This document shows, piece by piece, positions 1 through 64,000 of a stretch of DNA of 64,000 nucleotides. This DNA is from a virus, in IMG/VR virus record IMGVR_UViG_3300042475_001686, positions 1 to 64,000 of that record; one strand, written 5' to 3'. The notes beneath the pieces are model-generated. The model searched no databases and was not told the origin of the DNA. It was given only the letters and a program-made list of their open reading frames with translations. Each line of letters begins with the position of its first letter. The first letter of the stretch is position 1. A program made the position numbers and the translations under genes.

Positions 1-146
1 TCCATCTCTGTCATTTCGCCAAACGTATACCAGTCTTTCCAAGGTTTATTGTTTTCATAATACTCAATAATTTCTTCAGGGTTTTTTAATGCATTGTGAA
101 AAACCCAAACAGTATCATGTATTTTTTCAATATTGAAATCAGGCAT
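1..146 (-). CDS. 5' part of a probable further 2OG-Fe(II) oxygenase (runs off the window)
   Basis: ATG at 146 overlaps the upstream stop. MPDFNIEKIHDTVWVFHNALKNPEE..WKDWYTFG resembles the N-terminus of 2299..3189 (IFVYNNVFEDPE..WQDWYIFG). Confidence 0.6.
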   Translation of the reverse strand, partial: MPDFNIEKIHDTVWVFHNALKNPEEIIEYYENNKPWKDWYTFGEMTEM

Positions 147-877
147 TACATGCCTGCGTTTCTGCTCAAATCCATATTATTGTGAATCCAGTGTCCAGGA
201 ACCATATACTTTACCCCAGACTTTACTGTATGTGCTGTATGGAAATATGGTGCATTTGCTGGGAATATAATAACGCTATTTGCCTTTGGCTTTATTCCAA
301 AGTCAATTGCTTTATTTGCAACTGCATCATCATAATCTAAATTTACTGGGGGAGCACCGTGCACCCATCCGTCTTTGCTATTCCAGCCTCCGTCATAATC
401 CTTTAACTGGAAAGATATTTCTCCTCCCTCACAATCATCATTTAAATACATAACTAGAGAGTACCTGAGTGTCTTGTCTCCATCTAATTGATCAAAGTGT
501 GCTCCCATTGCCATTCCAGTGTAATACTTTTTAATATTAAAAGTTGGAAATAGTCTTGGCTCATCAAAATCACCCATAGCCTCTGCATAATCTTTGCATA
601 CATTATAGAGAGTAGTCATTACTGCATCATAAATATATTTAGACTTTTCTCCAACATTACCGCCAAAGTTTGCTATTGAGTTTGGATCAAATGTTTTAGT
701 TTCTCCATATATGAAATCTTTATCATTAGAAGATGTCCACTTTTGCCAAACATTTACCTGAGAAATATCATCAGACTCCATGGTATCTAACTCATTCAGA
801 GTGGACATAAAATTATCAAAATTTTCTATAGCGTCTGTATAGTAATAAACTTTTGGATCTAAAATTTCTCTATTCAT
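146..877 (-). CDS. 2OG-Fe(II) oxygenase, prolyl 4-hydroxylase-like
   Basis: HFD...YLNDDCEGGEI...FHTAH..GVKY facial triad motifs. Confidence 0.85.
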   Translation of the reverse strand: MNREILDPKVYYYTDAIENFDNFMSTLNELDTMESDDISQVNVWQKWTSSNDKDFIYGETKTFDPNSIANFGGNVGEKSKYIYDAVMTTLYNVCKDYAEAMGDFDEPRLFPTFNIKKYYTGMAMGAHFDQLDGDKTLRYSLVMYLNDDCEGGEISFQLKDYDGGWNSKDGWVHGAPPVNLDYDDAVANKAIDFGIKPKANSVIIFPANAPYFHTAHTVKSGVKYMVPGHWIHNNMDLSRNAGM

Positions 878-885
878 TATTTCTC

Positions 886-1545
886 CTAGTATTTGTGTTT
901 TTCATAATGTCTTTTTTCCTTTACAAATCCAACTATAACATATCTTATTGGTCCGTCTTGAACATGCTTTACTCCATGCTCATGCTTACTATCTCCAGGG
1001 AAAAATAACAAATCTCCTGGCTTAGGTCTTAGTTCTAAATCCAGATTTTTAAAAAATAGTTCTCCCTCTGCATAATCATCATTGATATAAATAATTGTTG
1101 CATATCTTATAGAAGGATCAGTATCCTGATCAACATGAGACTTTAGTTGTACTTCTGGCTGCATTCTTTGGATTGTAGCAAGACCACTTAGTTCTAATTC
1201 TGGAAACGAATCAACTATAAGATCTGATAGTCTTTTATAGAAAATATGTTGTTCTTCATGATGCTTAATATTTAAGTTTTTGTCTACCCAATTTTGAGTA
1301 ATTTCAAACTTACCCTCAGCAACAAGATTGTCAACATCATCTCTTCCAAACTTTTCCATGCAAAAGTTTTTTAGGTTGCCCATATATTCAACTTCCCAGT
1401 CTTCTTGAGAAGCAGAATTAATAATACCCCAAACAAAGTCTAACTCTTCTTTTGTTAAGAAATCTTTGATAAGTAAAACCTCATCTGTTATTTCTTCAAA
1501 CTTAAGATTATTGGTAGTTAGGTTTTGTTTGAATTTATCAATCAT
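886..1545 (-). CDS. 2OG-Fe(II) oxygenase, P4H-like
   Basis: HVD, YINDDYAEGELFF, HEHGV..RY. Confidence 0.85.
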   Translation of the reverse strand: MIDKFKQNLTTNNLKFEEITDEVLLIKDFLTKEELDFVWGIINSASQEDWEVEYMGNLKNFCMEKFGRDDVDNLVAEGKFEITQNWVDKNLNIKHHEEQHIFYKRLSDLIVDSFPELELSGLATIQRMQPEVQLKSHVDQDTDPSIRYATIIYINDDYAEGELFFKNLDLELRPKPGDLLFFPGDSKHEHGVKHVQDGPIRYVIVGFVKEKRHYEKHKY

Positions 1546-2302
1546 GAGGAATTACTCCTGTATCATCAACCTTATATTTATTACCATCAGCATCTAACTT
1601 CCAACCTTGCTTTAGCAACTCTTGCCATTCTGCTCTTTCAATCTCTTGTTTTGCTCTGGTTTCTTTCATCTCTTCTGCCCAGGCATCTCTTAGTTCTTGT
1701 GGATAAGCATCTTCTTCTCTATCATCCCAGAATGAGCCAATAGTGTATCTGACTCCTTTGGTTATTAGAGTTACCTCATGCATATTGTTGAATCCTCCGT
1801 CAAAAGCAGCAAGCATTCCAACTTTAGGCTGTATGCTTATCTCTTGATCTGAAAACTGTAGTAGTCCTCCCTCAAAGTCATCATTTAAATACAAAAATGC
1901 AGCATATCTACTTCTTGTAAAAGCACCAGAGTTGCCATGCTCATCTGTATTATCAGAATGTTTTCTTGCATAAGCACCTGGCTCCCACTTCTGAGTATGA
2001 TACCCAATTTGAGAAATTATGTTACGGTCAAGATCATGGACACTTGCAACAGCGTCAATGATGACCTCTTTTATTTGTGAAAAGATATCAGCAGGCAAGC
2101 CTTCAGAAAGAACATGTTCATCATCATCTTGAGGAAGAACAGAAGAATAAGATTCATAAAAAGATATTGGCATCCAACTAATTGTACCGAGTTCTGCATG
2201 CTTATCTAAAACCCTTACAAGTTTTGCAGCAGTATCAGCATCAATAAAGTTTTCATAAAGGACAATGTCCTTTGTCAGTCTATTTTTATTTTCTAGATTC
2301 AT
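1538..2302 (-). CDS. 2OG-Fe(II) oxygenase, P4H-like
   Basis: HSD, YLNDDFEGG, HEVT..GVRY. Confidence 0.85.
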   Translation of the reverse strand: MNLENKNRLTKDIVLYENFIDADTAAKLVRVLDKHAELGTISWMPISFYESYSSVLPQDDDEHVLSEGLPADIFSQIKEVIIDAVASVHDLDRNIISQIGYHTQKWEPGAYARKHSDNTDEHGNSGAFTRSRYAAFLYLNDDFEGGLLQFSDQEISIQPKVGMLAAFDGGFNNMHEVTLITKGVRYTIGSFWDDREEDAYPQELRDAWAEEMKETRAKQEIERAEWQELLKQGWKLDADGNKYKVDDTGVIPHD

Positions 2303-3189
2303 TTTATTCTAATTGCTCCTTCTATGACAGTTCTCTGTGGATGTTCTGTCATATAATCTTCTTGCATTTTTCTAAATACTTCAGGCCATTCTTCTTTGCC
2401 ATACTCTTCTTCCTTCTTTTTCCACTCATCAGAAGCGTCTTCGTAAACCTGCCAGTACATTCTTGTAAAGAACTTTTCATTTTCTTTACAGTTTTCTGCA
2501 GCATGTAGGTATACCTCGTTATCTTTAGTAAGGTAATCAGGATGTCCAGATGGAAAAACCAAGAAATCTCCAGCCTTTGGCTTGTAGTTAATAAGTTTAT
2601 TTCCTATAGCAAAATCTACCCCACCCTTTAAATAGTTATCATTCAAATATGTGGTTGTAGTAAGTACAAACTTATATCCTGGACTCTTTATTGATTCTCT
2701 AATATAATCAGAATGGTATCTCATTGCAAGTTCCCCGCCATTCCACTCTGATCCTTCTGAGTCTACAAAATAACGACATAGGGATGGGCCAGTCCAATTC
2801 CATTTAGGGTGATCTACTCCATAAGAACGAACTGTTTCATTTTTTTCATCTGGTATAGATAGGTTATGCTTTGACATATAGTCATTATTTACCAAATGGA
2901 ATGCTCTAACTAATTCTGTGATAAAGTATCTCTGATCCTCCTGAACCTTACTTGTTGGATCTATATCTTTTAAAATCTTAAGTTCTGTTGCAGTTTTATC
3001 AAAATGAAGTCCGAACTTTTCAATCTTTTTACCGAAGATATACCAATCTTGCCAATTTTCCCATATTGCATCATCATAATCATTAACTGAATCTTTAGCA
3101 ATCTGATACATTCTTTCTGGATCTTCAAATACATTGTTGTAAACAAATATATTTGGATATATCTCTTCTGCTGTAAAGTTTGTACTCAT
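2299..3189 (-). CDS. 2OG-Fe(II) oxygenase, P4H-like
   Basis: HSD, YLNDNYLKGG, FPSG..YLHAA..K. Confidence 0.8.
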   Translation of the reverse strand: MSTNFTAEEIYPNIFVYNNVFEDPERMYQIAKDSVNDYDDAIWENWQDWYIFGKKIEKFGLHFDKTATELKILKDIDPTSKVQEDQRYFITELVRAFHLVNNDYMSKHNLSIPDEKNETVRSYGVDHPKWNWTGPSLCRYFVDSEGSEWNGGELAMRYHSDYIRESIKSPGYKFVLTTTTYLNDNYLKGGVDFAIGNKLINYKPKAGDFLVFPSGHPDYLTKDNEVYLHAAENCKENEKFFTRMYWQVYEDASDEWKKKEEEYGKEEWPEVFRKMQEDYMTEHPQRTVIEGAIRIK

Positions 3190-3191
3190 AA

Positions 3192-3947
3192 TTACATTAT
3201 TCCCCTTCTAGGATCCCACTGTGATGTCTGTTCAGCAGTAGGGAAAATCCTATAATACTCTTTATTAAAATCTGGCTTAATCTCTCCAGTATGTTCTAAA
3301 ATTTCCCAAAAGAATGGGCAAGTATATCTATCTCCACTTATTACTTCTGATACACCGTGTACATAGTTCATATCGCCTGGGAAGAAATATGCAGAACCTC
3401 TTTTTGGCTTAAACTGTATTCCCTGATTTGGGAAATAGAGTTCTCCTCCTACATAGTCATCGTTTATATAGAATAAACTTGCTATGTCGTAATAAGGAAA
3501 GTCATTGGGCTTTCCAGCGTCTGGTCCAGAGTGTAATTCTTTATCTGCATGCGGAAGTTGATAATATCCTGGTGGCCACTTTACAATTGTTTGTCCTGTT
3601 GGTTGAACTTTTACTTTAAAAAAATCTTCAATGATTGGCTGAAGTCTATTAAAAAGTCCTACTATAACAGGAACAATTTCTGGATTATTTTTATTTAATG
3701 ATGGGGCACTAGCAACTCTATCTTTCCAATATCCAGCATCATATATTACAGTACCGTTTTCGTTTTTATGGCTTTCGGTTACATCCCAAACAGTGATGCT
3801 TCTGGCTGCATTATCTAAAAAGTCAACCTCTTCTTGTGTCATAAAGTTTTCTAGTTCAATAATATTTTCAGGACCACTTCCGAAAAACCCTGATGGGGTT
3901 AAGGATGGTTTTCTAACAACCTCTACTGCTTCTTCTGGCATCATCAT
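3192..3947 (-). CDS. 2OG-Fe(II) oxygenase, P4H-like
   Basis: HAD, YINDDYVGGELYF, HGV..GDRY. Confidence 0.85.
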   Translation of the reverse strand: MMMPEEAVEVVRKPSLTPSGFFGSGPENIIELENFMTQEEVDFLDNAARSITVWDVTESHKNENGTVIYDAGYWKDRVASAPSLNKNNPEIVPVIVGLFNRLQPIIEDFFKVKVQPTGQTIVKWPPGYYQLPHADKELHSGPDAGKPNDFPYYDIASLFYINDDYVGGELYFPNQGIQFKPKRGSAYFFPGDMNYVHGVSEVISGDRYTCPFFWEILEHTGEIKPDFNKEYYRIFPTAEQTSQWDPRRGIM

Positions 3948-3956
3948 TATATTATA

Positions 3957-4667
3957 TCACCCTGTTACCGTATTATCTTTTACAGAAAGTCTTAATGTCT
4001 TCACTTCATGAGAACCTAAAGACTCTCCCTTTTCATTTACTGCATCTCTATACCAGTCTGTCCACTGCCCAGATGAATTGACAACCTGTGCTGCCTGCCC
4101 ATAGTCTGACAGAGCCTTAAGCCTTAAGCCACCTTCATCAGTATAATTATTAATCTCGATAGAGGTATTGTTTAAGTGAGTTAGAGAAATAGGAATAATT
4201 GTAGCAATTGGAGTTCCTGCCTTTATTACAGTCTCAACATTTGCCCTTTTTGCCTTAATAGCAAGTGGTAATGGATTATCATAAAATGATGTGCTAATTA
4301 AATTTGATAATGTTTCAAAGTCTTCATTAAAATAATTAACTGGATTAATTGTTAAAATGCTTACATCTGGATCTGTTCTAAATACCAAAGATGTATTGAG
4401 ACTTACTGTAGATTGACCTCTTCCAGCATAGGAACCTTCTGGACTCGTAATAGTTATATGTTGATCTGTTTGATCATTAATACCGTCCCATGTAAATACT
4501 ATATCCTGAGTACAAGAAATATTCCATCCTACGACATTAGCCTGAGTTACTGGAAAACATCTGTATGCATGCTTTTCAGAAGTTACATCCATCCAATCTC
4601 TTTTTATAGACATTGGTTCTATTTTGAAAATTCCACCATGCATTTTTTCTACAGATATATTAAACAT
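3957..4667 (-). CDS. conserved phage protein, DUF6065-like
   Basis: RDWMD..HAYRCFPVTQAN..GW motif, typically found beside phage oxygenase clusters. Confidence 0.55.
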   Translation of the reverse strand: MFNISVEKMHGGIFKIEPMSIKRDWMDVTSEKHAYRCFPVTQANVVGWNISCTQDIVFTWDGINDQTDQHITITSPEGSYAGRGQSTVSLNTSLVFRTDPDVSILTINPVNYFNEDFETLSNLISTSFYDNPLPLAIKAKRANVETVIKAGTPIATIIPISLTHLNNTSIEINNYTDEGGLRLKALSDYGQAAQVVNSSGQWTDWYRDAVNEKGESLGSHEVKTLRLSVKDNTVTG

Positions 4668-5350
4668 TATTCATTTTCCCACTTTGGATCATACATGTCT
4701 GGAGTATGAAACTTTTTGCTATAGTCTAGCATTGTTACAATAGAATATTTTGTTCCAGAGTGAACTGGCATTGCTTGATGTGGATACATAAAGTTAGAAG
4801 GGAAGATATATAAATCTCCTGCCTTTGGTTTAATATTTAAGTCCTGTAATCTAAAATATAACTCTCCGCCATCGTAATCATCATTGATGTATGCTACCAA
4901 AGATACGGTACAGTTATACGAATAACCGTGGTCATGATGTTCCTTGAAGTGCTGACCTGGACCATACTTAATAAAGTTAAATGCTTCCCAATACTTTAGT
5001 GGCATAATGTTGTAATCTCTACGATAGTCATCAACTGCTGGAGCCTGTGCATCATAAACATCCTGCCATATTTTTTGTAACAATAAAGACTCTTCGCTTG
5101 GATCTGACTCAATGTCTGTCTTTTTATACTTAAAATCATAGCAATCACGATAGTCTGGCATTAATTGCTGATACCCAACATATGCTGGTAGCCAGTGATA
5201 TCTTTTTCCTTCTGGAGATAACTCTCCCCAAGGTGCTGGACTGCCCAAGACATCTTCCAATCTATTTATAATATCTAAATTTGGTTTAATAACATTTCTA
5301 TAAACCGTTATTCCATGACCAAGACTTTCTTTTTCTGTCCAAGTTGACAT
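4667..5350 (-). CDS. 2OG-Fe(II) oxygenase, P4H-like
   Basis: HHDH, YINDDYDGGELYF, FPSNFMYPH..GTKY; start moved to MSTW (GGAG RBS). Confidence 0.85.
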   Translation of the reverse strand: MSTWTEKESLGHGITVYRNVIKPNLDIINRLEDVLGSPAPWGELSPEGKRYHWLPAYVGYQQLMPDYRDCYDFKYKKTDIESDPSEESLLLQKIWQDVYDAQAPAVDDYRRDYNIMPLKYWEAFNFIKYGPGQHFKEHHDHGYSYNCTVSLVAYINDDYDGGELYFRLQDLNIKPKAGDLYIFPSNFMYPHQAMPVHSGTKYSIVTMLDYSKKFHTPDMYDPKWENE

Positions 5351-5358
5351 CTTTGCTC

Positions 5359-6135
5359 CTATTTGTATTCTCTTCTTGTCCAAACTTTATCTTTGTATAC
5401 CCCGCCATCTGGCTGGCGATAAAAGTTTGCGTTATCTACCATTTTACCATAGATCTTGCTTGACTCCAAAATGTCAATATCATGTTGCCAATTTTCTCTT
5501 TTAAAAGGCAATACTTGTAAATATGGAGTTCCTGCTGGGATTGTTCCTTCCCAACCATCTACAATAAAAAATGGAAAACTTCCTAATACTTCTACCTTAT
5601 CAGAATCCACTACTCCTGTTGTATTAAGAAATGGTAGATCAAACCTATTCATTGGGGTCATGAATAAAGCACTGTATCCTTCTGGCAGCCTCATTCCCCA
5701 GTCTGGCATCCATGCAAAATGATCTTTATAGTATCCTTTAGGGTGTTCAAATTGTGGCATCTGTGGCCTTGCTGTACAAAAATCTTTATACATTTCATTT
5801 TGAATTTTCATATCTAGAGATCCTCTAGAGTTTTTAGTAAATGTTATATCACAAGGAGTTTTAAAAACATACCCAGTAATAAAAGCATCCATAATTGCTG
5901 GACAGGCTTTCCATGTTGGTATCATTCCATAATCGTCTGTTGTTCCAGGTTTTGGGAATGGACACACCTCTCTTGGTGCTTTATAGTATTCTCCATTTAC
6001 AGGATTTTTAGCAAACCTATCTGCATCCTTATACCATTGTGGTATTTCTTTTTGTGTTGGAGTTGGAGTAGACTTACTTTTTTCTGTTAGCCAAGGCCTG
6101 TATGCCTTAAAAGATACTAAATTGTACTCATCCAT
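5359..6135 (-). CDS. conserved phage protein (KACPA...GTPYLQVLPFKRE family)
   Basis: Long ORF in the operon; CPA motif shared with 25397..26134. Confidence 0.55.
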   Translation of the reverse strand: MDEYNLVSFKAYRPWLTEKSKSTPTPTQKEIPQWYKDADRFAKNPVNGEYYKAPREVCPFPKPGTTDDYGMIPTWKACPAIMDAFITGYVFKTPCDITFTKNSRGSLDMKIQNEMYKDFCTARPQMPQFEHPKGYYKDHFAWMPDWGMRLPEGYSALFMTPMNRFDLPFLNTTGVVDSDKVEVLGSFPFFIVDGWEGTIPAGTPYLQVLPFKRENWQHDIDILESSKIYGKMVDNANFYRQPDGGVYKDKVWTRREYK

Positions 6136-6842
6136 TACTTATGACCTAACTCATTAATATCAGTCATGATTACGACACAATATTTTGTACCGCTCTTCAT
6201 TGGAAGAGATGCATGCTCATAAATGTAGTTAGATGGGAAAACCGCAATATCTCCGACTCTTGGCTTATGAATATATCCATCTAAGCGTGGGAACTGAATT
6301 TCTCCGCCATCATAGTCGTCATTGATATATATAACTGCTGAAACTGTAGCATTGTAGGCTGGTCCATGGTCAGCATGAATATTGAAGTGTTTTCCTTCAC
6401 CTTCATACTTTACAAAATTAAATGCCTCATAATAGACAACACTAATTCCCCAATACGCTGCATAATTATCTATACAAAACTTTAATTTTTGATAAATTTC
6501 TTCATGAAGATCTATTAACTCTCCATTAAATTCATCTCTTGGCCCTAAGTTTTCTTGCTTATATTTAAAGTCTACACAATCTCTTGCTTTCTTGATTGGT
6601 GTTGTTGAATTAGTTACCTGTGCTTCTGACCAAGCATATCTCTTAGTGCCGTCTAAATTTGACTCAAGTGTTTTAATATATCTATCGGCATCATCTTTAC
6701 TAAAAACATTTCTATAAATATTAAGACCAAGGCCAGGATTTTCTACAACTATTCCACTAGGCAGGGTGCTTGTTGGATATCTATTTGATGCGGTCTCAGA
6801 TCTATCTTTTGTAAACCAGTGGTTTTGATTCTCATCATACAT
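6135..6842 (-). CDS. 2OG-Fe(II) oxygenase, P4H-like; paralog of 4667..5350
   Basis: HADH, YINDDYDGGEIQF, FPSNYIYEH..GTKY. Confidence 0.85.
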   Translation of the reverse strand: MYDENQNHWFTKDRSETASNRYPTSTLPSGIVVENPGLGLNIYRNVFSKDDADRYIKTLESNLDGTKRYAWSEAQVTNSTTPIKKARDCVDFKYKQENLGPRDEFNGELIDLHEEIYQKLKFCIDNYAAYWGISVVYYEAFNFVKYEGEGKHFNIHADHGPAYNATVSAVIYINDDYDGGEIQFPRLDGYIHKPRVGDIAVFPSNYIYEHASLPMKSGTKYCVVIMTDINELGHK

Positions 6843-6890
6843 AGTTATTTTTCTCCTTGTTAATATAGTATATCATAAATATGAAAAATT

Positions 6891-7352
6891 TTAATTGCTT
6901 TCTGGTGGGTAAAAATTATTTCCATCCCACAAATAACCCAAAACTACTTCTGGAAAGTCTGTGGCATCTAGGCCTATAACTTTTGATGTCATTGCAGCCT
7001 GCCATTTTTGACTATAAAACTCATCTACCTTTTTTATAAGATGTGCTCCAAAAACAACCTTATCAGTATTTAAAAATGCATAGGATATAAAGTTTTCATG
7101 TACTTCAATTCTATTTATTGTTGTTTTGGGAATAAACTTTGTACCGTCCCAAATTGATCCTATATCAAATGTTTTTGGGGTAGGGTTTAAACTAGAAACA
7201 TCAATAACCTCTACATCATTATTTGAAAATCCTTCAGACCAACGCTTTAAAGGATCTGGATACTGTTCTGTAACAAAAAATATATCAAAAACTTCATATA
7301 TATTTTCAAACTCTTCTAATTTTACAGCAAATACAAATTTTTTTTCAATCAC
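6891..7352 (-). CDS. hypothetical protein with duplicated GxxWDGxxF motif
   Basis: GSIWDGTKF and GYLWDGNNF. Confidence 0.5.
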   Translation of the reverse strand: MIEKKFVFAVKLEEFENIYEVFDIFFVTEQYPDPLKRWSEGFSNNDVEVIDVSSLNPTPKTFDIGSIWDGTKFIPKTTINRIEVHENFISYAFLNTDKVVFGAHLIKKVDEFYSQKWQAAMTSKVIGLDATDFPEVVLGYLWDGNNFYPPESN

Positions 7353-7591
7353 AAAGACTCCTTACTCCAAAAGCCTAAAGGACATTCTGCATTTTTTAAT
7401 TTAGTTTTTGCTACCATAAAACATCCACATTTTGTGCACTGTTTCGTAGCCTGTACTAAATGTGGACAAGCATTACATATAGACATTCTAGATTCAACTA
7501 TTTTTGTATCATTAATTAATTGTTTTGGATCTAATAAATGCCAAGGACGTGAGTCCCCAAGATTTTTTTTCCAATTTGACCAACCACTCAT
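7349..7591 (-). CDS. small Cys-rich protein (CxxC..CxxCGC..CP..W), copy 1
   Basis: Paralog of 16375..16614 and 26177..26380. Confidence 0.7.
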   Translation of the reverse strand: MSGWSNWKKNLGDSRPWHLLDPKQLINDTKIVESRMSICNACPHLVQATKQCTKCGCFMVAKTKLKNAECPLGFWSKESL

Positions 7592-7624
7592 ACTTAATAG
7601 TATATCACATCAGGTTTTGATGTT

Positions 7625-8416
7625 CTATACTACTTGGTCGTAGATTGCTTTATCTATATTGTCAAAAGATTCAATTCTTGCAATTTCATCTGAAGAAAGA
7701 GCGTCAAGAATGTCTGCTGTAGATGAAGGACCAGAAGGTAGTTCTGATGAACCTTCATTTACAACCTTGCTCATATCAAATGTTATATTTACATTATAGT
7801 TTTCATTAAACCATGCTGATATATCTTGACATGTTAAGTTAAGATTATCGTACTTATGCACAGAATAGAATGAAGATAAGTTACTCATAGCATTTTCTAA
7901 ACTAGTATTTTCATTACCAACAAACCAGGAAAATGCTTTTGATGTTGCAAGATCTTTGACTGCCTGAAGTTTATATTTATTTTGAGTAAATAACTCTGCA
8001 TCAAAAATCATAGAATCGGCAGGGTTACATATAAATCTTGCCTGCATATTTTTATGAATTTCAAAATTTGGATCATCAAAAACATAGTGCTTAAATTTAT
8101 CTGTTATTGATTCAAATTTAGTATAATCTGATCTTTTACTAAATACTCTATCATATAAATAAACAAAGATACTTGCTCTTACTTCTACTGGGTTTCTAAC
8201 TACTGACACAACATCTATATCTGGATTAACTGTTATTGGATATGTTCCCCAGTGCCCCGCAAGAAATACTTGTTCTGAAAGATTAACAGTATGAGGAGTA
8301 TATCCATCTCTTGTGTAATATGACAAGGAATTAGCATCTAAAACTGGAGATACAGATTCCTTTATAAAGTTTCCACCTGTTCTTGGTGAATGTAACACAT
8401 ATAGTTGCTTAGTCAT
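7625..8416 (-). CDS. sulfotransferase-family protein
   Basis: N-terminal LHSPRTGG (5'-PSB loop) and VVRNPVE..S (3'-PB) motifs. Confidence 0.65.
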   Translation of the reverse strand: MTKQLYVLHSPRTGGNFIKESVSPVLDANSLSYYTRDGYTPHTVNLSEQVFLAGHWGTYPITVNPDIDVVSVVRNPVEVRASIFVYLYDRVFSKRSDYTKFESITDKFKHYVFDDPNFEIHKNMQARFICNPADSMIFDAELFTQNKYKLQAVKDLATSKAFSWFVGNENTSLENAMSNLSSFYSVHKYDNLNLTCQDISAWFNENYNVNITFDMSKVVNEGSSELPSGPSSTADILDALSSDEIARIESFDNIDKAIYDQVV

Positions 8417-8464
8417 TTTGCTCCTCTACTATCTTTGTTTTAGTTATCATCATATCATATTCCT

Positions 8465-9556
8465 TTAACCCTGGCAGTTTCCACAATTGCTTGAAGAGCA
8501 CCATAGTGATGGTGGGCAACCCCAAGGATTATTGGACTGGTTTCCGCATTCGCCACTGCAGGATGGGGCTGACACGAAAGAAGGTGGGAAGAACGGGAAG
8601 AATGGGAAGAACGGTGGGAAGAACGGGAAGAACGGTGGGAAGAACGGGAAGAATGGGAAGAATGGTGGGAAGAACGGGAAGAACGGTGGGAAGAACGGGA
8701 AGAATGGGAAATAAGGTGGGAAGAACGGGAAGAATGGTGGGAAGAATGGGAAGAACGGGAAGTAAGGTGGGAAGAACGGGAAGTAAGGTGGGAAGAATGG
8801 GAAGAAGGGTGGGAAGAATGGTGGGAAGAATGGGAAGAATGGTGGGAAGAACGGGAAGAATGGTGGGAAGAATGGGAAGAAGGGTGGGAAAAATGGAGGG
8901 AAAAACGGCGGGAAGAATGGAAAGAACGGCGGGGTAGTATTAACAGTTCCAGTTGTAGCACCTGCAGATGATCCATTACCATTAATTGCAACAATAGTAT
9001 ATGTCTGAGATCCTGGTGCTGCTCCTGGGTCATTAGCATCATATGATGTTGCAGCAGCAGAAATACCAGTGTAACTTGATCCATCTGAACCAGTAATTGT
9101 ATAGGAGGTAATTGCTTTACCACCAGTTGCTGGTGCTGTCCATGTTATTCTGTTTGTATTTGCAGACAAAGCAGATCCAGAAGGTGATCCTGGTGTGTTT
9201 GGTACAGTTGTTACTGTAATTGATCCAGTTGTATCTGTTGCTGGGTTTGAGTTTGCTGTACCAGCATTATTCTTACCTCTAACAGTAACTGTATAAGTTC
9301 CAGCAGGAAGTCCAGTTAGTGTATATGAGGTTGAAGATGATCCTGTCTCAACTGTGCTAGTTGCTGGGTTTGTAGTAACTACATAAGTTGTTGCTGCAGG
9401 AGAAGTAGCAGGCAAAGTCCAAGATAAGTTAATCGCACCATTATTCCAACCTCTACCAGTTCCTACATCTGTACCAGTTAGACCTGTTACTGGATCTGGT
9501 TGTAAAAAGTTATCCTGTGCTGATGACTTAATACCTTTTCTTTTGCTTGTTGCCAT
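8465..9556 (-). CDS. virion-associated protein: two FN3-like domains, Pro/Phe repeat, Cys-rich tail
   Basis: LSWT.P..YVV..YTLTGLPAGTYTVTVRGKN FN3 pattern twice; long (PPFF/PFF)n tract; C-terminal CSGECG..CPPSLWC..CGNC. Confidence 0.7.
   Translation of the reverse strand: MATSKRKGIKSSAQDNFLQPDPVTGLTGTDVGTGRGWNNGAINLSWTLPATSPAATTYVVTTNPATSTVETGSSSTSYTLTGLPAGTYTVTVRGKNNAGTANSNPATDTTGSITVTTVPNTPGSPSGSALSANTNRITWTAPATGGKAITSYTITGSDGSSYTGISAAATSYDANDPGAAPGSQTYTIVAINGNGSSAGATTGTVNTTPPFFPFFPPFFPPFFPPFFPFFPPFFPFFPPFFPFFPPFFPPFFPFFPPYFPFFPPYFPFFPFFPPFFPFFPPYFPFFPFFPPFFPFFPPFFPFFPFFPPFFPFFPPFFPFFPFFPPSFVSAPSCSGECGNQSNNPWGCPPSLWCSSSNCGNCQG
8580..8935. repeat. coding minisatellite of 9-nt (GGGAAGAAY) and 12-nt (GGTGGGAAGAAY) units
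   Basis: Directly visible; encodes PFF/PPFF on the minus strand. Confidence 0.95.
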
Positions 9557-9587
9557 GCTATTCTCCTTTTTCTACTATTAAATTTTA

Positions 9588-11555
9588 TTACGCTGAGAGG
9601 TCGCCCATTACTACCCATGTATCTGTTGCTCTCTTGAAAAGAGTTGCAGATGACCACTGAGCACGTAACTTCAAACCTGGTGTAGCATTTACAGTTACAC
9701 CTACTGCTCCAGCAATTGTAATCTGACCTGCGCCAACCTGTAGTAGATCGATAGATGTTCCTACTGGGAAGGCTGTGGTTGAATTTGCTGGAATTGTTAC
9801 AGTAAATCCTGTTGCCTTATTGCATTCAATCATGCTATCTCTCAAGGCTAATCCACCTGTAGAGAGGTTATAGGTATCTGTTACTGTATTGATTGTAGTT
9901 CTTGATGGAACGCCTTCTTTTGTTTGAGTTCCGTCTGAGAAAACCACTCCAGAAGATGGAGTAACTGTGGTAGCCTCAAGTGCTCCTACAGCCAAGGCAT
10001 CTAAAGATCCTTGTGTAAAGTTTACAGTTGTTGTAGGTTCGTCTGTAACACCCTTAAACAACTTCCACTTTCCAGCAGATGAGTCACGAACAATACCTGC
10101 ATGCTGATATGTTCCATCGTTAAAGGATGAAACAATACCAAGGTCAACAAGGTTTCCTGTGTTTCCTTCACCGATATAAATAAGTGGGTCAGAAACCACT
10201 AAGTCTGTAGCAGAAACTGTTGTTGTTGTTCCTTGTACTGTAAGGTTGCCAGTAACAGTAAGTGCTGCTGCCGTAGTAGTTCCAGTAAATGTTGGTCCAG
10301 CGAGATTAGCCTTAAGGTCAAGTGCTGTTTGTGTAGCAGTTGAAACTGGCTTATCTGCATCTGATGTATTGTCTACATTTCCTAATCCAACCATTGTCTT
10401 TGTGATACCTGCAACGGTACCAGTAAATGTTGGTGAAGCAAGTGGAGCCTTTGCAGCAAGATCTGTAGTGAGATCTGCAATCTTAGACTGTGCAATTGCT
10501 GCTGAAGCATTTATGTCAGCATTTACAATTGTGCCATCTGCAATCTTGGCAGAAGTTACTGCACCATCAAGAATTTTAGCAGATGTAACAGCATCTCCAG
10601 CAATCTTGTCTGCAGTTACAGCAGAGTTAACAATCTTATCTGTTGAAACTGTATTATCTGTTGGAGTTCTTGTATCTGAAAGACGAGCATCGTCTGTTAG
10701 AACAAGTGCTGTAGTGTCTGCAATGCCGTGTACGCTTGTTGTATCTGAAGTGTGAGCATTTAGAGCACCTGTTATTTCTGTTCCAACATATGACTGTGTT
10801 GCAAGTTCTGCAGTGTCTACAATTCCGTGTACGTTAGTTGTAACTGCACTGTGAACAGTTGCTGAATCTACATATGCTTGGGTAGCAAGATCTGCTGTAT
10901 TACCAATACCATGTACGTTTGTTGTGTCTGAGTTATGTGCACTTACGGCACCTGATACTGCATTATCTGCATATGTTTGGGTAGCAAGATCTGCTGTATT
11001 TGCAATACCATGAACATTTGTTGTATCATTGTTATGCTCTGCTAAGTCTGCATCAAGAACAATAAGACTTGTGTCTGCAATGCCATGTACGTTTGTGCTA
11101 TCAGAATTATGTGTGCTTACTGCACCATCAGCATATGCTTCAGTAGCAAGGTCTGCTGTATTTACAATTCCATGTACATTTGTTGTAACAGCATTATGTA
11201 CTTCTGCAGCATCTACATATGCCTCAGTGGCAAGGTCTGCTGTATTTGTAATTCCGTGCACATTAGTGGAAAGATTTGTATGAGAAGAGAGATTTGTTGC
11301 TACTGTTATAAAGAAATCTGGATCGTCGCCAAGAGCAGCAGCGAGTTCGTTGAGTGTATTAAGAACACCTGGAGCGCCGTCTAGGATCGCATTTCCATCT
11401 ACATAATAGTTTAGGGCAGACCATAGTGATGATCCATTACCTATCTTAAACTTACCTGTGTCGGTTTCAAAACCGATTTCACCTGCTGCTAAAATTGGGT
11501 TAGCGCCTGACCACTGTGCTGCGGTTCCTCTGCGCTGTTGCATTCTTGTTGCCAT
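9588..11555 (-). CDS. tail fibre protein with His-containing repeats
   Basis: N-terminal RRGTAAQW..NPILAAGEIGFETDTGKFKIGNG fibre domain; 7 H-x5-(N/S)VHGI repeats; VTxAKI repeats. Confidence 0.75.
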   Translation of the reverse strand: MATRMQQRRGTAAQWSGANPILAAGEIGFETDTGKFKIGNGSSLWSALNYYVDGNAILDGAPGVLNTLNELAAALGDDPDFFITVATNLSSHTNLSTNVHGITNTADLATEAYVDAAEVHNAVTTNVHGIVNTADLATEAYADGAVSTHNSDSTNVHGIADTSLIVLDADLAEHNNDTTNVHGIANTADLATQTYADNAVSGAVSAHNSDTTNVHGIGNTADLATQAYVDSATVHSAVTTNVHGIVDTAELATQSYVGTEITGALNAHTSDTTSVHGIADTTALVLTDDARLSDTRTPTDNTVSTDKIVNSAVTADKIAGDAVTSAKILDGAVTSAKIADGTIVNADINASAAIAQSKIADLTTDLAAKAPLASPTFTGTVAGITKTMVGLGNVDNTSDADKPVSTATQTALDLKANLAGPTFTGTTTAAALTVTGNLTVQGTTTTVSATDLVVSDPLIYIGEGNTGNLVDLGIVSSFNDGTYQHAGIVRDSSAGKWKLFKGVTDEPTTTVNFTQGSLDALAVGALEATTVTPSSGVVFSDGTQTKEGVPSRTTINTVTDTYNLSTGGLALRDSMIECNKATGFTVTIPANSTTAFPVGTSIDLLQVGAGQITIAGAVGVTVNATPGLKLRAQWSSATLFKRATDTWVVMGDLSA

Positions 11556-11614
11556 TTATCTCTCCTTGTGGTATTTCTACCGTTTTATTTCTGTGCTAAT
11601 TATAACATCAGTTT

Positions 11615-12079
11615 TTAGTTGAAGTTATCTACTGGGCTACCGCCATCATAAACCATAGTCCATGAGTTGGTATTATAAGATCCACCATCTACTGGAGAAC
11701 CTTGTGGGTCATTAAAACTACCTCCACTTACGAAGGTAGAAACAATAAGTCCTGTTCCATCAATTGCTGTATCATGAATATGTTGTGGCAAGTTCAATGT
11801 ATCATCGATTGTTGCCATTGTTAGCCATGATCCAGAATAATAAACATTAACTCTTGATGTTAATGTGTCAAACCATAAATCACCATTTTCAGGTGAAGAG
11901 GGAGGGGTAGAACCTACTGGAATTCCTCCAGACAATGCGTCAACATATGCCTTAGTTGCAGCGTGAGTACCTAATGTAGGCGTTGCTACATCTACTGTAC
12001 CTCCGAAACTTCCGCCACCAGTGACGATAAGTCCATTTTTAACCTTGAAGTCCTTGTTGACTGTTGCCAAGATTACCAC
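11615..12079 (-). CDS. tail-associated protein
   Basis: KDFKVKNGL N-terminus shared with 12100..14004; PSSPENGDLWFD fibre motif. Confidence 0.6.
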   Translation of the reverse strand: MVILATVNKDFKVKNGLIVTGGGSFGGTVDVATPTLGTHAATKAYVDALSGGIPVGSTPPSSPENGDLWFDTLTSRVNVYYSGSWLTMATIDDTLNLPQHIHDTAIDGTGLIVSTFVSGGSFNDPQGSPVDGGSYNTNSWTMVYDGGSPVDNFN

Positions 12080-12099
12080 TCCCTCTTCTATTTATTTTG

Positions 12100-14004
12100 T
12101 TATGCTAAAAGCGTTCCGATAACAGCAACTGTTGAGGTGTTGTTAGCGGTTGTGACACGAAGACGAACATCGTTGCCAGAAACATCTGCTGAAACTGATC
12201 CAAGAGAACCATTTGTTCCAACCATTGCGTATTCTGTAATAGCGACATTGTCTGAAGTGTCTAGTGTCAAGATAACCTTGGATACATCTGTATGAGATCC
12301 ATTAGCAATCTTAACTAGGAATTCAGCAGAACGATATTCTGCCTTCAACCATGAAACTGCTGTGTTTGTGCTTGCTGTAGCGATAGAAGCGGTTGCTGCT
12401 ACCTGCTTTGCAACTGAGTTGAGTTCAACTGCTGTGAAGTTTGGAACAACTGCTTCAAGAGCAGATACTGCACGAGCATCTGTGAAGTAAAGGTTTGTTG
12501 TACCCTCATCAAGATCATCTGTATCAGAATCTGCAACACCGTTTTCTGCGGTAATAACAAGACCTGAACCATTACCTGTAATTGTGATATTTGTAAGGGT
12601 TGTTCCAGGACCAGTTAAGAGGTCTGCTGCTGAAGTCTTAGCCTTAGCATCTGTAAAGTATTCATTTGTACCTTCTTCGATGTCTGTTGTGCTAAGTGCA
12701 TTGATAGCATTTGTAATTGCATTATTACGATCTGAAACTTCATCAGAAATCTTTCCATCTGTGTAGATATTAGCATTTTGTTCTGCAGTAAGGGCTACGC
12801 CATCAGCGTATCCTTCGTATGCAGTTGTGATTATACCTTCACGAGTATCTGTGTAAGCCTTTGCTGCATTTTCTGCATCTAGTGCTTCAGCAGAAGCAAA
12901 TGCACGAGTTGCAGTTACAGTCTCATCAATTTCAAATGTTGTACCATCAAGAGTTAAACCGTTACCAGCAAGGTATGTACCTTGACCTGAGAACTGTGTC
13001 CAATCCTGACCAGCGAAAGATGATAGATAGTGATCAGCCTGTACCCATGCTGTTGAAGCATAGTTGTTGCCTTCCATTACGAAGACTGCTGCTCCTACCA
13101 ATTCAGAGAAAGCATCTGCATCTGCTGGACGAGATGCTACAAGTGTTGCACCTGATACTGAAAGTTCCCAGATACCATTTTCTGAATCTGTTGTTTGTCC
13201 TGTAAGAAGCAAGCGATATCCACCATCGTTAATATCTAGTGGTGCATGTCCATCGATTACTGCTCCGACAAAATCTCCTGCTACGTTTACGTTAGAAGTT
13301 GCAAGAAGGTTTACTGCTGCCTTCCAGTTAAGACCAGAAGATAGACCATCTGCATATGCCTTAGCATTATTTTCTGCAGTTGTTGCTGCATTGTCTGCGT
13401 ATAACTCATATGCGGTTGTTATTGCAATTTCACGAGCATCTGTGTAATCGTTAGCATCTGAAAGTGCTGCGTTTGCTTTTGTTGTTGCATCTGATGCTGC
13501 ATCTGCAATTGCATCATTCTTAGCAAGAAGAATTGCTGCATCACGAGCAATAACTTCGTCTTGAATTTCTCCATCTGTGTATGTTTCTGCTGCAGCAATT
13601 GCTTGGTTCTTTGCTGTTTCAACTTCTGCATCTGTTGCAAAAGATGAATCCAAGGTTACTGTAATTTGAGCATTTGCAGTGCCATCAAAAGATGCTGAAC
13701 CTGTTGCATCTCCAGTTAATGAAATTGTACGAGAAGTCTCAAGTGCTGTTGCTGTATCTGCATTACCAGTTACATCACCTGTAAGATTTGCTGTAATTGT
13801 ACCCGCAGCAAAGTTGCCATTAGCATCACGCTTTACAACTGTGTTTGGGGTATTTGCTGAAGTGGCTGTGCCACCAATTAAATTGACGATGTAATCTTGA
13901 TCGTCTTGTTTCTTTGTAAGAATGTCATGGTTGTTGATGGTACCTGTTGTGCCTTCAACAATCAGACCATTCTTTACCTTAAAGTCTTTTACGACTGTTG
14001 CCAT
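12100..14004 (-). CDS. long tail fibre-like protein
   Basis: RDANGNFAAGTITA, ATALETSRTISLTGD, WKAAV..RLLLTGQT..ENGIW, TDDLDEGTTNLYFT fibre motifs. Confidence 0.7.
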   Translation of the reverse strand: MATVVKDFKVKNGLIVEGTTGTINNHDILTKKQDDQDYIVNLIGGTATSANTPNTVVKRDANGNFAAGTITANLTGDVTGNADTATALETSRTISLTGDATGSASFDGTANAQITVTLDSSFATDAEVETAKNQAIAAAETYTDGEIQDEVIARDAAILLAKNDAIADAASDATTKANAALSDANDYTDAREIAITTAYELYADNAATTAENNAKAYADGLSSGLNWKAAVNLLATSNVNVAGDFVGAVIDGHAPLDINDGGYRLLLTGQTTDSENGIWELSVSGATLVASRPADADAFSELVGAAVFVMEGNNYASTAWVQADHYLSSFAGQDWTQFSGQGTYLAGNGLTLDGTTFEIDETVTATRAFASAEALDAENAAKAYTDTREGIITTAYEGYADGVALTAEQNANIYTDGKISDEVSDRNNAITNAINALSTTDIEEGTNEYFTDAKAKTSAADLLTGPGTTLTNITITGNGSGLVITAENGVADSDTDDLDEGTTNLYFTDARAVSALEAVVPNFTAVELNSVAKQVAATASIATASTNTAVSWLKAEYRSAEFLVKIANGSHTDVSKVILTLDTSDNVAITEYAMVGTNGSLGSVSADVSGNDVRLRVTTANNTSTVAVIGTLLA

Positions 14005-14020
14005 TTTATTATCTCCTTAG

Positions 14021-14467
14021 TTATGCCTTAAGTCCAATTCGTGCAAAACGAACTGTGACTGGCTTAATCGCAGGGTCTGGAGTAACCGTCAAGGCCACTG
14101 TATTTCCAGTCCTGGAGACGCTAATGGTGCCAATATTCCCATCATTGTCTATTGTGCCATATTCAGAGACGTTTACATTTGTACCGTCTACCAAGATGGT
14201 CAACTCTGTTGCATAGAATTTATTGTCGCCTGCTGTTGTCTTAGCAATAGAAACAATATACTTAACCATACGCCACTCTGTGGCATCAAAGTTATCAATT
14301 ACTGTGGCATTCTCAATACCTGTAATTGTATTTTCATTATTGCCCATTGAGCCAAGGTCCGTAGAACGGGCTGAGGCTGAGTCAATTAAATCTTCATAAT
14401 CTTGTTGCGTGGGGCGATCCCCAGTTTCAAACTTTGTCTTTAGTGTAGGTATGGATATCTTTGCCAT
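14021..14467 (-). CDS. structural protein related to the C-terminus of 12100..14004
   Basis: LKTKFETGDRPTQQDYEDLIDS; VSEYGTI vs ITEYAMV. Confidence 0.55.
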   Translation of the reverse strand: MAKISIPTLKTKFETGDRPTQQDYEDLIDSASARSTDLGSMGNNENTITGIENATVIDNFDATEWRMVKYIVSIAKTTAGDNKFYATELTILVDGTNVNVSEYGTIDNDGNIGTISVSRTGNTVALTVTPDPAIKPVTVRFARIGLKA

Positions 14468-14490
14468 GGTGATATTATAACTCCTTTTTG

Positions 14491-14739
14491 TTACAAAATA
14501 TAATTACTGTATCCAATAATTTGAAGGGGTATTGGGGGTGGATTATTCTTTGAATATCCAAATACACCAACATTAATAAATTGGACACGGAAAGGCAGAA
14601 CTTCTTCTATTTTCGCTTTTGGTTGTATGTGATCAAACCTTACATACCTTTTATCTATTTCTTTGATCTGTGCGTGAGATCTTCTATGTGTTGTGTTAAA
14701 TAGTTCTTGGTTTACTGGTATAAGATTTTGATTAATCAT
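14491..14739 (-). CDS. hypothetical protein
   Basis: ORF within the structural operon. Confidence 0.45.
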   Translation of the reverse strand: MINQNLIPVNQELFNTTHRRSHAQIKEIDKRYVRFDHIQPKAKIEEVLPFRVQFINVGVFGYSKNNPPPIPLQIIGYSNYIL

Positions 14740-15125
14740 TCTGTTACATCTTCAAGGATAACCATTGATCCTTTGGCTACCGTCCAGACTCTTCCCTCAG
14801 ACAAAAGTTCTGTGAGTTGAATGTCAAAGATATCTCCTGTCTCTAAAAGTTCTGATTGTGCAGATGTTAGATTAACTGTAAAACTTCCTTCTGTATCTTG
14901 AAATTCAATTGGCTCTGGAGATAATGAAACAATAATGTTGTCAGTAGATGGACGATAAATGTCCATTTTAATTTCCCAATCCTCTAAGTACAATGGCTCT
15001 CTTACGTCATTGGTTACATAAACTCTAAATGCTGCAGAGTCTCCTCTAACTACCGTCCAACGAATTTCTGGTGGGGCAGCACCTAATGCATAAGAGTCTG
15101 TGGGTTGATTTCGGAAGGTAGCCAT
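14736..15125 (-). CDS. structural/baseplate-like protein
   Basis: WTVVRGDS, paralogous to 22926..23324 (WRVIRGDT); leaderless promoter upstream. Confidence 0.5.
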   Translation of the reverse strand: MATFRNQPTDSYALGAAPPEIRWTVVRGDSAAFRVYVTNDVREPLYLEDWEIKMDIYRPSTDNIIVSLSPEPIEFQDTEGSFTVNLTSAQSELLETGDIFDIQLTELLSEGRVWTVAKGSMVILEDVTE

Positions 15126-15142
15126 GTGTTGATTATATCATA

Positions 15143-15658
15143 TTAGGCTAATCCAGCCTTCAATGCTCCCCATGTTCCATTACCTTTTGCCTGTATAACG
15201 ATTACTCCAGTTGTAGGATTGGCAACGGCAACGATTCCAATTGCTCCTCCATTTACAGTAGTTGTAAGAGCACCAGAAGAATCTACATATAATAATTCTC
15301 CTACAGCAAAACTACTTGTATTAACATTTGTTAAAACACCAGCAACAACAACTTCTCCGCTTGCACCGTCTGCTAATGATGTTTTTGTCAAACCAAGAAA
15401 AGGTTTATTATCTGAAAGACCTGAAGTAAATAATGCAATCTGTGTTTTATTATTTGTGTGACCTACAGCATATACTGGTTTTGCTGCACCTATAGTTGAT
15501 CCTGAATTATTTATTACCTTTACCCGCACATTTGAAGCATCAAGAGAAGATATCGCATCATCAACATCATCTGCTAATTTTTTAATATCATTATGCACAT
15601 TTACAGAGTCTGTTGCCTCTGGATATGTTAGACCATAGTTATTAGTTATTTCAGCCAT
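15143..15658 (-). CDS. structural protein (decoration-like)
   Basis: YGLTYP..D N-terminus; beta-rich GELLYVDSSG. Confidence 0.5.
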   Translation of the reverse strand: MAEITNNYGLTYPEATDSVNVHNDIKKLADDVDDAISSLDASNVRVKVINNSGSTIGAAKPVYAVGHTNNKTQIALFTSGLSDNKPFLGLTKTSLADGASGEVVVAGVLTNVNTSSFAVGELLYVDSSGALTTTVNGGAIGIVAVANPTTGVIVIQAKGNGTWGALKAGLA

Positions 15659-15679
15659 AGAGAATAATTATATCATTAT

Positions 15680-15709
15680 TTGACTACCTTCCCTAAATTG
15701 TGTTATACT
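15680..15709 (+). promoter_or_regulatory. sigmaA-type promoter for the SLT gene
   Basis: TTGACT-N18-TATACT with TG extension. Confidence 0.6.
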
Positions 15710-15763
15710 AAGAAGTAACATGGCACCCCTAAAAAGGTGTCATTCGTTTCTAAGGAGGAAACT

Positions 15764-16324
15764 ATGATTAACTTTATGAATAATAACAGGAACATCATTG
15801 GTACACTCAGCATATTGGCTATGTTTGGCGTTTGGTCAAATGTCGCCAATGCTTCTGAAAACCGATTAGATAGTAAAACTATCGTGCTTGAAGAGACTAT
15901 AGAGGCCACGCAAGTGGCCAAAAGTGTTTCTAGGGCTAAAGAAGATCAGTTAGAAAAATATCAAAACGCTACATCTCTATCTGATAAAGATCTAAAAAAT
16001 CTACTGAAACTAGTAGGTTTTGAAGGTCAAAATCTCAAGGAGGCATGGGCTATTGCTAAAAAAGAAAGTAATGGTCGACCTTTTGCATTTAATGGCAACT
16101 ATGAAACTGGAGACAGTTCTTATGGTATTTTTCAAATAAATATGCTTGGAATGCTTGGTCCTGATCGTCGTACTAAGTATGACTTAGATCATAATGTTGA
16201 CTTGTTTAATCCCGTCATAAATGCTCAAATTGCATTTCATATGTCTAATGGCGGGGAAAACTGGAGTGCCTGGAAAGGTATAACCCCCAGAACAAGGGAA
16301 TTAATGGCAAAATTTCCACATTAA
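15764..16324 (+). CDS. exported SLT/lysozyme-like muramidase (lytic transglycosylase)
   Basis: Hydrophobic N-terminus; AIAKKES (catalytic E), SYGIFQIN, LFNPVINAQIA, NWSAW; AAGGAGG RBS before ATG 15764. Confidence 0.8.
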   Translation: MINFMNNNRNIIGTLSILAMFGVWSNVANASENRLDSKTIVLEETIEATQVAKSVSRAKEDQLEKYQNATSLSDKDLKNLLKLVGFEGQNLKEAWAIAKKESNGRPFAFNGNYETGDSSYGIFQINMLGMLGPDRRTKYDLDHNVDLFNPVINAQIAFHMSNGGENWSAWKGITPRTRELMAKFPH

Positions 16325-16327
16325 TTA

Positions 16328-16376
16328 AATAGGGCTTGATAATAAAATATTTTTATATCAGGCCCTATTTTTTTTT
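16328..16376. terminator. intrinsic terminator between convergent genes
   Basis: AATAGGGCTTGAT...ATCAGGCCCTATT followed by a T-run. Confidence 0.75.
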
Positions 16377-16614
16377 ACCATTTATTAATTGGGCATGAAG
16401 ATTTTTCTAAACTAACTTTCGCATACATTAAACATCCACATTTTTTACATTGTTTTGTAAGTTGAATTAATTCTGGACAACCAAGACATATTTGATATCT
16501 TTTATTTGCATTTTCTATAGTTGTTTTTTCTACGCTTGGATTTAATAAATGCCAAGGTCTTGTTTCACCAAGATTTTCTATATATCTTTTTAATGGTGAC
16601 TTTTTTTCTTCCAT
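16375..16614 (-). CDS. small Cys-rich protein, copy 2
   Basis: RPWHLL..ICLGCP..KQCKKCGC..CPINKW. Confidence 0.7.
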   Translation of the reverse strand: MEEKKSPLKRYIENLGETRPWHLLNPSVEKTTIENANKRYQICLGCPELIQLTKQCKKCGCLMYAKVSLEKSSCPINKW

Positions 16615-16635
16615 TTTATTTTTTCAATCTATAAA

Positions 16636-18009
16636 TTAGAATGTACAGTTACCACATGTAGTAGAGGTACAGTACAGTGAAGGTGGACAGTCATATCCTG
16701 CCCCACCGCCTGCTTGGCTTCCGCATTCTAGTGTACAAGTACTTGTAAATGTTGGTGGGAAGAAAGGACTCTGGAACGTTGGTGGGAAGAATGGTGTAAC
16801 ACTAAACGTTGGTGGGAAGAAAGGACTCTGGAACGTTGGTGGGAAGAATGGCGCCTGGAATGTTGGTGGGAAGAATGGCGCCTGGAATGTTGGTGGGAAG
16901 AATGGCGCCTGGAATGTTGGTGGGAAGAATGGCGCCTGGAAGTTCGGAGGGAAGAATGGATTAACCGTACATGTAGGAGTTCCTGATGCTTGTGTAGGAC
17001 CACAGACCCATCCAATTGGAGGATATCCGTTTGCGTTTTCTTGAGCAGCATATGCATCAGCACAGGACGATGTTGTTGAGAAAGGACCGTTTGGATTGTT
17101 ATTGAAATCACAGTATCCGTAGTAACTTGTTGTAGTCTGTTGGAACGTTGGTGGGAAGAATGGTGACTGGAAAGTTGGTGGGAAGAACGGTGTAAATGTA
17201 GGTGGGAAGAACGGAGGAGTGGTGCAAGATGTTATCGGAGTTGTTGTAACAGAGCCAGTCAATGATGCACTTATTGTGAAACAGAAAGTCTCAGCAGCAT
17301 TAGTTGCCTCTGTTGAGTTTGCAGCAGTAACAGATCCAACAGTATTATCATCGCAGCAGAAGTAGTATGTTGTTGTTCCTGAACTAAAGAATGGTGGGAA
17401 GAATGGAGGGAAGAATGGTGGGAAGAATGGAGTAATGGTGCATTCTGGAGTTCCATTTTGTGCTGTTGGTCCGCAAACCCATCCAATTGGTGGGTATCCA
17501 TTTGCGTTTTCCTGAATAGTATATGCTTCAGCACAGGACAATGTTGTTGAGAAAGGACCAACAGGGTTATTGGCTAAATCACAGTATCCGTAATAATTTA
17601 ATACTTGCTGGAACGTTGGAGGGAAGAACGGTGTAAATGTAGGTGGGAAGAACGGTGACTGGAATGTAGGTGGGAAGAACGGTGACTGGAATGTAGGTGG
17701 GAAGAACGGTGACTGGAATGTAGGTGGGAAGAACGGTGACTGGAATGTAGGTGGGAAGAATGGAGGGGCAACATAAGTATAATAAACAAAGGTTACATCA
17801 GTATCATAATCAACTAATGTGTCTGCTACTGGAACTTGAGAAGCAACCTTATTATCAAGTTGTGAATCTGAAGTAACTATAGAAGAGTCACCAACATTCT
17901 TAAGCCCTGAGTTTGTTATTGTGGTAATTGCTACGTTCTTTAAAAGACCTACAAGTTGCGGGACCTTTACCATTCCCTTTGCTAAAAACGGCCATAATGA
18001 ACTTAGCAT
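16636..18009 (-). CDS. PASTA-domain protein with PFFPPTFQ(S/A) repeats and Cys modules
   Basis: VKVPQLVG..VASQVP.ADTLV PASTA pattern; 27-nt repeats; duplicated YYGYCD..GYPPIGWVCGPT module; C-terminal ECG..CPPSLYC..CGNC. Confidence 0.7.
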   Translation of the reverse strand: MLSSLWPFLAKGMVKVPQLVGLLKNVAITTITNSGLKNVGDSSIVTSDSQLDNKVASQVPVADTLVDYDTDVTFVYYTYVAPPFFPPTFQSPFFPPTFQSPFFPPTFQSPFFPPTFQSPFFPPTFTPFFPPTFQQVLNYYGYCDLANNPVGPFSTTLSCAEAYTIQENANGYPPIGWVCGPTAQNGTPECTITPFFPPFFPPFFPPFFSSGTTTYYFCCDDNTVGSVTAANSTEATNAAETFCFTISASLTGSVTTTPITSCTTPPFFPPTFTPFFPPTFQSPFFPPTFQQTTTSYYGYCDFNNNPNGPFSTTSSCADAYAAQENANGYPPIGWVCGPTQASGTPTCTVNPFFPPNFQAPFFPPTFQAPFFPPTFQAPFFPPTFQAPFFPPTFQSPFFPPTFSVTPFFPPTFQSPFFPPTFTSTCTLECGSQAGGGAGYDCPPSLYCTSTTCGNCTF

Positions 18010-18016
18010 TACGGAC

Positions 18017-18646
18017 CTACGCCATCAAATCGCCAATAAGGACCCAGGTATTCGTATCAGTTTTGATAAGAGTTGCGCCAGAATACCTTGCAGCAATTTT
18101 CTTGTTTGAATTTTTGCTATTAATTGTTACACCAACTGTAGCAGCAAAAGTTACGTTGCCAGTATTTAATCTTATTACATCAAGTCTCTGCCCTATAGCG
18201 AACGGTACAGAAGAATTCAGTGGAACTGTAATTGTTCTATCAGTAGCAGAATCAATTAATAATGTTTGTCCTGCATCTGCAAGGCCTAAAGTATAGTCAT
18301 TAGTCTTTGTAGCAAGATAGGCAGTATCCAACATACCAACCCAAGAAGTTCCATTATAAATTTGAACTTGGTTAATATCTGTTCCACCATCTGTTTGCTC
18401 AATAAAACAAACAGTTCCCTTAACGGGTGATGCAATTACAGCATTTCTTGAACTAGGGTTTTGAAATCTATTTACTCCAGCCTTGGCACGAATAACATCA
18501 TTTACAGTTACTACTGCGCCAAAGTTATGTACTTGAGTCCAAGTGTAAGGAACATTTGTATTAGCAACGCCAGCGATTGCATACCAAGTTTCGGATGCAG
18601 CATCATACATATATGCAACTTTGCTATCTGAACTAATATGTGCCAT
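18017..18646 (-). CDS. tail fibre-like structural protein
   Basis: C-terminus (TITVPLNSSVPFAIG..ATLIKTDTNTWVLIGDL) homologous to that of 9588..11555. Confidence 0.65.
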   Translation of the reverse strand: MAHISSDSKVAYMYDAASETWYAIAGVANTNVPYTWTQVHNFGAVVTVNDVIRAKAGVNRFQNPSSRNAVIASPVKGTVCFIEQTDGGTDINQVQIYNGTSWVGMLDTAYLATKTNDYTLGLADAGQTLLIDSATDRTITVPLNSSVPFAIGQRLDVIRLNTGNVTFAATVGVTINSKNSNKKIAARYSGATLIKTDTNTWVLIGDLMA

Positions 18647-18861
18647 TAAAATTTCACCGCCCTTAGATCAGACTCTGTTAGTCCTAATGCAACAAGTTTA
18701 GCAATTGCAATTTCTTTTGCTACAGTAGCATCTTTTTCTGATTGAATTAATACAGATGCTTCTTGGGTTACTTTCTTATATGATTCAAATTCTTCATTTG
18801 TCATATTACGCTCAATGCCATTTTCAACAATCTTAGTTGTTATATTAGGTGACTTAGCCAT
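18646..18861 (-). CDS. small fibre-associated protein
   Basis: ERNMTNEE..AIAKLVALGLTE pattern; follows a fibre gene. Confidence 0.5.
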   Translation of the reverse strand: MAKSPNITTKIVENGIERNMTNEEFESYKKVTQEASVLIQSEKDATVAKEIAIAKLVALGLTESDLRAVKF

Positions 18862-19874
18862 TATTCGTAACTCCAAACTTGATATGTTCCATTGTCAAAC
18901 TGACCCAATGGAGAAAGTGTTATTTGTATAGAAGATATTGGAGTAGTGTCTCTAAAATATCCGAAGTATTGACCAGAAGAGTTGTCTGCAATTGTAGATA
19001 CTGGCTTAAGAATTGAAGATGTGTTTGCAAGATCAACATATATTGTTATATCATGAGTTGAAGAATCATTAAATGCTGGAGAGTGTAATGCACTCGCAGT
19101 TAAAAGTCCTCCAGTATTTATATAGTTAGGGCCAGTGTTATTATTAAAATTTATAGAAAGCATTGCGCTATCTGTTGCATCATCATGACTCCAGTCATGC
19201 AAAACAACAAATAGTTTTTCTCCATTTAATCCAGATACGCTAATGCTTGATCCAGATAATGTTCCAGATGATTTTTGTACCCATGATTTTTGTTGATTAT
19301 CTTGCCATGAAGGTAGACCAGACGACACTGTTAGTAGTTGTCCCTCTAGCCCAATAGGCAATCTAGAAATTAAATCATTTCCAGTTCCATAAATAATATC
19401 TCCAGATGCATCTATAACGCTTTGAATATTATCAATAATATCCCAAGTTTCTGCAGACTCATTATAAATGTATGCTCTTCTTGGCGAAGCATCTTTATCT
19501 ACCCAAACCATTCCATCAACTAAGTTTTCTGTTGGTGCATCATTTTGATATAAGGCTGTTGCATATGTTGTTATTATTGATCCGCCAGTTGAAGTTGAAT
19601 CCATAGCGATAAAACCATCAGTTGGAGATGATAAATTTTCTATCTCTGTACTGGTTAAATAGTCTGATCCAATTCCTCTTTCATCTACGGTTGTTAAGTC
19701 TTGTCTAATACTTTTTAAATGTTGTGCTATACCGCCACTTACTTGTGCAAGAGTTGCTGGTGGGGTTCCTTCTGCTCCGTATAAAAATAACTTTAGGGCA
19801 GCCTGTATGTCTGCGGTATCGTCATAACCTGGTTGCTTAGTGGTATAAATTCCACCAATATCTTCTGCTGCCAT
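18861..19874 (-). CDS. tail fibre/minor tail protein
   Basis: DGMVWVD, GDIIYGTG..RLPIG..GQLLTVSSGLPSW fibre motifs. Confidence 0.6.
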   Translation of the reverse strand: MAAEDIGGIYTTKQPGYDDTADIQAALKLFLYGAEGTPPATLAQVSGGIAQHLKSIRQDLTTVDERGIGSDYLTSTEIENLSSPTDGFIAMDSTSTGGSIITTYATALYQNDAPTENLVDGMVWVDKDASPRRAYIYNESAETWDIIDNIQSVIDASGDIIYGTGNDLISRLPIGLEGQLLTVSSGLPSWQDNQQKSWVQKSSGTLSGSSISVSGLNGEKLFVVLHDWSHDDATDSAMLSINFNNNTGPNYINTGGLLTASALHSPAFNDSSTHDITIYVDLANTSSILKPVSTIADNSSGQYFGYFRDTTPISSIQITLSPLGQFDNGTYQVWSYE

Positions 19875-19892
19875 CCTAAATCACCCCTTAGA

Positions 19893-20471
19893 TTATACCA
19901 CCGAAATGTGAAGGTTGGCCGTCCTGGATCCAGATATGTCTGACCAGTTGGTTCCATCAAATTCCTTGGCATAAAATGTTATTTTTAATCTTTCTGGATC
20001 TACTAAGTTTGCTTCTATCTTTTCTGTTTTAATTGAACTAACTATTGGATATCCTGCTGATGTTGCAAATGTAACTTGTACACTAAAATTAGATGCGTCT
20101 GTTGATCCGATATAGGATGGATCTACAATATCTGAAATTGGAATATAGCAATAGTTTTGAGTTGTAAAATCTATACTTTTATTTGTTACATATGTATTAG
20201 GAATTAATTTAGTTAATGTTTGCCATTGTAATGTTCCAAGTACATCTACGTACTGGTATAACATTAAATATTCATCATCTGTTGTAAGTAAATTTACATA
20301 GAGATCAAAAATATTAGGATCTTGTCCTATATCAACTACATTTGGTTTTCCATTACCTACAAATATTAAACTGCCACGATCTCCTTGCGGACCAAAATCT
20401 ACTTCAACATTTATTGTATCTGGTCCACCTAAAACAACTAAGTCTTCGGTACTTAAAACTACCTCTGCCAT
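19893..20471 (-). CDS. structural protein
   Basis: In the structural operon; GPQGDRGS. Confidence 0.5.
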   Translation of the reverse strand: MAEVVLSTEDLVVLGGPDTINVEVDFGPQGDRGSLIFVGNGKPNVVDIGQDPNIFDLYVNLLTTDDEYLMLYQYVDVLGTLQWQTLTKLIPNTYVTNKSIDFTTQNYCYIPISDIVDPSYIGSTDASNFSVQVTFATSAGYPIVSSIKTEKIEANLVDPERLKITFYAKEFDGTNWSDISGSRTANLHISVV

Positions 20472-20473
20472 CT

Positions 20474-20908
20474 TTATCCTATGTTATCAGGAACTACTAC
20501 CTGACCCGTTACTGTTATGTTTCCAGTCATTAGTGTTATAACTGTTTTGTAGTCTGCACCGCCAGCGTGTCTACTTATTTGTACATCATATACATATGTT
20601 TTTGTTGGATCTAAATACTGTGCATCATCTGGTCTTATTGCACATGTAACATATGTTCTATCGTCAGAAATTTTTGCATAACATTCATGATATCCAGCAG
20701 GGTCTGGTGTTGTTGGACCGCCTGAAGCACGTTCTTCTGCAAAAGCAAAAACAGCACTATCAAAATCTACAGTTGCTGGATTGTTATCATCATCGTATAC
20801 GAATGGAGATAAAGAGTACGCATCTCCATTTGCTGTTTTTGGATATACACGAAACTCATAAGTGTCACCTATGTAGTAGTTTATATTATAAGTTCCTGGA
20901 AATGCCAT
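20474..20908 (-). CDS. structural/baseplate-like protein
   Basis: GTYNINYYIGDT..YVYDVQI..TLMTGNITV. Confidence 0.5.
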   Translation of the reverse strand: MAFPGTYNINYYIGDTYEFRVYPKTANGDAYSLSPFVYDDDNNPATVDFDSAVFAFAEERASGGPTTPDPAGYHECYAKISDDRTYVTCAIRPDDAQYLDPTKTYVYDVQISRHAGGADYKTVITLMTGNITVTGQVVVPDNIG

Positions 20909-20924
20909 GATCCCTCCGTGTTAA

Positions 20925-21647
20925 TTATATCACAGATACATATATAGAATTCATTATTACTGAGGAGTCGTAATCGGTTCTGATTTGAGGTACTGCCCCA
21001 GAACTCCACATGGAGTTATTTTCTATAAAGAAATGTTGTGTTACGTACATATTGTAGACATATTGGTATTTTAAAGATGCTACAAACTGTGAAATTTCGG
21101 TGGTAGATTTAGGGAAAAATGTTCTCATCCAAACCTCTGTATTATTAGAGTTAGTAGTTAACTCAAAGTTATAAGTGACAATTACTTGCGATCCTATTTT
21201 TAGGCCGTGTAGATTAAGCATTCTTTGTTCTGCATTCCATAGGCTTGTGCATCCTTCTGGCAGATATTTCTCGTTTGTATTACTGCCCTTCGAATCTACC
21301 CAAACATTTACCCAGCCATCTTCTCCACGATCAATGCCAAGGCTTACTGGTTTTCTGTTATCGTTAAAATATGCTGCCCATCCTGCTTGTTGTCCAGACG
21401 AAGATAAGGAACTTAGACCGTCTTTACCAGGTGTGCCTCTTTCGCCTTTGGGGCCTGGTGTGCCGTCTTTTCCAGCAGGTCCTTGAGGTCCAGGTAGGCC
21501 CTGTGGTCCTTGAGGCCCCTGTGGCCCAGGAACGGGTACATAGTTGATTAATACATCTGCATTTGTTGTTTGTGTTTGAACTACTTGTGCAGCATAACTA
21601 GATTTTTTGCTGCTATTTGGAAAGTCCATGGATTTAGAAACTGGCAT
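20925..21647 (-). CDS. collagen-like (Gly-X-Y) fibre protein
   Basis: [37 protein letters not shown]. Confidence 0.75.
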
Positions 21648-21664
21648 GGAGTTATTATCCCATA

Positions 21665-22375
21665 TTATTCACAAATATAAGAAAAAGACATATGGAATCT
21701 ATCAGTAGTTTCTAAAATAAATGGGGAGTTATGGTCAAATGGTTGATCTTGTGCAGAACTACCAATGTTCCAAACTGTCATTGTTGAACTTGCTGGAGAC
21801 AAATGCCCCTTAAGACTGTAATGATCAATACCCTGGTTTGTTATATTATGAATTGATCCGCCATAGACATCTGTATGATATTTAGATGGTAGTGGTATAG
21901 TAAGAGAATATTGTCCAGTTCCAAAATTAGTAACTGTTGAAAATAAAACATCTATTTGAACTATCACAAGATTACCAATTTTAATATATGATCCAGTAGC
22001 AGGAGTATTGGTATATGCTAATCCTGTACCGCTCCAAACTGGATTGTAAGAATTAATTGTTGTTGTTCCAGTGTCTAAGTTTGCATCTTGACCGTCTGCA
22101 CCGTCTTGACCTGGTTCTGCAATTGTTGTCCAATAAGATGTTCCTGGTGGATATCCTGGATTTGGTTCTCCGACTCTGTAATAAGTTCCTCCAGCGTATG
22201 TAACTACATCGCCAATATTATAATCTGCTCCGTTATTATATTCACCAACAAAATTCCATAATGCGTCTGCACCATTAGCGCCTGCAGGACCTGGTTCTCC
22301 TTGTGGTCCTGGATCTCCTTGTGGTCCAGTTCCTCCAGAACCCCCACCAATACCAGGGTGTGTAAACCGTGCCAT
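21665..22375 (-). CDS. collagen-like fibre protein with a small carbohydrate-binding-like module
   Basis: [16 protein letters not shown]; [14 protein letters not shown]. Confidence 0.65.
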
Positions 22376-22656
22376 TAGTTTTGGCTCTCCAAACCAGTCT
22401 GCATTACTGCCAAGTTCATTGTTGTTGAGCCAATTGCATATAATGCATCGGCGCTTGGAAGTTCAAAAGATATTGAGTGGTTTGGCATAATTCTAAAACC
22501 ATAATCGGTTGAAGAAACTGTGTCATTTCCACCAATATAGATATATCCAGTGTCATTAATATTTTGAAGCGTTATGTCCATACCACCATGCTTACCATTT
22601 GGAGTAAGTCTTACTGGTGTCGAGTTTGTTAGTGCTACGATTGAGTGTTGTGCCAT
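22375..22656 (-). CDS. small structural protein
   Basis: ORF in the operon. Confidence 0.5.
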   Translation of the reverse strand: MAQHSIVALTNSTPVRLTPNGKHGGMDITLQNINDTGYIYIGGNDTVSSTDYGFRIMPNHSISFELPSADALYAIGSTTMNLAVMQTGLESQN

Positions 22657-22668
22657 TGTTTTCTCCTT

Positions 22669-22926
22669 TTACCAGATAGAACTTTCCCAAGGAATTCTTT
22701 TCCAAATGTGAACATTTCCATCTTCGTAATCTTCTATGCAAAAATAAAGATGATCTGATGAGTAAGCAATATATCCAGCCTTATCTCCGATCTTGCCTAA
22801 TGATGATGAAGGCATATCTGTTAAAACAAAATATGTATCTCCTGCTGGACCTTGTGGACCCGTTAATCCAGGATCTCCTTTGTCGCCCTTTGCACCTGGC
22901 ATAGGGACAATCTTAATAACTGCCAT
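22669..22926 (-). CDS. short collagen-like protein
   Basis: GAKGDKGDPGLTGPQGPAG. Confidence 0.6.
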   Translation of the reverse strand: MAVIKIVPMPGAKGDKGDPGLTGPQGPAGDTYFVLTDMPSSSLGKIGDKAGYIAYSSDHLYFCIEDYEDGNVHIWKRIPWESSIW

Positions 22927-23324
22927 TATAAAGTACCTCCTGGTGTTACGTCACCTATAACATAAATTGTTCCAACAACTGGTGTCCAAATAATATCTTC
23001 AATTTCTTCTGGAATAATTACCTGTACATCAAAAGGCAATTCTGCGACGGTAGCCTTATAGCCACTTCCCCAGTTTTTAGTAACTGAAGCATAAGCAGTA
23101 ATATCTACAAATCCTTCGCCTGGTTCGCAATCTAAAGCATCTAATACATTGCCAGATTGATCATACGCTGTGCAACGATAAATCCATCCTTCTGTATTAT
23201 AAGATGAAGCCTCATCATCTTCTTTAAATTCTACTCTTAATGTTGCTGTATCTCCACGAATAACTCTCCATTGAATGGTTGCTGGATCAGCACCAAAAAT
23301 TTCGGGAGCACAGAGATTAGCCAT
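22926..23324 (-). CDS. structural/baseplate-like protein
   Basis: Paralog of 14736..15125. Confidence 0.5.
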   Translation of the reverse strand: MANLCAPEIFGADPATIQWRVIRGDTATLRVEFKEDDEASSYNTEGWIYRCTAYDQSGNVLDALDCEPGEGFVDITAYASVTKNWGSGYKATVAELPFDVQVIIPEEIEDIIWTPVVGTIYVIGDVTPGGTL

Positions 23325-23352
23325 AATACAAGATTATACCATGAAATATGGA

Positions 23353-23397
23353 CTTACCCCAGGATCGGTGGGTATGAGAGACAGATCAAGGGGTAAG
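23353..23397 (-). ncRNA. candidate small hairpin RNA
   Basis: CTTACCCC/GGGGTAAG and GATC/GATC stems; TGATATACT -10 just upstream on the minus strand. Confidence 0.4.
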
Positions 23398-23453
23398 CAA
23401 TTAAAGTATATCATAGTGGTACAAAACGGACATAATCAGTATATAATACACTT

Positions 23454-24155
23454 ATGATTCCAAAAATAATTTGGCAAACTCACAACTATGAATATGAGAA
23501 TATTCCAGAACATTTAAAAAAGTGCATGCTTAGTTGGAAAATGGCAAACCCAGACTGGGATCACAGGTATGTGGATCATAATGAAAGGGAAACTTTCATA
23601 AAAGAAAAATACCCAGAACTACAAGATATATATAGAAGAAAAAAGAATATGTTTCAGGCTGACATATGGAGAATTGCAGTAGTTCATGAGTTTGGCGGGG
23701 TATACGTAGATATGGACTCTTGGTGTAAAAAACCACTAAGTTATATGATGCAAGATGAAAACTATAACTTTCTTATTACTGAGCCATACGATAACAACCC
23801 TGGTGATAGTCTTCACATAAATAATGCAATGTTTGCGGCACCGAAAGGATCTGAGTCTTTAAAAAATATGATAGATGAAATTGTAAGTCAATATAAAAAT
23901 TTTGATTTACAACGCAAGCATATTTCTGAACAAATACATATGAATAGTATCGACATACATACCATATTTGTTAACGAGGCAATGAAGAATTACAAACCAT
24001 TTTTTAGTGCTGGCAATCATGGTAAAAGTTATAAAACTGGAATGTCAGATTTTGAAGTAGAAAAAATAGACTATTACGGCAATGTAATGAGTTATAGAGA
24101 TTACCTTAAAAAAATACTTAATTTAGATGATGAAAGCATTAATTCTCTAATGTAA
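23454..24155 (+). CDS. glycosyltransferase, GT32/OCH1-like (DXD)
   Basis: IPKIIWQT..ADIWR..GGVYVDMD. Confidence 0.85.
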   Translation: MIPKIIWQTHNYEYENIPEHLKKCMLSWKMANPDWDHRYVDHNERETFIKEKYPELQDIYRRKKNMFQADIWRIAVVHEFGGVYVDMDSWCKKPLSYMMQDENYNFLITEPYDNNPGDSLHINNAMFAAPKGSESLKNMIDEIVSQYKNFDLQRKHISEQIHMNSIDIHTIFVNEAMKNYKPFFSAGNHGKSYKTGMSDFEVEKIDYYGNVMSYRDYLKKILNLDDESINSLM

Positions 24156-24307
24156 ACATCAAAAAAGTTTTTATGGTATAGTGGTTATCGGGTTTGTAGG
24201 GGCTTTGCACTAGAGATGCAGTCTTTCTTCCACCATTAGATGTAATAAAAAATCTATGGGGGGAGGGGGGGCTTTCCCTAAGAGATACTATTTATATATA
24301 ATATATA

Positions 24308-24595
24308 TTACTTTTTATTGTTTGCTACAAAATCTAAAAGAATCTCATACATATGATCGAGTTTTTTTTGCATATTGCTTTGCTCGAGTTCTTCTTTTAA
24401 CATATGATCTTTAAGATGAGTCACGTCTCTTTCTAGTCTATTAACGGCATCTTTTAAACTTGATCCGCCATTAGGTTTGAACTCTGCTCTTATCTCATCA
24501 AAATAATGTTTTGTCAACCACTTGATTCCACCAGCAACTAGTGCTACAATTGATAGAACTGTAAGAATTAATCCTGACCATTCTTGTACTGACAT
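24308..24595 (-). CDS. membrane-anchored protein of actinophage type
   Basis: N-terminal TM helix then KPNGGSSLKDAVNRLE coiled coil. Confidence 0.55.
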   Translation of the reverse strand: MSVQEWSGLILTVLSIVALVAGGIKWLTKHYFDEIRAEFKPNGGSSLKDAVNRLERDVTHLKDHMLKEELEQSNMQKKLDHMYEILLDFVANNKK

Positions 24596-24628
24596 GATGG
24601 GAAAATTATAACACGGAGTTTTAATAAA

Positions 24629-25396
24629 ATGAAAACTGAAATACTAAAGACGATAGAGCATTCTACAAATTTAATAATTTCGCCAGATATGGATGGTTTC
24701 ATTTCGGCGCAGTTACTAAATAGATATAACGGCTCTAAAGTAGTTGGCACGTATGACAAGAACATATTATGTTTGGCAAGCGGGATTAGTCCTAGAGATT
24801 GTTTGTTCGTCGATTGTGACATGAATCACCCAGACTATGTTTCGGTTGGCAATCACATGCGCTTATTAAATGATAATATGTCGGCGAAAAGTTTTAACCC
24901 AAATGTTCACTTTGGCATTACAAAATACAGCGACAAGTTTCCATTCGCAACCGCATTTTTAATTGCGTTCGCAACAGAGATCGAAACATCGGCAGCAGAA
25001 ATAATACGCATGGCCTACGCTGACTCCACACTACGCAATATGGAATCTTACAGCGATAACATGCGAACATGGTCTGATAGGATGAAATGTCCTGCAGTAG
25101 AATATGTGATCCAAAACACAGATATTGCCAAAGGTGTGGATGAGGAATTTCGGACGGTATATCCAATACAATCCTTTACATCCAAGCGGTATGGCAAAGA
25201 GCGGTATATGCAAACCATTAATGAGGCATTTGTCCAAGAGAAGGTTTCACATGAAACATTGACACATGGTTTGAAGTATATGTCGGATAAAGTTGGTTTG
25301 ACGACCATGAAGAAATATATGTGTGATATTTTCTCATATGCCGAAGTGTTTGGTGGAGAGTATTCTGTTACTTATTATGACAAGATGGATTGGTAG
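24629..25396 (+). CDS. hypothetical protein, possibly DHH-like phosphoesterase
   Basis: SPDMDG and LFVDCD acidic motifs; no clear DHH triplet. Confidence 0.4.
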   Translation: MKTEILKTIEHSTNLIISPDMDGFISAQLLNRYNGSKVVGTYDKNILCLASGISPRDCLFVDCDMNHPDYVSVGNHMRLLNDNMSAKSFNPNVHFGITKYSDKFPFATAFLIAFATEIETSAAEIIRMAYADSTLRNMESYSDNMRTWSDRMKCPAVEYVIQNTDIAKGVDEEFRTVYPIQSFTSKRYGKERYMQTINEAFVQEKVSHETLTHGLKYMSDKVGLTTMKKYMCDIFSYAEVFGGEYSVTYYDKMDW

Positions 25397-26134
25397 TTAG
25401 TCTATTACGGTTTTTTTAATTTCGTCAAGAATTTGTTGTTGTATGTTTTTACCCTCGGCAAGTTGGTATCTGGATTCCAATTTAAGTCCCCGCCCTTCTT
25501 GTCCCATTAACCAAGTTAAAAATCTAATTTGATCGTTTGGTACAAACCTTTTAAAAACTATTTTTTCATCTGTTAATGCCTGAGCGTAGAATAGCCCATC
25601 TCCTTCATTTATAACAAACTCAGTATTGTCTAATGGGACAAACCAGTTAAGCACAGCAGGTCTAAACCATCTGCCAAAATCAAATTCACCACTAGTAAAC
25701 ATTGCACTATTAGATGGAGCAGAAGGTGGATAACTTGGAGATGAGAGTCTTATCTTTAATGGCTTGTCTGCAAACATTACAAAGTTTATTGAATAGATTA
25801 AATCTATATACCCGCTTATTGCTGACTTGCGTTCTTGGATTATTGGTATTTTATTATTGAAGCCATCTAACTTACCTAACTTTGTATTTACTATTTCAGA
25901 TAGATATCCTTCAGGCCAATCGCATCTATCGCTTAGGTTTGATTTAAATACAAATAGATTTTTAAAAAATGCTGCTGATGCAGGACAGTTAAATATGCTT
26001 GTCCTTGGGTCTTCTGTTATATTTTTATTCAAAAAATAATTTACTACAGGCTCTGGATTTTTTAATGGCCATTGGTCTATTTGAGATTGATTATCTAGAT
26101 TAGATGACCAGTATATGGTAGTAGTCTCTTTCAT
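25397..26134 (-). CDS. conserved phage protein related to 5359..6135
   Basis: NCPA..GEFDFGRWFRP; leaderless promoter. Confidence 0.5.
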   Translation of the reverse strand: MKETTTIYWSSNLDNQSQIDQWPLKNPEPVVNYFLNKNITEDPRTSIFNCPASAAFFKNLFVFKSNLSDRCDWPEGYLSEIVNTKLGKLDGFNNKIPIIQERKSAISGYIDLIYSINFVMFADKPLKIRLSSPSYPPSAPSNSAMFTSGEFDFGRWFRPAVLNWFVPLDNTEFVINEGDGLFYAQALTDEKIVFKRFVPNDQIRFLTWLMGQEGRGLKLESRYQLAEGKNIQQQILDEIKKTVID

Positions 26135-26176
26135 TTATTCATTATAGCATTGCTGATTGTTTTATGATAGAATGTA

Positions 26177-26380
26177 ATGGTGGGAGACGATGTTAAGTTT
26201 AGTGATCTATTTGATCCTAGTCAGCCAAGAAGCGATAGAGATTTAATTGAGTCCCGCCTTGAAATATGCAATACGTGCGAACACTTTAATCGTCGTATGG
26301 TAAAATGTAAGAAGTGTGGTTGTTTTATGAAACTTAAGACAACACTAAGAAGCGCAAAATGTCCTATAGGAAAGTGGTGA
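26177..26380 (+). CDS. small Cys-rich protein, copy 3
   Basis: RLEICNTC..KCKKCGCFM..KCPIGKW. Confidence 0.7.
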   Translation: MVGDDVKFSDLFDPSQPRSDRDLIESRLEICNTCEHFNRRMVKCKKCGCFMKLKTTLRSAKCPIGKW

Positions 26381-26384
26381 AAAA

Positions 26385-26570
26385 ATGGAAAAAGATGAAG
26401 TAATTTACATGATGCTTCAGAGCGTGAATAACGACAATAGAGAATTAGGTAAGAAGTCTGGTATGGCAGATGCTGACGTTGAGTCACAAATTCAACAAAG
26501 CCAGCCAAGCCTAACTTTTATCCTAAGTAACGTATATGAAAAACTAAAGGAGGCTGGTTTACTTGTCTAA
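26385..26570 (+). CDS. hypothetical protein
   Basis: ORF in a + strand mini-operon. Confidence 0.5.
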   Translation: MEKDEVIYMMLQSVNNDNRELGKKSGMADADVESQIQQSQPSLTFILSNVYEKLKEAGLLV

Positions 26571-26748
26571 ATATACTTTTAAACTAGATAACGAAAAGTG
26601 GAATGAGCATCTTAAAGAAATAGATGCACCTGCTCTACCTCGTGATCTAAATATTGTAATTGTAGTTGAAGCAGAAACTCAAGAGGCTGCCGTCAACGAT
26701 TTGGGCTGTATTATTAATCGTAGTACACTCGACTATGTAGCAGAATAA
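26563..26748 (+). CDS. hypothetical protein
   Basis: Overlapping ORF with GGAGG RBS. Confidence 0.45.
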   Translation: MSKYTFKLDNEKWNEHLKEIDAPALPRDLNIVIVVEAETQEAAVNDLGCIINRSTLDYVAE

Positions 26749-26766
26749 AACGTTTATATATATAAA

Positions 26767-26809
26767 AAAATACTCTAGCGATGTCTAAAAAACAAGGCTA
26801 GAGTATTTT
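26767..26809. terminator. bidirectional terminator-like hairpin
   Basis: AAAATACTCTAGC...GCTAGAGTATTTT between convergent genes. Confidence 0.65.
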
Positions 26810-26813
26810 ACTT

Positions 26814-27665
26814 TTATATGCTAAGTGATGGTTCCTTAATGCTAGAAGCATCTGAAGGAGCAACCAAGTTATTTACTGGATTAATAATAGACTTGCGTCC
26901 CATCATTAATTCTTCAATATTCTGACATACAACTGTCCACTCTTCTTCAAATATTTTCTTAGAGCGTCCCATGCCGATGTCGATCTGATCTGATCTTCCT
27001 TCCTTTGCTGCCATTTCTTTTACTGTCTTTTCAGAGTCCCAGTTAAGAATTGTGCATTGGAAATGCTTATCAACATATCCATCCTTGTCGACAAGATACT
27101 TTTCAAAGTTTCCACCCATGTATAGTCCATCATAGAAACCACGATTTAACCACCAGGAGAAGTATTTATCTCTAAACATTTCTCTGTGATCCATTCCAGT
27201 ATTGTTTACTTTTTCTTTAGCAGCAATCTGGTGCTTTCTGATTTCTAGATATAACTCGTGTGGTTCACCAAAAGGTTGTCCAAGTCCGTTATGTCCTGGC
27301 TCTACTCCTAACTGCTGGCTTACGCCTGAACCTGGAATTGAAGATACCATTTGTGAGAATTGAAAAGTTGTTCCATAAACATCTTTTCCGTAATTTGCTG
27401 AGTCTGCTCCACAAGTAATACCTTCTGACCATTTACCGTGTGTGATTCCAGGACCACAATAGTCATTGGTTGGAATAGCAACTATCTGAAAGTGCTCTCC
27501 ACCGTACTTATCTTGTAGCCATTGTAAAACTTCCATTTGATTTGCGTTACCGCATCCAACCGTAGTGTTAACAACTAGGGTTACTTTTCCTCTAAATTGC
27601 TCTAGGAAGTTGGTCTGCCCGTCGGCAGAATCTAATGATATATCGTATATAGATTTAAGTGTCAT
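26814..27665 (-). CDS. glutathione peroxidase-like protein
   Basis: GKVTLVVNTTVGCG..LQDKY..IVAIPTNDY..NFEKYLVDKDG. Confidence 0.75.
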   Translation of the reverse strand: MTLKSIYDISLDSADGQTNFLEQFRGKVTLVVNTTVGCGNANQMEVLQWLQDKYGGEHFQIVAIPTNDYCGPGITHGKWSEGITCGADSANYGKDVYGTTFQFSQMVSSIPGSGVSQQLGVEPGHNGLGQPFGEPHELYLEIRKHQIAAKEKVNNTGMDHREMFRDKYFSWWLNRGFYDGLYMGGNFEKYLVDKDGYVDKHFQCTILNWDSEKTVKEMAAKEGRSDQIDIGMGRSKKIFEEEWTVVCQNIEELMMGRKSIINPVNNLVAPSDASSIKEPSLSI

Positions 27666-27843
27666 ATATGACCTCCTTGAGGTAATTATACGACAGGTTT
27701 TTAATTTTTACAAGAACACTCTGAACAGCACTGATCTTTGAATAATTTAAGTGCTAGACCGTCGTTTTCTGCTCTACCCAGATCTTCCCAAAACTTTTCA
27801 CGACCCATATTGTCGTTTTCTGAAATTTTTTGTGATTCGGACA

Positions 27844-28233
27844 TTAGCGTTCCTTTGACATGTAGATGTCTTCTACTACGAAACCATTTTCTCTATCATA
27901 GATAACCCAGTCAATAGCCTTTATATCAAACCTTTCATTCAGTGCATTAAGTACTGTGAACTTATCTAGGCTACCACAGGTGTATAGATCGAATTGCAGT
28001 AATCCTGGATCTACCTCGTCCCAAATGTGAAATGCTATATGGCTTGTTTCAATCATAACAATTGCTGTCAAACCTTTATTGCCAGGAGCATCTACATATG
28101 ATGCAAATGGTCCCTTAATTATTTTCATATCTACCCTGCGAACTAGGTCTTTTAAGAACTCTACCGCCTCATCTTCTGATCTGATGGGGTTAGACACCTT
28201 TGCGTTTACTAACATGTGCTTATGTAATATCAT
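27844..28233 (-). CDS. speD: S-adenosylmethionine decarboxylase proenzyme
   Basis: GLTAIVMIETSHIAFHIW..QFDLYTCG; start placed at MILHKH after TGGTATAAT. Confidence 0.8.
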   Translation of the reverse strand: MILHKHMLVNAKVSNPIRSEDEAVEFLKDLVRRVDMKIIKGPFASYVDAPGNKGLTAIVMIETSHIAFHIWDEVDPGLLQFDLYTCGSLDKFTVLNALNERFDIKAIDWVIYDRENGFVVEDIYMSKER

Positions 28234-28356
28234 GGATCCATTATACCAAAAATCTGAATTTTTTGCTGAAATGTATGATACGGGAAATAATAATAAAAAA
28301 GCAAAAAAAATAGTGAGCACATAGCCCACCACTTCTTTTATTTATAGATCCGCTAC

Positions 28357-28560
28357 TTAGTCAATAAGTTGTTCCACTGCCTGCTTTTCCCCGACAATCC
28401 ACCCGTTGTGAATTCCGATAAGTGGTGCGTCAATACAAACCGCAACACCTTTTGGCAACTGTGCTGGAAAGAAACCTATAAAATTTTCTACTGCTTGTTT
28501 ATTGTAAAACGGAATAGTCTTAGACTCTCCGCTAACTGTTGTTAGTTTTACTTGTATCAT
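28357..28560 (-). CDS. hypothetical protein
   Basis: AGGAG RBS. Confidence 0.5.
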   Translation of the reverse strand: MIQVKLTTVSGESKTIPFYNKQAVENFIGFFPAQLPKGVAVCIDAPLIGIHNGWIVGEKQAVEQLID

Positions 28561-28680
28561 TGTTATTTTCTCCTAATTCTATTTTATCATGTAAGTAATG
28601 TGAGCGGTCATAATTTGCTAATGTCCCGCCATTTTCTAAGTGTGCTTTTCTGCGTAATTGTTCTACGCTATACCCTGCCA

Positions 28681-28791
28681 CTATAACACGCACTCGCAAG
28701 GCTCAATGGCGTAATCCTCGTTATCACCATAAAAGATGTGCCCTCTGCCTGAGCATGTATCGCAATCTATTGTTTGAACTGAGTTTATCAT
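28681..28791 (-). CDS. 36-aa zinc-finger-like peptide (not in the ORF track)
   Basis: MINSVQTIDCDTCSGRGHIFYGDNEDYAIEPCECVL; AAAGGA RBS; resembles 31833..32045. Confidence 0.55.
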   Translation of the reverse strand: MINSVQTIDCDTCSGRGHIFYGDNEDYAIEPCECVL

Positions 28792-28847
28792 TTATTTATC
28801 CTTTTCTTTTTTGTTGATGTAATTCTATCAGGGGGCACTGACAAGGA

Positions 28848-29033
28848 CTAACCTTGCCAATGTGGAGAATAATCTCCGTCTGTAATCTCTGTTGAGAGAA
28901 TATCATAACCACTTGATACAAGAGTATCTAATAGGTCATTTATTTGACGCTCACTAACCATGAGGCGATTTGATACAGAAACGAGAGTATCCTCTTTCTG
29001 TGCTGTATAACTTAGGTTTAGCATATTTGCCAC
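28848..29033 (-). CDS. hypothetical early protein
   Basis: AGAAAGG RBS, own promoter. Confidence 0.5.
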   Translation of the reverse strand: MANMLNLSYTAQKEDTLVSVSNRLMVSERQINDLLDTLVSSGYDILSTEITDGDYSPHWQG

Positions 29034-29116
29034 CTAACCTTTCTTTTTTCTAATACTGTTATTCTATACCCTGCCACTGACATTTTGGGGGGTGTCTGTG
29101 GTGTCCCCCGTGTGAT

Positions 29117-29224
29117 TTATCTCACACTATTTAGCGAATCTACACAATTCGGACATATCGCAGGGATACTGCGCTTAGAGACATAAGTGGTCTGACCACA
29201 CAACATACATTTTTTCTTACTCAT
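29117..29224 (-). CDS. 35-aa zinc-ribbon peptide (not in the ORF track)
   Basis: MSKKKCMLCGQ..ICPNC; AAAGAAAGG RBS. Confidence 0.5.
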   Translation of the reverse strand: MSKKKCMLCGQTTYVSKRSIPAICPNCVDSLNSVR

Positions 29225-29494
29225 AACTAACCTTTCTTTATAGGAGAATAATAACATAGAACACTGACAAAGTCAACACGACACGCCGATAAAATAAAAA
29301 ATATTTTGTGTTCTGTATCACATGTCCTAAATGTCCGATTTTCCTAGGCAACCTAGGGGGTTATCCACAGGCTGTGTATAAGTTATGTGTCTAAGGTCAC
29401 AAAAATAGTTTCCCGACACGCCCGAAAAACAGGCTAATTTGTCAGTCCCCCCTGATAGGATACCAGTATAACAAAAAGAAAGGTAGGTCAGAAA

Positions 29495-29692
29495 ATGACT
29501 ACACTAAATAGAAATGAAGTAGTAGATTTGTTAATTGAAATGGATTTCTGCTTAACAGATAAAATCTGCGTATTTTGCTCATCACTAACAGATGGTTGGA
29601 ACGCTATCTGCTACTCTTGCCGTGACTATAAAGGCATGATGAACATTGTTGAAGCCGTAGAATACTACGGAACAGATATTCTCCCTGTGTGA
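29495..29692 (+). CDS. small Cys-rich early protein
   Basis: CVFC..CYSC; RBS. Confidence 0.55.
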   Translation: MTTLNRNEVVDLLIEMDFCLTDKICVFCSSLTDGWNAICYSCRDYKGMMNIVEAVEYYGTDILPV

Positions 29693-29777
29693 GGTAAATC
29701 ACACCCACGCTACGGCGTGTCGAATTGACATTTTTACAAAAGTATGAAATAATAAAATTATAAAGAAAGGTCGAAAA

Positions 29778-29924
29778 ATGACTACATTTGATAGAATACT
29801 AAAGGCTCAACAAGAGCAACGCAAAATCCAAGCGATAAAGGATAAAGCCGTGGTTGAGAGTTTATTCTCTAATAATCCACGCCCTCTCAATAATGCCTAC
29901 CTACTAAAACAGGCTGAGAGATAA
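29778..29924 (+). CDS. 48-aa hypothetical protein (not in the ORF track)
   Basis: TAAAGAAAGG RBS, TTGACA promoter. Confidence 0.5.
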   Translation: MTTFDRILKAQQEQRKIQAIKDKAVVESLFSNNPRPLNNAYLLKQAER

Positions 29925-30005
29925 ATCACAAAAACTAACGGCGTGTCGATTTGATTTCTACGCCAAAATATGAAATAATAGGATACATAAAGAAAGGTAA
30001 AAACT

Positions 30006-30218
30006 ATGAAAACTTATTCAATTGAAGATTTGCTGGTAGATACTTACTACGCACCTCGTTCTCTACGCCGTCGTTTCAATGGCGGAATTATCAACCACGC
30101 AGAAAAGCGTGAGGATATTTATTTATCAGAAGGCTATGAGGCTTTCGCTATTCGCTACCGCCCAACAGGTCGTTTCAATGACGAATGGGCTACTGTCGCC
30201 GTAAAGGTGGCAGACTAA
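30006..30218 (+). CDS. hypothetical early protein
   Basis: AGAAAGG RBS. Confidence 0.55.
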   Translation: MKTYSIEDLLVDTYYAPRSLRRRFNGGIINHAEKREDIYLSEGYEAFAIRYRPTGRFNDEWATVAVKVAD

Positions 30219-30330
30219 TGAAACTTGATGAATTCAAGGCTTATATTGAAGCACAGCGCAAAGCGCAACAATTGACAAACTCAGAGAAAATCGCTAAAAT
30301 TGTATCAACAACTAAGAAAGGCAATAACTA

Positions 30331-30591
30331 ATGACTACAACAACTTATACAGATTACCCATTTACCGCTCAAGGTGTAAAATTTATTTCAAGAGTATATA
30401 ATAATTCACCAATGGCAAATCAAATTGCTATGCTTCCCGCAGGCGTATTTACTCAAATGAATCTTCAAGCAATTACAGACTTGTTAGGTGATGCTTCAAT
30501 TCTAACTCATACAGAATTAGTAAATGAATTAGAAAAAATCAACGAAGGTGGCTCAACTGCTTTCATTCTATTAGATGAGGAAAATAAATAA
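30331..30591 (+). CDS. hypothetical early protein
   Basis: AGAAAGG RBS. Confidence 0.55.
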   Translation: MTTTTYTDYPFTAQGVKFISRVYNNSPMANQIAMLPAGVFTQMNLQAITDLLGDASILTHTELVNELEKINEGGSTAFILLDEENK

Positions 30592-30785
30592 TGTCACTAA
30601 CTAAATCACACTTCAAGGCTATCGCCTCAATTCTAAATGATGTCAAAGATGAAATTCACCCGCAGGTCTATGAAGACCTCGTGGAAAGTTTCGCAGTTTA
30701 TTTCTCAACTAAAAACGAAATGTTCGACAAAGCAAAATTTGAAACTGCTTGCGGTGTTGATGAGATAGGACTAATTCCAGTATGA
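30591..30785 (+). CDS. conserved small phage protein
   Basis: TKSHFKAIA..FDKAKFETAC. Confidence 0.55.
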   Translation: MSLTKSHFKAIASILNDVKDEIHPQVYEDLVESFAVYFSTKNEMFDKAKFETACGVDEIGLIPV

Positions 30786-31263
30786 TGAGAATTCTAACTA
30801 CACTTGTTCAAATTGGTTTAGTGCTTTCAATTTATTTTATAATTAGAAATGCCACGAAAGAAAACTAAATTTAGTAAATGCGAAATCTGCGGTAGAATTT
30901 TTATCGCAGATCTAAAGTGTTTTGTGTGCGCTGCTAAAAATGCTTGAACTTTCAACTAAAATCGCCTAGGGGGTTTTCCACAGGTTTATCCACAATGTGA
31001 ATTACGTTACAATGTGAATTTCCCCACAGATTTATCGGCGTGTCGGATTGAAAATGTCAGTAGAAAATGATAGGCTGGAAGCCTGAAAATAAAGAAAGGA
31101 TAACTAATGAAAAAAAATGTTCTAATTAGTTTTGTTACTGAAGCAGACTCAGATTTATCTGCTGTATTTGCTCTAAATAAAACTTTTCTAAATTTGCCTG
31201 AAAACGAATTAGCAAAGTTTGATGTGTTTGATGTTGTCGATGTTGTAGAGGAGGCTCAATAAA

Positions 31264-31761
31264 ATGGGTTTGGATATGTATCTCCACGCTAAAAAGTATG
31301 TGGAAAAAGTAAATTGGCAGGCGTTACAGGATAATGATGAATTGTCTTATGACTCTCCTGAAGTGGTATTCCCTTTGTGGAATAATATTGTTGAAACAGC
31401 AGGAATGAAAGATGTTGCTGTTGATATCTATGGCGTTCATGTTGAAGTAACTTGTGCTTATTGGCGCAAGGCTAATCAGATACACGCTTGGTTTGTAAAG
31501 AATGTTCAGGGTGGAGAAGATAATTGTGGAGAATACTATGTATCCCATGAGAAATTGAAATCTCTACTTGATCTTGTGAATAAGGCTTTGGCAGAGCGTA
31601 ATCCTAACTTGTTACCCCCACAAGCAGGATTTTTCTTTGGCGGTACTGATATCGATGAATGGTATTGGCAAGACCTAAAGAATACTAAGGCTAAATTGGA
31701 CAGAGTATTTGCTCTACCCGAAATGTCCAAATTGTCCTTTTACTACACTTCTTCGTGGTAA
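31264..31761 (+). CDS. conserved phage protein
   Basis: MGLDMYL..YWRKANQIHAWF..GFFFG..YYTSSW. Confidence 0.65.
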   Translation: MGLDMYLHAKKYVEKVNWQALQDNDELSYDSPEVVFPLWNNIVETAGMKDVAVDIYGVHVEVTCAYWRKANQIHAWFVKNVQGGEDNCGEYYVSHEKLKSLLDLVNKALAERNPNLLPPQAGFFFGGTDIDEWYWQDLKNTKAKLDRVFALPEMSKLSFYYTSSW

Positions 31762-31832
31762 AGGGCGTGGGGGATTTGATTTTGTCAGTCCCCCATGATA
31801 AGGTTAGATTATTGAAAGAAAGGAAATAAAAA

Positions 31833-32045
31833 ATGGATAAATTGGAATACGCACTACGGACTATTGCTAACTGCGACCTATGCTACGGCAAGGGTTATCA
31901 TGGATTTGCTAATGGCGAGGACTACGACATGGAGGACTGCGAGTGTAATATCTACGGGCTAATCCTTGACGAAGACGGCTCAGTATTATTTGACAATGGC
32001 TTACTAAGTGAGCCTCAATTATTTACAACACAGGAGGCTTACTAA
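31833..32045 (+). CDS. zinc-finger-like protein
   Basis: CDLCYGKG..DCECN. Confidence 0.55.
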   Translation: MDKLEYALRTIANCDLCYGKGYHGFANGEDYDMEDCECNIYGLILDEDGSVLFDNGLLSEPQLFTTQEAY

Positions 32046-32046
32046 T

Positions 32047-32328
32047 ATGGGAAGTAATTTCGCACACGATTTAGCGTTGTTTGATGATATGGCTATTGAG
32101 AAGCAGATTAGAATTCACTTGTCTGCTAATCACTACCCACCCGTTCCACCTATCATGGTTCAACCTTGTGTTGAAGCCATTGACGCTGTGAATGACGCAG
32201 GACTTTGGGATTTAGAAATTCCTATGCCTGAAGGTGTAAGTTATAAAGGTTTGACTACTGCTCCTGCTTGGGCTATTATTGAACAACACCACCTTGATGC
32301 GTGGCTTATTGAAAGAGAGGAAGTCTAA
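32047..32328 (+). CDS. hypothetical phage protein
   Basis: HLSANHYPPVP..AIIEQHHL; start at MGSNF after GGAGG. Confidence 0.55.
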   Translation: MGSNFAHDLALFDDMAIEKQIRIHLSANHYPPVPPIMVQPCVEAIDAVNDAGLWDLEIPMPEGVSYKGLTTAPAWAIIEQHHLDAWLIEREEV

Positions 32329-32469
32329 TGAAATTTGATGAAATGGTAGTAAAGGTTCTTGACCTATTCCCTGAAGCGTTCTTCCATGAAGGAGAAGATG
32401 GCGAGGTAGTAATCTCAACAGGCTTCAGACTTGTAAATGACGAACTAATAGCGATGGAGGAAATCTAAA

Positions 32470-32679
32470 ATGGAATACACTTACTCACTTACTACTTCCT
32501 ATGACGGAAGCCTTGTAAATACCCTGCGAGTATCAGACATGCTTGAAGCCGTAAATGTGTGGGATAAATGCGTAGACTTTGGAGATGCTAAGGAATACGC
32601 AACCTACAACCTATCAGACCCAACAGGTAAAATGTATACAAAAACCTTTTATCGTAATGGAGAGGTATCCATTCGCTAA
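32470..32679 (+). CDS. hypothetical protein
   Basis: GGAGG RBS. Confidence 0.5.
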   Translation: MEYTYSLTTSYDGSLVNTLRVSDMLEAVNVWDKCVDFGDAKEYATYNLSDPTGKMYTKTFYRNGEVSIR

Positions 32680-32913
32680 ATGTCTGATACAATGATTCGT
32701 ATGGAAGAAGACTTTCGCTTGGTAGATATTCTCAACGCAGACCAATTAGAAGTAGGAGATCTAATTGGTTTGAATGATGAAGTTGTTAGAGTAATTGAAA
32801 TTGCCCCAGCAAAATTTGGTTATGTTGTCACCTATGAAAATGAATTTGGTGAAAAAGAAATTTCAGATATAACTGATGATGAACGTTTTGAATTATTTAT
32901 AGAAAACTTCTAA
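32680..32913 (+). CDS. hypothetical small beta-barrel-like protein
   Basis: ADQLEVGDLI. Confidence 0.45.
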   Translation: MSDTMIRMEEDFRLVDILNADQLEVGDLIGLNDEVVRVIEIAPAKFGYVVTYENEFGEKEISDITDDERFELFIENF

Positions 32914-33145
32914 AAACCGCCTAGGCGATTCGGACAATTCGGACATTTGCATTTTTGTTATTTTTATGATAAGATTATTACATGATGAAAAAAACGGCTG
33001 AGGAATTACGCAGACTTATGGAATTACGCAGATCTAATGCTGCAACTCCATTAAGGAATAAAAAATCCTACTCCCGCAAAGTTAAACACAAAAAATTTGA
33101 CTTATCAAAATAAAAATGTTATAATAAAAATAAAGAAAGGAACCC

Positions 33146-33865
33146 ATGAAACTAAAACGTAGCATGGACAGAAAGGTAACTAATGCCGTCTCACCCAATG
33201 GAAAAACCCCAACAATTGCCAACACTTTTGGATTGCCTGCTGGAAAGGCTTTCTCGTGCCCTGGTGCCACCAATACTTGTGAAAGTGTTTGTTACGCAGG
33301 AAAACTTGAAAGAGTATACAAAGGAGTAAAGGCTGTACTCCTGCACAATTGGGAATTACTAAAAGACGCAGACCATGACACTATGGAAAACCTGCTGCAG
33401 GAAATGATTGAAGACTTTAGAAAAGATTGTGAAAAGAAAGACGCTCCTCTGCTATTCCGCATTCACTGGGACGGGGACTTCTTTTCTGATGAGTACGCAT
33501 TCGCATGGAAACACGTTATTCTAAATAACCCTGATATCAAATTCTGGGTTTATACACGTGTAGCCTCTGCTGCTAATATGCTAAAGAATATAGATAACTT
33601 ATCTCTATACTATTCAACAGATAAAGATAACAAAGAGATTGCTATTAGTCTAAATAAGGAAAAGGGCATTCGATTGGCATACCTTGCGGATACCTTCGCA
33701 ATTGGGCAGGCAGACCTAAAGGCAATGATAGGCAAGCCTGGTGCTAAGTGTCCTGAGAATAAAAAGGCTATTCCCCTAATCTCACAGGCAGGCAGCGCAT
33801 GCGTGTCTTGTGGCTTGTGTATTGACGAGAAATCTGATATAGTATTTAGCGCAAAGAAAAAGTAA
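33146..33865 (+). CDS. mycobacteriophage gp88-like protein
   Basis: SCPGATNTCESVCYA, FRIHWDGDF, WVYTR, C-terminal CVSCGLC. Confidence 0.65.
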   Translation: MKLKRSMDRKVTNAVSPNGKTPTIANTFGLPAGKAFSCPGATNTCESVCYAGKLERVYKGVKAVLLHNWELLKDADHDTMENLLQEMIEDFRKDCEKKDAPLLFRIHWDGDFFSDEYAFAWKHVILNNPDIKFWVYTRVASAANMLKNIDNLSLYYSTDKDNKEIAISLNKEKGIRLAYLADTFAIGQADLKAMIGKPGAKCPENKKAIPLISQAGSACVSCGLCIDEKSDIVFSAKKK

Positions 33866-34051
33866 GGGACAGATGAAAATAATACTATTATTAGGGTGGG
33901 CTATGCTCCTATGGGTGCTTTTCTATCCCCCCCTAAAGTGACCTATCTCACAATCTCAAAATGTGAGAAATGTCAGAAATAACTTGACACAGCAAAAAAT
34001 AAATGTCATAATAATAACAAGTAAGAAAACAACTAACAAAGGAGAAAGAAA

Positions 34052-34219
34052 ATGGCAGTAGCAACAGCAACCTACAAGGTAGGCGACCTATACACCTCAC
34101 AGAAGTCAAAGGTTACAGGCACTATCACAGAAATCAAGCCAAACAAGGACGGCTCAACTGTTCGTGTCAAACTTGATGTCAATGGCACACCTCGCTGGAC
34201 AACTTGGACAGCAAAGTAA
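34052..34219 (+). CDS. 55-aa SH3/KOW-like protein (not in the ORF track)
   Basis: YKVGDLYTSQKSKVTGTI..VRVKLDVNGTPRW; AGGAG RBS. Confidence 0.6.
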   Translation: MAVATATYKVGDLYTSQKSKVTGTITEIKPNKDGSTVRVKLDVNGTPRWTTWTAK

Positions 34220-34235
34220 TTCCTAATACAGGAAA

Positions 34236-34264
34236 AGTCCTGAGCATGACTACTAAAACTGCTC
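34236..34264 (+). ncRNA. 3'-UTR H-type pseudoknot motif, copy 1
   Basis: AGTC-CTGAGCAT-GACT-ACTAAAAC-TGCTC. Confidence 0.7.
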
Positions 34265-34331
34265 ACTTGACTTTCTAACTGAAAAATGTTAGACTATAAA
34301 TAACCCAAAACCCATAAGAAAGGAAAACAAA

Positions 34332-34754
34332 ATGGCAAGAAGCCAAAAAGCAATTAGCGTGAAAATCGCTACGACTAAAGTTATCAAGGCTTTAGAAACT
34401 AAGTTAGCACAAATCCAAAAGGATAAGGCTAATCAAGCAACTAACGAGGAGAAGTTCAACAAGGCTCACGAAAAGTGGTCTAAAGATGTTGCTAAACTTT
34501 CTCTCAACGCTATCAACAAGGCAGAGGACTTATCTGCTAATCTAAGATACAATGGCATGGTTCATGTTTCTTTTGATTTGCCTAAAGGTTCTATTGACCT
34601 ACCTGCTCAACCTGAAAAGGATTTTGACACTTATCATGAGTGGCAATACAAAGAAATGGTAGATGAAATTGAGAACGCTATTCGTATTCTCAAGATGACA
34701 GATGAGGAAGTAGTTTCTACCTCAACTTACAACGCTATCGCCCGATACTTGTAA
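34332..34754 (+). CDS. hypothetical coiled-coil protein
   Basis: TTGACT..TAGACT promoter, AGAAAGGA RBS. Confidence 0.6.
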   Translation: MARSQKAISVKIATTKVIKALETKLAQIQKDKANQATNEEKFNKAHEKWSKDVAKLSLNAINKAEDLSANLRYNGMVHVSFDLPKGSIDLPAQPEKDFDTYHEWQYKEMVDEIENAIRILKMTDEEVVSTSTYNAIARYL

Positions 34755-34759
34755 TTCAC

Positions 34760-34786
34760 TCTCCTGAGCATGAGATAAAACTGCTC
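34760..34786 (+). ncRNA. pseudoknot motif, copy 2
   Basis: TCTC-CTGAGCAT-GAGA-TAAAAC-TGCTC. Confidence 0.7.
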
Positions 34787-34815
34787 ACTAACAAAATAGA
34801 CAGAAAGGAAAACAA

Positions 34816-34983
34816 ATGACACTCGGAGGCTACACTTATCAGGTAGGAGATTTATTTACTACCAGCAAGACAGGCGTTACAGGACGAATTGAAAAGTTTG
34901 TTCCACAAAGTAAAAATGTAACTCGTGTAATGCTTCGTTTGGCAAATGGTCAGCAACGATTTGCTATGGTAAAGACTTACTAA
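34816..34983 (+). CDS. 55-aa paralog of 34052..34219 (not in the ORF track)
   Basis: YQVGDLFTTSKTGVTGRI..TRVMLRLANGQQRF. Confidence 0.6.
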   Translation: MTLGGYTYQVGDLFTTSKTGVTGRIEKFVPQSKNVTRVMLRLANGQQRFAMVKTY

Positions 34984-35068
34984 TAAAATTGTTACTCTGT
35001 GTTCAAGGCAGACTGCGACACAAAATCGAATTGTGTTGATCTTTCTGCGAAAGTCCCTTGAGTAACCT

Positions 35069-35096
35069 TACTCCTGAGCATGAGTATAAACTGCTC
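35069..35096 (+). ncRNA. pseudoknot motif, copy 3
   Basis: TACTC-CTGAGCAT-GAGTA-TAAAC-TGCTC. Confidence 0.7.
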
Positions 35097-35224
35097 CCCT
35101 CTCAAAAAATCGCCTAGGCAATGTGATTTAAAACACAGTCCACTATGTGAGATAGTTTACGTTCTCGATTTGATTTCCCCTCTAAAAAATGTTATGATTA
35201 TATTATCTAAGAAAGGATAAATAA

Positions 35225-35488
35225 ATGATTAGCACCGCAATAGCAATACAAATGGCAACGCAGGACGCAGTTCATGACGAGAGTGTTATGGATTTGGCTT
35301 CTGCTCTTTATCATCACAGAAATGAAATGAGCGACGAGGACTTTGCTAAAGCAATGTTTATGTATTCTGCTCATCTATCAGCAATGACCGCTACTTTAGT
35401 TACTCATGCCTGCTTGACTGAAAGCCAACTAAATGATATGCTTGAAACAATAAAGGAAATGGATTCCATGGGAAAGGATATTGAATAA
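35225..35488 (+). CDS. hypothetical protein
   Basis: AGAAAGGA RBS. Confidence 0.55.
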   Translation: MISTAIAIQMATQDAVHDESVMDLASALYHHRNEMSDEDFAKAMFMYSAHLSAMTATLVTHACLTESQLNDMLETIKEMDSMGKDIE

Positions 35489-35928
35489 TGGAAACAACAG
35501 AAACCGTAGTACCCGAACACTACAACTCCAATCAACTCGTAACTTATAAGGTTATTGAGAATGGTGCCGCTACATATCCAACCGTAAAGGTTGTGGACCT
35601 TGAGTGGGACCTGTATCAGAATCGTTCTAATGCAGCCAGTCTGTCTCAATACATTAATAAAGTAAATCAGTTAGAGAATCGTCTTCCTGATTATCTTGAT
35701 ATGGATTCAGAAGATATTGTCTCTGATATCTGCAGCATTTTTGGATTCAACCCAACTAAGGAAATTGAATTCGAGGCAACAGCCACAATTACTGGTCGTG
35801 TACTTGTACCACTTAGTGATTTAGCAAACTTTGATATCGACGACATAGACTTAACCGTTTATGCAGATTCACATTCACACGACGTTGAAGTTGATGTAGA
35901 AGTTGACCACATCTCTCGTGTAGACTAA
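35488..35928 (+). CDS. acidic hypothetical protein
   Basis: Translationally coupled to the upstream gene. Confidence 0.55.
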   Translation: METTETVVPEHYNSNQLVTYKVIENGAATYPTVKVVDLEWDLYQNRSNAASLSQYINKVNQLENRLPDYLDMDSEDIVSDICSIFGFNPTKEIEFEATATITGRVLVPLSDLANFDIDDIDLTVYADSHSHDVEVDVEVDHISRVD

Positions 35929-36009
35929 TAAATTTCTTGGCCTTCATGAAAGGGGCCAAGATCTGCAAGCATTGCTCCTCTTTCATCCTTTCTTTAGGGA
36001 GCATGCAAG

Positions 36010-36038
36010 GGACCTGAGCACGTCCACGTAAACTGCTC
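36010..36038 (+). ncRNA. pseudoknot motif, copy 4
   Basis: GGAC-CTGAGCAC-GTCC-ACGTAAAC-TGCTC. Confidence 0.7.
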
Positions 36039-36173
36039 TTTAAAAATTGCCTAGCCCGCAAAATCTTATTTTGTCAAATTTACGGCGTGTCGGGACATTT
36101 ACGTACCAGGATTTGCAATTGTCAGAGGGTTATGCTAAGATTGATAAATCACTTACAGAAAGGACAAAAAATA

Positions 36174-37190
36174 ATGGCGCATGAATTAGAAACGCAAAAT
36201 GGCGTTGCTTCTTTCGCATCATTCCGTGAACCTGCTTGGCATGGTCTTGGCACAGTATTCACGGAAGAAAAAACAACAGCAGAAATGTTATCTGCTGCTA
36301 ATCTAAACAATTGGAATGTTCGTCTTGAGGACGTAAATGTTCCATCTCACTTATCGTCAGATAAATCTTATCAATATGTTGTTCGCACTAACCCTACGGA
36401 TAACACACAGACCGATATTCTCGGTGTTGTTGGTGAGCGTTATCATGTTTTACAGAATGAAGATTTATTCTCATTCGGTGATAATATTCTTGACGGCGGA
36501 GGTCGTTGGGAAACTGCTGGCTCTATTCGTGGAGGTCGTGTTGTATTCGGTTCTCTTGCTCTTGAGCGTGAAACTGTATTAGACCCAAATGGTGTTGCGG
36601 ATAAGGTCAAAACTTATCTTCTCATCAATACATCACATGACGGCTCTATTGCTATTCAAGCAAGTATAACACCTGTTCGTGTTGTATGCGCTAACACTCT
36701 AAACCTTGCTCTTGGCTCTAAGCGTGGGCGTAATGCTATCAAGCAATCTTTCAAGATTCGCCACACACAGACCGCTAATGGTAAAGTTCAAATTGCTCGT
36801 GAGGCTCTTGGTCTTGCTAATGCTTACATGGACGCTTTCGACATCATGGCTAAACAAATGATTGAGAAAGAAATCACAGCGCAACAGTTCAATGATATTG
36901 TTCTCGCTGCGTATCCTAAGCCTGATGAAGAAAAGAAGGGCGCACTTACTCGTTGGACTAACAAGGTTGATGTTATCAATGACATCTACACAGGTGAGTT
37001 CAATGGCATGATTGCTGGCAATGCGTGGGGTGCTTTCAATGCTCTTACTGAACGCCTTGATTGGCATCGTTCTGCTCGTGGTGGAAATACTGAGGCAATG
37101 CTCGCTGCTGCTTCTGGTTTTGACGCAACAATTACAGCAGAAAAAAATCGCTTGCTAACTGTTGTAAAAAATACTTTGCAACTCGCATAG
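36174..37190 (+). CDS. DUF932-family phage/plasmid protein
   Basis: MAHELE..PAWHGLG..ETAGSIRGGRVVF..NTSHDGS..TPVRVVCANTL. Confidence 0.8.
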   Translation: MAHELETQNGVASFASFREPAWHGLGTVFTEEKTTAEMLSAANLNNWNVRLEDVNVPSHLSSDKSYQYVVRTNPTDNTQTDILGVVGERYHVLQNEDLFSFGDNILDGGGRWETAGSIRGGRVVFGSLALERETVLDPNGVADKVKTYLLINTSHDGSIAIQASITPVRVVCANTLNLALGSKRGRNAIKQSFKIRHTQTANGKVQIAREALGLANAYMDAFDIMAKQMIEKEITAQQFNDIVLAAYPKPDEEKKGALTRWTNKVDVINDIYTGEFNGMIAGNAWGAFNALTERLDWHRSARGGNTEAMLAAASGFDATITAEKNRLLTVVKNTLQLA

Positions 37191-37194
37191 CAAA

Positions 37195-37222
37195 ATTTCC
37201 TGAGCATGAAATAAAACTGCTC
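37195..37222 (+). ncRNA. pseudoknot motif, copy 5
   Basis: ATTTC-CTGAGCAT-GAAAT-AAAAC-TGCTC. Confidence 0.7.
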
Positions 37223-37336
37223 AATTTTTATTTTTCAATTTGCAGATCATAACAAAAAATGCCTAGCAAAACCGACAAATCGGACATTGTATTTTTGTAA
37301 ATATTTTATTACGTAGCACTTGCTTTTTTTGCTGGA

Positions 37337-37552
37337 TTGTGGGATAATAAATATATGACAATAGACGAACTAACAACCCACATATTTAAAATGCGTAATG
37401 GTTTGGAAGAAGACCTACGCAATCTTGCTGATGAAATGGAAGCACTTGACCCTGCTGCTAAAGACTTTGCTGACCTTGACTTTGAATATAATTTTATTAA
37501 TGGACAGGTAGCGGCATTCAATTACGTACTTACTAAGATAGGCCTACAATGA
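37337..37552 (+). CDS. hypothetical protein (real start probably MTIDEL)
   Basis: ORF follows a TTGCTT..GATAAT promoter. Confidence 0.45.
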   Translation: MWDNKYMTIDELTTHIFKMRNGLEEDLRNLADEMEALDPAAKDFADLDFEYNFINGQVAAFNYVLTKIGLQ

Positions 37553-37752
37553 GCAGACTGTACACCATTGATGAATTAGTTACAGAGATCTATGAAGATA
37601 ACCTATCTCATTTTGATGACAGAGACACATCGGATGACTGTGATTGTCAGATCCATACTACCATTAGGACTATTGTGCAATATTGGGAGTAACTTGACAT
37701 ACCCCTGACATTTTGCTAAAATTGCATTACGAACCCAACAGAAAGGACCCCA

Positions 37753-38487
37753 ATGCCCAATTGGTGCTACAACTATCTTGACATATCAGGTGACGAAACC
37801 CTGATTGCAGATATCAAACGACAACTCAACAAACCATTTGTAAAAGACCATGATTCATGGAATGCTACAACTGGACAAATGGAAGTATCTCAAACTACTT
37901 ACCCTAATCCTGTGTTTGCATTTCATAATATATATAATCATAGACAAGACGGTATTTCAGACGAGGAATATATCAAGCAACCTGACCATACCCTGCCTTT
38001 AGAGGAATCTCTTATGTTCAAGGGTAATCATTGGTACGACTGGAATGTTCGCAATTGGGGAACCAAATGGGACGTTGCTGTTCACGATAACGATAAGTAT
38101 CCTGATACTGAGTTATATGAGGAGAGCACTACAGTTCTTGGATATAAATTCAATACCGCTTGGTCTCCACCTATTCAGGCTATAACTAAACTATCAGAAC
38201 AATATCCTACTCTCAACTTCAATCTATCTTATGAAGAAGAAACAGGTTGGGGTGGGGAAGTTACATTGCTTAATGGTTTTATCACTACCGTTGAGGAATA
38301 CGAGAACAAGTGTCGTGACTGTGATGAACTTAACAGTCTTGAGTATTGTGAGAATGACTGCGGTGAGATATGTAATGTATGTCACTATATGGGCGAGGCT
38401 GACCTTGACTGTGTTGCAGAATGTCAGGACCACAAGGTATACTTGGATGAAAAGCATGTACCCGACTATAGATTGGAAAAGGCATAA
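37753..38487 (+). CDS. DUF1281/YubB-like phage protein with Cys-rich tail
   Basis: MPNWCYN..WYDWNVRNWGTKWD..FNTAWSPP. Confidence 0.7.
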   Translation: MPNWCYNYLDISGDETLIADIKRQLNKPFVKDHDSWNATTGQMEVSQTTYPNPVFAFHNIYNHRQDGISDEEYIKQPDHTLPLEESLMFKGNHWYDWNVRNWGTKWDVAVHDNDKYPDTELYEESTTVLGYKFNTAWSPPIQAITKLSEQYPTLNFNLSYEEETGWGGEVTLLNGFITTVEEYENKCRDCDELNSLEYCENDCGEICNVCHYMGEADLDCVAECQDHKVYLDEKHVPDYRLEKA

Positions 38488-38771
38488 TGGAAATATCACC
38501 TACCGTGCTCGATGAGCGTTTACAAAAGTTAGTTAATCTTGGTGTTGAAGGTATCGACATCATGCACGGACAACTAAAGAATATGATGTATGAGGCTGAA
38601 GCAGAACTACGCATGGCCCAAGAGGTAGAGGAAGAAAACGACTATTCCGACGCCATGGAATCAATGGAACGTAAATATTGGGAGGGATATACAGACGCAC
38701 TTGCACTTTGCTACGGTTTGACGTATGATATATCTTTCGCTATTAAACAAAAGGAGACAGACAATGCTTAA
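38487..38771 (+). CDS. hypothetical protein
   Basis: Coupled ORF. Confidence 0.5.
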   Translation: MEISPTVLDERLQKLVNLGVEGIDIMHGQLKNMMYEAEAELRMAQEVEEENDYSDAMESMERKYWEGYTDALALCYGLTYDISFAIKQKETDNA

Positions 38772-39099
38772 GACAGATAAGTTAATACTAATAGGACAGT
38801 TTGCAGTAGACAGTGGTCAAGCCATTATTGGAGACCCATGCTATTTAGATGAGTGGAAAAACTGGGACAGAGAAGTAGATAACTTTGACGACCATGTTAA
38901 TAGAGTTGGTGAGTATGGCTACCTCGGTGCTTGCAACGCTACCATTACCAAGGGCTTTGGTGAATTAGGAAATCAAGCAGTAGCATTTTCTACTGGCTAT
39001 GGTGACGGTTTATATCCAGTTTATGCCCATATTAATGAGGACGGCAGAGTTGGAATGGTTGTAATCGATTTTACAGGAGAGTATCTTGATGATGAATGA
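38764..39099 (+). CDS. DUF4241-like protein
   Basis: VDSGQAIIGDPCY..STGYGDGLYPVY. Confidence 0.6.
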   Translation: MLKTDKLILIGQFAVDSGQAIIGDPCYLDEWKNWDREVDNFDDHVNRVGEYGYLGACNATITKGFGELGNQAVAFSTGYGDGLYPVYAHINEDGRVGMVVIDFTGEYLDDE

Positions 39100-39170
39100 T
39101 TGGATCCAATTGACATTGCCGCTGGAATTTGATACCATTAACATAAACCCTACTACAGAAAGGACTCCTA

Positions 39171-39530
39171 ATGGGAGCACGTTGTAATTTCGTATTTAAA
39201 CAATCAGAGGACCAGGCTGTAACCCTATACAGTCACTGGGACGAAAGCCATATGTATGAACTGCTGGCAGCAGCGCTTGGACATGCAATGCCACGTATTG
39301 AAATGGGTGATATCCCGTATGCGACTCGAATGGCTATTAGTTATATTATTAAAGAATCTATTCTGGATGAGACAGGATATGGAATTTATGCCATGGACCC
39401 GTCAGACCAAGGATTCTTGGACCATCCAATCACCATTGATTTCACTGACATGACAGTTGGTGAGGGTGAGGCCTGGCATTCCATTAATGATTTTATTAAC
39501 TACAATCTTGTGACGACGGTCACTAAATAA
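39171..39530 (+). CDS. conserved phage protein
   Basis: MGARCN..LYSHW; AGAAAGGA RBS. Confidence 0.55.
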   Translation: MGARCNFVFKQSEDQAVTLYSHWDESHMYELLAAALGHAMPRIEMGDIPYATRMAISYIIKESILDETGYGIYAMDPSDQGFLDHPITIDFTDMTVGEGEAWHSINDFINYNLVTTVTK

Positions 39531-39609
39531 AGCGAAGACTGGGTACCTTCGCTTGTTGCCAGGGGGGCAGGTTCGACTGTCTACGGACTTGCCTCCCACA
39601 TCTTTTTTT
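39530..39609 (+). terminator. tandem hairpins ending in a T-run
   Basis: AAGCGAAG/CTTCGCTT, then GGGGGGCAGGTTCG/CGGACTTGCCTCCC, then T7. Confidence 0.55.
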
Positions 39610-39632
39610 GATACAATCTATAAGGAGGAACT

Positions 39633-39878
39633 ATGGCTTACAGTGTTAGACGAGCACCACAGAATACCAAAGAAATACAAGTAGCACAGAGAATAGCAAA
39701 GATAATCAACGAAGACATGGGTCTAAACCTTGAGGCTGTTGGCTATCATTTGGTGAGAAACCACCCACCAATTGTATGGCACCGCCTTGAAGTTCTTGCC
39801 TTGACAGCAGGGGAAGAACATGATAAACTTATGTCAGACTATTTAGGAGAACAACATGTCGGTACCCTTTTCGGATAA
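39633..39878 (+). CDS. hypothetical protein
   Basis: AAGGAGG RBS. Confidence 0.5.
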   Translation: MAYSVRRAPQNTKEIQVAQRIAKIINEDMGLNLEAVGYHLVRNHPPIVWHRLEVLALTAGEEHDKLMSDYLGEQHVGTLFG

Positions 39879-40146
39879 GTGCGGGATTTTAGGTCAGTTC
39901 TGGTTTGAATACAGAGATGACGAAAAACTCAAAGAGTTCATTTCTTATAATGACATTGGATTGCCTTTGTCATGGTTTATTGCTACGGGAGTGGTAACAC
40001 CAAACCCTATGGCAGAGGACTATGTAAATGAAACTTTCAATCTATTCTTGGCAGCATTAGAATTGTCAGAGGAAGAAATTGAGGGTTTGGATAGCCTAAA
40101 CGAAATCCTTGAAATCGTAGAAGCCAAGCAAGAGGACGAAGACTAA
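39856..40146 (+). CDS. hypothetical acidic protein
   Basis: AGGAG RBS. Confidence 0.5.
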   Translation: MSVPFSDKCGILGQFWFEYRDDEKLKEFISYNDIGLPLSWFIATGVVTPNPMAEDYVNETFNLFLAALELSEEEIEGLDSLNEILEIVEAKQEDED

Positions 40147-40189
40147 AAATCTAAGTCCCCCTTGCGGGGCCGCCTAGGTAGATATCTAG

Positions 40190-41083
40190 AAACCATATCA
40201 AACCACAAACCATAAAACCATTTTACGAATGTATTACGAACCATTGTAAATTTTTCCCAGAAAGATTACGATCCAAACCATATTTTCCCCAAACCATATA
40301 GCATAATATTTTTGGTTTGTCAAACCTTCAAGCCATAGTGTATGATTGTTTGTATAGTACTAGGGGTATTACGATGTCTTTTATATACCCCGCCGTTTTT
40401 TAAAGACATTACGAACGCCGATTTCTTCCCCCCTCCAGAAAGTTTGGCGGGAATAAACGGGAGTATAATAATTATATGAGTCCCCGTCACTTTTCAAAGA
40501 TGTATCAAAACAAAAGTCAACACAGACATGATCAGCAATCTGACTGGGACTCTTTTACAAAAGACATGACGGTTTTGACTGGTATGTTATACTCAATTGC
40601 AAAGGCACCTCTCAAACCATTCATCCCTGCCTTCTACAAAACGGCGGGAGAAGTTAAAAAAGATTACGAACCTCTCTATAATCCCCCTATAAAGGAATAA
40701 CAAACCATATTTCCTGGTTTTAAAACATTTTAAAAAGTATTACGAACTTATTGGAATTTTTCCTGGATATTTGGCAATTTTCATCCAAAATAGATTACGA
40801 ACCCTATTGACAAACCATGGTTTTGGATGTATAATGCCCAAACCTTATATGATGGTTTGACAATATCGGGCATATATGGTATGAGGGTTTGTGAGGTTTG
40901 AAGATATTGGGTGTGAGGGTTTGTGAGGTTTGGGATTACGAACGCCATCTATAAAAACGTTCCATTCACCACTATCCTCCACTTCACTCCACTTTAACCC
41001 TATCCAATAATATAATCAGTAAGATTTATCTGTGGATAACTTGTGGATAACTAATGTCAAACCGATGATAACCCTGTGGATAA
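40190..41083. repeat. iteron-like TTACGA and AAACC repeats plus three DnaA boxes (origin candidate)
   Basis: Nine TTACGA copies at 40223-40936; TGTGGATAA at 41031, 41042 and 41075. Confidence 0.6.
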
Positions 41084-41203
41084 CTCTGTCTTTTCCCATC
41101 CACAAACAGTACAAAAATAGATTATCTTGGTGTCATCTGCATGGGTACTAAATCTATGTAAATGCATTGGGTAATTATAAAACCATTATTTGCGACGGTA
41201 TAT

Positions 41204-41722
41204 TTAATAAGATGTTATTTTTGAGCGGGGTATATAATTAACGTTAATAACCTGTCTCATTGGTCCCATATGTGGTGTACACCATGAATGTTTAGAACCA
41301 TCAAACAAGATAGCAGCACCACGTTTGGGTGATATTGAGTGAACTATCTCCAAACCATCATAGATCAAGGTGTCTCCGTATGCATCATTAACGTAATATA
41401 GAAAAACCAGGTGATATGCGGACATGTCTGTATGTGGGGTTGATACTATAGTCTTTGTATTAGGGGGTGTCATGTTGAATTTGACTCTACTCACTATACC
41501 CTCGCCAATTTGGTATTTGTTTAGCATTTTATTTAGGATAAACCTTGTAGCCTTATATTCTGGTGTATTTTCTTCATGGTCTGAGGTAAAGTATTTGATG
41601 TTACCTTCATCATCGACCTTATCTAAAATATTACAATATTGCCATTTATAAACAGAATTGAATATAGTATCTATATCATCTATTTCCTGGTCGCTTAGGA
41701 AATTATCATCATATATGAACAT
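41204..41722 (-). CDS. 2OG-Fe(II) oxygenase
   Basis: PHTD..YYVNDAYGDT..FDGSKH..RQVIN. Confidence 0.75.
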   Translation of the reverse strand: MFIYDDNFLSDQEIDDIDTIFNSVYKWQYCNILDKVDDEGNIKYFTSDHEENTPEYKATRFILNKMLNKYQIGEGIVSRVKFNMTPPNTKTIVSTPHTDMSAYHLVFLYYVNDAYGDTLIYDGLEIVHSISPKRGAAILFDGSKHSWCTPHMGPMRQVINVNYIPRSKITSY

Positions 41723-41844
41723 ACAAACCCTATCTGTAGAGTTTAATTATAACATAGGCCATATTAGAGATATTAACCCCTATTGCTCGTTTAGAGCATA
41801 AGAGGGTTTGTTATTCTATTTTCCGCCGAACTTGAAAGATGATA

Positions 41845-42642
41845 TTATTTTTTATATCTTTGTGCTTTAATATCAAGCAATATATGATCTGTTACACCTT
41901 TGTGCTCTAATATTGCCTCATTCATTAGATGATATTCTTCACCCAACGCCGAAGAATAACCAAATTCAGAATGTATGACCATAAAAATATAATATTTTTC
42001 ACCATCAGTAACTTCTTCAGCAACATGCACTGTTGTACAAGGAAATATTAACGCACTTCCAGCAGATGGTTTTATTTTAATATCTAAATCTGGGAACAGT
42101 ATCTCTCCCCCAGAATAGTTATCATTGAGATAAAATAAAACTGACCAATCCATTGTATTTAATGGATTGTCTACATTTTTGTCAACATGTGGACCTATTT
42201 TACCTCCTACTTTATACTTTCTGAGAAAATAGTTTTTAGATATATACTCTAAATCTTTATTGCCAGTTTTTTCAGACCAAATTTTTATAATTTCTTTGTA
42301 CGGCTTATCTATAAGATCAATAGTTTTTTCTACAGTTTTGTGTGCATAATCTTCAAACACATATTCTGGTCTTGGCCAAAATAAATTATAGTTACTGGCA
42401 GATCTATCCCAATCAAATAATTTTTGTTTGCCTTTTGAATATGTATCTATCTGCATTTTCCAGTCATTTTCTGAGCCACTGCCTTTTACTGGACGACTAT
42501 CTCTCCAGTCTTCCCACGGCGGTATGACTGAGTGTGTTAATTCGTCAAGATCATATTTCTCTATTTGCTGTATAAAGTATTCTGATTCAGGAAGGGCATC
42601 TTCTATATAAAGTATGCCCATGGGAAGTTCTGTAATTTTCAT
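41845..42642 (-). CDS. 2OG-Fe(II) oxygenase, P4H-like
   Basis: PHVD..YLNDNYSGGEILF..HVAEEVTDGEKY. Confidence 0.85.
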   Translation of the reverse strand: MKITELPMGILYIEDALPESEYFIQQIEKYDLDELTHSVIPPWEDWRDSRPVKGSGSENDWKMQIDTYSKGKQKLFDWDRSASNYNLFWPRPEYVFEDYAHKTVEKTIDLIDKPYKEIIKIWSEKTGNKDLEYISKNYFLRKYKVGGKIGPHVDKNVDNPLNTMDWSVLFYLNDNYSGGEILFPDLDIKIKPSAGSALIFPCTTVHVAEEVTDGEKYYIFMVIHSEFGYSSALGEEYHLMNEAILEHKGVTDHILLDIKAQRYKK

Positions 42643-42696
42643 TTACATATTATAGCACTAAAAATAATATATTTTATACTATGATATAATCTTTGT

Positions 42697-43485
42697 ATGC
42701 CTAATTACGATTTATTAGAAGTTAAAGATCCACAAAAACTGCAAACCCTGAAGGATATCTGGGAGCCACGCAAAGAGTTCATCGAAAAAGATCTTTGGGT
42801 TATTCGTAACTTTTTGAGTGAAGAAGAACTTGAATGGCTAAATAAAGAAGCAATTGATCCAAACGGATGGTATCCAACTATGCGCTCCCCATATGGTGGA
42901 AATATTAGAAATAAGTTTCTTGGCTATGTTCCTGAGTATGGCGAAGATGGCATTTTAATTCCACCTCATCCAAAAAATAATCCAGTATTTGTTCCAGTAC
43001 CATTTCTTAATGATATTGAGGATAGATTAGAGTCTGTTTTGCCAAAATACTTTGCTGGTGCTGGAGCACTGCAATCATTTTTTGAAGTTTCAGAAGATGA
43101 ACCTCTTGTTTACAATCCAGATCAAAAAGTGAAAGATGTTGATTGGGCCATGGGTTGGCACTACGAGAGAGATGACGAAGATACAAAAGAAAAACAATTT
43201 ACAATAGTCGCTGAATCATCTAATAAGGCTGCAGTTATGTCAGAAACAATTATATCTGCATCATTTAATGTTTATATTAATGATAATTTTAATGGTGGTA
43301 TTTTAGAATTTAAAAACAAGGATTACTCCATCAAACCAGAACCAGGTATGCTAATTAACATTCCATTATATAAGGAGTTTGAGCATCGTGTTACTAAGGT
43401 AACTAAAGGTAATAGACATACTCTTTATGGAAGATGTTGGGAAGATATCAATAAATCTTTTTTATCTTCAAGAGAAGACTGTTAA
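42697..43485 (+). CDS. 2OG-Fe(II) oxygenase
   Basis: WHYE..YINDNFNGGILEF..HRVTKVTKGNR. Confidence 0.75.
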   Translation: MPNYDLLEVKDPQKLQTLKDIWEPRKEFIEKDLWVIRNFLSEEELEWLNKEAIDPNGWYPTMRSPYGGNIRNKFLGYVPEYGEDGILIPPHPKNNPVFVPVPFLNDIEDRLESVLPKYFAGAGALQSFFEVSEDEPLVYNPDQKVKDVDWAMGWHYERDDEDTKEKQFTIVAESSNKAAVMSETIISASFNVYINDNFNGGILEFKNKDYSIKPEPGMLINIPLYKEFEHRVTKVTKGNRHTLYGRCWEDINKSFLSSREDC

Positions 43486-43504
43486 GTTTACTTGGGTTCT
43501 ATAA

Positions 43505-44044
43505 GTGATTAAAGAATTTATTGAATGTAAAAGAAGTGGAACTACCAAAGTATTTAAAGGTTTCCATAATAACGTATTAACTTGGGATGAGTTTGCTAAT
43601 ATAGTATATTCAGAATCAAAAGAAAAGTCGAAAATAAAAGAGTTAGGAGATTATGATAAGTCTCTTGGTGGAAAACTACACGGAAATATCATAGTAAAAC
43701 AAGACTTATACTTATATGTGATGCAAACCACAGCACCTCAAAAATGCATTGAAGTAATTGATAAGTTTAAAGAGTATGATGTGGTCTTGGGTTTATCAAA
43801 CTACTATGTAAATCTTTCAAATAGTATAAGCAATATTCCATCTCATAATGATCCATTAGATAATTTTTACTGGCAGTGTCAAGGTAGTGTACAATGGGTA
43901 GCCAATGGAGGTCAGACTTATATGGTTGAGCCTGGAGACTTAGTTTATATACCTGCCAAAACTAACCATGGGGTAAACTTTTTAGATAATCCAAGAGGAG
44001 CAGTAGGTTTTGCTGCAGATTTGAGTGAATATGTCCAAGCGTAA
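43505..44044 (+). CDS. JmjC/cupin-type oxygenase
   Basis: HNDPLDNFYWQCQG..W..PGDLVYIP..H. Confidence 0.7.
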   Translation: MIKEFIECKRSGTTKVFKGFHNNVLTWDEFANIVYSESKEKSKIKELGDYDKSLGGKLHGNIIVKQDLYLYVMQTTAPQKCIEVIDKFKEYDVVLGLSNYYVNLSNSISNIPSHNDPLDNFYWQCQGSVQWVANGGQTYMVEPGDLVYIPAKTNHGVNFLDNPRGAVGFAADLSEYVQA

Positions 44045-44264
44045 ACTATTAGATGGTACAGAGGTAGATAATTACGATCACCCAATTGATCTTATTATTC
44101 ATACCAGAGCACCAGGTAAGTGGAAGTTGATTGATATGGAAACAGGAGAAGAGTATCTTGGCTCTATGATGGAACATCCCGACTACGGAGAAAAACTGAG
44201 GGCTAAGGTTATGATCTGTAAAATAGGCTCATGGGTAAAAACAAAAATGTCAGGTAAAAAATGA
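44025..44264 (+). CDS. hypothetical protein
   Basis: TRAPGKWKLIDMETGEEY; related to 45218..45382. Confidence 0.5.
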   Translation: MNMSKRKLLDGTEVDNYDHPIDLIIHTRAPGKWKLIDMETGEEYLGSMMEHPDYGEKLRAKVMICKIGSWVKTKMSGKK

Positions 44265-45217
44265 AACAATCAAATGAGTCAAAATCTCAGGCTGGTCAAA
44301 AAAGATACAGCAAAAATATCAATCGTGTAGCAGATAAGCCTAAATTATCTAAACACGAGAAGTGGGAAATGCGAGAAAGGGCCAGGATCATAGTTGAGGC
44401 CTTGACAAAAGACCAACTATAATTGCTTTATTATGCTATCCCACGAATCCCTTGTACAAACCATTTCTGATATTATTTATGATAGCCTTAAGGGTAAACA
44501 TAAAGATAAACTGGCCAAAGAATTAGCAGAACAAATTATTGAAGTTTTAGAGTTAGACGAACCAGAGACATGGACAAATTGATTCTTAATATATTATGCT
44601 ATAACTGCGGGGTTATGTATACTGCTTCTGTAAATACCCCGAATCTTATCCAAAGTTGTCCAAGATGCTATAATGAGAATATGGAAACAACAAAGTGCTT
44701 TTATTGTGATGAAGAAGCAAAGTATACTCAGCCAGGACAAAAGACTGGCAAGATTATAGACGTTTGCGAAAAGCACTTTACATTCAAGTATTGGGGGTAG
44801 TCGTGGCAATTGAAATGAAAGAATGGTCTAAAGAAACAAAGAGATCTATTTTATTAAGTGTAATTGTAATTGTTGGGGCTGTTATATTTTTTAGTTTAAT
44901 CTAATAAAATATTAAACTTTACAAACTGATACCTTTACTGTATAATTAATATATGACAAGTAAAGTTGTAATTTGCCCTATTTGCAAAAAAGAGACCGAA
45001 GTCCGTTGGGGTATATTTGCCCATGATACACTTAATAGACACCTTAAGGAGCATAAGTGAAAAGATATAGTTTTCCAGATCCAGATAATGAAGGATACGA
45101 AATTGTTATACCAACTGAAGTAATTAAAGATATTACTATCGCATATATGAGAACTACTTTTTATTGGTCTGTAGGCTTATTTAGTTTTCTAATAGGTATT
45201 TTGATTGGAGTAAGTAT

Positions 45218-45382
45218 ATGAGGAAACAAGTTGAATTTACAGAAATGTCTGAAGAGACTGTGATTACATTAAGAACTAACTGTCCTGAAAAATATTTACT
45301 CGTTGATAGAGAGACTGGAAATGTTTTTGTTGCAAGAGAAACTGGAGAATGGGAGTTGATTCGTAATGGATCTATTCGATGA
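45218..45382 (+). CDS. 54-aa paralog of 44025..44264 (not in the ORF track)
   Basis: TNCPEKYLLVDRETGNVF. Confidence 0.45.
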   Translation: MRKQVEFTEMSEETVITLRTNCPEKYLLVDRETGNVFVARETGEWELIRNGSIR

Positions 45383-45707
45383 TTCTATTGTAGAGCATAA
45401 GTCTTTGCCACCATTGCGATGGATTGCAAATTTTTCTGGATCTATTGCATCCAGAGGTTTGTTGGAGATTTCTTATATGGAAGATGCAGGCTACACTGGC
45501 TGGAAATATAAACTAAATTGTTTTCTATGGGATAAATTTTGGCCGTTATATGCAAAATATGGTACAACATATAGACTAAGGATGGACTTGTCTGGCAAAG
45601 GTTGGGATGATTACGATGAAGATGGTGTCCCATATTGGGAGAAGTGGGATCTTTGGGATTATGAAGATGAAGAAACAGGCGACGGCTTTAGGATTATTAA
45701 AAAATGA
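45366..45707 (+). CDS. hypothetical protein
   Basis: ORF with GGGAG RBS. Confidence 0.45.
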   Translation: MDLFDDSIVEHKSLPPLRWIANFSGSIASRGLLEISYMEDAGYTGWKYKLNCFLWDKFWPLYAKYGTTYRLRMDLSGKGWDDYDEDGVPYWEKWDLWDYEDEETGDGFRIIKK

Positions 45708-45734
45708 AAACAACAATAAAGGAGAATAAATAAT

Positions 45735-45926
45735 ATGCAATGTGGATGTGGCTTTTCAACTGAATATCCTACATGTAATGGAACTCATAAAGTTATAAAG
45801 AGTGTTAAAGATAAAATTATTTCTGAAATAGAACAAATACCTCTTGAAAGCAACGGAATGCAGTTAAATGCATTAGGCATGAGAATGCTTGTAATTGATA
45901 TTATTAAAAAGGTTAAAGGTGTCTAA
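45735..45926 (+). CDS. CDGSH iron-sulfur domain protein
   Basis: CGCGFSTEYPTCNGTH. Confidence 0.65.
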   Translation: MQCGCGFSTEYPTCNGTHKVIKSVKDKIISEIEQIPLESNGMQLNALGMRMLVIDIIKKVKGV

Positions 45927-46176
45927 CTGGGTCTGTCCCTGTAATGGCTGTAAGAAGGCACAGAAGGTCATTATAGACCAGATCGTAGAGGAGTATAGGT
46001 CTTGTCCTAACCTTGTAGAGTCTGAAGATAAACTGTTTTGTTATACATGGTGGAGACACGATGATTGCGAAAGACTAAGACAGTTATTATATAAGATTAC
46101 GAAGAATGATCGATATACCCTGCCAGAAATAAAACCATCAAATGATACAATTGATATATCAAAAGGATTGGAGTAA
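45895..46176 (+). CDS. Cys-rich hypothetical protein
   Basis: WVCPCNGC; start uncertain. Confidence 0.4.
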   Translation: MILLKRLKVSNWVCPCNGCKKAQKVIIDQIVEEYRSCPNLVESEDKLFCYTWWRHDDCERLRQLLYKITKNDRYTLPEIKPSNDTIDISKGLE

Positions 46177-46182
46177 AGTATA

Positions 46183-46842
46183 ATGTCAGCATTTCCAAAA
46201 ATAATTTGGCAAACCCATAAATGGGATTACGAAGATCTTCCAGATATCTACAAAAATACAAGCAAAACCTGGCAAGTTATGAATCCTGATTGGGAATATA
46301 GATATGTTCCTAATAGTCAGATGAGATCATATATTGAAAAACTTAATAACAAACAAATATTAAACTTTTTTGATAGAAATAACTCTCCATTAAATCAAGC
46401 AGATGTGTGGAGAGAGGTAATGGTTTATGAACATGGTGGAATATGGGCAGATATGGATTCTGTATGCTTGTTTCCAATTGATAAGGTTATTGAAAAGAAT
46501 CCAGATAAAGAAATGATTTGTATGTCTCCCGTCGTAAAATTTAGAATGGATGAAGACAATAACTATCAACCAATAGGGGTTGAGGATGGCATACAAAGAC
46601 TTATATCTGGAAAGGAATATGGTTATTGGATATCTAATGCAGCCTTTCTTGGTAAAAAACATAATAAAGTTTCAACTGAAATATTTAAAGCAATGACTGA
46701 GTTTTGGGGATTTAGAGAGTCTTCGTTTATGGGTATGAGAGCAGAACTATATGATAAATATCATGATGATATGTCATTAGATTTAATATGTGCCTTTCAT
46801 GATGGCATGTTTAATGATAGAAATTATCAATCTAAACAATAA
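46183..46842 (+). CDS. glycosyltransferase, GT32/OCH1-like (DXD); paralog of 23454..24155
   Basis: FPKIIWQTH..QADVWR..GGIWADMD. Confidence 0.85.
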   Translation: MSAFPKIIWQTHKWDYEDLPDIYKNTSKTWQVMNPDWEYRYVPNSQMRSYIEKLNNKQILNFFDRNNSPLNQADVWREVMVYEHGGIWADMDSVCLFPIDKVIEKNPDKEMICMSPVVKFRMDEDNNYQPIGVEDGIQRLISGKEYGYWISNAAFLGKKHNKVSTEIFKAMTEFWGFRESSFMGMRAELYDKYHDDMSLDLICAFHDGMFNDRNYQSKQ

Positions 46843-46922
46843 TACGGCGGTACTTGACAATCTGCCTTGCCTTGTTCTATAATTAGTATGTAAGCAAACA
46901 ACTCAAACAGAAAGACTTTACA

Positions 46923-47735
46923 ATGAAAAAACTTATCGCTATTATTTTTGCAATCGTTTTTACTGCAACCCCTATATCTCATGCAGATATTATTCCAGAA
47001 AAACCAATTTTTGACCCTTCGGAACATTGTGTCGTCGACCCCTTAACAGAAACTGTAATTAGCGTTGATAAAAAGTTTGATAATGGAAGTCTTTTAAAAA
47101 AATACGGAATAAAGATTTTATATCCTGGAGTTCAAAAAATACTCACAACAGATATTTTAAAATATCAGCAAGCATTACAAGAATATTCTACTTGGAGTTC
47201 AAACTTTGTAATTCAGTTTAAAATTTTGCTGCCAGAAAATATTTATGAAAATAATCAATGTGGTATGGAAAAATATAGATATGAACAGTCTATTGTAGAG
47301 TACAACACACCAGACGGAACCTGTACTAATTTTTGGTTATATCCAAATAAAACAAAATATAAGTATGAGGTAGTTGGTGAGTCTCACAGACTTATCACAA
47401 CAAGAAAATTGCTAGAGTCTAACTCTAAATTAAATGCTATAGGAGAAAGAGAGTTTTATCCAAATGCTATACTAAAACTTGAGCCTAATAATAAGTTTGA
47501 TAGATATGCTGTCATGGTTTTAATTAACAATAAGCATGTAGGATATGTTCCAGCAGACTTTGCTAAATATATGACACAATATATAAAGTCTACTAAAAAA
47601 AGTCAAATTACTGTCCCAGCCTGTATGGGTTCTGCGGGTGGTTGGCCTCAAGTAAATCTTAATATGGATCCATTTTTAAAATCTATTAAAAAAACAATTA
47701 TTGCATGGAGAGATGGTACAAGAACAGATAGATAA
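46923..47735 (+). CDS. signal-peptide protein with C-terminal HIRAN-like domain
   Basis: VVGESH..LKLEPNNKFDRYAVMV..VGYVP. Confidence 0.6.
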   Translation: MKKLIAIIFAIVFTATPISHADIIPEKPIFDPSEHCVVDPLTETVISVDKKFDNGSLLKKYGIKILYPGVQKILTTDILKYQQALQEYSTWSSNFVIQFKILLPENIYENNQCGMEKYRYEQSIVEYNTPDGTCTNFWLYPNKTKYKYEVVGESHRLITTRKLLESNSKLNAIGEREFYPNAILKLEPNNKFDRYAVMVLINNKHVGYVPADFAKYMTQYIKSTKKSQITVPACMGSAGGWPQVNLNMDPFLKSIKKTIIAWRDGTRTDR

Positions 47736-47744
47736 TAGGTTTAA

Positions 47745-47818
47745 GGAGCAGTAGCCAAGTTGGTCAAGGCCCCGAACTCATAATTCGGTTATCGTAGGTT
47801 CAAGTCCTACCTGCTCTA
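47745..47818 (+). tRNA. tRNA with CAT anticodon (elongator Met or Ile2)
   Basis: Cloverleaf; CCGAA-CT-CAT-AA-TTCGG; lacks initiator features. Confidence 0.85.
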
Positions 47819-47822
47819 CTTT

Positions 47823-47895
47823 GCCCTTGTAGCCCAGTGGTAGAGGCACACGACTTAAAATCGTGCAAGCGTTGGTTCGAATCCAACCAGGGGCA
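47823..47895 (+). tRNA. tRNA-Leu(TAA), short variable loop
   Basis: CACGA-CT-TAA-AA-TCGTG; GGTTCGAATCC. Confidence 0.85.
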
Positions 47896-47899
47896 CTAA

Positions 47900-47972
47900 A
47901 CCTCTGTAACTCAGTGGATAGAGTAGCGGACTTCTAATCCGTTTGTCGTTGGTTCAAATCCAATCAGAGGTG
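47900..47972 (+). tRNA. tRNA-Arg(TCT)
   Basis: GCGGA-CT-TCT-AA-TCCGT. Confidence 0.9.
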
Positions 47973-47987
47973 CTACAATAGTAATAT

Positions 47988-48060
47988 TGATCTGTAGTTC
48001 AGTTGGTAGAACACTCGACTGTTAATCGAGATGTCGCAGGATCGAGACCTGCCAGATCAG
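47988..48060 (+). tRNA. tRNA-Asn(GTT)
   Basis: CTCGA-CT-GTT-AA-TCGAG; atypical T-loop ATCGAGA. Confidence 0.8.
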
Positions 48061-48115
48061 CGATACAGACACGGTAGGAATGGGAATAGGAAGACCTATC
48101 GTGTCTGTATCATAT

Positions 48116-48189
48116 GGTCCGTTAGTTCAGTTGGTTAGAACGCTACCCTGTCACGGTAGAGGTCGTCGGTTCAAGTCCGATACGGATCG
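48116..48189 (+). tRNA. tRNA-Asp(GTC)
   Basis: CTACC-CT-GTC-AC-GGTAG. Confidence 0.9.
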
Positions 48190-48193
48190 CATT

Positions 48194-48265
48194 GGCTCCA
48201 TCGTCTATCGGTTAGGACATCAGATTTTCAATCTGGGAAGACGGGTTCGATTCCCGTTGGGGCTA
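48194..48265 (+). tRNA. tRNA-Glu(TTC)
   Basis: TCAGA-TT-TTC-AA-TCTGG. Confidence 0.9.
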
Positions 48266-48308
48266 CGAGTTTGATATAATGGAATAACTACTAGTAGAAG
48301 GAAATGTA

Positions 48309-50393
48309 ATGTCAGAAGCAAAGTGCCCATTTACGGGTAACAGTTTAAATAATGAAGGAACATATAATAAAGATTGGTGGCCAAACCAATTAGACTTGTC
48401 TCCTTTAAGAAAGAATTCATCTAAGTCAGATCCAATGGGAGAAGACTTTGATTATGCTGAAGAGTTTAATAGTTTAGATCTTGATGCAGTCAAGAAGGAT
48501 ATTGATACACTTCTAACTACCTCGCAAGATTGGTGGCCTGCTGATTACGGCAACTATGGACCACTATTCATTCGCATGGCATGGCATAGCGCAGGAACAT
48601 ATAGAACAACTGATGGTCGTGGTGGTGCTGGAGAAGGTCTACATAGATTTGCCCCACAAAACTCATGGCCAGATAATGGTAATTTAGATAAGGCTCGTAG
48701 ACTTTTATGGCCTATCAAACAAAAATATGGAAAGAAGATTTCATGGGCAGACCTCATGATTCTTGCTGGTAATGTTGCTCTTGAAAACATGGGCTTTAAA
48801 ACTTTCGGTTTTGGTGGAGGTCGTGTAGATGTTTGGGAAGCAGACGATACATATTGGGGTAGCGAAAAGGAATGGCTTGCAGACAACCGTTATAGCGGTG
48901 ATCGTGAGTTAGAGAATCCTCTTGCTGCTGTACAAATGGGTTTGATTTATGTCAACCCTGAAGGACCAAACGGTAATCCAGATCCATTGTTATCTGCACG
49001 AGATATCCGTGAGACATTCGCAAGAATGGCAATGAATGATGAAGAGACCGTTGCTCTTATTGCTGGTGGACATGCATTCGGTAAAGCACATGGTGCTGGA
49101 GATCCCAAGAATGTTGGACCAGAACCAGAAGGCGCATCTATTGAAGAGCAGGGCCTTGGCTGGAAGAATTCATTTGGTAAGGGTAATGCAGAAGATACCA
49201 TTACAAGTGGTATTGAAGGTGCATGGACTCCTACACCAACTAAGTGGGATAACTCCTACTTAAAGATTCTATTTAAGTATGATTGGAAGCAGGTAAAGTC
49301 TCCTGCTGGTGCGACACAATGGATTCCTACAGATGAATCTGCTGTTAATTTAGTACCAGATGCACATGTTGAAGGAAAGTTTCATGCTCCAGTGATGACA
49401 ACAGCAGATTTGGCTCTCAAGTTTGATCCAGAATACGAAAAGATTTCAAGAAGATTCTTAGAAGACTTTGACTATTTCTCAGATCAATTTGCTCGTGCTT
49501 GGTTTAAACTAACACACAGAGATATGGGTCCTGTTGCTCGTTATCTTGGCAAAGAAGTTCCTACAGAAGAACTAATTTGGCAAGATCCAGTACCAAGCAA
49601 TGTTAATATGAATATTGATGTAGAGTCTATCAAGAAGGCTATTAAGTCTTCTGGTATACCACTATATTATTTCGTATATACTGCGTGGTCTTCTGCATCT
49701 ACTTTCCGTAAAACAGATAAGCGTGGTGGAGCAAATGGTGCACGTATTCGCTTGGAACCTCAAATAAGTTGGGACTCCAACAATAAAGAAGTTATCTCCA
49801 CTGTAATTAATTATTTAGAAACATTGCAGAAGGAATACTCAGCATCATTAGCAGACTTAATTGTTCTTGCTGGATGCGCTGCTATCGAAAAGGTATCTGA
49901 AGAAAAGGTTGTAGTACCATTTACACCTGGAAGAACAGATGCAACACAAGAACAAACAGATGTGGAATCATTTAGTGTTCTTGAACCGATTGCAGATGGC
50001 TTTAAGAATTATTTAAAAGATGGAGTTATAACTCCTTCAGAAGTTCTTTTAGTTGAAAAGGCAAATATGCTAAACCTAACACCAGTAGAGATGGTTGTTC
50101 TATTGAGTGGAATGAGAACATTAATGACAAACAGACTAAGCAATGGTTATTTGATCAGTTTGTTATCTGGACAAATTACCTGGAAACAAACATCTATCAA
50201 TAATTTTGAAGGATATGTTGGTGGTGATCTTATAGGTAACGCAAGTCGTGTTGATCTTATTTTCGGATCTAATTCAGAACTTCGTGCTATTGCAGAAGTC
50301 TATGCTTCTGACGATGCAGAACAAAAGTTTATGGATGATTTTGCTCAGGCATGGAATAAGGTAATGATGCTTGATAGATTTGATGTAAGATAG
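48309..50393 (+). CDS. katG: catalase-peroxidase
   Basis: [43 protein letters not shown]; two-domain architecture. Confidence 0.97.
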
Positions 50394-50401
50394 TAGGGGT
50401 T

Positions 50402-50473
50402 GCCTCCTTAACTCAGGGGTAGAGTACCCGCCTTGTAAGCGGGTTGTCGTAGGTTCAAATCCTACAGGAGGCT
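50402..50473 (+). tRNA. tRNA-Thr(TGT)
   Basis: CCCGC-CT-TGT-AA-GCGGG. Confidence 0.9.
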
Positions 50474-50489
50474 CTGATATAATTTGGTT

Positions 50490-50645
50490 ATGGATTTAGA
50501 AAAAGAAATTAAAGATATATTATTTAATATTGGTAAAGAAATTCAGATCCATAAATTAGTTGATGGTAATCTTATTATAGAAATAGATTATGATAAGTAT
50601 ACTATTGAAATGATGGAACTAATGAAAAAGTATTTATCTAATTAG
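50490..50645 (+). CDS. 51-aa hypothetical protein (leaderless; not in the ORF track)
   Basis: TGATATAAT 6 nt upstream of ATG. Confidence 0.45.
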   Translation: MDLEKEIKDILFNIGKEIQIHKLVDGNLIIEIDYDKYTIEMMELMKKYLSN

Positions 50646-50764
50646 ACTTATTCTTTTTGCTGTACTCGCCATATTTACCAAGTACTGCTTTGACTGTTCC
50701 ATCTTTTCTTAGACGAACAATATTTCCATCTTTAATTTGTATTGGATTAAATTTATCGCTTCTT

Positions 50765-51913
50765 TTATACTTGCCAGAAGACATTGCCACTACCACGCTT
50801 TCTATTACTTTGTTTTTGAATAGGATTAAGTATATCTGAAAATACTTTTTTATCTTTTTCAGAGTTTACTATTCTCCTTGACCAAGAATAGCCAGCATCC
50901 CCACCCCATGCTAACCACATAATGTACCCATTAGAAGGATTAGATTGATTTGCCCAATCTTTACCCTTTTTATCTACCTCGTGACGAGAAAAATAAGAAT
51001 ACATTCTTTTAACTGTGCTTAGTGATAATGTTTCTCCTCGTGCTAATTGACCTGCACGAGTCCAACCTACTGATGTACCTGCACCTTTTGCTTTACCTTG
51101 TTCTTTAAATCTAATTGCTTTACGTGCTGCTGCACGAGCACCTGCTGGCGGAGAATATCCCTCAGCCTTCGATACCGAATCTGTTTCATAAACAACAGTA
51201 TCATCATCTTCCCAAAGATCATCAGCCTTTTCAGCAGGAACACAGTTAGGAACTGGTCTTCCATTTGCTCCTGGTTTCATACCACGCTGTACATAGCCAT
51301 CCCAACATGGTGCCTGTTTGTTTACATTTGCACAACAATCTGATTTCATTTCACCAGATTGACATTGTGGGCATTGATCACATGTTACATCTAATTCTTT
51401 GCACATAGGGCAACCGCAGCCTTCGTATGCTTTTTTAACATCATCTTCTTCATCGTCTTCTTCATCATCATTTGAAGAGTTGCCAGAAATTGACTTATCC
51501 ATTTCATCATCTGACATCGTATCTGGCAGAATCATTACATCTGCTGCTTTTGCACCAACGAAGTATTCCGTCTCTTCTAATTCGCCCTCTTCCATTTCAA
51601 ACAGTTGAATTAAAATAGCAGGCTCTTCTGCACTTGCTTCAAGAGCATATTCAGATCCTGGAGTTCCAAGCATTCCCTCTGTCATAACGTGAACAACACG
51701 ACCAACATACATTTCTTCTTCATGTGGAGCCATAACCATATCGCCTTCTTTAACCATTGCCTTGCCTATATTGCCCTCAGAACGGTTTATAGCGTAAATC
51801 TGTGCTGCAGCCTCAGAACGAGTCTTATGGCAGCCCATAACCTCTCCTGTGTCCTTTAAAGCGGGGTATCCAGAACAACCATTGGACCCTTTAGCACCTA
51901 TACGATATGGCAT
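50765..51913 (-). CDS. multi-module probable head-associated protein
   Basis: GCHKTRSEAAAQIYAI, CWDGYVQRGMK..PNCVP, TVKRMYSYFSRHE..WLAWGGDAG modules. Confidence 0.55.
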   Translation of the reverse strand: MPYRIGAKGSNGCSGYPALKDTGEVMGCHKTRSEAAAQIYAINRSEGNIGKAMVKEGDMVMAPHEEEMYVGRVVHVMTEGMLGTPGSEYALEASAEEPAILIQLFEMEEGELEETEYFVGAKAADVMILPDTMSDDEMDKSISGNSSNDDEEDDEEDDVKKAYEGCGCPMCKELDVTCDQCPQCQSGEMKSDCCANVNKQAPCWDGYVQRGMKPGANGRPVPNCVPAEKADDLWEDDDTVVYETDSVSKAEGYSPPAGARAAARKAIRFKEQGKAKGAGTSVGWTRAGQLARGETLSLSTVKRMYSYFSRHEVDKKGKDWANQSNPSNGYIMWLAWGGDAGYSWSRRIVNSEKDKKVFSDILNPIQKQSNRKRGSGNVFWQV

Positions 51914-51951
51914 AATAAATAGTATACCATATTTTATGGTAAAATTAAGGC

Positions 51952-52131
51952 ATGAATCAACAACTAACTTCAGAACAGCAAGCAGAGATTATCGCCAATC
52001 AGATAATTCAGGCTACAAAAAATAGTATTATTAATAGACTACAGCCAGCATTTAACAAACTTGCTGAAGGTCATCATCATTTTGATCAGGCTCTTGCTGA
52101 CGCTATCATTACTGACATTAAAAACGCATAA
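51952..52131 (+). CDS. 59-aa hypothetical protein (leaderless; not in the ORF track)
   Basis: TGGTAAAAT 6 nt before ATG. Confidence 0.45.
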   Translation: MNQQLTSEQQAEIIANQIIQATKNSIINRLQPAFNKLAEGHHHFDQALADAIITDIKNA

Positions 52132-52136
52132 TAAAA

Positions 52137-52163
52137 GAGCAGTTTCTCCACATGCTCAGGTGG
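52137..52163 (-). ncRNA. pseudoknot motif, copy 6 (3' of hsp20)
   Basis: Minus strand CCAC-CTGAGCAT-GTGG-AGAAAC-TGCTC. Confidence 0.7.
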
Positions 52164-52184
52164 TCAGTATGACAATACTGTTAC

Positions 52185-52604
52185 TTACTTGATTTTGATA
52201 GTTTTTGGTTTCTTTTCTTCTGGGATGTTTCTTTCCACAAAGACGCTAAGAATACCGTCTGCCATTTCAGCACGATCAACCTCCATATACTCTCCAAGAG
52301 CAAAGGTGCGTGTGAATTTTCTGGTTGCGATACCCTTATGAAGTACCTCAGAAGAGGACTCTTCGGTTTTCTCACCCTTGATAATTAGACTTCCATTATC
52401 CACAGAAACCTCTACCTCACTCTTGCTAAATCCAGCAAGGGCTAAAGATAGTTTGTAAGTGTCCTCATCAAGTTTAACCACATCATATGGTGGGTAGGAT
52501 TGACGAGTTGCCTCACGATGGATATTTGAAAGACGGTCCAACTCTCTGTTGAAACCGATAAAAAAAGGATCTTTGAAAAGATCCAATGACCATGTACTTA
52601 CCAT
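52185..52604 (-). CDS. small heat shock protein (Hsp20/IbpA family)
   Basis: SYPPYDVVK..LALAGF..HKGIATRKFTRTFAL..DGILSV. Confidence 0.95.
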   Translation of the reverse strand: MVSTWSLDLFKDPFFIGFNRELDRLSNIHREATRQSYPPYDVVKLDEDTYKLSLALAGFSKSEVEVSVDNGSLIIKGEKTEESSSEVLHKGIATRKFTRTFALGEYMEVDRAEMADGILSVFVERNIPEEKKPKTIKIK

Positions 52605-52669
52605 TTTTTCCTCCTTGTTAAGCGAGTCATTTTAAGTACCCCCCTTTGGGCAGGTACCTTTATATTATA

Positions 52670-53737
52670 TCACAAACTTTCAGGGTAATTAATTTTCTTT
52701 TTTGCTTCATCAAGAGATTTTTGATCTGGTGCACCCCAATATCCAAAATATTTTCCTGTTATCATTTTATTAAAAAATAAATGTGCATTATTGTTTAAAT
52801 AGTTTATATAACAATTATCTCTTTGCGAAGTAACCCTTGCAACTCTCCAATCATCTTGATCTAAAAAGATGTCTGTATTTTTAAAATTATTATCGATTTG
52901 CTCTATTTTAAATTTATTTAATGTTGAAATTAAAGGGGCCTTTGGACTAAATATTTTATATCCTCTTGATAATAATCTAATAGAATAATTTGACTGGTCT
53001 CCATTAAAGGGGTCAAGTGCGTCGTGTAAAATTTCTCTGATTATATTTGCTTTTGAAAATACAAAAGAAGCATGAACACAATTAGTTTCTTCATAATCTT
53101 TTTCCCCACGACCCCCATGTTTTCCATAAACTATTGGAAAGTCTACATAGGCATCGATAGTTATGTCTCCTTGCTTTCCATTATAAACAATTTCTGGAAT
53201 AGTTAAATCTTTTGTATTTATAAGTGGATAAGACTCTTCTAAATTATATGGATCAATTTTTACAAAAGTATTTTTTATAAAATCTGGCATAAGAATTTCT
53301 TCAATGTTATTTGGGTTATAGGTCCAAGAAATAGGGCATATTGAAGATAAAACGAGTTTGTCTTCATCAATTTGATTTTCATCTTTAATTTTATTAAAAA
53401 CTGAAATAATTTTTTCATCCCAGTCTTTAGTAAATATTGTATGAGCATCTATTTGAAACATGTAATCAAAACTATAAAATTGTAATAAAGAGGCATTTGC
53501 TCTACCAAAACCTACACCTAAAGGAATTGGACTAAGTATTTCTGTATAAAATATTTGATCATTTTTAGTCATAAACTCATCATCAAGCAAAGAATTTTTT
53601 TTGTCAAGTATATTATTAAATACTCCAAAATATATTTCGGATGGATTTTTTGCTGCCGATAATGCACTCTGTATTGTTTGTTTTATAAATTTTTCTTCAC
53701 ATGCAGCAATTGGTATAAATATAGATTTTGTATTCAT
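52670..53737 (-). CDS. GT60/Gnt1-like GlcNAc transferase
   Basis: IFIPIAA..TIQSALSAAKNP..GVGFGR..YMFQIDAHTIF..WD, matching the Skp1-Hyp GlcNAc-transferase family pattern. Confidence 0.65.
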   Translation of the reverse strand: MNTKSIFIPIAACEEKFIKQTIQSALSAAKNPSEIYFGVFNNILDKKNSLLDDEFMTKNDQIFYTEILSPIPLGVGFGRANASLLQFYSFDYMFQIDAHTIFTKDWDEKIISVFNKIKDENQIDEDKLVLSSICPISWTYNPNNIEEILMPDFIKNTFVKIDPYNLEESYPLINTKDLTIPEIVYNGKQGDITIDAYVDFPIVYGKHGGRGEKDYEETNCVHASFVFSKANIIREILHDALDPFNGDQSNYSIRLLSRGYKIFSPKAPLISTLNKFKIEQIDNNFKNTDIFLDQDDWRVARVTSQRDNCYINYLNNNAHLFFNKMITGKYFGYWGAPDQKSLDEAKKKINYPESL

Positions 53738-53813
53738 ATAATTTTATTATAGCATAAAAAATGGAGATGCTAAATTAATAACACCTCCAAATTTTATTTA
53801 TATTCTATCTAAA

Positions 53814-54089
53814 TTAATTAGACTTCTTTGCTGGTGCTTTCTTTTTTGAAGCAACCTTCTTTTCTAATTTCTTAAGTTCTGTATCAACTACAGTTGCTAC
53901 CAAACCAAATGTTGGATCCTTCTTGTCGATTGCTCTAATTGCTGGTCCTGCTACTGCAATTAAACCTGCCAACAAAAGACCTTCTACTCCAAGATCTGAA
54001 CCTGGTGCTGTGTATGCTGCACCAACTGCTACGACATACGATCTAGCATAAGACTTTAGAATATCTTTATGTTTCTTTGTTAGTTTCAT
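53814..54089 (-). CDS. holin-like membrane protein
   Basis: SYARS..hydrophobic helices..basic C-terminus. Confidence 0.45.
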   Translation of the reverse strand: MKLTKKHKDILKSYARSYVVAVGAAYTAPGSDLGVEGLLLAGLIAVAGPAIRAIDKKDPTFGLVATVVDTELKKLEKKVASKKKAPAKKSN

Positions 54090-54098
54090 TTTTTCCTC

Positions 54099-54257
54099 CT
54101 AGGATATGAATCTACTTATGGCATCGTAACCGAGCCATAAACCAATTATACCAGCAACTCCAGCAAACACTGGTGGGGCTGGAACTGGTAGTTTGAATGC
54201 TGCAAAAACCACACCACAGCCAAAGCCTGTAAGTATTGAAAATATAATCTCTTTCAT
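54099..54257 (-). CDS. XapX/DUF1427-like membrane peptide (not in the ORF track)
   Basis: GVVFAAFKLPVPAPPVFAGVAGIIGLWLG. Confidence 0.65.
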   Translation of the reverse strand: MKEIIFSILTGFGCGVVFAAFKLPVPAPPVFAGVAGIIGLWLGYDAISRFIS

Positions 54258-54517
54258 AATTCATTCTCCTTTATTTTATCTAATGGTGTTGGTAATGTTA
54301 TTAATGTGCCACATTCCCTACAACTACCGTCTAAAAAATATAGCCCTATTTCGTAGTCTGTGGGGTCAAACTGAACAACTGCATTAAAATATACGCAACC
54401 ACATTCTGGACATTTGCATGTAGGTATACCTCTTGCATTAATCATTTGGTACGTCCTTCGGATATATTTCCTGTAATTTGTCAAATGCTTTTCTAAATCT
54501 ATGAATAGACAGATCAC
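54254..54517 (-). CDS. zinc-ribbon protein (real start probably MINARG)
   Basis: CPECG..CRECG..PTP. Confidence 0.55.
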   Translation of the reverse strand: MICLFIDLEKHLTNYRKYIRRTYQMINARGIPTCKCPECGCVYFNAVVQFDPTDYEIGLYFLDGSCRECGTLITLPTPLDKIKENEL

Positions 54518-54821
54518 TTGGATTTTCTAAATCATACTCAATCTCTGCTTTGTACTCTAATAATGCAATATGAACATCTTCAATATATTTATATGCGATA
54601 TCACGAGTCTCATTTAAAAATGCAAGTAAATGTTCTTTTTCTATAGACTCATTATTATTGTTAAATCTTGCACTAACATATTCTATATCTCTAATTGACT
54701 GATCTATTGCAACAATAAGTTGTGTATTAAGATTTTTTAATCTTATAATCATTACTGATAAAGAAACTACAATTATGAATACTACTAAAAAAATAATAAA
54801 CTCAAGCATTTCGATCCTCAT
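54438..54821 (-). CDS. membrane-anchored hypothetical protein
   Basis: N-terminal TM helix. Confidence 0.5.
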   Translation of the reverse strand: MRIEMLEFIIFLVVFIIVVSLSVMIIRLKNLNTQLIVAIDQSIRDIEYVSARFNNNNESIEKEHLLAFLNETRDIAYKYIEDVHIALLEYKAEIEYDLENPSDLSIHRFRKAFDKLQEIYPKDVPND

Positions 54822-55287
54822 GAGTTACCCAGTAATACTTACATGTAGAGCAGCATGGCTGATTATATAAACTATGCTTGGCATAACTAAACTTAGAATA
54901 GTACATGGGGTCTTTATCAAATAGACTTGCTTTATGTGTAGTAACTACACGCATTAATTTATTATTGTCAGTCCAGAACGACGGTCTATTATTTCCCCAC
55001 TGATTCCAGCACTGATCTTTAAGTCTATTAAGATTAGCCTCGTTATTTTCTGTTTTGATGCCACGATACTTTGCTTCTATAATCATAGCCTGTACATATG
55101 TCCATAGACCACGCTCATAACCTTTCCACATAAGAACAGCAGGATGATTACGCCAGCCACCAGTAGGAGACTTGCCAGACAGTACGTTAAGTATCTGATA
55201 ACATTCAAGTATCTGTTTATTAAGACGTTTGCTATCAAGCATACGGGCAGCCGTTACTGGGTTAGCAGATGGTAAAAATGTTTGCAT
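54802..55287 (-). CDS. pyrimidine-dimer DNA glycosylase-like protein
   Basis: MQTFLP..LDSKRLNKQILECYQI..GWRNHPAVLMWKGY. Confidence 0.8.
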   Translation of the reverse strand: MQTFLPSANPVTAARMLDSKRLNKQILECYQILNVLSGKSPTGGWRNHPAVLMWKGYERGLWTYVQAMIIEAKYRGIKTENNEANLNRLKDQCWNQWGNNRPSFWTDNNKLMRVVTTHKASLFDKDPMYYSKFSYAKHSLYNQPCCSTCKYYWVTHEDRNA

Positions 55288-55295
55288 TATTCTCC

Positions 55296-55580
55296 TTATA
55301 GCCAATACTTTAGTATAGCAGTTAAAGCAAGAATTGTCCAGAGGATGTTGAACCAAATAATTGTGGGCAATGTCTTGACAGTTGATGACCAGATTAATGC
55401 TAAACTAGTTATTAAAGCAATTATATAAAGCCACCAAATCTGTGTATTGAATAAAAGCCCTGGAATAATAATTGCTGCCTTGGTCATAAATGCAAAGAAC
55501 TCAACAGTATTAGGTTTATTCCAATACTCTTTATGCCCCATAGTTTTTAAAGCGTTTATCCATTCTGTTTTAAAGTTCAT
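55296..55580 (-). CDS. small membrane protein
   Basis: Three hydrophobic segments. Confidence 0.5.
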   Translation of the reverse strand: MNFKTEWINALKTMGHKEYWNKPNTVEFFAFMTKAAIIIPGLLFNTQIWWLYIIALITSLALIWSSTVKTLPTIIWFNILWTILALTAILKYWL

Positions 55581-57121
55581 TTTAGTGAGTCCAAAAACTT
55601 TCTATGATCAGTACACTCTGAAACCTTATAGTTCTGATAATTAACAAAATAGTCATACATCTCTAATCCAGCCTTATAATCTTTTGATAGTTCTAAGTAA
55701 TTTTTTGCTATGCTCTTGTTTATTGTATTTTGTTCCGCTCCAATTTGGAACCAACTAGCACTAGCCCATGCTTTCCCTACATCAGACTTTGCTGGCAATC
55801 TATGTTGCCATACATTAATTTTTTCTTTAAGTCTTGCTGGAGCATTTTCATAAGAAAATTTTTCCCAGAACTTAGTATCTTTTCTTAAAGTCATATAATG
55901 AAAATAAATAAAGTCAGATATGTCATCGTTCATCTCTAACATAGTTTTATTGAATTCATCTCTTCTTGCCTGGGAGTTATCAAAAAGCCATGCTGGATTA
56001 TTAAAAATGTTTGTAAGTTCTGTAACACTTACCCAGATAGAAGTTGCTTCCAAAGGCTCAATAAAGTTAGCAGCAAGACCTACTGCGATGCAGTTATTTA
56101 TCCATAACTCCTCATAAGATCCAGCACTAAACCTAAATCCACCCTTATCTTTTCTTGGATACTTTGGCTCATATCCTAAAAATTCTTCTATTTCTTTTAC
56201 TGCTTCTTCTTCTGATATTAAAGAAGAGTCATATACATACCCGCATCCAAATCTATCCTGTAATGGAATCTTCCATATCCAACCATATTTCATTGCTATT
56301 GCCTCTGTGTACGGTGGTATATCTTCTGTCATTTCAATAAAAAATGGAACAGCAGAGTCTTCTGGCAAAAAGTCTTTATAACTTTTCCATTTTGCATTAA
56401 AGACTTTTCCTATAATTAATCTATGAAAACCACTACAATCAAAAATAAAATCACAATAAATCTTTTCATTATTTTCTAATGTTAAACTTTCTACATTATT
56501 ATTTTCATCTAAAGATACATTAATAATTGTTCCTTCAATAAGTTTAATTCCACGAATCAGTCCTATTTCTTTTAACTTATTTGCAAGTTTAACGGCATTA
56601 AAGTGAATTGATATAGCACCTATCTGATTATATTTGTTAATGCCTTCTTTTTCTTGGGAAAATCCAAATGACTGTTTTGTATCTTTAAGAATAAAAGGAA
56701 CCTTATTATTTTCTGAAACTTTTTCCATAAAATTGATTTCTTTAAGACTATCATTTTTTGATAATCCTGCTACCATAAAAGAACTAGTAGATAGATATGG
56801 TTCAGATGCTGGCTCAAAACCTAAAGACCTATCAGACAAAGCAAATGCATGATAAAAAAATTCATTATCATTATTCCAATTAGTAAATTTAATTCCATTT
56901 TTGATAGTTGCATCACAGTGTAAAATTAATTCTGATAATGGAATTTCTAAATGATTTAAAAAATCTGTTAAGAATGGTGTAGATCCCTCTCCAGCACCTA
57001 AAATTCCTATATCGTTTGATTCTATAACTGTTACTTCTAAGTCTGGGTATGATCTTTTGGCTTTGAGTGCTGTTAACCAGCCAGCAGTGCCTCCACCTAC
57101 TACAACTACCTTTTTAATCAT
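55577..57121 (-). CDS. flavin-dependent tryptophan halogenase-like protein
   Basis: GGGTAGW, GAGEGST, ATIKNGIKFTNW, DCSGF, GWIWKIP (WxWxIP), FIEPLEATS. Confidence 0.85.
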   Translation of the reverse strand: MIKKVVVVGGGTAGWLTALKAKRSYPDLEVTVIESNDIGILGAGEGSTPFLTDFLNHLEIPLSELILHCDATIKNGIKFTNWNNDNEFFYHAFALSDRSLGFEPASEPYLSTSSFMVAGLSKNDSLKEINFMEKVSENNKVPFILKDTKQSFGFSQEKEGINKYNQIGAISIHFNAVKLANKLKEIGLIRGIKLIEGTIINVSLDENNNVESLTLENNEKIYCDFIFDCSGFHRLIIGKVFNAKWKSYKDFLPEDSAVPFFIEMTEDIPPYTEAIAMKYGWIWKIPLQDRFGCGYVYDSSLISEEEAVKEIEEFLGYEPKYPRKDKGGFRFSAGSYEELWINNCIAVGLAANFIEPLEATSIWVSVTELTNIFNNPAWLFDNSQARRDEFNKTMLEMNDDISDFIYFHYMTLRKDTKFWEKFSYENAPARLKEKINVWQHRLPAKSDVGKAWASASWFQIGAEQNTINKSIAKNYLELSKDYKAGLEMYDYFVNYQNYKVSECTDHRKFLDSLK

Positions 57122-57363
57122 TGTTCCTTGCCACCTTCACGAACTAATAAAACTATTGCCCCATTGTCTTCCAAGGCCTTCTTAACCCTTACCATATATT
57201 CTACAGCACGTCTTTTGTCTTCGTCTGGAAGACGCATAAAAAGATCTTCCTTAGCCTTTACGGTAATAAAATGTTCATTATCTATCAACTCTAAATGAAA
57301 TCCTTTAGGAGCAAAATTGTCAAGAGATCTAAAGGCTCTACGCATAACATCTGTATACATCAA
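57118..57363 (-). CDS. hypothetical protein
   Basis: ORF in the operon. Confidence 0.5.
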   Translation of the reverse strand: MMYTDVMRRAFRSLDNFAPKGFHLELIDNEHFITVKAKEDLFMRLPDEDKRRAVEYMVRVKKALEDNGAIVLLVREGGKEQ

Positions 57364-57659
57364 AGCATTTCCTCTGGTTGCTTTCTAGCAGTAGTAATAA
57401 TTGCTTTTGTGCCTTCCCATCTTACACGACCCCTGCAACCGACATTATACTTTGTGTCTCCTTCATATTGTGAAGAAACAGCATAGGCATACCCATGCAA
57501 CTCAAAATCACTGGCCAAAGTTTGATTGCCATTTATAAATATTCTCCACACCATAGGATCTTCTGGACCAGCCTTTGTGTTAAATCTTAAAATAATATCA
57601 TCATAAGGCCTAAGCCATCTATCCTTAACTATGGCCCAAATATAATTTATTTTGTTCAT
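57360..57659 (-). CDS. hypothetical protein
   Basis: LRFNTK..WRIF. Confidence 0.5.
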   Translation of the reverse strand: MNKINYIWAIVKDRWLRPYDDIILRFNTKAGPEDPMVWRIFINGNQTLASDFELHGYAYAVSSQYEGDTKYNVGCRGRVRWEGTKAIITTARKQPEEML

Positions 57660-58417
57660 AACCCCATCTCTTTTCTTTTTTGTGTAGCAGAGATAGCCTG
57701 AATATCTGCAGGTAATTCAACCTGTTCAATCTTATACCCTACATCACGACCATAAACAATATTAGTAATGTTTGGCAATCTTAGAACCATTGCCCTATCC
57801 ATAAATTCATCTTTAGCGATATACTCTTTTACCTGATCAAATTTAAGAGGATCTTTGTCACTTGTATTATATGTATTACGAACACCAAGTAGTACCTGAT
57901 TTGTACGCTTACCTGCTTCAACATATAAAGCGTGATGCCCTTCATGCCATGGCTGGTATCTACCAAGCATTAAAGTTGTAGGTGCAGACCAATCATGTAA
58001 TTTAAACTGTTTAATTATCTCAGTTGCTTTTTCATTTGCATTCCATTCATGACTAATAAAGGCCATATCAAAATCTTCAAGCACTTCAAACATTTTGTTA
58101 GTGTCCTCGTATCTACCTTCTTCGATTGTCTCCATGTATATTAGTATGTCTGGTCTACCGAAGGCAGATCTTGTTTCTTTTGTAGGGCAAACAAAATCTA
58201 CGATAACTGGAGCAACACCCTGTCTGGCAATAAGTCTTGCCATTTCTCCCATACGTCTTGCCTGCTCAACCCTATCCTCATGACTAAACCCAAGATCAGA
58301 GTTTACTGTGGATCTTACCTCATCAGCATTGAGATGAATTGCATTAATACGTTCTTTAAGTGCTTTTGCTAATTCAGTTTTACCAGATCCAGGCAAACCT
58401 ATGATTTGTATAATCAT
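57656..58417 (-). CDS. adenylylsulfate (APS) kinase-like domain fused to a nucleotidyltransferase domain
   Basis: GLPGSGKT, ADEVR..DLGFSHEDRVEQARR; C-terminal GRYQPWHEGH (HxGH). Confidence 0.75.
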   Translation of the reverse strand: MIIQIIGLPGSGKTELAKALKERINAIHLNADEVRSTVNSDLGFSHEDRVEQARRMGEMARLIARQGVAPVIVDFVCPTKETRSAFGRPDILIYMETIEEGRYEDTNKMFEVLEDFDMAFISHEWNANEKATEIIKQFKLHDWSAPTTLMLGRYQPWHEGHHALYVEAGKRTNQVLLGVRNTYNTSDKDPLKFDQVKEYIAKDEFMDRAMVLRLPNITNIVYGRDVGYKIEQVELPADIQAISATQKRKEMGL

Positions 58418-58586
58418 AATATATCTTCCTCTATTTCATCCAGGGATCTACTATCATGATTCTTGCATACTGGCCTAATAGCATAGCCATCAGCAATAAT
58501 ATTAATAGCAAAACCGTCACAATAATAACACTTAGACATAATATCTTTATTCTTTTGTCTTAAGAAGTCTAAGTATTGTTTGTTGT

Positions 58587-58880
58587 TCATTTTTGATCCT
58601 CATCAAGCGTTAAATTCTTCCATGTATTACCCCAGTCAGATTCTGTCTTATGGCTGTTAAACTCTTTAGATATGGCTCCAGATTCTAAATAAATACCGCC
58701 CCATACTCCATACTCTTTGCTTGATACACCTACAGCAAAACAAGTTTTAACAACTGGACATTGCATACATAGCGCATCAATTGCTGGTCTTAATAACTCA
58801 TCCTCTTCATATTTATCAAAGAATAAGTTAGTATCATAATCCAAGCAAGTCGCTGCGTCTTTCCATTTAAGTTTGTGCAT
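58587..58880 (-). CDS. whiB: WhiB-family transcription factor
   Basis: WKDAATC..FF..CMQCPVVKTC..YGVWGG. Confidence 0.9.
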   Translation of the reverse strand: MHKLKWKDAATCLDYDTNLFFDKYEEDELLRPAIDALCMQCPVVKTCFAVGVSSKEYGVWGGIYLESGAISKEFNSHKTESDWGNTWKNLTLDEDQK

Positions 58881-59091
58881 ATCCAGGAACAAACCTTTCT
58901 GGAATATCCCAACCATTTCTATCAGGCTCAAACCTTTTAGTCATATACCAACCGTTTTTAATAAACATCCCATACTTTGATGTTTTAGCCTTATCAGACT
59001 TATACTTACTGACAACAGTCCAGCCATCCCAAAACAAAGAACTGTTACTTGCTACGATTGATTCCATTTCTTCTAACGATGTTACTTTCAT
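58867..59091 (-). CDS. hypothetical protein
   Basis: WDGWTVV; precedes whiB. Confidence 0.5.
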   Translation of the reverse strand: MKVTSLEEMESIVASNSSLFWDGWTVVSKYKSDKAKTSKYGMFIKNGWYMTKRFEPDRNGWDIPERFVPGYAQT

Positions 59092-59098
59092 TATTCTC

Positions 59099-59452
59099 CT
59101 AGTATTGAAAGATTCCTACTTCGACATTATTTAATTGTGCTTGTGCAACTAACTTTGATGCGCTTTCATTTGGTTTTGATAAATATACAAAATAATTAAT
59201 ATCTAATATATTTTCTGATAACCAAGATGGAGCAACCTTAAACATCTTAATTTTCTTGCCACGAGACTTCATGCCCTTCTCAGAAACATTTACAAATTCC
59301 ATAACCATTTTATTAATGTTTGCTGGACCAGCAGTGTATATATAGAAGTACTCGTCTTCGGCAGGCATGCTTGATAGAGCAACGCCCATGGCACGAAGAA
59401 AAACTTGGTAGTCACTAAAACTACTAGTTCCCTGCACCCCAACGATCATCAA
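59099..59452 (-). CDS. hypothetical protein (SLOG-like)
   Basis: VGVQGTSSFSDY. Confidence 0.4.
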   Translation of the reverse strand: MMIVGVQGTSSFSDYQVFLRAMGVALSSMPAEDEYFYIYTAGPANINKMVMEFVNVSEKGMKSRGKKIKMFKVAPSWLSENILDINYFVYLSKPNESASKLVAQAQLNNVEVGIFQY

Positions 59453-59846
59453 AAGCCTCTTCTCTTAATCTATCTATGATGAATATCATCTTATCTAATT
59501 GTACCTTATTCATAGTCATTGTGTCAACTACTCTGGTAGTTTCCTTATCAACATTTCCATGGCTCATATCGGCCATATAAAAGGTATTGTCTTTAATCCA
59601 ATATGCCTGGTCATCCATTATAATAACCTTAATATTAATATTTTTATCATGTCTATTAGATTGGCTATCTCTTTTTTTAGTTTTAACCAAATTAAAACTT
59701 TGTGCTGCACCAACCATAGTATGCCTTGTGCTTTGAGAAGATCTGGCAAGTTTTATATTTTCTTTTAGCACATCATACCGATATTGAATTTGTATAAATA
59801 AAAATACAAAAACGAAGGCAGATAAAAATCCTATAATATATTCCAT
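59424..59846 (-). CDS. membrane-anchored hypothetical protein
   Basis: N-terminal TM helix. Confidence 0.5.
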   Translation of the reverse strand: MEYIIGFLSAFVFVFLFIQIQYRYDVLKENIKLARSSQSTRHTMVGAAQSFNLVKTKKRDSQSNRHDKNINIKVIIMDDQAYWIKDNTFYMADMSHGNVDKETTRVVDTMTMNKVQLDKMIFIIDRLREEAFDDRWGAGN

Positions 59847-59867
59847 AGAATCACCAGGATAATTATA

Positions 59868-60182
59868 CTACTCTCTTATAAGGTTTCTTTTAATCTCCTG
59901 AAGAGTATATTTTTCGTCTTCATCTAGTTTAGACAGAAATACTGGATGAAATGCTTTTTTGGTTAGCCTAACTATTGGATTCTCGGATGTAATATCCATG
60001 TCAATCATATCCAACTCCCATAGCCTTGTAACATGTGAATTAAACATATTATTTACTTCTCTGTGAAGAGTTGGGCTAACATCCTTAAGTTTGTCAGTAA
60101 AACTATATAGCATTTCTCCTGTTTCAGGATCAATTCCTGCTACCTCTACGGCACCGCTTAAAATTAAATCTTCTATCTCCAT
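59868..60182 (-). CDS. hypothetical protein, paralog of 60184..60408
   Basis: GAVEVAGIDPETGEMLYSFTDKLK. Confidence 0.55.
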   Translation of the reverse strand: MEIEDLILSGAVEVAGIDPETGEMLYSFTDKLKDVSPTLHREVNNMFNSHVTRLWELDMIDMDITSENPIVRLTKKAFHPVFLSKLDEDEKYTLQEIKRNLIRE

Positions 60183-60183
60183 G

Positions 60184-60408
60184 TTAATTCCTTATTCTCC
60201 AAGTCATTGACTTTGGTCCTATTTTATTAAGAACAAACAGATGATGCTTAAATTGATCTTCTAAGTCCTGATAAAGTTCAGGGTAAATTTCTTTAAGTTT
60301 ATCTGTTATATTATAGTAAGTTTCACCAGTTTCGAGATTTATATCTGCTATCTCAATACCGCCCTGTAAAACTAAATGCTCTATTAAAGCATCAGTCTTA
60401 GCGTCCAT
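60184..60408 (-). CDS. hypothetical protein
   Basis: GGIEIADINLETGETYYNITDKLK. Confidence 0.55.
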   Translation of the reverse strand: MDAKTDALIEHLVLQGGIEIADINLETGETYYNITDKLKEIYPELYQDLEDQFKHHLFVLNKIGPKSMTWRIRN

Positions 60409-60825
60409 TTATTTTGCTTTCTTTTTTGCGATTTCCCTTTGCTGGGCAAGAGCAGCAAAATCTTTTACCTTGGTATCTCCAAGATAGCCCCAAGCATAAC
60501 CATCTTCAATCATACGGTCATTAATAGAAATCGTATCACCGTCAACATATAGCCAGCCTAAAATGCGACCATATTTTTCAGAAGAGTCTGGCTTTTCTGT
60601 TTTTATAACTACAAGTTTGGCATCTTTTAGTTTAGACTTTAAGTATTCTTTTGCTTCAATCCCAAGACTTTTTTCAAACTTATCCGTGGTCCGTGATTCT
60701 GGAGTGTCAATACCAGCAAGGCGTACTCGTTGGGAGAAGGAAACATTGAAACCAAGATCAATGTCCACGTCAATAGTGTCTCCATCTACTACCCCCGTTA
60801 CCTTTTTTACTCTATACTCGTACAT
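60409..60825 (-). CDS. thermonuclease (SNase-like)
   Basis: VVDGDT..RVRLAGIDTPES..KYGRIL. Confidence 0.9.
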   Translation of the reverse strand: MYEYRVKKVTGVVDGDTIDVDIDLGFNVSFSQRVRLAGIDTPESRTTDKFEKSLGIEAKEYLKSKLKDAKLVVIKTEKPDSSEKYGRILGWLYVDGDTISINDRMIEDGYAWGYLGDTKVKDFAALAQQREIAKKKAK

Positions 60826-61082
60826 TAGTTTTCGCTCCCTACTAATCGGTTCTCCACAAGTCGTTCTCTTTCATCAATAACTTCTAATGCAAACTTCATC
60901 ATATTATCATACCCAATTGCATTATCCATTGCCTTATTGTAGTGATGACCACAAAACAAAAGAGAAGATCCTGACTTACCAATTACCTTCACATATGCTT
61001 GGGCAGAGCAACGATCACAACGATCTGTTGCGTCTAGAAGCCATACCTTTTCTTCTGGTTTGTTCTTCAACATACTAAACAT
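60825..61082 (-). CDS. small Cys/His actinobacterial-type protein
   Basis: DRCDRCSAQAYV..LLFCGHH. Confidence 0.6.
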   Translation of the reverse strand: MFSMLKNKPEEKVWLLDATDRCDRCSAQAYVKVIGKSGSSLLFCGHHYNKAMDNAIGYDNMMKFALEVIDERERLVENRLVGSEN

Positions 61083-61083
61083 A

Positions 61084-61269
61084 TTATACCCTTCTATTAT
61101 CAGTTGTATAGAATCCAGAGCCATTGAATGTGACTCCTACATTAGAGTATACACGAACTAAAGGCTTATTGCAAGTATCGCAGTCATACCCTGGATCATT
61201 ATCAGACATTGATCTAATCTTTGTATATCTTATGGCACAAGACATACAGTCATATTCATATGATGGCAC
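61084..61269 (-). CDS. FmdB-family zinc-ribbon protein
   Basis: GTG start; PSYEYDC..C..CDTC..FNGSGFYTTD. Confidence 0.8.
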   Translation of the reverse strand: MPSYEYDCMSCAIRYTKIRSMSDNDPGYDCDTCNKPLVRVYSNVGVTFNGSGFYTTDNRRV

Positions 61270-61369
61270 TACTTTTTCTTTCGCAACTGCCAAACAGGTA
61301 TCCCACGAGGGGCGGTACTAAGTTCATAGCCAAGGACTTTCGCTACAAATCTTATAATTTTTATACGCA

Positions 61370-61588
61370 TTATTTTACCTTCCTTCCAAACCTAGCCCAT
61401 ACTCTTTCATGCAAATAAAAAAATGTCATCTCTAATGAAAGATACATAAGTCCATATAGACCAACATACTCCCACTCTGCTTCTCCAGTAAAATATTTTA
61501 ATACAAAGTAGATTATGCCAGCAACAAATGTAAAATGTACAAATGGCCAACTAATAGTTTTTAATAAACTTTTCTTTTTTGACTCCAT
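61370..61588 (-). CDS. DUF2061-like membrane protein
   Basis: SLLKTISW..YLHERVW. Confidence 0.7.
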   Translation of the reverse strand: MESKKKSLLKTISWPFVHFTFVAGIIYFVLKYFTGEAEWEYVGLYGLMYLSLEMTFFYLHERVWARFGRKVK

Positions 61589-61630
61589 GGTATTTCTCCT
61601 TTATCTTATTATATCATCTTTGAAATTAGA

Positions 61631-63100
61631 TTATTGTTTGGTAACAACAATCTTATCAAAACTACCCTGCTTAATAACCTCAATGGTTAATCCACCAAAA
61701 CTTACTTTATCACCTTCATAAAGTAAAACATCTAAACTAGAATTTGACAAACTTCCATTGCATATTGTTGTTTCCATGTTATTTCTATTATTAGGAATAA
61801 CAGGAACCAAAAAATCTTGACCATGTCCCAGGGTTAAATCTAAAACATAGACTAACACGCCATCCCTTGGTTTTTTTGTAGTGCAAGAAAATTTATTAAC
61901 TCTTCTTGATTCAACAATTAAGGCCTTTGTTTCTGACAGTGGAAGTATTGCTAATTTAATTCCAGAGTCTTGGCTACTAAGTGGGACCAAGTCTATTTCT
62001 ACTTTAGTTATAGACTTAGAGTCTTTACAGTATACCTTTTCATCGGACATCCATCTTATCAAAAATTGAAGCCAGCCACTTAATTCTCTGGTACTCCCGT
62101 CTTGGTTTCCCATAACATCCCAATCCCAAAAAGGAGAATACCCTGTATTTCCTCCGACATGTGGAAGTCCTATCGAATGTCCAAACTCATGTACCCAATA
62201 ATTCCAAAGTGACTTATTATCTTTCGTTTGATACTTACCAGCAATTGAAAATGATGATATACGTCCTTCGTTTGTTATATAGTCTTTAACGTGTTGCTCC
62301 CAAGGAAAGCCATTCTCTCCTTCGTTGGCAATATTTTGATTTGCAGGTAGTATGAAAATGACAGTCTGAATATTAGTAAAATCAAATGTTGGATCTGCAG
62401 TGGCCATTGCAGTTCTAAAAAATTTAACTCCACCAGGTGTGCTATTGACTCCTTTGGTCAAAGTATAATCTGTAGATACGCCAGGTAAAGTTATCCATTT
62501 ATCTGATACTACCCATTCGACTTTAAACTTTCCCTCGCTGGTATTATAAAACCATTCAGATAACAGATTCATTTGTATATCCATGCTAGATCTAAAGTTC
62601 TTTTCTCCTGGCATATCTGAGAAATCCACGGGGATGAATGCCCATTTTACAGTTCCAGTTTTTTGGGTTAGAGGTTGTAAATTAGGAAAACCAGCCCAAG
62701 TGAAACCTCTTCTTTGGCTTGACTCTATTAACTTACAACGTTCAATGCTATCACCCGCTACAGATGGTGGTGCATATTGAACTGTAGTTTTAGTTGGTGT
62801 CGGTGTCGGAGTCGGAGTCGGTGTTGGTGTTGGAGTTGGTGTTGGAGTTGGTGTTACAGTAGGTCTTGGGGTAGGACTAACGCTTGGAACTGGTATTGGT
62901 GTAACAGTTTTTTTAACTGCCCACCTATAAAATCTACCATCTTTTAGACAAATACGATTGTTCTCAATCTTATTTACCTTTGATTTTGGGCAGGCTGCTC
63001 TGGTAATTGTATATTCACTTACATTATTTTGTGCAACTGGAGTTGGAGTTGGAGCAATTAATGATGCTATAGTTACCGCAGAAACGCATACAACGCACAT
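61631..63100 (-). CDS. exported M6-like zinc metalloprotease with Pro-Thr linker
   Basis: HEFGHSIGLPH, WDVMG; (PT)n linker. Confidence 0.75.
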   Translation of the reverse strand: MCVVCVSAVTIASLIAPTPTPVAQNNVSEYTITRAACPKSKVNKIENNRICLKDGRFYRWAVKKTVTPIPVPSVSPTPRPTVTPTPTPTPTPTPTPTPTPTPTKTTVQYAPPSVAGDSIERCKLIESSQRRGFTWAGFPNLQPLTQKTGTVKWAFIPVDFSDMPGEKNFRSSMDIQMNLLSEWFYNTSEGKFKVEWVVSDKWITLPGVSTDYTLTKGVNSTPGGVKFFRTAMATADPTFDFTNIQTVIFILPANQNIANEGENGFPWEQHVKDYITNEGRISSFSIAGKYQTKDNKSLWNYWVHEFGHSIGLPHVGGNTGYSPFWDWDVMGNQDGSTRELSGWLQFLIRWMSDEKVYCKDSKSITKVEIDLVPLSSQDSGIKLAILPLSETKALIVESRRVNKFSCTTKKPRDGVLVYVLDLTLGHGQDFLVPVIPNNRNNMETTICNGSLSNSSLDVLLYEGDKVSFGGLTIEVIKQGSFDKIVVTKQ

Positions 63101-63101
63101 T

Positions 63102-63305
63102 TTAAATAAATATCCTTACTACATGTTCGCATGGGTCGCCTCCTGCTTCCCATTCTTCTACTTCTTCTTCACTCATATACTGATAACCACCGTCATGGGT
63201 GTGGCAATATGGATCACTAATCCAGCCTCTTTCAATGCCGTTTTGTAACCAAATACCAAACTCTTGTTCCTCTACAGACAAGCCATCTTCATTCATATGA
63301 TTCAT
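63102..63305 (-). CDS. hypothetical protein
   Basis: CHTHDG..GGDPCEHV. Confidence 0.5.
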   Translation of the reverse strand: MNHMNEDGLSVEEQEFGIWLQNGIERGWISDPYCHTHDGGYQYMSEEEVEEWEAGGDPCEHVVRIFI

Positions 63306-63320
63306 ATATTTAGTATATAC

Positions 63321-63854
63321 CTAAATGCTTAGAATGTCAATAGGGCCTTTACAAGATGTTGAATGATTTATAGCAGCATTGACTGCAAGTACCGCCCTTT
63401 TCCTTGCGTCTTTTTGTTTTTGTGTTGAGTATAATGAACCAAGTGCTAAATCTCCACCAGATCCCATTGCTAAATAGTCTTGTTCATATTGTGTTAGTGA
63501 CATATCTGCTGCATTATGTTCATATATTTTTCCACGTACACAAATAATCATGCCGAAATCTGATGATGTTGATGTATCAACCCACCAACCTTCATAAAAA
63601 TTACGTAATGCTTTTAGGAATTTGCTATACATAAACTTATCAATACTGCCACGACCTTCAAATGCTGGAGGTACAAATAAATGTCTTATTCTATCTCCAT
63701 CCATAGATCCAGCATACCCAAACATGTATCCTTCTTTTTTCCATATCTTAGGACTAGAAGATACATTAACTGTATTTTCATCTGAGATAGCACGATCACC
63801 AGCCATCCATATTTTATTATTTACTTTATCACGAACGACTGCTATGCAAGTCAT
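63321..63854 (-). CDS. Ntn-hydrolase (HslV/proteasome beta-like) protein
   Basis: N-terminal MTCI, AGD, AMGSGGDLALG. Confidence 0.7.
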   Translation of the reverse strand: MTCIAVVRDKVNNKIWMAGDRAISDENTVNVSSSPKIWKKEGYMFGYAGSMDGDRIRHLFVPPAFEGRGSIDKFMYSKFLKALRNFYEGWWVDTSTSSDFGMIICVRGKIYEHNAADMSLTQYEQDYLAMGSGGDLALGSLYSTQKQKDARKRAVLAVNAAINHSTSCKGPIDILSI

Positions 63855-64000
63855 TTAAATACCCTTCTATGTTTAGAATTTAGTATAGCATTGAACTAAA
63901 AATATGTCAATTAGTTGACAGTTTGTCCACATTCTGGACATGTTTTAGGTTTCTTAGCAGTCTTATTAGGCTTTGTAGGTTCATCAGATTTCTTTACTGC

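Follow-up and report, generated by a model that had tools for sequence, protein, structure and literature searches.

A short covarying RNA pseudoknot placed behind stop codons in a freshwater phage and in many unrelated phages, and its possible role at message 3' ends

Six copies of the motif in a freshwater phage genome

The window, a stretch of 64,000 nucleotides, is part of a freshwater phage genome of 117,492 bp (117 kb) in which exactly six copies of a short RNA motif were found. The copies are singles, 310-1185 nt apart or 15 kb off, and a different gene precedes each. The parts of every copy, namely stem S1 (also P1), loop L1, stem S2 (also P2), an unpaired junction base and loop L3, are as follows, together with the score against covariance model R1 and the neighbouring features.

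Copy 1, 34236..34264, plus strand, R1 46.7 bits: S1 AGUC 34236-39 / GACU 34248-51; L1 CU 34240-41; S2 GAGCA 34242-46 / UGCUC 34260-64; junction U 34247; L3 ACUAAAAC 34252-59. S1 starts 16 nt past the stop of ORF 34052-34219.
Promoter-like site, 34267-34295, next after copy 1.
Copy 2, 34760..34786, plus strand, R1 47.4 bits: S1 UCUC 34760-63 / GAGA 34772-75; L1 CU; S2 GAGCA 34766-70 / UGCUC 34782-86; junction U 34771; L3 UAAAAC 34776-81. S1 starts 5 nt past the stop of ORF 34332-34754, and 29 nt separate the end of the copy from the start at 34816.
Weak terminator-like hairpin, 35016-35038, between the stop of ORF 34816-34983 and copy 3.
Copy 3, 35069..35096, plus strand, R1 43.7 bits: S1 UACUC 35069-73 / GAGUA 35082-86; L1 CU; S2 GAGCA 35076-80 / UGCUC 35092-96; junction U 35081; L3 UAAAC 35087-91. 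S1 starts 85 nt past the stop of ORF 34816-34983.
Copy 4, 36010..36038, plus strand, R1 38.4 bits: S1 GGAC 36010-13 / GUCC 36022-25; L1 CU; S2 GAGCA 36016-20 / UGCUC 36034-38; junction C 36021; L3 ACGUAAAC 36026-33. S1 starts 81 nt past the stop of ORF 35488-35928.
Copy 5, 37195..37222, plus strand, R1 49.5 bits: S1 AUUUC 37195-99 / GAAAU 37208-12; L1 CU; S2 GAGCA 37202-06 / UGCUC 37218-22; junction U 37207; L3 AAAAC 37213-17. S1 starts 4 nt past the stop of the phrog_1221 gene (gene end 37190).
Copy 6, 52137..52163, minus strand, R1 39.7 bits: S1 CCAC 52163-60 / GUGG 52151-48; L1 CU 52159-58; S2 GAGCA 52157-53 / UGCUC 52141-37; junction U 52152; L3 AGAAAC 52147-42. S1 starts 21 nt past the stop of the Hsp20-like gene 52185-52604 (minus strand).

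Regular-expression scans, a pattern search of the phage's own genome and model R1 agreed on a genome-wide count of six, R1 scoring the six copies at 38.4-49.5 bits and the next-ranked match in the whole genome at 11.8 bits. In the window, the pattern CTGAGCAN{4,16}AAACTGCT gave six matches, against none in each of 100 shuffles. Re-scanning returned the copies at the coordinates of the original prediction, with the P1 arms that it had read (AGTC/GACT, TCTC/GAGA, TACTC/GAGTA, GGAC/GTCC, ATTTC/GAAAT and CCAC/GTGG) and, in 6/6 cases, in the sense orientation downstream of a stop codon that it had described.

Fold and covariation

Comparison of the copies showed that the motif folds as an H-type RNA pseudoknot of about 28 nt, with a covarying P1 and a P2 formed between the loop and a 3' segment. 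S1 consists of 4-5 bp of variable sequence with a C-G closing pair (119/123 copies), L1 of the 2 nt CU (88/92 S1-paired copies, in searches leaving L1 free) and S2 of the 5 bp GAGCA/UGCUC. One unpaired base (A, C or U) forms the junction, and the A-rich L3 ends in AAAC (41/43 copies, in searches leaving L3 free). The 8-nt loop has the consensus CUGAGCAH. P1 has a different sequence in each of the six genomic copies and pairs in all of them, as it does in most copies from other viral contigs. P2 does not vary among the six genomic copies, so that the window alone is insufficient to prove it; its support comes from other viral contigs. Directed scans of these contigs showed that, at the middle G-C pair of P2, the Watson-Crick partner was kept in 38 of the 40 P1-paired copies with a changed loop base (A-U 35, C-G 3), and that every one of the 81 copies changed at the C-G pair remained pairable (U-G 62, U-A 19). 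Versions of S2 in other copies were GAACA/UGUUC (38), GAGUA/UACUC (20), GACCA/UGGUC (4) and GGACA/UGUCC (3).

In an alignment of 127 rows, 92.0% of the cells paired, as compared to 76.2% in shuffles, none of 500 of which reached 92.0%, and sliding the 3' partners by 1-3 columns lowered pairing to 27-42%. The element works as RNA, as indicated by G-U wobbles (62 U-G at one pair, 5 G-U at another) that pair solely on the sense strand. For the six genomic copies, nested folding gave only -4.7 to -7.8 kcal/mol and chose P2 alone; P1, proven by covariation, needs the knot for its formation.

A search of the whole window with Rfam 15 at gathering thresholds matched seven tRNAs and no family for the motif, and at E<=10 no match was obtained over 34000-37500, preQ1-I (RF00522) and Pistol (RF02679) included. 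This agrees with the original view that the motif belongs to no named family. Literature text searches found no paper describing it, and the pseudoknot family merits an Rfam entry.

Occurrence in phages and metagenomic contigs

The motif is common to very many unrelated phages, where it is placed just behind a stop codon. Cultured phages of Arthrobacter, Mycobacterium, Synechococcus and Paracoccus carry it, as do a crAss-like phage and a Microviridae genome of 5,035 nt with 8 annotated features. Single copies were found in unrelated phages, and other phages have several each; E. coli phage flopper and Bacillus phage Page bear imperfect copies with S1 or S2 mismatches. The proposed search of actinophages yielded the motif in Mycobacterium phage Labelle and Arthrobacter phage Amigo, but it was absent from Streptomyces phages BillNye and NootNoot, which are the closest cultured relatives when DNA polymerase is compared. 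Autographiviridae-type phages encode their own RNA polymerase, and one member of this group, Paracoccus phage ParKuw1, has the motif, as do phages that use the host RNA polymerase. Contigs of metagenome-assembled genomes (MAGs) with the motif are labelled as CPR bacteria, Firmicutes, Actinobacteria, Cyanobacteria and Proteobacteria, plus one Methanobrevibacter MAG.

Placement relative to genes, tRNAs and terminators

The surroundings of 248 unique copies were surveyed using crude ORF calling. Four copies lie inside a sense ORF of at least 100 aa. The nearest upstream ORF is in sense for 212 copies, and the nearest flanking ORFs are sense/sense for 158, sense/antisense (the end of a gene run) for 54 and antisense/sense for 13. 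The distance from stop codon to S1 shows a sharp onset at 4 nt, with 3 copies nearer and 13-17 copies at each of 4-9 nt. This placement points to a tie between the motif and the upstream gene. On the other side, the next sense start lies 21-40 nt from the end of the knot in 73 of the 248 copies, with a sharp lower limit near 19-20 nt, so that the motif may also have a role for the downstream cistron.

In 24 of the surveyed copies a same-strand tRNA begins 0-28 nt after S2 (23 of these at 0-14 nt), and only two have a tRNA ending at most 60 nt upstream. Arthrobacter phage Amigo has the knot directly between its SSB gene and tRNA-Gly, and the blastn match stops 2 nt before the annotated tRNA. 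RNase P is the established enzyme of tRNA 5' processing; after its cut before an adjoining tRNA, the message would end in the knot followed by a short tail, split from the downstream RNA.

Terminator-like sites at most 120 nt downstream were observed at 8 of 164 motif-bearing gene ends and at 297 of 2798 control ends from the same loci, a modest depletion relative to a crude control set. None overlaps or adjoins any of the six genomic copies. Assembled metatranscriptome contigs join an ORF end to the motif (34754 to 37196 in X16, 34729 to 37196 in X18); since such contigs cannot reveal starts or ends, these joints show no more than a continuous run from the upstream ORF into the motif in RNA-library material.

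A possible cap at the 3' end of the upstream message

Judging from its placement, the knot may be a self-contained cap shielding the 3' end of the upstream message, a reading that we favour with somewhat less than even confidence. Each repeat is transcribed within the message of the preceding gene and folds into the knot. The knot would act alone, needing no phage protein, and would form a structural cap where the upstream cistron ends. Long transcripts of the phage would undergo cleavage or trimming, by RNase P at copies adjoining a tRNA and elsewhere by other endonucleases or in read-through decay; 3'-to-5' exonucleases would halt at the knot, and the coding part of the upstream message would be kept. 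Loop and stem sequences may be conserved because of tertiary contacts that give stability to so small a fold. A dedicated phage partner is not likely, because single copies occur in unrelated phages and in Microviridae, and the motif is found in MAG contigs of many phyla. Among the functions that the original prediction had listed, a 3'-exonuclease block is the best fit to the placement data, from which it is proposed here.

Several points count against this idea. A plain hairpin would also block many exonucleases, and a cap alone leaves the retention of the exact sequence across phyla unexplained. The many copies close to the next sense start, the modest size of the terminator depletion and the imperfect copies in flopper and Page weigh on the same side.

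Phage T7 RNase III-site hairpins and E. coli REP elements are 3' stabilising structures in polycistronic messages. As a cap, the knot would do the same job, a structure between cistrons becoming a protective 3' end after processing. T7 hairpins and REP elements are long plain hairpins, belonging to one phage-host pair or to a host repeat family, whereas the phage motif is a 28-nt knot with one consensus across phages of many phyla and a putative stabilising role.

If the knot fixes or shields RNA ends, phages would set individual message lifetimes within long transcripts, independently of any host's factors. A broader proposal is that the knot is a protein-free, host-independent and exoribonuclease-resistant structure, a prokaryotic counterpart of xrRNAs that serves as universal RNA-end punctuation in the polycistronic transcripts of phages of most bacterial phyla and of the ssDNA Microviridae; this is put forward tentatively, as a possibility well short of an even chance. 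If true, the knot would be the smallest exoribonuclease-resistant element known and the first in prokaryotic viruses, and nuclease-resistant viral RNA folds would extend from eukaryotic RNA viruses to phages. At about 28 nt, and appearing to act in cis in hosts from Actinobacteria to Cyanobacteria, it is a candidate portable transcript stabiliser for synthetic biology, testable in the cultured carriers Amigo, Labelle (M. smegmatis), Synechococcus phage S-EIVl and ParKuw1. For annotation, it cleanly marks where a gene ends, and on which strand, in the genomes of uncultured phages.

Alternative readings and comparison with known RNA elements

It is possible, if unlikely, that the knot is a roadblock acting from the 5' side, a small coremin-like xrRNA that stops a 5'-to-3' exonuclease (RNase J, for example), 5'-end-dependent scanning by RNase E or post-termination ribosomes, the downstream cistron being protected or insulated. 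The coremin motif (xrRNA-C) and its Watson-Crick variant xrRNA-WCC are found in plant, fungal and insect RNA viruses and, as described in passages of PMC10321173 and PMC10520033, resemble the phage motif in three ways: the hairpin is very short and its loop pairs with bases slightly farther on, the connecting loop is rich in A and includes UAAAC, and the size is about 20-30 nt. In the same passages, S2 of xrRNA-WCC is GAG/CUC, the same letters as the opening of the phage S2, and coremin is thought to be mechanically resistant without protein, as we propose for the phage motif. The sharply bounded distances to the next sense start would also suit such a roadblock. Against it, an antisense ORF lies downstream of 54 copies and a tRNA directly downstream of 24, where a cut by RNase P would free the knot from the tRNA, and antisense/sense contexts, which resemble 5' leaders, number only 13.

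The passages further give the coremin hp1 loop as YGAD (4 nt) or YGNNAD (6 nt; PMC10520033), whereas the second base of the phage loop is U and not G; coremin S2 has at most 3 bp or is non-canonical, whereas the phage S2 has 5 covarying bp; and coremin has an obligatory second hairpin (hp2) directly downstream, whereas a hairpin 0-4 nt after the phage S2 was seen in 77/246 copies and 69/246 shuffled flanks, with no enrichment. Having neither this loop consensus nor hp2, the motif was not assigned to coremin/xrRNA-C. Coremin is described there as stalling eukaryotic Xrn1 from the 5' side, whereas the position of the phage motif suggests a link with the 3' end of the gene before it, and a passage in PMC10321173 or PMC10520033 has it that BWYV-type knots do not stall Xrn1.

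Improbable, too, is a binding site for a conserved protein, probably the host's (a ribosomal protein, RNA chaperone or ribonuclease), that would tune the translation or decay of the neighbouring genes. Sequence-specific hairpin or knot operators are a known kind, as exemplified by the T4 gene 32 leader, and loop and S2 conservation, like that of the CU, AAAC and closing pair counted above, goes far beyond pairing needs. However, S2 is free to change, in the versions given above, while pairing holds; a partner encoded by the phage is unlikely in view of the single copies in unrelated phages and the Microviridae genome, and the presence of the motif in MAG contigs of many phyla means that a host partner would need to be nearly universal.

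In the tRNA-like structure of TYMV, RNase P cuts the pseudoknotted acceptor arm, and the enzyme's local preferences are U at -1, a G-C first pair and A after the 3' strand. If the motif were a processing signal imitating the acceptor arm of a tRNA, with an RNase P cut in L1 between U and G, it would present U at -1, the G-C first pair of S2 and the base after UGCUC, which is A in 70% of copies, and the universality of RNase P would suit the breadth of hosts. This is nevertheless very unlikely: the stacked helix is only 9-10 bp long and nothing in it corresponds to a T-loop, CCA after this A is not conserved (the following positions are C in 45%, then T in 44%), S2 and L3 are conserved more strongly than acceptor stems, and the signal would be redundant where a real tRNA sits 4-14 nt on.

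Little probability attaches to a transcription signal that would make RNA polymerase pause or terminate, or keep it from terminating, while the RNA emerges. Three genomic copies stand immediately before promoter modules and lack a nearby intrinsic terminator, and U-rich stretches come after two genomic copies, but over 82 copies no U-tract is conserved after S2 (T at 33-48% from +5 to +10). Moreover, many copies lie between two closely spaced genes of one strand, where a terminator would shut off the second gene, and the carriers include phages using the host RNA polymerase as well as the Autographiviridae member ParKuw1. The non-canonical terminator once suggested is not supported, given this variable tract and the many copies located about 20-40 nt before a same-strand start codon. 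Nor do the copies have the G+C-rich hairpin and immediate U-tract of an intrinsic terminator.

The preQ1-I aptamer and the pistol P1/pseudoknot core are similar to the motif in size and topology, and the motif's loops are nearly invariant, as might befit either a new ribozyme that cleaves itself or a riboswitch-like aptamer comparable to preQ1-I in size; such a small catalytic or ligand-sensing RNA has only the slimmest probability. PreQ1-I shares an H-type knot of about 34 nt, a 5-bp P1, a loop pairing with the 3' tail and an A-rich L3, but occupies 5' leaders of queuosine genes, whereas the phage motif stands behind the stops of unrelated genes, in several copies per phage. Sites behind such stops, before tRNAs and at the ends of gene runs are unlike the control of one pathway, Rfam gave no match even at E<=10, preQ1-I and pistol included, and there is no expression platform: no terminator is present, and, with about 20 nt or more to the start codon, the next RBS is left free. 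A preQ1-I riboswitch was rejected on its own account, as copies follow genes as unrelated as the Hsp20-like one and phrog_1221 and the covariance-model search at E<=10 was negative. Type III antitoxin RNAs form tandem arrays, with repeats of about 36 nt, immediately before the gene of a toxin endoribonuclease, and the ToxI-like mimicry first envisaged is not supported, the copies being dispersed singles behind different genes with no tandem array before a toxin gene.

In luteovirus-type knots, which total about 28 nt, S1 has about 5 bp, L1 has 2 nt, a single unpaired base forms the junction and L3 is A-rich with 4-7 nt. The phage motif has this compact H-type geometry (S1 4-5 bp, L1 CU, a 1-nt junction, L3 (N)AAAC), nearly identical to that of the -1 frameshifting pseudoknots of BWYV and PLRV as known generally and from passages of PMC10321173. 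Its S2 has 5 bp as compared to 3, no sequence relationship was seen, and it follows a stop codon, whereas luteovirus-type knots follow a slippery heptamer (5-8 nt, in an ORF overlap) and give a trans-frame product. A frameshift pseudoknot was rejected because no extended ORF runs through the motif, only 4 of the 248 surveyed copies being inside a long sense ORF, and the loop has UGA in one frame. The spacing from the ribosome is similar to that of luteovirus-type knots, the phage knot starting 4-9 nt after the A-site codon.

Six copies of the motif in the phage genome

The six copies of the original prediction were all present in the window, each exactly where it had been placed:

34236–34264, + strand, copy 1, starting 16 nt after the stop codon of the upstream ORF
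34760–34786, + strand, copy 2, 5 nt after the stop
35069–35096, + strand, copy 3, 85 nt after the stop
36010–36038, + strand, copy 4, 81 nt after the stop
37195–37222, + strand, copy 5, 4 nt after the stop
52137–52163, − strand, copy 6, 21 nt after the stop

They share the layout 5'-S1a / CU / GAGCA / Y / S1b / (N)AAAC / UGCUC-3', in which S1 is the outer stem, S2 the pairing of GAGCA with UGCUC, L1 the CU loop and L3 the A-rich loop. As had been claimed, S1 is variable yet always paired, its six different sequences being complementary in six of six copies, and all six lie in sense orientation downstream of a stop codon, matching the strand of their neighbours. The pattern CTGAGCAN{4,16}AAACTGCT matched six times in the window versus zero times in each of 100 dinucleotide-preserving shuffles. 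With a covariance model of the motif, the copies scored 38.4–49.5 bits and the next best match in the genome 11.8 bits; no seventh copy was found in the whole 117,492-bp genome by this model or by regular expressions allowing one mismatch per block. The genes upstream of the copies are unrelated to each other (small ORFs, a phrog_1221 protein, an Hsp20-like protein), and PHROG scans of the neighbouring genes revealed no RNA-binding or nuclease partner. Promoter-like hexamers occur downstream of copies 1 and 3, and copies 3–5 are each followed by a homologous promoter-upstream module.

A second repeat, AAAWYGCCTAG, occurs four times in the window, always on the + strand, versus 0.19 occurrences expected by chance:

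30959–30969, + strand, AAAWYGCCTAG repeat
35107–35117, + strand, AAAWYGCCTAG repeat
36044–36054, + strand, AAAWYGCCTAG repeat
37256–37266, + strand, AAAWYGCCTAG repeat

It opens homologous intergenic modules of about 100–150 nt, closed by promoter-like hexamers and an RBS, and three of the four repeats lie just 3' of pseudoknot copies 3, 4 and 5. This repeat may serve early promoters as an operator or UP-type site.

Covariation and fold

The covariance model was built from 85 copies with S1 as its only structure and searched against about 0.9 Mb of fetched viral loci; an alignment of the 127 matches with E ≤ 0.01 was then assessed for pairing across the full pseudoknot. In this alignment, for which S2 had been fixed in advance when most rows were selected, 92.0% of cells paired versus 76.2% in shuffles (none of 500 reached 92.0%), pairing dropped to 27–42% when partners were slid, and the covariation score was 0.406 versus 0.109 in shuffles. 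Covariation was heavy at four S1 pairs, and a fifth formed in about 41% of rows, so that S1 consists of 4 bp plus an optional fifth; its closing pair was C-G in 119 of 123 rows.

Because S2 was fixed when most rows were chosen, two directed scans were run in which the usual base was barred at one S2 position and its partner left free. When the middle G-C pair was altered, the 40 copies with a paired S1 carried A-U (35), C-G (3), A-G (1) or A-A (1); when the C-G pair was altered, all 81 such copies carried U-G (62) or U-A (19), none being unpaired. Matches lacking S1 pairing (70 and 38, respectively) followed no such rule. A descriptor scan over all viral loci added the S2 pairs AAGCA/UGCUU, GGACA/UGUCC, AGGCA/UGCCU and GGGUA/UACCC, and one copy contained an extra C-G pair within S2 (GAGCCA/UGGCUC). 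Combined, covariation proves the pseudoknot structure. U-G and G-U wobbles were abundant and would be C-A mismatches on the opposite strand; these sense-strand-only wobbles, together with the strict sense orientation of the copies, place function at the RNA level, and a DNA-level element was rejected on the same grounds.

In scans leaving the loops free, L1 was CU in 88 of 92 S1-paired copies and L3 ended in AAAC in 41 of 43, indicating that both loops are conserved in their own right. Nested folding of the six window copies was weak (−4.7 to −7.8 kcal/mol) and returned S2 alone, so S1 depends on the knot. Within 60 nt on each side, no further conserved sequence was found beyond a stretch rich in A upstream of S1 and an A following S2. 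Two copies from other viral contigs (L095:3082–3145, − strand; L084:6624–6672, + strand) have a whole extra hairpin inserted at the one-base junction between S2 and S1; the junction can therefore accommodate inserts while the flanking consensus is retained.

Placement relative to genes, tRNAs and terminators

Placement was analyzed for 248 unique copies using crude ORF calling (≥50 aa) and ARAGORN. Only 4 copies lay in sense, and 14 in antisense, within an ORF of at least 100 aa. The nearest upstream and downstream ORFs were sense/sense in 158 cases, sense/antisense in 54, antisense/sense in 13 and antisense/antisense in 4; the remainder were sense/none (10), none/sense (8) and none/antisense (1). 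Distances between the stop codon and S1 showed a sharp onset at 4 nt, with 3 copies nearer, 13–17 copies at each distance of 4–9 nt and a decay thereafter. In the ribosome, about 11 nt separate the first base of the P site from the mRNA entry (helicase) site, which makes 4 nt the nearest that a still-folded structure can approach a stop codon occupying the A site. Between S2 and the next sense start codon, distances begin at around 19–20 nt, roughly the reach of an initiating ribosome on its 5' side. Given both limits, the knot appears to be packed to the tightest spacing compatible with folding between translated genes. These results show the motif to be a family of RNA pseudoknots with conserved sequence and structure, belonging to gene 3' boundaries.

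A same-strand tRNA started 0–14 nt after S2 in 23 of the 248 copies and 28 nt after it in one more, and a tRNA ended within 60 nt upstream of only two. In the cultured Arthrobacter phage Amigo, the SSB gene, the knot and tRNA-Gly directly adjoin in that order. Terminator-like sites were found within 120 nt downstream of 8 of 164 motif-bearing gene ends versus 297 of 2798 control ends in the same loci, about half the rate. The window itself contains seven tRNA genes (47745–48265 and 50402–50473, + strand), six of them in one cluster; none of the seven is preceded by a pseudoknot copy, versus about 10% of copies elsewhere that directly precede a tRNA.

Distribution in other phages

An exact-pattern scan of IMG/VR yielded at least 117 loci. 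Among the 138 matches listed, 81 had at least four consecutive S1 pairs and 101 at least three, with many S1 sequences; the remaining matches look like chance. With a stricter pattern and one genome per prokaryote species, 30 of the 120 matches listed had at least four S1 pairs. Their contigs were labelled as Saccharibacteria and other CPR, Lachnospiraceae, Eubacteriales, Clostridium, Lacticaseibacillus, Eggerthellaceae, Anaerolineae, Calothrix, Polynucleobacter, Coxiellaceae, Hyphomicrobiales, Chitinophaga, Omnitrophica, Atribacterota, Aminicenantes and a Methanobrevibacter MAG, and probably derive from prophages or from phage contigs that had been binned. Short-query BLAST followed by the covariance model located copies in phages that are cultured or named:

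Good copies of the motif in cultured or named phages
Arthrobacter phage Amigo, 40.9 bits
Mycobacterium phage Labelle, 47.6 bits
Cyanophage S-RIM4, 39.8 bits
Paracoccus phage ParKuw1, 36.8 bits
Synechococcus phage S-EIVl, seven matches at E ≤ 0.05
crAss-like cr7_1, 37.7 bits
Microviridae sp. MW202581.1 (5,035-nt ssDNA genome), 1001–1026, 29.6 bits

The covariance search of actinophages suggested in the original prediction was thus positive for Amigo and Labelle and negative for the Streptomyces Stanwilliamsviridae phages BillNye and NootNoot, representing the closest cultured relatives of the source phage, in whose genomes no copy was found (best E-value 0.4). The Microviridae copy, located between a VP5-like gene and a small ORF preceding the major capsid gene, shows that the motif extends beyond tailed phages. 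In E. coli phage flopper and Bacillus phage Page the copies are imperfect and were not taken to prove that the motif functions in these hosts. Cultured S-EIVl offers a natural series of variants (L583–L587): two copies combine L1 = CC with AAGCA/UGCUU, a C-A mismatch interrupts S2 in one, and L3 ends in AAAG in one.

Comparison with known elements and proposed role

At gathering thresholds, only the seven tRNAs in the whole window matched Rfam 15, and at E ≤ 10 nothing matched in 34000–37500, which rules out preQ1-I, pistol and all other curated models; the impression that the motif belongs to no named family was thereby upheld. Text searches of the literature found no paper describing it, the only virus paper matching AAACUGCUC being unrelated. 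An IMG/VR-derived catalogue holds 8,495 unnamed candidate RNAs in its supplements (PMC10690425), and the motif may be among them. The motif is genuine, occurs widely and is uncatalogued.

The arrangement of the copies suggests, tentatively, a plausible function for the knot: it would act alone as a cap shielding the 3' end of the upstream gene's message. The strongest pointer comes from copies next to a tRNA: RNase P cleavage at the tRNA would sever the knot from everything downstream and leave it, with a few bases, as the mRNA 3' end. The same reading is favoured by the copies that close a run of genes and by how few terminators are present. If it is true, functional parallels would be T7 RNase III-site hairpins and REP elements.

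A roadblock on the 5' side, as in coremin xrRNA, seems unlikely. The phage motif resembles coremin and xrRNA-WCC in layout and letters, and lacks two defining features of coremin, its loop consensus and obligatory second hairpin (PMC10321173, PMC10520033). The Microviridae copy and the single copies in unrelated phages argue against a dedicated phage protein; that the knot instead binds a near-universal host protein is less likely again. The knot could also be read as an acceptor-arm mimic cleaved by RNase P, which we consider improbable. A transcription signal is improbable to the same degree; the non-canonical terminator once proposed was discarded, and no terminator-like site adjoins any copy within the window. 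A ribozyme or ligand sensor is the most remote of these readings, and a riboswitch was rejected, preQ1-I having the same size and a model and gene context unlike those of the motif. Luteoviral frameshift knots are closest in geometry; the phage motif differs in following stop codons without a trans-frame ORF, and a frameshift or readthrough signal was rejected for this reason. Mimicry of a ToxI-type antitoxin, also raised originally, was considered and dismissed.

The host phage

The source genome (117,492 bp, 36.7% G+C, rated complete), whose bases 1–64000 make up the window, encodes a portal, a protease, a DnaE-like polymerase and a tape measure protein, and the phage is a long-tailed siphovirus, the length of the last protein implying an exceptionally long tail:

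89850–98594 of the genome (L125:5850–14594), outside the window, − strand, tape measure protein of 2,914 aa

Its nearest cultured relatives, by tblastn with the phrog_1221 protein and the polymerase, are Streptomyces Stanwilliamsviridae phages (51–55% identity; 53–55% for the polymerase), and megablast of 34000–37400 against cultured phages gave no match. Fourteen lake or freshwater DNA runs contained at least 71% of the region's sampled words, indicating a freshwater phage, and 6–8% of the words were present in six metatranscriptome runs. Four of the metatranscriptome runs were aligned; they show RNA-library contigs that continue from the end of an ORF into a copy of the motif. These are assembled contigs, in which starts, ends, strand and level are unreadable and uncovered bins carry no weight. 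The window also carries auxiliary genes unusual for a phage, encoding a 514-aa protein matching the tryptophan halogenase PHROG family (55577–57121, − strand; E 2e-103) and a 355-aa protein with a weak match to a glycosyltransferase family (52670–53737, − strand).

Follow-up and report, generated by a model that had tools for sequence, protein, structure and literature searches.

RNAIII and the Rsa RNAs of Staphylococcus carry UCCC loops, and the 6C RNA of actinobacteria carries C-rich loops. In phages P1 and P7, the c4 antisense RNA sits 5' of its sole target and is excised by RNase P. Phage T4 shuts off its early mRNAs through the nuclease RegB, which cuts GGAG, and the repressor RegA. In the plant-virus coremin, an exoribonuclease-resistant RNA (xrRNA) that blocks a 5'–3' exonuclease, the available part of the source describes a pair of hairpins (3 and 4 bp), a YGAD loop on the 5' hairpin and a conserved spacer of 10 nt (PMC6546385).

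The phage element analysed here has points in common with each of these systems. It shares with RNAIII, the Rsa RNAs and 6C RNA a pyrimidine motif complementary to Shine–Dalgarno sequences, displayed in a stable hairpin loop that is conserved while the stems vary. However, it has no sequence or Rfam relation to them (no match over 34100–37400 at E values up to 10), its loop is U-rich instead of C-rich, and it sits in a 3' UTR before a pseudoknot, with no promoter or terminator of its own found. As with c4, a phage RNA derived from the target's own transcript would use its loops to pair with a ribosome binding region and block translation, but the present element lies 3'-terminally, and its matches extend to an entire class of start sites. 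As in the RegB/RegA system, early genes would be singled out by a feature of their ribosome binding sites (RBSs), except that T4 acts by proteins and here an RNA would act by pairing. The likeness to coremin concerns the pseudoknot only: a small knot, an A-rich stretch with UAAAC, and flanking hairpins that vary and covary. As far as the available text of that source goes, the phage pseudoknot has other conserved letters, the UAAAC stretch alone being shared, and the second hairpin of our element has no counterpart there (PMC6546385). We found no description of the element in the literature on anti-Shine–Dalgarno phage sRNAs, coremin and pseudoknots, phage sRNAs and early genes, or freshwater actinophages, covered mostly at abstract level.

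The window, i.e., the whole 64,000-nt stretch analysed, is the first 64 kb of one 117,492-bp virus record (36.7% G+C). It holds seven tRNA genes, and Rfam 15, run over the whole window at gathering score, returned seven tRNAs and nothing else. A WhiB-family gene (58692–58865, minus strand) scored 45.6 bits against a cut-off of 23.6; because WhiB is a marker of actinobacteria and their phages, the host of this 117-kb phage is most likely a freshwater actinobacterium. A DNA search with 35400–36400 against 50,697 catalogued phage records gave no match, and the protein of the DUF932 gene next to the element matched 555 records, all below 60% identity and the best in Streptomyces phages, which shed no light on the element. 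All relatives recovered were metagenomic virus contigs. Elsewhere in the window, minus-strand ORFs contain long arrays of 9-, 12- and 27-nt repeats (GGGAAGAAxGGT...) at 8525–8905 and 16745–17790, which look like the Gly-X-Y (collagen-like) repeats of fibre proteins.

The element occupies the 245-nt gap between the plus-strand genes at 35488–35928 and 36174–37190. The features of the locus are as follows.

35170..35198, plus strand: sigma-70-like promoter of a two-gene early operon, TTGATT-17-TATGAT with TG; consensus match only
35209..35218, plus strand: RBS AAGAAAGGAT of the gene starting at 35225 (first in the operon), complementary to the H2 loop over 10 nt without mismatch (exact-match search)
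35225–35488, plus strand: first operon gene, start at 35225
35488..35928, plus strand: second operon gene, 146 aa, TAA stop at 35926–35928, 7 nt before H1
35935..35961, plus strand: hairpin H1, 8-bp covarying stem with arms TCTTGGCC (35935–35942) and GGCCAAGA (35954–35961)
35943–35953, plus strand: H1 loop TTCATGAAAGG (RNA UUCAUGAAAGG), of which the AUGAAAGG part is invariant
35969..36006, plus strand: hairpin H2, 4 bp, 1-nt 5' bulge, 6 bp, 17-nt loop
35969–35979, plus strand: H2 5' arm GCAT(T)GCTCCT, read from the sequence
35980–35996, plus strand: H2 loop CTTTCATCCTTTCTTTA, 17 nt
35980..35994, plus strand: H2 loop core CUUUCAUCCUUUCUU, 15 nt, invariant, with UCCUUUCU as its anti-Shine–Dalgarno-like portion
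35997–36006, plus strand: H2 3' arm GGGAGCATGC, read from the sequence
36010..36038, plus strand: H-type pseudoknot, copy 4 of 6, stem 1 GGAC/GUCC, stem 2 GAGCA/UGCUC, third loop A-rich
36113..36141, plus strand: DUF932 promoter, TTGCAA, 17 nt, TGC-TAAGAT (TTGCAA-17-TGCTAAGAT), between the pseudoknot and the DUF932 start
36157..36164, plus strand: AGAAAGGA RBS of the DUF932 gene, an 8-nt loop complement
36174–37190, plus strand: DUF932 gene, 164.9 bits

This H1–H2–pseudoknot feature is real, conserved and uncatalogued. The initial annotation had described two hairpins followed by pseudoknot copy 4 at 35935–36038, an anatomy that the sequence bears out, and had called the loop a reverse complement, which is equally correct (the complement is TAAAGAAAGGATGAAAG). 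In copy 4, GGAC at 36010–36013 pairs with GTCC at 36022–36025, and GAGCA at 36016–36020 with TGCTC at 36034–36038. The minimum-free-energy fold of the plus strand recovered H1, H2 and stem 2 at −34.9 kcal/mol (z −2.35, equalled by 5 of 200 shuffles). Pfam and PHROG searches gave no family or function for either gene of the early operon (35225–35488 and 35488–35928).

To place the element among relatives, we retrieved 418 related loci through the DUF932 protein and took the best 80 (83–95% identity) for comparison. The core of the H2 loop was present 5' of the DUF932 gene in 11 of them and, with two bases deleted, in a variant (L120); counting this variant, the H1+H2 module occurs in just 12 of the 80 loci, meaning that it is an accessory part. 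Three further H2 loci (L016, L096 and L102) came from a pseudoknot scan. Among the 68 loci without H2, a short GGGG-loop hairpin replaces the module where the standard pseudoknot is kept, and some have variant pseudoknots or other elements. Just 5' of the pseudoknot and overlapping the stop codon, several loci in the L124–L199 range (e.g., L147, L160 and L177) carry a hairpin of 6 bp whose loop is GGGG(G) (TAGTAGGGGGCTACTA or GATAGGGGGCTATC); a TCCC(C)T run, which could pair with that loop, follows the pseudoknot in many loci of this range.

Covariation was pronounced. Across H1, H2 and the pseudoknot in 15 sequences, 93.1% of 391 cells were paired, against a shuffled mean of 75.5%; none of 500 shuffles reached the observed value, registers shifted along the alignment gave 34–42%, and both sides had changed in 21 of the 27 pairs. 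For H2 alone, in 14 ungapped sequences, the corresponding figures were 98.6% of 140 cells, a shuffled mean of 79.3%, 0/500 shuffles, 29–44% in shifted registers, and both sides changed in 8 of 10 pairs. The H2 geometry (4 bp, one-base 5' bulge, 6 bp, loop of 17–18 nt) was kept in 23 of 26 folded sequences, the exceptions being L321, with an internal loop, and L336 and L144, in which the bulge is missing. The bulge itself is variable in base, and its position agrees in 13 of 14 ungapped sequences; in the remaining one, L335, it comes one base earlier.

The loop behaves differently from the stems. There are at least 15 distinct H2 stem sequences, and the columns of the 5' arm hold two to four different bases each in a set selected on 13 core bases. 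We also ran a search blind to H2, in which only ATGAAAGG (from the H1 loop) and GACCTGAGCA (the pseudoknot start), 40–70 nt downstream, were fixed. It returned 36 distinct sequences, of which 13 were unrelated and 23 were family members (the window included); the 15-nt core CTTTCATCCTTTCTT was identical in all 23, on many different stems. The earlier proposal of an anti-Shine–Dalgarno-like loop thus gains a sequence under strong purifying selection. Conversely, 26 regions selected on H2 plus pseudoknot contained H1 in 24 cases, with ATGAAAGG every time.

The bare 15-mer is found in at least 117 stretches of viral contigs. Among the matches listed, the newly examined loci placed it on a hairpin only in seven family members and in L291, the others being coding sequence or start sites on the opposite strand. 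L291 belongs to an unrelated virus contig of 58% G+C and carries the identical 15-nt loop on a 12-bp, G+C-rich hairpin (reverse strand, about 4650–4700), ~45 nt ahead of the start of a gene; the interval between this hairpin and the gene contains GAGAAAGGG and AAAGGAA. A scan of bacterial genome contigs for loop and pseudoknot gave 13 matches in unrelated bacteria, none with the hairpin or the pseudoknot. By our estimate this is about chance level, and the scan yielded no prophage copy and no clue to the host.

The element is to be read on the plus strand. H2 stems contain seven G·U pairs on that strand, and no A·C juxtapositions were seen (by eye, not counted by script). Folding energies of H2 do not separate the strands: over 26 sequences the means were −12.6 kcal/mol (plus) and −13.6 kcal/mol (minus), the plus strand being lower in 5 of 26, so the strand argument uses the G·U pairs of the stems only. 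The genes around the element are all on the plus strand, and in all six pseudoknot copies the direction is that of the local genes. A reading frame stays open through the element on the minus strand in 8 of 26 relatives and on the plus strand in 12 of 26; by our own reading, plus-strand frames through the loops also differ between subgroups.

The initial annotation had named, among the findings that would undo it, a sequence that is simply the RBS of a translated minus-strand ORF (35813..36061 frame); we examined this reading both for that frame and for the ATG in the loop complement. Such an ORF is indeed listed, with 82 aa and a TTG start, and the loop complement reads AAGAAAGGATG. However, the ATG of the loop complement directly touches the GG of the putative Shine–Dalgarno sequence, leaving zero spacing, and arithmetic on the coordinates gives it a different frame from that of the 82-aa ORF. 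The peptide it would start ends within nine codons in 5 of 26 relatives, the minus-strand frame through H1 differs by subgroup (PFMK vs FHEP), and any open minus frame from H1 to the pseudoknot is found in only 8 of 26. Substitutions in the H2 stem preserve base pairs and not codons, and the neighbouring genes run on the opposite strand. With zero spacing, short peptides, subgroup-dependent frames and so few open frames, we rejected this reading, which is almost certainly wrong.

The pseudoknot at the end of the element belongs to a larger family. The motif CCTGAGCA-N8-10-AACTGCTC occurs six times in the window, against 0.00 expected from 100 shuffles, and is absent from the rest of the 117,492-bp genome. 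Besides copy 4, the copies are:

34239..34264, plus strand: copy 1, followed by a promoter at 34267–34295
34763..34786, plus strand: copy 2, a motif match
35073..35096, plus strand: copy 3, followed by the promoter at 35170–35198
37199..37222, plus strand: copy 5, 9 nt past the DUF932 stop codon
52137..52160, minus strand: copy 6, in the same direction as the local minus-strand genes

A pattern scan of viral contigs found at least 145 pseudoknot matches in at least 119 stretches. The gap was 8 nt in 106 of the 145 matches listed, which is not expected by chance, and the positions of stem 1 paired in 93, 89 and 76% of the 140 distinct viral matches listed (21–58% in shifted registers). Stem 2 variants in relatives, noted by eye, were GGGCA/TGCCC, AAGCA/TGCTT and GGCCA/TGGCC. 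The motif therefore has two stems in pseudoknot order, both covarying, as an H-type pseudoknot should. It is 24–28 nt long, is placed after stop codons of early genes, and is common in viral contigs (loci L001–L119), where a tRNA gene often begins just a few bases further on; ACC directly follows it in 23 of the 140 distinct matches listed.

Copies 1–5 each lie 8–90 nt past a stop codon. Downstream there is either a new promoter (within ~100 nt of copies 1, 3 and 4, and ~470 nt after copy 5) or, for copy 2, the next gene directly with no promoter between. Promoter-like sites were found by scanning at 33984, 34267, 35170 and 37694. The DUF932 promoter at 36113–36141 scores below the threshold of that scan; it is kept in 26/26 aligned intergenic regions and was seen by eye in the 80 loci. 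Between the pseudoknot and this conserved promoter, the stretch 36040–36110 and its homologues in 26 loci contain repeated operator-like words (TGTCAAnTTTACG, GTGTCGGGAC or ATGTCCGATTT), which suggests a DNA-binding regulator of the DUF932 promoter.

From this layout of gene, pseudoknot and promoter, H1, H2 and the pseudoknot close the transcription unit beginning at 35170 (genes 35225–35488 and 35488–35928) and make up the 3' UTR of this two-gene early operon (35225–35928), on the plus strand. It begins 7 nt past the stop codon, so any sRNA would need excision from the mRNA. No promoter-like site ends between 35900 and 35935, right before H1. The AT-rich stop region of relatives sometimes reads TATAAT, at a spacing of 12–17 nt from TTGAC-like codons that is not conserved. 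None of eight terminator-like sites falls in 35929–36100, and the tails 3' of the pseudoknot are not consistently U-rich. With neither a conserved promoter before H1 nor a terminator-like site, a discrete sRNA is not indicated, and the separate trans-acting RNA of the initial annotation is unsupported. The element does resemble regulatory RNAs of the 3'-UTR type, in that it lies between the stop codon and the mRNA 3' end and its seed is the most conserved part.

Nine RNA-library runs were matched by a small share of their words, and four were compared at 85% likeness. This material consists of assembled contigs of relatives and carries no ends, strand or level; the low contig depth over 35738–36271 therefore proves nothing on expression. 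The highest summed contig depth in these runs, again not an expression measure, was at 34136–34936.

The loop complements RBSs of the AGAAAGGA type, which is found almost only in the early plus-strand block at 28.8–39.6 kb. Exact complements of 9–12 nt occur on ten RBSs, all at 29.0–35.3 kb, so that the loop has defined candidate targets at ten start sites. Besides that of the operon's own first gene, they include:

31090..31101, plus strand: RBS of gene 31107, 12 nt, the longest exact loop complement in the genome
33131..33141, plus strand: RBS of gene 33146, 11 nt
29761..29770, plus strand: RBS of gene 29778, 10 nt
29988..29997, plus strand: RBS of gene 30006, 10 nt
31815..31824, plus strand: RBS of gene 31833, 10 nt

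The four matches cited earlier, at 29761, 29988, 33131 and 31090, are thus all correct. Among 165 crudely called genes, 15 have a match of at least 8 nt before the start; 14 of them lie at 28.8–39.6 kb, and the fifteenth, at 57656, is not a Shine–Dalgarno match. Outside the early block, RBSs read AAGGAG(G) or AGGAGG, or there is no Shine–Dalgarno sequence. About nine genes have an extended −10 element (TGnTATAAT or TATACT) only 6–9 nt before the start codon and hence look leaderless (e.g., 7591−, 15658−, 23324−, 26134−, 40476+ and 112093−), in agreement with the leaderless phage genes invoked in the initial annotation.

In terms of duplex energy, −9 kcal/mol or lower was reached at 17 of the 30 block genes vs 14 of 145 elsewhere, and the nine best start sites were all at 29.7–35.5 kb. 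With shuffled loops, 25 genes on average (at most 52) reached −9 kcal/mol, vs 31 observed, meaning that a pyrimidine-rich loop of any kind pairs with purine-rich starts; the total count of predicted targets is therefore uninformative and we dropped it. Apart from H2, no hairpin with a stem of at least 7 bp on the early block's sense strand has TCCTTTC in its loop; 20 such heptamers occur in the whole genome. AGAAAGG-type start sites number 2–5 per 4 kb in all 12 H2 loci, and 3–6 in no fewer than 21 of the 68 H2-less loci. A match of at least 9 nt to the RBS of the own operon was seen in 9 of 12 loci with H2 vs 15 of 68 without, a contrast confounded by phylogeny. As both comparisons track relatedness, they prove no functional tie.

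The UCCUUUCU part of the H2 loop equals what we take to be the last eight bases of actinobacterial 16S rRNA. Judging from this identity, the loop would copy the end of the 16S tail and not its core: AGAAAGGA sites would pair with the extreme tail end and AAGGAGG sites with the core. The latter, CCUCCU, is carried in the last 11 nt of 16S rRNA according to the available part of the source (PMC12274833).

We consider that the element most plausibly works by pairing with Shine–Dalgarno-type sequences, in cis, in trans or both. Our leading interpretation, to which we give a probability of roughly 40%, is an anti-Shine–Dalgarno riboregulator borne on a 3' UTR and selective for early-class start sites. 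The tail of the operon, read on the plus strand, folds as H1, H2 and the pseudoknot, the last presumably marking the ends of early transcription units in this phage family. H2 displays its 15-nt pyrimidine loop, which would pair with purine-rich Shine–Dalgarno-type sequences. A kissing contact is possible between CUUUCAU, the 5' half of this loop, and AUGAAAG in the loop of H1; the 3' half, UCCUUUCUU, fits the AGAAAGGA class of start sites, including those of the operon's own first gene (10 nt) and of the next gene (8 nt). Once the mRNA, or a 3' piece of it that resists nucleases, accumulated, it would compete with 30S subunits at early-class start sites; early translation would be damped in vivo, and AAGGAGG-class and leaderless genes would escape. 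A further version, which we regard as unlikely, takes the element as an RNA copy of the 16S 3' tail, acting either as a class-selective early switch or as a decoy that shields ribosomes from host nucleases that cut the anti-Shine–Dalgarno sequence in abortive infection.

If the loop does cover early-class starts, this would be an RNA-only timing of gene expression in a lytic phage, tied to a two-tier RBS code within one genome, and it would join, as a defined RNA, the very few regulatory RNAs on record for phages of Actinobacteria and uncultured freshwater bacteria. Even if its role is structural, the element is a new covarying RNA module joined to a widespread phage pseudoknot that is absent from RNA catalogues.

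Almost as probable as the riboregulator, though still a tentative proposal, is a purely structural role at the 3' end of the RNA. Here H1 and H2 would kiss through their loops and stack on the pseudoknot; the compact block so formed would stop exonucleases or direct processing where the early transcript ends, and the anti-Shine–Dalgarno likeness would be incidental to pairing with the purine-rich loop of H1. The two invariant loops do share a perfect 7-nt Watson–Crick complement, a length attained by 0.6% of shuffles of the H1 loop (the duplex energy being −6.8 kcal/mol, with P about 0.02), and this kiss would explain the 5' half of the H2 loop equally well while leaving UCCUUUCUU free. It covers 7 of the 15 invariant loop bases, however, and the remaining 8 are exactly the anti-Shine–Dalgarno-like part. 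H1 and H2 are found together in 21 distinct contexts, and no H1 hairpin without H2 was seen by eye in 18 other contexts holding the H1-loop 9-mer; in L120 both loops are altered together, the H1 loop being replaced and the H2 loop lacking the AU of CAU. Against this, the full H2 loop is retained without H1 in L096, L144 and L291. The promoters or gene that follow copies 1–5 fit a role at transcript ends, as does the presence of some hairpin before many pseudoknot copies in viral contigs (by eye), but the module is missing from 68 of the 80 related loci.

The same loop could instead act on the adjacent gene alone. In read-through RNA, H2 would pair with the DUF932 AGAAAGGA site ~165 nt downstream and block it, while transcripts from DUF932's own promoter, which lies 3' of H2, would stay translated; genes e, soc and 49 of T4 follow the same logic of read-through masking. 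The fully conserved promoter between the pseudoknot and the DUF932 start is what such an arrangement calls for, no intrinsic terminator was found in that interval, and the DUF932 start site holds GAAAGGA in 26/26 sequences and AGAAAGGA in about 23/26 (by eye). We nevertheless find this very unlikely, as the pairing amounts to 8 bp, no better than at any early-class site, H2-less relatives have the same gene and promoter and often the same site, and termination or cleavage of the RNA may be brought about by the pseudoknot itself. Quite unlikely, too, is a decoy or protein-binding site, in which a loop that mimics the 16S 3' tail absorbs a factor directed at that tail, e.g., an infection-triggered MazF-type endoribonuclease, or binds an RNA-binding protein of phage or host. 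The bulge at its fixed place would suit recognition by a protein, and the identical loop recurs on the unrelated GC-rich stem of L291. The loop also contains UCCUU, and the available text on mycobacterial MazF toxins gives the cut sites C^ACCU and U^CCUU, one toxin cutting at the latter and another removing the terminal 11 nt of 16S rRNA with the anti-Shine–Dalgarno sequence (PMC12274833). However, the loop is without the CACCU context of the real 16S tail, no candidate protein partner was found, and the neighbouring operon genes are without family.

Some minor observations concern the surroundings of the pseudoknots. Two paralogous 55-aa genes (34052–34219 and 34816–34983) lie beside pseudoknot copies. 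In L148, L159, L183 and L194, the region 5' of DUF932 contains a small hairpin, GACAT-GTCGA-ATGTC, then TTTAAACTAGG and then a variant pseudoknot, an arrangement that resembles the coremin layout in the available part of PMC6546385. In contigs from two RNA-library runs (X1 and X9), 34754 is joined to 37196 with six other letters between, which implies that some relatives are without the 2.4 kb between pseudoknot copies 2 and 5; the pseudoknots may thus be boundaries of exchangeable gene cassettes.
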